Assembly: GCA_964019335.1 (NCBI GenBank)
Contig: OZ025770.1
Span: 1-32,737, forward strand
Direction: 5' to 3'
Source: Diplonema japonicum
Taxonomy: Eukaryota; Protista; Euglenozoa: Diplonemea
Length of the DNA stretch: 32,737 bases
In this document: positions 1 through 32,737 of the stretch, in pieces
Position numbering within the stretch: the stretch's first letter is position 1
How the letters are laid out: each line of letters begins with the position of its first letter
The notes under the pieces: generated by a model
What the model was told of the DNA's origin: nothing
Database searches by the model: none
Seen by the model: only the letters and a program-made list of their open reading frames with translations
Position numbers and translations under genes: made by a program

Positions 1-699
1 GGAGTATGGAACCAGTGGAATACCAGGAGTACTAACACAGGTAATGCCACCAATACACTGAGTGTGTGGCATAGAGCATATCCTACCACCAGTACACACA
101 CAGTATGCATGAGCATATATCCTGTGTAGTGCTACATGTGCAATGGATGCATGTAGTACTGTCATAGGTATCATGGCTAGTACATAGTATGATATCAGTA
201 GCACAGGTATCCTGAGAGTGGAGGAACCTGTGGAATACTAGAAGTACTAACTCAGAGAATACCAGGAGTATGAAGTACACCATCTCTAGCTAACACAGGT
301 AATACCACCAGTAGCTGTGGTGGTGCCATGTACTGTATACCATATCATGCACACCAGTACATACTGTATGTACGTAGGGAATACATAGTATGTAGTGCAT
401 AGAGCACAGGGGATACATACTGTGCTAACTATGATATCTAGTGCTGTCAGTAGTACAGAGGTGTGCAGAGAGGGAATACCAGAAGTAGTGGAATCATGAG
501 AACTAATAAACCACTAATCTGGAGAAGTACGAAGGATAGGAACAGGGACATATCTAGTAGCACAGGCAATGGCACCAATGCACAGGATGCAGTGCCATGT
601 ACTGTATACCATATCATGCACACCAATACATACTGTATGTACGTAGGGAATACATAGTATGTAGTGCATAGAGCACAATGGAGGCATGTAGTACTACCA

Positions 700-900
700 T
701 AGATAATAGGGTGTCTAGAGGATAGGTCATATGGGGTGATTATGGGCATACCCAAAATACCACTTTATTGGTAGGTACCTCATTCTATTCGAAGACTCAA
801 GGGAATGGTCCCAGACCAATTCTGAGAAATGATATCCCCTTTTTGGGAAAAGGCCCGGTGAGCCTCGGACCTCATTTCAGGCCTAAAAGGGGGTCTCTAG
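700..900. other. A/T-tract-containing segment specific to type I constant regions (copies at ~6590-6790 and ~12325-12525)
   Basis: Contains AAAA/TTTT runs that are rare elsewhere, and a CCTTTT-TGGG-AAAAGG hairpin at 838-853. Absent from the constant regions after 16.2 kb. Confidence 0.75.
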
Positions 901-1374
901 GTGTACAGGGCATATCTAGTAATATGTAGGTAGTACATTATCCCTTGTATACTGTAGTATTAGGGACATGTAGTGCTACCATTAGTACAGACAGTGTAAC
1001 ACAGTGAATATGTTGTTGCACCAGTATTCACACAGTGTATCTAAGTAAGTAACTATGGAAGTACATGTTAATAGTAAGTACATCATCCCATAAGGGTGTG
1101 GCTATACATCTGGGATACCTGTGGGGAGCATATACAGGTGGTAGTACAGACACACTGTTTAGCTAAGTACCATAACACAGGAACATAGACAGTGTGAAGT
1201 ACGTAATACCACAGTATGCATGGGATAACAGTAAGTACAGTAACTACACATTATCAGAGAACAGCAGAGAGTGTGTAACCCCTGATAACGGTGTGCTGTA
1301 CAGAGGTATCCTTAGAAAGGGTGCTTTAACCTGGGGATTAGGGTGTAGAGACCTGTATATGGACTCATGTCCTT

Positions 1375-1392
1375 ACGCGCGCGCGCGCGCGT
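1375..1392. repeat. A(CG)8T perfect palindrome / Z-DNA-prone tract, first of two per unit
   Basis: ACGCGCGCGCGCGCGCGT followed by GGGGGATATAGCGAGGTAATT. Second copy at 2108-2125; both recur in all six units. Confidence 0.95.
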
Positions 1393-2103
1393 GGGGGATA
1401 TAGCGAGGTAATTCTACGAATTCATCCGTAGTGTCCCACAAGGGTTTCAGGAATTGCATAGCTACAGGGACGTAAACCCCTAGATTGGGACCCCTCGGAA
1501 CCCTTAGATCCTGGGATTAGGGATGCTAGGACCTGTTAGCAGAGGTACGGAGGCCTGTGGGGAGTATATCCAGAGGTACTGATATCCATAACATACAAGA
1601 GGAAGCACACTGTTTAGCTAAGTACAGTAACACACTACACACTAACACAGAGAGTAACACAGACAGTGTGTAGTAATACATGTAGTAGCACAAGCAGTGC
1701 TCCAGAAGGGTGTAGCTATGCATCTGGGGATAACACCAACTAACAGGAACACCAGCAGAAGGGTGTGTTCTCTGGGGGTAGCACAAGTAGGGTGTCTGGT
1801 GGTGGTATCTCATAACAGGGGATTCCATAGCAGGGCACGTCTGGGGGCCTGTAGTAAGTACCTGTTAGCAGAGACACACACTGTTACCAGGGACACACAC
1901 TGTTAGCAGAGAGTATGTAACCACTGGTATGGGGGTAGTACATTATCCCTTGTATACTGTGGTATTAGCCCCTACACACTGTCTACTAACCCCTATGTAT
2001 TAGACCCTTATCCTAACCCCTCTCTGTACCCCCTTATATTGGGGGTCCTATACCCTACCCCTTTGGGGACACCTTGGGGGCACCTTACTATCCTAACAGT
2101 TAT

Positions 2104-2400
2104 CCTTACGCGCGCGCGCGCGCGTGGGGGATATAGCGAGGTAATTTGCATAATTCTTACGTAGTGTCCCACAAGGGTTTCAGGAATTGCATAGCTACAG
2201 GGACGTAGATATTCTCTGGGACGTAGCGGGTTAATTTGCAGAAATCACCCGTAGGAGCCCAGAGAGGTGTCCCAATATTGGAGGGCTACAGGGACGTAAA
2301 CCATTCCAGGGCTCCTACGGGGTAATTCTACGAATTCACCCGATACAGCCCTGAAGGGGTTCAGGAATCGGAGGGCTACAGGGACGTAAACCCCTAGCAT
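2104..2400. promoter_or_regulatory. Candidate replication origin / control block
   Basis: (CG)8 tract; GCTACAGGGACGTA at 2194, 2285 and 2375 (also at 1461); 13-bp inverted repeat 2248-2260/2309-2321; palindrome CCAATATTGG 2272-2281. Conserved in all units. Function is inferred only. Confidence 0.4.
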
Positions 2401-2452
2401 GCCCCCTTATCCAGCCCTTCTGGGACCCCTCAATATACCCTCCTATTACCAC

Positions 2453-3038
2453 CTATAATACTATCATTACATACTATGTAAGTACTGTGTATGTATCATA
2501 TATCTATCCCATGTATACGGGGGGATATATGTACATGCATAATACTAGTATTACATAATGATGTACTAACTGTATTAATGGTATCATAACCCTACTCATC
2601 CCCTCATGACATCATCCTGGGGATGGGGACCCCTTCTCTAGATCCCAGGATCCCAGGGGTGGAGACCCAACCTCTAGATCCCAGGATCCCTAGCTTGGAT
2701 ACCATCTCTAGACACCACCACATCCTGAGAGTGTCTGTAGAGATAACTATAATACTATCATTACATACTATGTAAGTACTGTGTATGTATCATATATCTA
2801 TCCCATGTATACGGGGGGATATATGTACATGCATAATACTAGTATTACATAATGATGTACTAACTGTATTAATGGTATCATAACCCTACTCATCCCCTCA
2901 TGACATCATCCTGGGGATGGGGACCCCTTCTCTAGATCCCAGGATCCCAGGGGTGGAGACCCAACCTCTAGATCCCAGGATCCCTAGCTTGGATACCATC
3001 TCTAGACACCACTACATCCTGAGAGTGTCTGTAGAGAT
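2453..3038. repeat. ~294-bp tandem duplication within the constant region
   Basis: CTATAATACTATCATTACATAC starts at 2453 and again at 2747; each copy ends GTGTCTGTAGAGATA and contains CTAGATCCCAGGATCCC subrepeats. Present in every unit. Confidence 0.92.
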
Positions 3039-3407
3039 ACCAGCATACTACTTATCATGTAAGTACTCTGTGTAGTAGTACATACAGTATATGATATACA
3101 TGTACTAGCACTAACACAGTGTGTATGCCTACTTATCATAGTAGTAGTATTATCATATCATGGCATGATGGTACATCCTAAGGATGCCAGCATATCCAGA
3201 GAGTGGGGAGAACACACCATCTCTCTAGCCATGACATCATGGAGCATACCACTAACGGTATCATTATCATAGATCATGTCATGCATGGATCATGGGATGT
3301 ACAGAGTAGAGGTATTATCTACTAGAAGAGCAGCTGTGCTCTCTAGCCATACCATCTACAGAGTATGCTGGCAGTATACTCTAGTAACCATGTACCTCAT
3401 ATCCTAG

Positions 3408-3452
3408 TCATGAGGATGGTGGCGGTATACTCTACCAACCATGTACCTCATA
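3408..3452 (+). repeat. 45-bp cassette-bracketing direct repeat, left copy (right copy 4598-4642)
   Basis: TCATGAGGATGGTGGCGGTATACTCTACCAACCATGTACCTCATA is identical on both sides of the cassette; pairs also start at 9300/10330, 15048/16239, 20978/22010 and 26704/27736. Confidence 0.92.
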
Positions 3453-3630
3453 CTGTAGCTACTCCATTATCCCTGTTCTAGGGATGGAGTGGTGGTGTAC
3501 ATCCTAGGCAACAATGCCTGTGGGAATACCACCAGTACTACAGAGAGTATCTCATACCATATCCTAGTCATGAGGATGATGGTGTGCTCTCTCTAGGGAA
3601 GTACATCCGTAGTACTATCAATAGGATATA

Positions 3631-3764
3631 CTGTAGTAAGTACAATGGTAAGTACTCATGCCAATGCATGTAGTGCTACCAGTACTGTCAGTAGTATATA
3701 CTGTAGTAAGTACAATGGTAAGTACTCATGCCAATGCATGTAGTGCTACCAGTACTGTCAGTAG
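3631..3764 (+). repeat. 70-bp spacer repeats adjoining gene modules (further copy from ~4010)
   Basis: CTGTAGTAAGTACAATGGTAAGTACTCATGCCAATGCATGTAGTGCTACCAGTACTGTCAGTAG at 3631, 3701 and 4010; variants occur in every complete cassette. Confidence 0.9.
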
Positions 3765-3784
3765 ATCCATAGCTAAGCAGAGAG

Positions 3785-4003
3785 GCTAGTGCAGGACACA
3801 GACGTCCTGTGAGCCTGTGCTGATGCTACTGACGTACGCAGAGCTGCTGTGCATAGCTGTGAGCAGAGGGATGCACTAACTATGCTCTCTAGTATCCTCA
3901 TCAGTACTCTGTCCATGCTATCAGCCTGTGTACCAGAGACAACACACAGCTGTAATACAGAGTATGTCATGCTAGCAATACTCAGAGAGCACAGCTGCTC
4001 TCA
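3785..4003 (-). CDS. nad7: NADH dehydrogenase subunit 7, internal gene module (fragment; ends approximate)
   Basis: YSVLQLCVVSGTQADSMDRVLMRILESIVSASLCSQLC aligns by eye with the Nad7/NuoD motif Y..L.FD(I/V)PVG..GDCYDRYL.R.EEM.QSL.II.QC. Unique sequence between spacer repeats. Confidence 0.72.
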
Positions 4004-4151
4004 TACATACTGTAGTAAGTACAATGGTAAGTACTCATGCCAATGCATGTAGTGCTACCAGTACTGTCAGTAGTAGTACATCCTGTAGTAATGCTAGTAG
4101 AATGTACCCGTACCATTCCTAGCTAGCACAGGTAATGCATGTAGTACTATC

Positions 4152-4424
4152 AGCTACGATGGTCATCTCTAGCAGCACTCCTACCAGCACATGACCAGCA
4201 ATGGCATTGCAGGCTGCACGTAGAGTAAGAGAGACACTACGGAAGGACGTAGATGCCATCTCTATACAGCCCAGTACAATACGTAGGATGGCAGGAAGAC
4301 CATATCCTAAGTACATGTGGGCCAATGCACTAGCACTACGAGTATAGCTAGCCATGCACAGTGCTACGAAGGCATGGGCTGCATTGATCAGTAGTATCAC
4401 CAGTAGATATGATACCACCAGTAT
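4152..4424 (-). CDS. atp6: ATP synthase subunit 6 (a), internal gene module (fragment)
   Basis: GLPAILRIVLGCIEMASTSFRSVSLTLRAACNAIAGHVLVGVL matches the Atp6 signature IE..S...R..SL..RL.AN..AGH.L, including the essential Arg. Confidence 0.93.
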
Positions 4425-4597
4425 CAGTACTGTCATACTATCAGTAAGTACAGTGGTAAGTACTCATACCATTCCTAGCTAGCACAGGTAATGCATGTAG
4501 TACTGTCAGTAGTACAGAGAGTACAGGCATGTCATATCCTGGGAGTACACACACCAATGCATCCCAGGGATGTGGTGTGCTCTCTAGCCATACCATC

Positions 4598-7500
4598 TCA
4601 TGAGGATGGTGGCGGTATACTCTACCAACCATGTACCTCATAATGAGGAGAACATGCTGGTAAGGATACTAACTAAGCATGAATACCTCTAAGCAGTACT
4701 ATCCTAAGTATGGGCAGACACACAGAGGATGTATCCCCAATACAGATAGTATGATATCAGTAGTACATCCTGTAGTACATACCATGGCATAGTACAGAAG
4801 GAGATGCCATGTTAGCTGTGCAGTAGATATCTAGTGGCACCATTCCCTGAGAACACAGGAGTATGGAACCAGTGGAATACCAGGAGTACTAACACAGGTA
4901 ATGCCACCAATACACTGAGTGTGTGGCATAGAGCATATCCTACCACCAGTACACACACAGTATGCATGAGCATATATCCTGTGTAGTGCTACATGTGCAA
5001 TGGATGCATGTAGTACTGTCATAGGTATCATGGCTAGTACATAGTATGATATCAGTAGCACAGGTATCCTGAGAGTGGAGGAACCTGTGGAATACTAGAA
5101 GTACTAACTCAGAGAATACCAGGAGTATGAAGTACACCATCTCCAGCTAACACAGGTAATACCACCAGTAGCTGTGGTGGTGCCATGTACTGTATATGAT
5201 ATCATGCACACCAATACATACTGTATGTACATAGGGAATACATACTGTGCAGTGCATAGAGCACAGGGGATACATACTGTGCTAACTATGATATCTAGTG
5301 CTGTCAGTAGTACAGAGGTATCCTGAGAGTAGTGGTAACCCTAAGTTAGGGAAAGTACTAACTCAGAGAACACCAGGAGTATGGAACTAGGGAAGTACGT
5401 CATATCCTAGTAGCACAGGCAATGGCACCAATGCACAGGATGCAGTGCCATGTACTGTATATGATATCATGCACACCAATACATACTGTATGTACATAGG
5501 GAATACATACTGTGCAGTGCATAGAGCACAGGGGATACATACTGTGCTAACTATGATATCTAGTGCTGTCAGTAGTACAGAGGTATCCTTAGAAGGGTAG
5601 TGATCCCAGAGAAGCAGTGGAATCAGGAGAACCACTAACTTGGGGAATACCAGAAGTAGTACATCCCTGGTAGCACAGGTAATACCACCAGTAGCTGTGG
5701 TGGTGCCATGTACTGTATATGATATCATGCACACCAATACACACAGTATGCATGAGCATATATCCTGTGTAGTGCTACATGTGCAATGGATGCATGTAGT
5801 ACATCCTGTAGTACATACCATGGCATAGTACAGAAGGAGATGCCATGTTAGCTGTGCAGTAGATATCTAGTGGCACCATTCCCTGAGAACACAGGAGTAT
5901 GGAACCAGTGGAATACCAGGAGTACTAACACAGGTAATGCCACCAATACACTGAGTGTGTGGCATAGAGCATATCCTACCACCAGTACACACACAGTATG
6001 CATGAGCATATATCCTGTGTAGTGCTACATGTGCAATGGATGCATGTAGTACTGTCATAGGTATCATGGCTAGTACATAGTATGATATCAGTAGCACAGG
6101 TATCCTGAGAGTGGAGGAACCTGTGGAATACTAGAAGTACTAACTCAGAGAATACCAGGAGTATGAAGTACACCATCTCTAGCTAACACAGGTAATACCA
6201 CCAGTAGCTGTGGTGGTGCCATGTACTGTATACCATATCATGCACACCAGTACATACTGTATGTACGTAGGGAATACATAGTATGTAGTGCATAGAGCAC
6301 AGGGGATACATACTGTGCTAACTATGATATCTAGTGCTGTCAGTAGTACAGAGGTGTGCAGAGAGGGAATACCAGAAGTAGTGGAATCATGAGAACTAAT
6401 AAACCACTAATCTGGAGAAGTACGAAGGATAGGAACAGGGACATATCTAGTAGCACAGGCAATGGCACCAATGCACAGGATGCAGTGCCATGTACTGTAT
6501 ACCATATCATGCACACCAATACATACTGTATGTACGTAGGGAATACATAGTATGTAGTGCATAGAGCACAATGGAGGCATGTAGTACTACCATAGATAAT
6601 AGGGTGTCTAGAGGATAGGTCATATGGGGTGATTATGGGCATACCCAAAATACCACTTTATTGGTAGGTACCTCATTCTATTCGAAGACTCAAGGGAATG
6701 GTCCCAGACCAATTCTGAGAAATGATATCCCCTTTTTGGGAAAAGGCCCGGTGAGCCTCGGACCTCATTTCAGGCCTAAAAGGGGGTCTCTAGGTGTACA
6801 GGGCATATCTAGTAATATGTAGGTAGTACATTATCCCTTGTATACTGTAGTATTAGGGACATGTAGTGCTACCATTAGTACAGACAGTGTAACACAGTGA
6901 ATATGTTGTTGCACCAGTATTCACACAGTGTATCTAAGTAAGTAACTATGGAAGTACATGTTAATAGTAAGTACATCATCCCATAAGGGTGTGGCTATAC
7001 ATCTGGGATACCTGTGGGGAGCATATACAGGTGGTAGTACAGACACACTGTTTAGCTAAGTACCATAACACAGGAACATAGACAGTGTGAAGTACGTAAT
7101 ACCACAGTATGCATGGGATAACAGTAAGTACAGTAACTACACATTATCAGAGAACAGCAGAGAGTAGTATGTAACCCCTGATAACGGGTGTGCTGTACAG
7201 AGGTATCCTTAGAAAGGGTGCTTTAACCTGGGGATTAGGGTGTAGAGACCTGTATATGGACTCATGTCCTTACGCGCGCGCGCGCGCGTGGGGGATATAG
7301 CGAGGTAATTCTACGAATTCATCCGTAGTGTCCCACAAGGGTTTCAGGAATTGCATAGCTACAGGGACGTAAACCCCTAGATTGGGACCCCTCGGAACCC
7401 TTAGATCCTGGGATTAGGGATGCTAGGACCTGTTAGCAGAGGTACGGAGGCCTGTGGGGAGTATATCCAGAGGTACTGATATCCATAACATACAAGAGGA

Positions 7501-9344
7501 AGCACACTGTTTAGCTAAGTACAGTAACACACTACACACTAACACAGAGAGTAACACAGACAGTGTGTAGTAATACATGTAGTAGCACAAGCAGTGCTCC
7601 AGAAGGGTGTAGCTATACATCTGGGGATAACACCAACTAACAGGAACACCAGCAGAAGGGTGTGTTCTCTGGGGGTAGCACAAGTAGGGTGTCTGGTGGT
7701 GGTATCTCATAACAGGGGATTCCATAGCAGGGCACGTCTGGGGGCCTGTAGTAAGTACCTGTTAGCAGAGACACACACTGTTACCAGGGACACACACTGT
7801 TAGCAGAGAGTATGTAACCACTGGTATGGGGTAGTACATTATCCCTTGTATACTGTGGTATTAGCCCCTACACACTGTCTACTAACCCCTATGTATTAGA
7901 CCCTTATCCTAACCCCTCTCTGTACCCCTTATATTGGGGTCCTATACCCTACCCCTTTGGGGACACCTTGGGGGCACCTTACTATCCTAACAGTTATCCT
8001 TACGCGCGCGCGCGCGCGTGGGGGATATAGCGAGGTAATTTGCATAATTCTTACGTAGTGTCCCACAAGGGTTTCAGGAATTGGAGGGCTACAGGGACGT
8101 AGATATTCTCTGGGACGTAGCGGGTTAATTTGCAGAAATCACCCGTAGGAGCCCAGAGAGGTGTCCCAATATTGGAGGGCTACAGGGACGTAAACCATTC
8201 CAGGGCTCCTACGGGGTAATTCTACGAATTCACCCGATACAGCCCTGAAGGGGTTCAGGAATCGGAGGGCTACAGGGACGTAAACCCCTAGCATGCCCCC
8301 TTATCCAGCCCTTCTGGGACCCCTCAATATACCCTCCTATTACCACCTATAATACTATCATTACATACTATGTAAGTACTGTGTATGTATCATATATCTA
8401 TCCCATGTATACGGGGGATATATGTACATGCATAATACTAGTATTACATAATGATGTACTAACTGTATTAATGGTATCATAACCCTACTCATCCCCTCAT
8501 GACATCATCCTGGGGATGGGGACCCCTTCTCTAGATCCCAGGATCCCAGGGGTGGAGACCCAACCTCTAGATCCCAGGATCCCTAGCTTGGATACCATCT
8601 CTAGACACCACCACATCCTGAGAGTGTCTGTAGAGATACCTATAATACTATCATTACATACTATGTAAGTACTGTGTATGTATCATATATCTATCCCATG
8701 TATACGGGGGATATATGTACATGCATAATACTAGTATTACATAATGATGTACTAACTGTATTAATGGTATCATAACCCTACTCATCCCCTCATGACATCA
8801 TCCTGGGGATGGGGACCCCTTCTCTAGATCCCAGGATCCCAGGGGTGGAGACCCAACCTCTAGATCCCAGGATCCCTAGCTTGGATACCATCTCTAGACA
8901 CCACCACATCCTGAGAGTGTCTGTAGAGATACCAGCATACTACTTATCATGTAAGTACTCTGTGTAGTAGTACATACAGTATATGATATACATGTACTAG
9001 CACTAACACAGTGTGTATGCCTACTTATCATAGTAGTAGTATTATCATATCATGGCATGATGGTACATCCTAAGGATGCCAGCATATCCAGAGAGTGGGG
9101 AGAACACACCATCTCTCTAGCCATGACATCATGGAGCATACCACTAACGGTATCATTACCATAGATCATGTCATGCATGGATCATGGGATGTACAGAGTA
9201 GAGGTATTATCTACTAGAAGAGCAGCTGTGCTCTCTAGCCATACCATCTACAGAGTATGCTGGCAGTATACTCTAGTAACCATGTACCTCATATCCTAGT
9301 CATGAGGATGGTGGCGGTATACTCTACCAACCATGTACCTCATA
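4598..9344. repeat. Constant region, unit 2 (type I; internal 1036-bp repeat period)
   Basis: Identical ORF markers at 4831 and 5867 (1036 apart); contains the A/T-tract segment, two (CG)8 tracts and the ~294-bp duplication. Confidence 0.92.
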
Positions 9345-9540
9345 CTGTAGCTACTCCATTATCCCTAGAGAAGGGAATGGTGGTGGTGTACGTCCTAGGC
9401 ACAATGCCTGTGGGGAATACCACCAGTACTGTGAGTAGTACATCCTAGCTAAGCAGAGAAGGAGATGCTCCTGCTCATGCCAATGCATGTAGTGCTATCA
9501 GTACTATCAGTAGTATATCCTGTAGTAAGTACAATGATAA

Positions 9541-9894
<354 letters not shown>

Positions 9895-9949
9895 TAGTGC
9901 TATCAGTACTATCAGTAGTATATCCTGTAGTACTAGCTGTAGGGTGCCT

Positions 9950-10177
9950 AGGAAGAGCAATGCCTTCACTGAGGTACACCACCATGAATGCTACAGCACC
10001 ATGATCTACGTAGTAACCAGATACCAGCTCTGGCTCACACTCTAGTACATCGTATGGATGCAGTGAGCACTCTACCAATGCTATGCACAGGTACACCATC
10101 ATAGCTGGTAGTGCTGCAGAGAGTACTGATGTAGTAACCATGGTACTCATGAGAGTAGTACTACTGATGATACCATG
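9950..10177 (-). CDS. nad1: NADH dehydrogenase subunit 1, internal gene module (fragment)
   Basis: ALVECSLHPYDVLECEPELVSGYYVDHGAVAFMVVYLSEG matches the Nad1 motif LAETNR.PFDL.E.ESELVSGFNVEY....FALFFLAEY. Confidence 0.93.
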
Positions 10178-10329
10178 TAAGCACAGTGCTACATACTCAT
10201 GCCATTCCTAGCTAAGCAGGAGAATGCATGTAGTGCTGTCAGTAGTACAGAGAGTACAGGCATGTATATCCTGGGAGTACAGACACCAATACATCCCAAG
10301 GATGTGGTGTGCTCTCTAGCCATACCATC

Positions 10330-13300
10330 TCATGAGGATGGTGGCGGTATACTCTACCAACCATGTACCTCATAATGAGGAGAACATGCTGGTAAGGATA
10401 CTAACTAAGCATGAATACCTCTAAGCAGTACTATCCTAAGTATGGGCAGACACACAGAGGATGTATCCCCAATACAGATAGTATGATATCAGTAGTACAT
10501 CCTGTAGTACATACCATGGCATAGTACAGAAGGAGATGCCATGTTAGCTGTGCAGTAGATATCTAGTGGCACCATTCCCTGAGAACACAGGAGTATGGAA
10601 CCAGTGGAATACTAGAAGTACTAACACAGGCAATGCCACCAATACACAGAGTGTGTGGCATAGAGCATATCCTACCACCAGTACACACACAGTATGCATG
10701 AGCATATATCCTGTGTAGTGCTACATGTGCAATGGATGCATGTAGTACTGTCATAGGTATCATGGCTAGTACATAGTATGATATCAGTAGCACAGGTATC
10801 CTGAGAGTGGAGGAACCTGTGGAATACTAGAAGTACTAACTCAGAGAATACCAGGAGTATGAAGTACACCATCTCCAGCTAACACAGGTAATACCACCAG
10901 TAGCTGTGGTGGTGCCATGTACTGTATACCATATCATGCACACCAATACATACTGTATGTACATAGGGAATACATAGTATGTAGTGCATAGAGCACAGGG
11001 GATACATACTGTGCTAACTATGATATCTAGTGCTGTCAGTAGTACAGAGGTATCCTGAGAGTAGTGGTAACCCTAAGTTAGGGAAAGTACTAACTCAGAG
11101 AATACCAGGAGTATGGAACTAGGGAAGTACGTCATATCCTAGTAGCACAGGCAATGGCACCAATGCACAGGATGCAGTGCCATGTACTGTATATGATATC
11201 ATGCACACCAATACATACTGTATGTACATAGGGAATACATAGTATGTAGTGCATAGAGCACAGGGGATACATACTGTGCTAACTATGATATCTAGTGCTG
11301 TCAGTAGTACAGAGGTATCCTGAGAAGGGTAGTGATCCCAGAGAAGCAGTGGGATCAGGAGAACCACTAACTTGGGGAATCCCTGAAGTAGTACATCCCT
11401 GGTAACACAGGTAATACCACCAGTAGCTGTGGTGGTGCCATGTACTGTATATGATATCATGCACACCAATACACACAGTATGCATGAGCATATATCCTGT
11501 GTAGTGCTACATGTGCAATGGATGCATGTAGTATATCCTGTAGTACATACCATGGCATAGTACAGAAGGAGATGCCATGTTAGCTGTGCAGTAGATATCT
11601 AGTGGCACCATTCCCTGAGAACACAGGAGTATGGAACCAGTGGAATACCAGGAGTACTAACACAGGTAATGCCACCAATACACTGAGTGTGTGGCATAGA
11701 GCATATCCTACCACCAGTACACACACAGTATGCATGAGCATATATCCTGTGTAGTGCTACATGTGCAATGGATGCATGTAGTACTGTCATAGGTATCATG
11801 GCTAGTACATAATATGATATCAGTAGCACAGGTATCCTGAGAGTGGAGGAACCTGTGGAATACTAGAAGTACTAACTCAGAGAATACCAGGAGTATGAAG
11901 TACACCATCTCCAGCTAACACAGGTAATACCACCAGTAGCTGTGGTGGTGCCATGTACTGTATATGATATCATGCACACCAATACATACTGTATGTACAT
12001 AGGGAATACATAGTATGTAGTGCATAGAGCACAGGGGATACATACTGTGCTAACTATGATATCTAGTGCTAGGAGTAGTACAGAGGTGTGCAGAGGGAAT
12101 ACCAGAAGTAGTGGAATCATGAGAACTAAATAAACCACTAATCTGGAGAAGTACGAAGGATAGGAACAGGGGCATATCTAGTAGCACAGGCAATGGCACC
12201 AATGCACAGGATGCAGTGCCATGTACTGTATACCATATCATGCACACCAATACATACTGTATGTACGTAGGGAATACATAGTATGTAGTGCATAGAGCAC
12301 AATGGAGGCATGTAGTACTACCATAGATAATAGGGTGTCTAGAGGATAGGTCATATGGGGTGATTATGGGCATACCCAAAATACCACTTTATTGGTAGGT
12401 ACCTCATTCTATTCGAAGACTCAAGGGAATGGTCCCAGACCAATTCTGAGAAATGATATCCCCTTTTTGGGAAAAGGCCCGGTGAGCCTCGGACCTCATT
12501 TCAGGCCTAAAAGGGGGTATCTAGGTGTACAGGGTATATCTAGTAATATGTAGGTAGTACATTATCCCTTGTATACTGTAGTATTAGGGACATGTAGTGC
12601 TACCATTAGTACAGACAGTGTAACACAGTGAATATGTTGTTGCACCAGTATTCACACAGTGTATCTAAGTAAGTAACTATGGAAGTACATGTTAATAGTA
12701 AGTACATCATCCCAGAAGGGTGTGGCTATACATCTGGGGATACCTGTGGGGAGCATATACAGGTGGTAGTACAGACACACTGTTTAGCTAAGTACCATAA
12801 CACAGGAACATAGACAGTGTGAAGTACGTAATACCACAGTATGCATGGGATAACAGTAAGTACAGTAACTACACATTATCAGAGAACAGCAGAGAGTATG
12901 TAACCCCTAGGTATCCTTAGAAAGGGTGCTTTAACCTGGGGATTAGGGTGTAGAGACCTGTATATGGACTCATGTCCTTACGCGCGCGCGCGCGCGTGGG
13001 GGATATAGCGAGGTAATTCTACGAATTCATCCGTAGTGTCCCACAAGGGTTTCAGGAATTGCATAGCTACAGGGACGTAAACCCCTAGATTGGGACCCTC
13101 GGAACCCTTAGATCCTGGGGTTAGGGATGCTAGGACCTGTTAGCAGAGGTACGGAGGCCTGTGGGGAGTATATCCAGAGGTACTGATATCCATAACATAC
13201 AAGAGGAAGCACACTGTTTAGCTAAGTACAGTAACACACTACACACTAACACAGAGAGTAACACAGACAGTGTGTAGTAATACATGTAGTAGCACAAGCA

Positions 13301-15092
13301 GTGCTCCAGAAGGGTGTAGCTATACATCTGGGGATAACACCAACTAACAGGAACACCAGCAGAAGGGTGTGTTCTCTGGGGGTAGCACAAGTAGGGTGTC
13401 TGGTGGTGGTATCTCATAACAGGGGATTCCATAGCAGGGCACGTCTGGGGGCCTGTAGTAAGTACCTGTTAGCAGAGACACACACTGTTACCAGGGACAC
13501 ACACTGTTAGCAGAGAGTATGTAACCACTGGTATGGGGTAGTACATTATCCCTTGTATACTATGGTATTAGCCCCTACACACTGTCTACTAACTAACCCC
13601 TTGTCTACACACTGTCTACTAACCCCTATGTATTAGACCCTTATCCTAACCCCTCTCTGTACCCCCCTTATATTGGGGGTCCTATACCCTACCCCTTTGG
13701 GGACACCTTGGGGGCACCTTACTATCCTAACAGTTATCCTTACGCGCGCGCGCGCGCGCGTGGGGGATATAGCGAGGTAATTTGCATAATTCTTACGTAG
13801 TGTCCCACAAGGGTTTCAGGAATTGGAGGGCTACAGGGACGTAGATATTCTCTGGGACGTAGCGGGTTAATTTGCAGAAATCACCCGTAGGAGCCCAGAG
13901 AGGTGTCCCAATATTGGAGGGCTACAGGGACGTAAACCATTCCAGGGCTCCTACGGGGTAATTCTACGAATTCACCCGATACAGCCCTGAAGGGGTTCAG
14001 GAATCGGAGGGCTACAGGGACGTAAACCCCTAGCATGCCCCTTATCCAGCCCTTCTGGGACCCCTCAATATACCCTCCTATTACCACCTATAATACTATC
14101 ATTACATACTATGTAAGTACTGTGTATGTATCATATATCTATCCCATGTATACGGGGATATATGTACATGCATAATACTAGTATTACATAATGATGTACT
14201 AACTGTATTAATGGTATCATAACCCTACTCATCCCCTCATGACATCATCCTGGGGATGGGGACCCCTTCTCTAGATCCCAGGATCCCAGGGGTGGAGACC
14301 CAACCTCTAGATCCCAGGATCCCTAGCTTGGATACCATCTCTAGACACCACCACATCCTGAGAGTGTCTGTAGAGATACCTATAATACTACTATTACATA
14401 CTATGTAAGTACTGTGTATGTATCATATATCTATCCCATGCATACGGAGGATATATGTACATGCATAATACTAGTATTACATAATGATGTACTAACTGTA
14501 TTAATGGTATCATAGCTCTACTCATAATGGTAGCCCCTCATGACATCATCCTGGGGATGGGGACCCCTTCTCTAGATCCCAGGATCCCAGGGGTGGAGAC
14601 CCAACCTCTAGATCCCAGGATCCCTAGCTTGGATACCATCTCTAGACACCACTACATCCTGAGAGTGTCTGTAGAGATACCAGCATACTACTTATCATGT
14701 AAGTACTCTGTGTAGTAGTACATACAGTATATGATATACATGTACTAGCACTAACACAGTGTGTATGCCTACTTATCATAGTAGTAGTATTATCATATCA
14801 TGGCATGATGGTACATCCTAAGGATGCCAGCATATCCAGAGAGTGGGGAGAACACACCATCTCTCTAGCCATGACATCATGGAGCATACCACTAACGGTA
14901 TCATTACCATAGATCATGTCATGCATGGATCATGGGATGTACAGAGTAGAGGTATTATCTACTAGAAGAGCAGCTGTGCTCTCTAGCCATACCATCTACA
15001 GAGTATGCTGGCAGTATACTCTAGTAACCATGTACCTCATATCCTAGTCATGAGGATGGTGGCGGTATACTCTACCAACCATGTACCTCATA
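10330..15092. repeat. Constant region, unit 3 (type I with small indels)
   Basis: Markers at 10563/11599 (1036 apart); A/T-tract segment at ~12325-12525; small deletion near 12908 and duplication near 13600 relative to units 1-2. Confidence 0.92.
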
Positions 15093-15452
15093 CTGTAGCT
15101 ACTCCATTATCCCTAGAGAAGGGAATGGTGATGGTGTATATCCTAGGCAACAATGCCTGTGGGGAATACCACCAGTACTGTGAGTAGTACATCCTAGCTA
15201 AGCAGAGAAGGAGATGCTCCTGCTCATGCTATGGCTGCATCAGTACTGTCATACTATCAGTAGGATATACTGTAGTAAGTACAGTGCTACGTACTCATGC
15301 CAATGCATGTAGTGCTACCAGTACTATCAGTAGGATATACTGTAGTAAGTACAGTGCTACGTACTCATGCCAATGCATGTAGTGCTACCAGTACTATCAG
15401 TAGGATATACTGTAGAGCAGAGAAGGAGATGCTCCTGCTCCTATCACCAATG

Positions 15453-15728
15453 CTAGTGGTACGTAGAGACAGCACCAGGGATGTAACCAGTGCTAACCAT
15501 GTACATGAGCACAAGCACTGTGTGTGTCTCCATGGAAGCATGTGCTGTCCTCTTAGCATATACCATCCTAGCCATGAGGAGAGCAGAGGTGGGAATACTC
15601 CAGAGAGTGCATACGTCATCTAAGACAGAGCATGCATCCCACCATCACCATGTCAGCACTAGTCCTGTGTGTAGTCCTGGATGGGTACGAGACACCACTA
15701 GCTCTGCTAACATACTCAGTACGTACAT
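15453..15728 (-). CDS. Unassigned gene module, hydrophobic; possibly an N-terminal piece of a complex I antiporter-like subunit (nad2-like)
   Basis: With TGA=Trp (15645-15647) one frame spans the whole unique segment: MYVLSMLAELVVSRTHPGLHTGLVLTWWWWDACSVLDDVCTLWSIPTSALLMARMVYAKRTAHASMETHTVLVLMYMVSTGYIPGAVSTYH (91 aa). It is absent from the ORF track. The resemblance to Nad2 (Y.K.......E spacing) is weak, and strand and frame are uncertain. Confidence 0.45.
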
Positions 15729-15888
15729 CAGTAAGCACAGTGCTACGTACTCATGCCAATGCATATAGTGCTGTCAGTAGTACAGAGAGTACAGGCATGT
15801 ATATCCTGGGAGTACACACACCAATGCATCCCAGGGATGTGGTGTGCTCTCTAGGGAAGTACATCCTGTAGTATTACCAGTAGATATC

Positions 15889-16080
15889 ATGCTAAGTACA
15901 TACATCATGTGTCTACTCTACATGGGAAGTACTACAAGCAGTGTCTCTGCCTGGATACTAGCTGTAGAGTGTGTCATGCTCTCAGCCATGGTGAGTATGG
16001 AGCATGTGCTGTGGACAAGCAGCAGTGGCTACATCAGTACAGCCATGAGCTGTGTACTAGCCTATGGCATCATGGAGTAC
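15889..16080 (+). CDS. nad4L: NADH dehydrogenase subunit 4L, 5' gene module (fragment)
   Basis: MLSTYIMCLLYMG...WILAVECVMLSAMVS...CVLAYGIME has two Glu residues 36 apart, as in human ND4L E34/E70 and E. coli NuoK E36/E72. ATG at 15889; the C-terminal part is missing. Confidence 0.65.
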
Positions 16081-16238
16081 AAGCAGTAAGTACAATGATA
16101 AGTACTCATACCATTCCTAGCTAACACAGGTAATGCATATAGTGCTGTCAGTAGTACAGAGAGCACAGGCATGTATATCCTGGGAGTACACACACCAATG
16201 CATCCCAAGGATGTGGTGTGCTCTCTAGCCATACCATC

Positions 16239-19200
16239 TCATGAGGATGGTGGCGGTATACTCTACCAACCATGTACCTCATAATGAGGAGAACATGCTG
16301 GTAAGGATACTAACTAAGCATGAATACCTCTAAGCAGTACTATCCTAAGTATGGGCAGACACACAGAGGATGTATCCCCAATACAGATAGTATGATATCA
16401 GTAGTACATCCTGTAGTACATACCATGGCATAGTACAGAAGGAGATGCCATGTTAGCTGTGCAGTAGATATCTAGTGGCACCATTCCCTGAGAACACAGG
16501 AGTATGGAACCAGTGGAATACTAGAAGTACTAACACAGGTAATGCCACCAATACACTGAGTGTGTGGCATAGAGCATATCCTACCACCAGTACACACACA
16601 GTATGCATGAGCATATATCCTGTGTAGTGCTACATGTGCAATGGATGCATGTAGTACTGTCATAGGTATCATGGCTAGTACATAGTATGATATCAGTAGC
16701 ACAGGTATCCTGAGAGTGGAGGAACCTGTGGAATACTAGAAGTACTAACTCAGAGAATACCAGGAGTATGGAACTACACCATCTCCAGCTAACACAGGTA
16801 ATACCACCAGTAGCTGTGGTGGTGCCATGTACTGTATATGATATCATGCACACCAATACATACTGTATGTACGTAGGGAATACATAGTATGTAGTGCATA
16901 GAGCACAGGGGATACATACTGTGCTAACTATGATATCTAGTGCTGTCAGTAGTACAGAGGCATCCTGAGAGTAGTGGTAAGCCTAAGTTAGGGAAAGTAC
17001 TAACTCAGAGAATACCAGGAGTATGGAACTAGGGAAGTACGGAGGTATCCTAGTAGCACAGGCAATGGCACCAATGCACAGGATGCAGTGCCATGTACTG
17101 TATATGATATCATGCACACCAGTACACACAGTATGCATGAGCATATATCCTGTGTAGTGCTACATGTGCAATGGATGCATGTAGTATATCCTGTAGTACA
17201 TACCATGGCATAGTACAGAAGGAGATGCCATGTTAGCTGTGCAGTAGATATCTAGTGGCACCATTCCCTGAGAACACAGGAGTATGGAACCAGTGGAATA
17301 CTAGAAGTACTAACACAGGTAATGCCACCAATACACTGAGTGTGTGGCATAGAGCATATCCTACCACCAGTACACACACAGTATGCATGAGCATATATCC
17401 TGTGTAGTGCTACATGTGCAATGGATGCATGTAGTACTGTCATAGGTATCATGGCTAGTACATAGTATGATATCAGTAGCACAGGTATCCTGAGAGTGGA
17501 GGAACCTGTGGAATACTAGAAGTACTAACTCAGAGAATACCAGGAGTATGGAACTACACCATCTCCAGCTAACACAGGTAATACCACCAGTAGCTGTGGT
17601 GGTGCCATGTACTGTATATGATATCATGCACACCAATACATACTGTATGTACATAGGGAATACGTACTGTGCAGTGCATAGAGCACAGGGGATACATACT
17701 GTGCTAACTATGATATCTAGTGCTAGGAGTAGTACAGAGGTATCCTGAGAGTAGTGGTAACCCTAAGTTAGGGAAAGTACTAACTCAGAGAATACCAGGA
17801 GTATGGAACTAGGGAAGTACGGAGGTATCCTAGTAGCACAGGCAATGGCACCAATGCACAGGATGCAGTGCCATGTACTGTATATGATATCATGCACACC
17901 AATACACACAGTATGCATGAGCATATATCCTGTGTAGTGCTACATGTGCAATGGAGGCATGTAGTATATCCTGTAGTACATACCATGGCATAGTACAGAA
18001 GGAGATGCCATGTTAGCTGTGCAGTAGATATCTAGTGGCACCATTCCCTGAGAACACAGGAGTATGGAACCAGTGGAATACCAGGAGTACTAGCACAGGT
18101 AATGCCACCAGTACACTGAGTGTGTGGCATAGAGCATATCCTACCACCAGTACACACACAGTATGCATGAGCATATATCCTGTGTAGTGCTACATGTGCA
18201 ATGGATGCATGTAGTACTGTCATAGGTATCATGGCTAGTACATAGTATGATATCAGTAGCACAGGTATCCTGAGAGTGGAGGAACCAGTGGAATACCAGG
18301 AGTACTAACTCAGAGAATACCAGGAGTATGGAACTACACCATCTCTAGCTAACACAGGTAATACCACCAGTAGCTGTGGTGGTGCCATGTACTGTATATG
18401 ATATCATGCACACCAGTACATACTGTATGTACATAGGGAATACGTACTGTGCAGTGCATAGAGCACAGGGGATACATACTGTGCTAACTATGATATCTAG
18501 TGCTAGGAGTAGTACTGGGAACATATGATGGTGCCATTAGTACAGACAGTGTATCTAAGTAAGTAACTATGGAAGTACATGTTAATAGTAAGTACATCAT
18601 CCCAGAAGGGTGTGGCTATACATCTGGGGATACCTGTGGGAGCATATACAGGTGGTAGTACAGACACACTGTTTAGCTAAGTACCATAACACAGGAACAT
18701 AGACAGTGTGAAGTACGTAATACCACAGTATGCATGGGATAACAGTAAGTACAGTAACTACACATTATCAGAGAACAGCAGAGAGTATGTAACCACTGAT
18801 AACGGGTGTGCTGTACAGAGGTATCCTTAGAAAGGGTGCTTTAACCTGGGGATTAGGGTGTAGAGACCTGTATATGGACTCATGTCCTTACGCGCGCGCG
18901 CGCGCGTGGGGGATATAGCGAGGTAATTCTACGAATTCATCCGTAGTGTCCCACAAGGGTTTCAGGAATTGCATAGCTACAGGGACGTAAACCCCTAGAT
19001 TGGGACCCCTCGGAACCCTTAGATCCTGGGATTAGGGATGCTAGGACCTGTTAGCAGAGGTACGGAGGCCTGTGGGGAGTACATCCAGAGGTACTGATAT
19101 CCATAACATACAAGAGGAAGCACACTGTTTAGCTAAGTACAGTAACACACTACACACTAACACAGAGAGTAATACAGACAGTGTGTAGTAATACATGTAG

Positions 19201-21022
19201 TAGCACAAGCAGTGCTCCAGAAGGGTGTAGCTATACATCTGGGGATAACACCAACTAACAGGAACACCAGCAGAAGGGTGTGTTCTCTGGGGGCAGCACA
19301 AGTAGGGTGTCTGGTGGTGGTATCTCATAACAGGGGATTCCATAGCAGGGCACGTCTGGGGGCCTGTAGTAAGTACCTGTTAGCAGAGACACACACTGTT
19401 ACCAGGGACACACACTGTTAGCAGAGAGTATGTAACCACTGGTATGGGGTAGTACATTATCCCTTGTATACTGTGGTATTAGCCCCTACACACTGTCTAC
19501 TAACTAACCCCTATGTATTAGACCCTTATCCTAACCCCCCCCTCTCTGTACCCCTTATATTGGGGGGTCCTATACCCTACCCCCTTTGGGGACACCTTGG
19601 GGGCACCTTACTATCCTAACAGTTATCCTTACGCGCGCGCGCGCGCGTGGGGGATATAGCGAGGTAATTTGCATAATTCTTACGTAGTGTCCCACAAGGG
19701 TTTCAGGAATTGGAGGGCTACAGGGACGTAGATATTCTCTGGGACGTAGCGGGTTAATTTGCAGAAATCACCCGTAGGAGCCCAGAGAGGTGTCCCAATA
19801 TTGGAGGGCTACAGGGACGTAAACCATTCCAGGGCTCCTACGGGGTAATTCTACGAATTCACCCGATACAGCCCTGAAGGGGTTCAGGAATCGGAGGGCT
19901 ACAGGGACGTAAACCCCTAGCATGCCCCCTTATCCAGCCCTTCTGGGACCCCTCAATATACCCTCCTATTACCACCTATAATACTATCATTACATACTAT
20001 GTAAGTACTGTGTATGTATCATATATCTATCCCATGTATACGGGGGATATATGTACATGCATAATACTAGTATTACATAATGATGTACTAACTGTATTAA
20101 TGGTATCATAACCCTACTCATCCTCTCATGACATCATCCTGGGGATGGGGACCCCTTCTCTAGATCCCAGGATCCCAGGGGTGGAGACCCAACCTCTAGA
20201 TCCCAGGATCCCTAGCTTGGATACCATCTCTAGACACCACCACATCCTGAGAGTGTCTGTAGAGATACCTATAATACTATCATTACATACTATGTAAGTA
20301 CTGTGTATGTATCATATATCTATCCCATGTATACGGGGGATATATGTACATGCATAATACTAGTATTACATAATGATGTACTAACTGTATTAATGGTATC
20401 ATAGCTCTACTCATAATGGTAGCCCCTCATGACATCATCCTGGGGATGGGGACCCCTTCTCTAGATCCCAGGATCCCAGGGGTGGAGACCCAACCTCTAG
20501 ATCCCAGGATCCCAGGGGTGGAGACCCAACCTCTAGATCCCAGGATCCCTAGCTTGGACCACCATCTCTAGACACCACCACATCCTGAGAGTGTCTGTAG
20601 AGATACCAGCATACTACTTATCATGTAAGTACTCTGTGTAGTAGTACATACAGTATATGATATACATGTACTAGCACTAACACAGTGTGTATGCCTACTT
20701 ATCATAGTAGTAGTATTATCATATCATGGCATGATGGTACATCCTAAGGATGCCAGCATATCCAGAGAGTGGGGAGAACATACCATCTCTCTCTAGCCAT
20801 GACATCATGGAGCATACCACTAACGGTATCATTACCATAGATCATGTCATGCATGGATCATGGGATGTACAGAGTAGAGGTATTATCTACTAGAAGAGCA
20901 GCTGTGCTCTCTCTAGCCATACCATCTACAGAGTATGCTGGCAGTATACTCTAGTAACCATGTACCTCATATCCTAGTCATGAGGATGGTGGCGGTATAC
21001 TCTACCAACCATGTACCTCATA
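16239..21022. repeat. Constant region, unit 4 (type II; ~2.7 copies of a 780-bp repeat, lacks the A/T-tract segment)
   Basis: Markers at 16472, 17252 and 18032 (780 apart). At ~18515-18540 the sequence joins directly to the equivalent of ~980, skipping ~455-975. Confidence 0.92.
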
Positions 21023-21054
21023 CTGTAGCTACTCCATTATCCCTAGAGAAGGGA

Positions 21055-21204
21055 ATGGACTACGTACTGACCTACATGCTGCCATCTCTATGACATGCAT
21101 CCCGTAGTGTGCTACTAACAGAGCTACCACTATCACAGTGGATACGTGGTGAGCATGTGCTTGTGCTCTTCTACGATGGCACACCACGATGCATAGCCTG
21201 TAAG
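21055..21204 (+). CDS. nad8: NADH dehydrogenase subunit 8 (2x[4Fe-4S]), 5' gene module
   Basis: MDYVLTYMLPSLWHASRSVLLTELPLSQWIRGEHVLVLFYDGTPRCIACK (TGA 21091-21093 read as Trp) matches Nad8/NuoI E.GPLSPRFRGEHALRRY..G.ERCIACK. Confidence 0.93.
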
Positions 21205-21227
21205 CACCAGTACAGTGCTACATCCTC

Positions 21228-21398
21228 TAAGGTAAGCAGTGCATGCGCCCCGTCCATTGCCACTGTCCTCCTCCTGAGCCTGCTGGGATAAGATAGTGGG
21301 AGCCTCCTCGCCACTTCCTCCCATTCTATCTGAGGTAAGGTAAGCACCTGTGCTCTCTCTGTGAAGTAGTAGTAGTATTGCAGTAGCACAGTCCTGCG
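21228..21398. other. Unassigned unique GC/C-rich segment, candidate third module
   Basis: Unique sequence inside the cassette with atypical composition; 21239-21335 is flanked by TAAGGTAAGCA direct repeats (21228-21238, 21336-21346). No confident protein match. Confidence 0.4.
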
Positions 21399-21681
21399 TA
21401 CTCATGCCAATGCATGTAGTGCTACCAGTACTATCAGTAGTAAGTACAATGGTAAGTACTCATGCCAATGCATGTAGTGCTACCAGTACTATCAGTAGTA
21501 TATCCTAGCTAAGCAGAGAAGGAGATGCTCCTGCTCATACCATGGCTGCACCAGTACTGTCATACTATCAGTAAGTACAATGGTAAGTACTCATACCATT
21601 CCTAGCTAGCACAGGTAATGCATGTAGTGCTGTCAGCAGCAGTACCACAGCTAAGCAGGCCTGCTACTACATAACCTAGCT

Positions 21682-21891
21682 ATGATCTACTCCACGCATG
21701 CAATGCTGGAAGCTACCAATCTAGCCATAGTAGTATTCATAGCTAGTGGTGCAATGCATGTGCTGTGCATCCTATCCAGGGCATTGTACACCATGAACCT
21801 GTACGTAGAGCTGGTATGGCTCTTAGTACCTACAGCTGTAGTCATCCTACTCATTGCAAGAGTAGTGCTACTCCAATGTGCAGAGGAAGAT
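21682..21891 (+). CDS. cox2: Cytochrome c oxidase subunit 2, 5' gene module (transmembrane part)
   Basis: ATG start, hydrophobic helix, then NLYVELVWLLVPTAVVILLIARVVLLQCAEED, matching Cox2 IE.IWT..P.IIL..IA.PS..LLY..DE. The CuA domain is absent. Confidence 0.88.
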
Positions 21892-22009
21892 GTAGCACAG
21901 GTAATGCATATAGTACTATCAGTAGTACAGAGAGTACAGGCATGTATATCCTGGGAGTACAGACACCAATACATCCCAGGGATGTGGTGTGCTCTCTAGC
22001 CATACCATC

Positions 22010-25000
22010 TCATGAGGATGGTGGCGGTATACTCTACCAACCATGTACCTCATAATGAGGAGAACATGCTGGTAAGGATACTAACTAAGCATGAATACCT
22101 CTAAGCAGTACTATCCTAAGTATGGGCAGACACACAGAGGATGTATCCCCAATACAGATAGTATGATATCAGTAGTACATCCTGTAGTACACAGGCAATG
22201 GCATAGTACAGAAGGAGATGCCATGTTAGCTGTGCAGTAGATATCTAGTGGCACCATTCCCTGAGAACACAGGAGTATGGAACCAGTGGAATACTAGAAG
22301 TACTAACACAGGTAATGCCACCAATACACTGAGTGTGTGGCATAGAGCATATCCTACCACCAGTACACACACAGTATGCATGAGCATATATCCTGTGTAG
22401 TGCTACATGTGCAATGGATGCATGTAGTACTGTCATAGGTATCATGGCTAGTACATAGTATGATATCAGTAGCACAGGTATCCTGAGAGTGGAGGAACCT
22501 GTGGAATACTAGAAGTACTAACTCAGAGAATACCAGGAGTATGGAACTACACCATCTCCAGCTAACACAGGTAATACCACCAGTAGCTGTGGTGGTGCCA
22601 TGTACTGTATATGATATCATGCACACCAATACATACTGTATGTACGTAGGGAATACATAGTATGTAGTGCATAGAGCACAGGGGATACATACTGTGCTAA
22701 CTATGATATCTAGTGCTGTCAGTAGTACAGAGGCATCCTGAGAGTAGTGGTAAGCCTAAGTTAGGGAAAGTACTAACTCAGAGAATACCAGGAGTATGGA
22801 ACTAGGGAAGTACGGAGGTATCCTAGTAGCACAGGCAATGGCACCAATGCACAGGATGCAGTGCCATGTACTGTATATGATATCATGCACACCAGTACAC
22901 ACAGTATGCATGAGCATATATCCTGTGTAGTGCTACATGTGCAATGGATGCATGTAGTATATCCTGTAGTACATACCATGGCATAGTACAGAAGGAGATG
23001 CCATGTTAGCTGTGCAGTAGATATCTAGTGGCACCATTCCCTGAGAACACAGGAGTATGGAACCAGTGGAATACTAGAAGTACTAACACAGGTAATGCCA
23101 CCAATACACTGAGTGTGTGGCATAGAGCATATCCTACCACCAGTACACACACAGTATGCATGAGCATATATCCTGTGTAGTGCTACATGTGCAATGGATG
23201 CATGTAGTACTGTCATAGGTATCATGGCTAGTACATAGTATGATATCAGTAGCACAGGTATCCTGAGAGTGGAGGAACCTGTGGAATACTAGAAGTACTA
23301 ACTCAGAGAATACCAGGAGTATGGAACTACACCATCTCCAGCTAACACAGGTAATACCACCAGTAGCTGTGGTGGTGCCATGTACTGTATATGATATCAT
23401 GCACACCAATACATACTGTATGTACATAGGGAATACGTACTGTGCAGTGCATAGAGCACAGGGGATACATACTGTGCTAACTATGATATCTAGTGCTAGG
23501 AGTAGTACAGAGGTATCCTGAGAGTAGTGGTAACCCTAAGTTAGGGAAAGTACTAACTCAGAGAATACCAGGAGTATGGAACTAGGGAAGTACGGAGGTA
23601 TCCTAGTAGCACAGGCAATGGCACCAATGCACAGGATGCAGTGCCATGTACTGTATATGATATCATGCACACCAATACACACAGTATGCATGAGCATATA
23701 TCCTGTGTAGTGCTACATGTGCAATGGAGGCATGTAGTATATCCTGTAGTACATACCATGGCATAGTACAGAAGGAGATGCCATGTTAGCTGTGCAGTAG
23801 ATATCTAGTGGCACCATTCCCTGAGAACACAGGAGTATGGAACCAGTGGAATACCAGGAGTACTAGCACAGGTAATGCCACCAGTACACTGAGTGTGTGG
23901 CATAGAGCATATCCTACCACCAGTACACACACAGTATGCATGAGCATATATCCTGTGTAGTGCTACATGTGCAATGGATGCATGTAGTACTGTCATAGGT
24001 ATCATGGCTAGTACATAGTATGATATCAGTAGCACAGGTATCCTGAGAGTGGAGGAACCAGTGGAATACCAGGAGTACTAACTCAGAGAATACCAGGAGT
24101 ATGGAACTACACCATCTCTAGCTAACACAGGTAATACCACCAGTAGCTGTGGTGGTGCCATGTACTGTATATGATATCATGCACACCAGTACATACTGTA
24201 TGTACATAGGGAATACGTACTGTGCAGTGCATAGAGCACAGGGGATACATACTGTGCTAACTATGATATCTAGTGCTAGGAGTAGTACTGGGAACATATG
24301 ATGGTGCCATTAGTACAGACAGTGTATCTAAGTAAGTAACTATGGAAGTACATGTTAATAGTAAGTACATCATCCCAGAAGGGTGTGGCTATACATCTGG
24401 GGATACCTGTGGGAGCATATACAGGTGGTAGTACAGACACACTGTTTAGCTAAGTACCATAACACAGGAACATAGACAGTGTGAAGTACGTAATACCACA
24501 GTATGCATGGGATAACAGTAAGTACAGTAACTACACATTATCAGAGAACAGCAGAGAGTATGTAACCACTGATAACGGGTGTGCTGTACAGAGGTATCCT
24601 TAGAAAGGGTGCTTTAACCTGGGGATTAGGGTGTAGAGACCTGTATATGGACTCATGTCCTTACGCGCGCGCGCGCGCGTGGGGGATATAGCGAGGTAAT
24701 TCTACGAATTCATCCGTAGTGTCCCACAAGGGTTTCAGGAATTGCATAGCTACAGGGACGTAAACCCCTAGATTGGGACCCCTCGGAACCCTTAGATCCT
24801 GGGATTAGGGATGCTAGGACCTGTTAGCAGAGGTACGGAGGCCTGTGGGGAGTACATCCAGAGGTACTGATATCCATAACATACAAGAGGAAGCACACTG
24901 TTTAGCTAAGTACAGTAACACACTACACACTAACACAGAGAGTAATACAGACAGTGTGTAGTAATACATGTAGTAGCACAAGCAGTGCTCCAGAAGGGTG

Positions 25001-26748
25001 TAGCTATACATCTGGGGATAACACCAACTAACAGGAACACCAGCAGAAGGGTGTGTTCTCTGGGGGCAGCACAAGTAGGGTGTCTGGTGGTGGTATCTCA
25101 TAACAGGGGATTCCATAGCAGGGCACGTCTGGGGGCCTGTAGTAAGTACCTGTTAGCAGAGACACACACTGTTACCAGGGACACACACTGTTAGCAGAGA
25201 GTATGTAACCACTGGTATGGGGTAGTACATTATCCCTTGTATACTGTGGTATTAGCCCCTACACACTGTCTACTAACTAACCCCTATGTATTAGACCCTT
25301 ATCCTAACCCCCCTCTCTGTACCCCTTATATTGGGGGGTCCTATACCCTACCCCCTTTGGGGACACCTTGGGGGCACCTTACTATCCTAACAGTTATCCT
25401 TACGCGCGCGCGCGCGCGTGGGGGATATAGCGAGGTAATTTGCATAATTCTTACGTAGTGTCCCACAAGGGTTTCAGGAATTGGAGGGCTACAGGGACGT
25501 AGATATTCTCTGGGACGTAGCGGGTTAATTTGCAGAAATCACCCGTAGGAGCCCAGAGAGGTGTCCCAATATTGGAGGGCTACAGGGACGTAAACCATTC
25601 CAGGGCTCCTACGGGGTAATTCTACGAATTCACCCGATACAGCCCTGAAGGGGTTCAGGAATCGGAGGGCTACAGGGACGTAAACCCCTAGCATGCCCCC
25701 TTATCCAGCCCTTCTGGGACCCCTCAATATACCCTCCTATTACCACCTATAATACTATCATTACATACTATGTAAGTACTGTGTATGTATCATATATCTA
25801 TCCCATGTATACGGGGGATATATGTACATGCATAATACTAGTATTACATAATGATGTACTAACTGTATTAATGGTATCATAACCCTACTCATCCTCTCAT
25901 GACATCATCCTGGGGATGGGGACCCCTTCTCTAGATCCCAGGATCCCAGGGGTGGAGACCCAACCTCTAGATCCCAGGATCCCTAGCTTGGATACCATCT
26001 CTAGACACCACCACATCCTGAGAGTGTCTGTAGAGATACCTATAATACTATCATTACATACTATGTAAGTACTGTGTATGTATCATATATCTATCCCATG
26101 TATACGGGGGATATATGTACATGCATAATACTAGTATTACATAATGATGTACTAACTGTATTAATGGTATCATAGCTCTACTCATCCCCTCATGACATCA
26201 TCCTGGGGATGGGGACCCCTTCTCTAGATCCCAGGATCCCAGGGGTGGAGACCCAACCTCTAGAGATCCCAGGATCCCTAGCTTGGACCACCATCTCTAG
26301 ACACCACCACATCCTGAGAGTGTCTGTAGAGATACCAGCATACTACTTATCATGTAAGTACTCTGTGTAGTAGTACATACAGTATATGATATACATGTAC
26401 TAGCACTAACACAGTGTGTATGCCTACTTATCATAGTAGTAGTATTATCATATCATGGCATGATGGTACATCCTAAGGATGCCATCATATCCAGAGAGTG
26501 GGAGAACATACCATCTCTCTAGCCATGACATCATGGAGCATACCACTAACGGTATCATTACCATAGATCATGTCATGCATGGATCATGGGATGTACAGAG
26601 TAGAGGTATTATCTACTAGAAGAGCAGCTGTGCTCTCTCTAGCCATACCATCTACAGAGTATGCTGGCAGTATACTCTAGTAACCATGTACCTCATATCC
26701 TAGTCATGAGGATGGTGGCGGTATACTCTACCAACCATGTACCTCATA
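22010..26748. repeat. Constant region, unit 5 (type II)
   Basis: Markers at 22245, 23025 and 23805; near-identical to 16239-21022, with small deletions near 26185 and 26260. Confidence 0.92.
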
Positions 26749-26780
26749 CTGTAGCTACTCCATTATCCCTAGAGAAGGGA

Positions 26781-26930
26781 ATGGACTACGTACTGACCTA
26801 CATGCTGCCATCTCTATGACATGCATCCCGTAGTGTGCTACTAACAGAGCTACCACTATCACAGTGGATACGTGGTGAGCATGTGCTTGTGCTCTTCTAC
26901 GATGGCACACCACGATGCATAGCCTGTAAG
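26781..26930 (+). CDS. nad8: nad8 5' gene module, second copy
   Basis: Same sequence as 21055-21204 at offset +5726. Confidence 0.92.
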
Positions 26931-26953
26931 CACCAGTACAGTGCTACATCCTC

Positions 26954-27124
26954 TAAGGTAAGCAGTGCATGCGCCCCGTCCATTGCCACTGTCCTCCTCC
27001 TGAGCCTGCTGGGATAAGATAGTGGGAGCCTCCTCGCCACTTCCTCCCATTCTATCTGAGGTAAGGTAAGCACCTGTGCTCTCTCTGTGAAGTAGTAGTA
27101 GTATTGCAGTAGCACAGTCCTGCG
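26954..27124. other. Unassigned GC/C-rich segment, second copy
   Basis: Same sequence as 21228-21398 at offset +5726. Confidence 0.4.
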
Positions 27125-27407
27125 TACTCATGCCAATGCATGTAGTGCTACCAGTACTATCAGTAGTAAGTACAATGGTAAGTACTCATGCCAATGCATG
27201 TAGTGCTACCAGTACTATCAGTAGTATATCCTAGCTAAGCAGAGAAGGAGATGCTCCTGCTCATACCATGGCTGCACCAGTACTGTCATACTATCAGTAA
27301 GTACAATGGTAAGTACTCATACCATTCCTAGCTAGCACAGGTAATGCATGTAGTGCTGTCAGCAGCAGTACCACAGCTAAGCAGGCCTGCTACTACATAA
27401 CCTAGCT

Positions 27408-27617
27408 ATGATCTACTCCACGCATGCAATGCTGGAAGCTACCAATCTAGCCATAGTAGTATTCATAGCTAGTGGTGCAATGCATGTGCTGTGCATCCTA
27501 TCCAGGGCATTGTACACCATGAACCTGTACGTAGAGCTGGTATGGCTCTTAGTACCTACAGCTGTAGTCATCCTACTCATTGCAAGAGTAGTGCTACTCC
27601 AATGTGCAGAGGAAGAT
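27408..27617 (+). CDS. cox2: cox2 5' gene module, second copy
   Basis: Same translation as 21682-21891. Confidence 0.88.
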
Positions 27618-27735
27618 GTAGCACAGGTAATGCATATAGTACTATCAGTAGTACAGAGAGTACAGGCATGTATATCCTGGGAGTACAGACACCAATACAT
27701 CCCAGGGATGTGGTGTGCTCTCTAGCCATACCATC

Positions 27736-30700
27736 TCATGAGGATGGTGGCGGTATACTCTACCAACCATGTACCTCATAATGAGGAGAACATGCTGGTA
27801 AGGATACTAACTAAGCATGAATACCTCTAAGCAGTACTATCCTAAGTATGGGCAGACACACAGAGGATGTATCCCCAATACAGATAGTATGATATCAGTA
27901 GTACATCCTGTAGTACACAGGCAATGGCATAGTACAGAAGGAGATGCCATGTTAGCTGTGCAGTAGATATCTAGTGGCACCATTCCCTGAGAACACAGGA
28001 GTATGGAACCAGTGGAATACTAGAAGTACTAACACAGGTAATGCCACCAATACACTGAGTGTGTGGCATAGAGCATATCCTACCACCAGTACACACACAG
28101 TATGCATGAGCATATATCCTGTGTAGTGCTACATGTGCAATGGATGCATGTAGTACTGTCATAGGTATCATGGCTAGTACATAGTATGATATCAGTAGCA
28201 CAGGTATCCTGAGAGTGGAGGAACCTGTGGAATACTAGAAGTACTAACTCAGAGAATACCAGGAGTATGGAACTACACCATCTCCAGCTAACACAGGTAA
28301 TACCACCAGTAGCTGTGGTGGTGCCATGTACTGTATATGATATCATGCACACCAATACATACTGTATGTACGTAGGGAATACATAGTATGTAGTGCATAG
28401 AGCACAGGGGATACATACTGTGCTAACTATGATATCTAGTGCTGTCAGTAGTACAGAGGCATCCTGAGAGTAGTGGTAAGCCTAAGTTAGGGAAAGTACT
28501 AACTCAGAGAATACCAGGAGTATGGAACTAGGGAAGTACGGAGGTATCCTAGTAGCACAGGCAATGGCACCAATGCACAGGATGCAGTGCCATGTACTGT
28601 ATATGATATCATGCACACCAGTACACACAGTATGCATGAGCATATATCCTGTGTAGTGCTACATGTGCAATGGATGCATGTAGTATATCCTGTAGTACAT
28701 ACCATGGCATAGTACAGAAGGAGATGCCATGTTAGCTGTGCAGTAGATATCTAGTGGCACCATTCCCTGAGAACACAGGAGTATGGAACCAGTGGAATAC
28801 TAGAAGTACTAACACAGGTAATGCCACCAATACACTGAGTGTGTGGCATAGAGCATATCCTACCACCAGTACACACACAGTATGCATGAGCATATATCCT
28901 GTGTAGTGCTACATGTGCAATGGATGCATGTAGTACTGTCATAGGTATCATGGCTAGTACATAGTATGATATCAGTAGCACAGGTATCCTGAGAGTGGAG
29001 GAACCTGTGGAATACTAGAAGTACTAACTCAGAGAATACCAGGAGTATGGAACTACACCATCTCCAGCTAACACAGGTAATACCACCAGTAGCTGTGGTG
29101 GTGCCATGTACTGTATATGATATCATGCACACCAATACATACTGTATGTACATAGGGAATACGTACTGTGCAGTGCATAGAGCACAGGGGATACATACTG
29201 TGCTAACTATGATATCTAGTGCTAGGAGTAGTACAGAGGTATCCTGAGAGTAGTGGTAACCCTAAGTTAGGGAAAGTACTAACTCAGAGAATACCAGGAG
29301 TATGGAACTAGGGAAGTACGGAGGTATCCTAGTAGCACAGGCAATGGCACCAATGCACAGGATGCAGTGCCATGTACTGTATATGATATCATGCACACCA
29401 ATACACACAGTATGCATGAGCATATATCCTGTGTAGTGCTACATGTGCAATGGAGGCATGTAGTATATCCTGTAGTACATACCATGGCATAGTACAGAAG
29501 GAGATGCCATGTTAGCTGTGCAGTAGATATCTAGTGGCACCATTCCCTGAGAACACAGGAGTATGGAACCAGTGGAATACCAGGAGTACTAGCACAGGTA
29601 ATGCCACCAGTACACTGAGTGTGTGGCATAGAGCATATCCTACCACCAGTACACACACAGTATGCATGAGCATATATCCTGTGTAGTGCTACATGTGCAA
29701 TGGATGCATGTAGTACTGTCATAGGTATCATGGCTAGTACATAGTATGATATCAGTAGCACAGGTATCCTGAGAGTGGAGGAACCAGTGGAATACCAGGA
29801 GTACTAACTCAGAGAATACCAGGAGTATGGAACTACACCATCTCTAGCTAACACAGGTAATACCACCAGTAGCTGTGGTGGTGCCATGTACTGTATATGA
29901 TATCATGCACACCAGTACATACTGTATGTACATAGGGAATACGTACTGTGCAGTGCATAGAGCACAGGGGATACATACTGTGCTAACTATGATATCTAGT
30001 GCTAGGAGTAGTACTGGGAACATATGATGGTGCCATTAGTACAGACAGTGTATCTAAGTAAGTAACTATGGAAGTACATGTTAATAGTAAGTACATCATC
30101 CCAGAAGGGTGTGGCTATACATCTGGGGATACCTGTGGGAGCATATACAGGTGGTAGTACAGACACACTGTTTAGCTAAGTACCATAACACAGGAACATA
30201 GACAGTGTGAAGTACGTAATACCACAGTATGCATGGGATAACAGTAAGTACAGTAACTACACATTATCAGAGAACAGCAGAGAGTATGTAACCACTGATA
30301 ACGGGTGTGCTGTACAGAGGTATCCTTAGAAAGGGTGCTTTAACCTGGGGATTAGGGTGTAGAGACCTGTATATGGACTCATGTCCTTACGCGCGCGCGC
30401 GCGCGTGGGGGATATAGCGAGGTAATTCTACGAATTCATCCGTAGTGTCCCACAAGGGTTTCAGGAATTGCATAGCTACAGGGACGTAAACCCCTAGATT
30501 GGGACCCCTCGGAACCCTTAGATCCTGGGATTAGGGATGCTAGGACCTGTTAGCAGAGGTACGGAGGCCTGTGGGGAGTACATCCAGAGGTACTGATATC
30601 CATAACATACAAGAGGAAGCACACTGTTTAGCTAAGTACAGTAACACACTACACACTAACACAGAGAGTAATACAGACAGTGTGTAGTAATACATGTAGT

Positions 30701-32521
30701 AGCACAAGCAGTGCTCCAGAAGGGTGTAGCTATACATCTGGGGATAACACCAACTAACAGGAACACCAGCAGAAGGGTGTGTTCTCTGGGGGCAGCACAA
30801 GTAGGGTGTCTGGTGGTGGTATCTCATAACAGGGGATTCCATAGCAGGGCACGTCTGGGGGCCTGTAGTAAGTACCTGTTAGCAGAGACACACACTGTTA
30901 CCAGGGACACACACTGTTAGCAGAGAGTATGTAACCACTGGTATGGGGTAGTACATTATCCCTTGTATACTGTGGTATTAGCCCCTACACACTGTCTACT
31001 AACTAACCCCTATGTATTAGACCCTTATCCTAACCCCCCCCTCTCTGTACCCCTTATATTGGGGGGTCCTATACCCTACCCCCTTTGGGGACACCTTGGG
31101 GGCACCTTACTATCCTAACAGTTATCCTTACGCGCGCGCGCGCGCGTGGGGGATATAGCGAGGTAATTTGCATAATTCTTACGTAGTGTCCCACAAGGGT
31201 TTCAGGAATTGGAGGGCTACAGGGACGTAGATATTCTCTGGGACGTAGCGGGTTAATTTGCAGAAATCACCCGTAGGAGCCCAGAGAGGTGTCCCAATAT
31301 TGGAGGGCTACAGGGACGTAAACCATTCCAGGGCTCCTACGGGGTAATTCTACGAATTCACCCGATACAGCCCTGAAGGGGTTCAGGAATCGGAGGGCTA
31401 CAGGGACGTAAACCCCTAGCATGCCCCCTTATCCAGCCCTTCTGGGACCCCTCAATATACCCTCCTATTACCACCTATAATACTATCATTACATACTATG
31501 TAAGTACTGTGTATGTATCATATATCTATCCCATGTATACGGGGGATATATGTACATGCATAATACTAGTATTACATAATGATGTACTAACTGTATTAAT
31601 GGTATCATAACCCTACTCATCCTCTCATGACATCATCCTGGGGATGGGGACCCCTTCTCTAGATCCCAGGATCCCAGGGGTGGAGACCCAACCTCTAGAT
31701 CCCAGGATCCCTAGCTTGGATACCATCTCTAGACACCACCACATCCTGAGAGTGTCTGTAGAGATACCTATAATACTATCATTACATACTATGTAAGTAC
31801 TGTGTATGTATCATATATCTATCCCATGTATACGGGGGATATATGTACATGCATAATACTAGTATTACATAATGATGTACTAACTGTATTAATGGTATCA
31901 TAGCTCTACTCATAATGGTAGCCCCTCATGACATCATCCTGGGGATGGGGACCCCTTCTCTAGATCCCAGGATCCCAGGGGTGGAGACCCAACCTCTAGA
32001 TCCCAGGATCCCAGGGGTGGAGACCCAACCTCTAGATCCCAGGATCCCTAGCTTGGACCACCATCTCTAGACACCACCACATCCTGAGAGTGTCTGTAGA
32101 GATACCAGCATACTACTTATCATGTAAGTACTCTGTGTAGTAGTACATACAGTATATGATATACATGTACTAGCACTAACACAGTGTGTATGCCTACTTA
32201 TCATAGTAGTAGTATTATCATATCATGGCATGATGGTACATCCTAAGGATGCCAGCATATCCAGAGAGTGGGGAGAACATACCATCTCTCTCTAGCCATG
32301 ACATCATGGAGCATACCACTAACGGTATCATTACCATAGATCATGTCATGCATGGATCATGGGATGTACAGAGTAGAGGTATTATCTACTAGAAGAGCAG
32401 CTGTGCTCTCTCTAGCCATACCATCTACAGAGTATGCTGGCAGTATACTCTAGTAACCATGTACCTCATATCCTAGTCATGAGGATGGTGGCGGTATACT
32501 CTACCAACCATGTACCTCATA
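27736..32521. repeat. Constant region, unit 6 (type II)
   Basis: Markers at 27971, 28751, 29531 and 30540; shares with unit 4 the extra GGGTGGAGACCCAACCTCTAGATCCCAGG subrepeat. Confidence 0.92.
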
Positions 32522-32553
32522 CTGTAGCTACTCCATTATCCCTAGAGAAGGGA

Positions 32554-32703
32554 ATGGACTACGTACTGACCTACATGCTGCCATCTCTATGACATGCATC
32601 CCGTAGTGTGCTACTAACAGAGCTACCACTATCACAGTGGATACGTGGTGAGCATGTGCTTGTGCTCTTCTACGATGGCACACCACGATGCATAGCCTGT
32701 AAG
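32554..32703 (+). CDS. nad8: nad8 5' gene module, third copy (cassette truncated by window end)
   Basis: ATGGACTACGTACTG...TGCATAGCCTGTAAG, same as 21055-21204; not in the ORF track. Confidence 0.92.
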
Positions 32704-32737
32704 CACCAGTACAGTGCTACATCCTCTAAGGTAAGCA

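Follow-up and report, generated by a model that had tools for sequence, protein, structure and literature searches.

The 32,737-nt stretch of DNA analysed here, which we call the window, is very probably mitochondrial DNA of Diplonema japonicum in which each unit of ∼5.8 kb represents one chromosome of one size class, and in which the gene pieces (modules) are joined in trans to pieces located elsewhere. The diplonemid-type system that an earlier note had proposed for this DNA is supported. The diplonemid features that could be tested were all found, namely a shared backbone with unique cassettes, genes present as pieces only, neighbouring pieces on other contigs, an RNA-like junction that joins pieces from separate contigs in frame, a T-run after cox1 module 4 where the adjacent DNA reads differently, and a lack of introns. 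In the proposed scheme, a unit would consist of a ∼4.8-kb non-coding backbone common to other chromosomes plus a cassette with at least two modules, drawn from unrelated genes and lying on either strand. The modules would be transcribed separately and then trimmed, after which they would be ligated in trans to modules of other chromosomes to give mRNA, and cox1 module 4 would receive uridines at its 3′ end before joining. To our knowledge, gene fragmentation in diplonemid mitochondria is the most extreme known, and the module-joining enzymes are not fully identified.

The window, which is the whole of contig C126, is periodic. Families of direct repeats recur every 5707–5911 nt, with exact anchors spaced by 5897, 5773 and 5726 nt, and 5.6 tandem units of 5.7–5.9 kb are present. 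Each unit comprises the ∼4.8-kb common backbone and a cassette region of 842–1003 nt with at least two gene pieces. When the window was compared with itself by BLAST, only short segments had no second copy, and the limits of the cassettes were set where the shared flanks end when the surroundings of the four distinct cassettes are placed in one multiple alignment. The repeat spacing, the self-comparison and the alignment together bear out the units of ∼5.8 kb on a common non-coding backbone that the earlier note had described. A partial stretch of constant backbone (1..3482) precedes the cassette region of unit 1 (3483..4483; 1001 nt, two modules). Then follow the backbone between cassettes 1 and 2 (4484..9374), the cassette region of unit 2 (9375..10216; 842 nt), the backbone between cassettes 2 and 3 (10217..15122), the cassette region of unit 3 (15123..16125; 1003 nt), the backbone between cassettes 3 and 4 (16126..21052) and the cassette region of unit 4 (21053..21896; 844 nt). 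Cassette 4 is repeated exactly at 26779–27622 and starts again at 32552 (partial third copy, 32552–32737), so the order in the contig is 1-2-3-4-4-4. The backbones between the first and second (21897..26778) and between the second and third (27623..32551) copies of cassette 4 are 99.7% identical when aligned. The backbone also contains internal repeats, either a 1036-nt unit present twice (units 1–2; at 4858–6929 between cassettes 1 and 2) or a 780-nt unit present three times (units 3–6; at 16499–18838 between cassettes 3 and 4), as well as repeats of ∼294 nt (at about 2520–3190 upstream of cassette 1). An Rfam scan of the whole window at the gathering threshold gave no matches to introns or other RNA families, in agreement with the earlier note, which recognised no group I or group II intron structure at the module edges, and ARAGORN found no tRNA in the window.

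All of the gene pieces that could be assigned are frame-intact. In unit 1, an atp6 piece lies on the reverse strand at ∼4155..4423, in a unique segment (Pfam ATP-synt_A, E = 1.1e-6, profile positions 94–171 of 217). The second piece of this unit, at 3803..3967 on the reverse strand within the unique segment 3778–4004, is tentatively assigned to nad7; it was matched weakly and exclusively by NuoD models of NCBIfam (E = 0.01 and 0.03, profile positions 231–286 of 384–386), and was not recovered by PF00346, PDB or ESM Atlas. Unit 2 carries cox1 module 4 (9611..9833, forward strand, 223 nt; Pfam COX1, E = 6e-18) and a nad1 piece on the reverse strand (9953..10186; Pfam NADHdh, E = 1e-10, profile positions 153–226 of 298, and a search of the organism's own genome). 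In unit 4, the forward strand encodes a nad8 piece with the motif PLSQWIRGEH...RCIACK (21121..21207, with copies at 26847–26933 and 32620–32706; NuoI, E = 1.8e-4), for which 23 of 25 PDB matches are TYKY/NDUFS8/NuoI proteins aligned at this one motif. Searching the assembly with the NuoI model returned nuclear ferredoxin-like open reading frames only, the filter having missed the short mitochondrial nad8 piece.

The other piece of unit 4, MLEATNLAIVVF, had been read as probable nad4L. It is identical at 78 of 79 positions to residues 1–79 of D. japonicum Cox2 (UniProt A0A6G5ZTN1), which identifies it as cox2 module 1 (21661..21897, forward strand; copy at 27387–27623) and leaves nad4L unconfirmed. 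At the position of the initiating methionine of the Cox2 protein, the DNA has CTG. A search of the whole assembly for nad4L with PF00420 found nothing, and a second NuoK-like motif, in the +1 frame of cassette 3a, had no homologue. Unit 3 contains two unique segments, 15441–15757 and 15855–16083, and its cassettes 3a and 3b had no match in Pfam, NCBIfam, PDB, a homology search or ESM Atlas. The possibility that 3b encodes part of cox2 was rejected, as neither Pfam, PDB nor a tblastn comparison with D. japonicum Cox2 gave a match. Thus, among the fragments listed in the earlier note, those of cox1, cox2, atp6, nad1 and nad8 stand, nad7 stands weakly, and nad4L does not.

Evidence on joining comes from Logan contigs of four runs from four studies, which were aligned to positions 9350–10350; contigs of this type carry no long-range linkage. 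Two DNA-like runs (X3 and X4, from two other studies) gave contigs colinear with 9573–9853 and 9903–10268. These contigs cross the borders between modules and flanks, and so independently confirm the cassette DNA. Run X12 gave a different picture. Positions 624–846 of a 1344-nt X12 contig correspond to 9611–9833 of the window with no differences, whilst the flanking 623 and 498 nt do not match the window locus. The 30 nt immediately upstream of the matching block are those of C123:7059–7088, with which the cox1 piece of contig C123 ends, and the junction between modules 3 and 4 is in frame: the sequence reads ...SLYPWSVG and then continues into module 4, restoring conserved Cox1 sequence. The structure of the contigs suggests that X12, whose library type is not on record, is RNA. 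On this reading, the joining of the C123 piece to the window piece agrees with the earlier proposal of a diplonemid-type genome that needs trans-splicing of its modules. The same contig sets both ends of cox1 module 4, and an RNA-like X12 contig also places the 3′ end of the nad1 piece at 9953; its 5′ end lies at or beyond 10186. No substitutions of the C-to-U or A-to-I kind between RNA and DNA were seen in the two modules compared, cox1 module 4 and nad1. Clusters of such editing are known from other modules.

Downstream of position 9833, the X12 contig continues with TTTTT and then CACTATTC..., where the DNA has CAGTAC, so that a run of six Ts is present when the T at 9833 is counted. This T-run was probably added after transcription, although it could be encoded at the 5′ start of the next cox1 module. 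The 25-mer that follows it, belonging to that next module, is absent from the assembly, and the case for untemplated Us therefore rests in part on the literature: according to Kaur et al. (2020, PMC7049700), a U-appendage occurs at the junction of cox1 modules 4 and 5 in all diplonemids studied save Sulcionema.

The breakpoints of cox1 module 4 also appear in other organisms. When the 73 cox1 residues encoded by the module were used in an exhaustive search with HMMER, six environmental proteins were recovered, 94–120 aa long and 78–89% identical, all of them from ENA metagenome assemblies. In all six, the similarity begins at ITxxLL and ends at SHxxHRxA. As these limits are the module ends defined by X12, the breakpoints of cox1 module 4 are conserved. 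One candidate for the mature transcript of a relative, P0154 (235 aa), was rejected because it is merely an open reading frame at the DNA level.

We then consider the whole assembly (62.5 Mb, 132 contigs), in which only 11 small contigs (C122–C132) carry the backbone. The long constant region is shared by C124–C130 and C132, and at least 12 different cassette sets are present on those of these contigs that were read, as expected from the suggestion that other cassettes should be found between the same flanks. Family searches for cox1, nad1 and cox2 over the whole assembly found pieces on mitochondrial contigs only, and neither a contiguous gene nor a nuclear copy. For cox1, the pieces lie on C127 (profile positions 37–91), C123 (76–176), C126 (157–233) and C124 (301–352); they do not overlap, and nuclear contigs gave no match. 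Cox2 of D. japonicum likewise maps in pieces, to C126 (residues 1–79), C125 (132–157) and C128 (158–198), each 99–100% identical to the published protein. Residues 80–131 were not on the contigs read, from which C130 and C132 were left out, and an apparent cluster of cox2 editing on C125 was rejected, as it proved to be the border between two modules at residue 131/132. For the genes represented in the window, no adjoining part lies within it; as the earlier note had it, the neighbours are absent from the window, and they are found on other contigs.

Could the pieces be dead, as NUMT-like insertions or decaying pseudogenes, with functional full-length genes elsewhere? Their fragmentary state, taken by itself, speaks for this, and contiguous full-length genes had been named in advance as the finding that would count against trans-splicing. 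We regard such an explanation as extremely improbable. The pieces-only matches for cox1 and Cox2, with no nuclear match, exclude that this assembly contains contiguous genes or NUMTs, and nad1 gave no full-length or nuclear match either. Dead fragments would also be hard to reconcile with a backbone limited to 11 small contigs, with assigned pieces that keep their frames, with an RNA-like contig that joins pieces in frame, with Cox2 pieces so close to the published protein, and with module ends kept in the six environmental relatives.

The Cox2 match, at 99% identity to D. japonicum, fixes the lineage. Other euglenozoans have fragmented mitochondrial genes as well (PMC6792441), and the window might in principle be mis-assigned, its multipartite mitochondrial genome belonging to some other lineage such as a prokinetoplastid or a hemistasiid-like relative. 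However, cox2 module 1 is only 70% identical to Cox2 of D. ambulator, against 78 of 79 residues for D. japonicum, and we give this alternative hardly any credence. The suggestion in the earlier note that the species might be undescribed is not upheld. Kaur et al. (2020, PMC7049700) have described the mitochondrial modules of D. japonicum YPF1604. Their study gives 30 chromosomes in five classes, 23 of them multi-module, with a median cassette of ∼1 kb, and leaves the chromosome sizes open, since the repeats were beyond the span of short reads. The genome note for YPF1604 (peDipJapo1.1; PMC13598402) reports 62.30 Mb in 121 scaffolds from HiFi reads averaging ∼9.4 kb; MitoHiFi was used, and the entry ‘Mitochondrial genome: multipartite’ carries no further description. 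With the modules published in 2020 and the assembly in 2025–26, both the system and the module set of the species were already known, and no new system is described here.

As in D. japonicum according to Kaur et al. (PMC7049700), the window has multi-module cassettes of ∼1 kb and chromosome classes that share constant regions, and the reading given here, with trans-splicing and a U-appendage between cox1 modules 4 and 5, is likewise that of the 2020 study. What the window has in comparison with that short-read study is complete units of ∼5.7–5.9 kb together with the 780-nt, 1036-nt and ∼294-nt repeats. Class A and B chromosomes of Diplonema (Paradiplonema) papillatum are 6–7 kb in size and consist mostly of constant region, the unique cassette being short (PMC3035467), as here, and cox1 of that species is split into about nine modules, with Us added between modules 4 and 5 (PMC3035467; PMC7049700). 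In contrast to D. papillatum, each unit of the window holds two or more modules, which come from unrelated genes and may lie on either strand. The bi-cassette and multi-module chromosomes of D. ambulator likewise carry several unrelated modules in either orientation ∼100 nt apart (PMC5658414). The constant regions of the two differ, and Cox2 is only 70% identical over module 1. Discontinuous group II introns of plant and algal organelles also join exons from separate loci as RNA. Unlike those, the module edges of the window have no detectable group I or II structure, and the junctions are flush, one of them with added Us.

The arrangement of the units in the contig is a separate question. If, as we infer, the units are separate circles, the 32.7-kb contig would be the walk of a HiFi assembler across near-identical backbones and not one molecule. 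Homomeric arrays make up three of the contigs read (C122, C123 and C128). C124 has the order a-b-b and C129 the order X-X-1-1, so that three of the class-A contigs read (C124, C129 and the window) are mixed. This could mean that the layout is real, and that long head-to-tail arrays or multimers of at least 33 kb physically link different cassettes; recombination between the near-identical backbones and/or rolling-circle replication would have given rise to them. The mean HiFi read of ∼9.4 kb is longer than one unit, so that multi-unit reads could exist (PMC13598402). The two backbone copies of unit 4 differ by an indel of ∼42–47 nt. The cassette 1 pair (nad7 and atp6), which occurs twice in C129, sits there on a backbone ∼98% identical to that in the window, with a difference of ∼296 nt in repeat copies and essentially identical modules; reads from such backbones ought to be kept apart by a strict HiFi assembler, and the divergence suggests that cassettes move between backbones. 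Even so, we consider real arrays unlikely. Neighbouring units in the window are near-identical in backbone, units 1–2 sharing one haplotype and units 4–6 another, so that an assembler could step from circle to circle, and the neighbours of cassette 1 in C126 are not those it has in C129. Chromosomes of D. papillatum are reported to be covalently closed, non-catenated circles of 6–7 kb (PMC7049700). HiFi assemblers can also wind several times round small circles. The mixed layout may therefore be an assembly artefact, which we take to be about three times likelier than real arrays. With regard to the earlier suggestion that the chromosome layout might be undescribed, the complete units stand as apparently new detail, and the mixed tandem order may be a product of the assembly. 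A combined picture, in which D. japonicum has monomeric circles as well as long mixed arrays and recombination exchanges cassettes between diverged backbones, is one that we would entertain only as a minority view.

The only apparent addition to published knowledge is the sequence of complete units. The HiFi contigs supply whole chromosome units, the sizes of which were reported as unknown in 2020, and with complete units available it becomes possible to look in the constant region for origins, promoters and processing signals. The same contigs raise a question that can be checked, namely whether there is a physical link between units that carry different cassettes. Mixed arrays, if true, would call for a rethink of how copy number is controlled and how about 30 chromosome types are segregated.

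The same pair of modules, nad7 (a weak assignment) and atp6, was found in cassette 1 (window 3483-4483) and twice on C129, another mitochondrial contig of the assembly (14521-15300 and 20126-20900). The modules are essentially identical between the window and the C129 copies, and the backbones that carry them show ~2% divergence and one ~296-nt repeat copy difference. From this comparison of sequences, the near-identity of the modules on diverged backbones suggests either diverged sister chromosomes or exchange of the cassette between backbones.

Two successive copies of the cassette-4 unit (lengths 5773 and 5726) are distinguished by an indel of ~42–47 nt, which lies in the block of ~294-nt repeats (window 20440-20560 versus 26189-26290); the third copy is the same as the first at this site. 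Inside cassette 4, a unique segment of ~190 nt (window 21208-21397) directly follows the nad8 piece. Because the multi-module chromosomes of D. japonicum carry ~3 modules each on average, this segment may contain a further, unrecognised module.

Cassette 4 also holds cox2 module 1, which starts with CTG in the DNA (window 21661-21663) where the published D. japonicum Cox2 (UniProt A0A6G5ZTN1) has Met. Translation may begin at a codon other than ATG, or the Met may be a convention of the annotation. At the other end, the last cox2 module (contig C128, 1975-1985) reads ...VVAWAWVH in the DNA, compared with a published C-terminus of ...VVAWF. Added Us, together with polyadenylation, may supply both the final Phe and the stop codon.

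The mitochondrial contigs other than C130 and C132 contain no match to Cox2 residues 80-131, and a 25-mer from the cox1 module that follows module 4 (window 9611-9833, + strand) in the RNA-like contig is absent from assembly GCA_964019335.1. PMC7049700 reports 30 chromosome types for D. japonicum. The 11 mitochondrial contigs seem to represent fewer than this, so the deposit probably lacks some of the mitochondrial chromosomes.

In the public sequencing run X1, word depth over the neighbourhood of cassette 2 (window 9350-10350) is extreme, at 0.6–4.5 million, with >26,000 short contigs placed there. Diplonemids have a very high mtDNA content, and the observed depth is consistent with such a content if X1 is deep Illumina sequencing, possibly of a Hi-C library.
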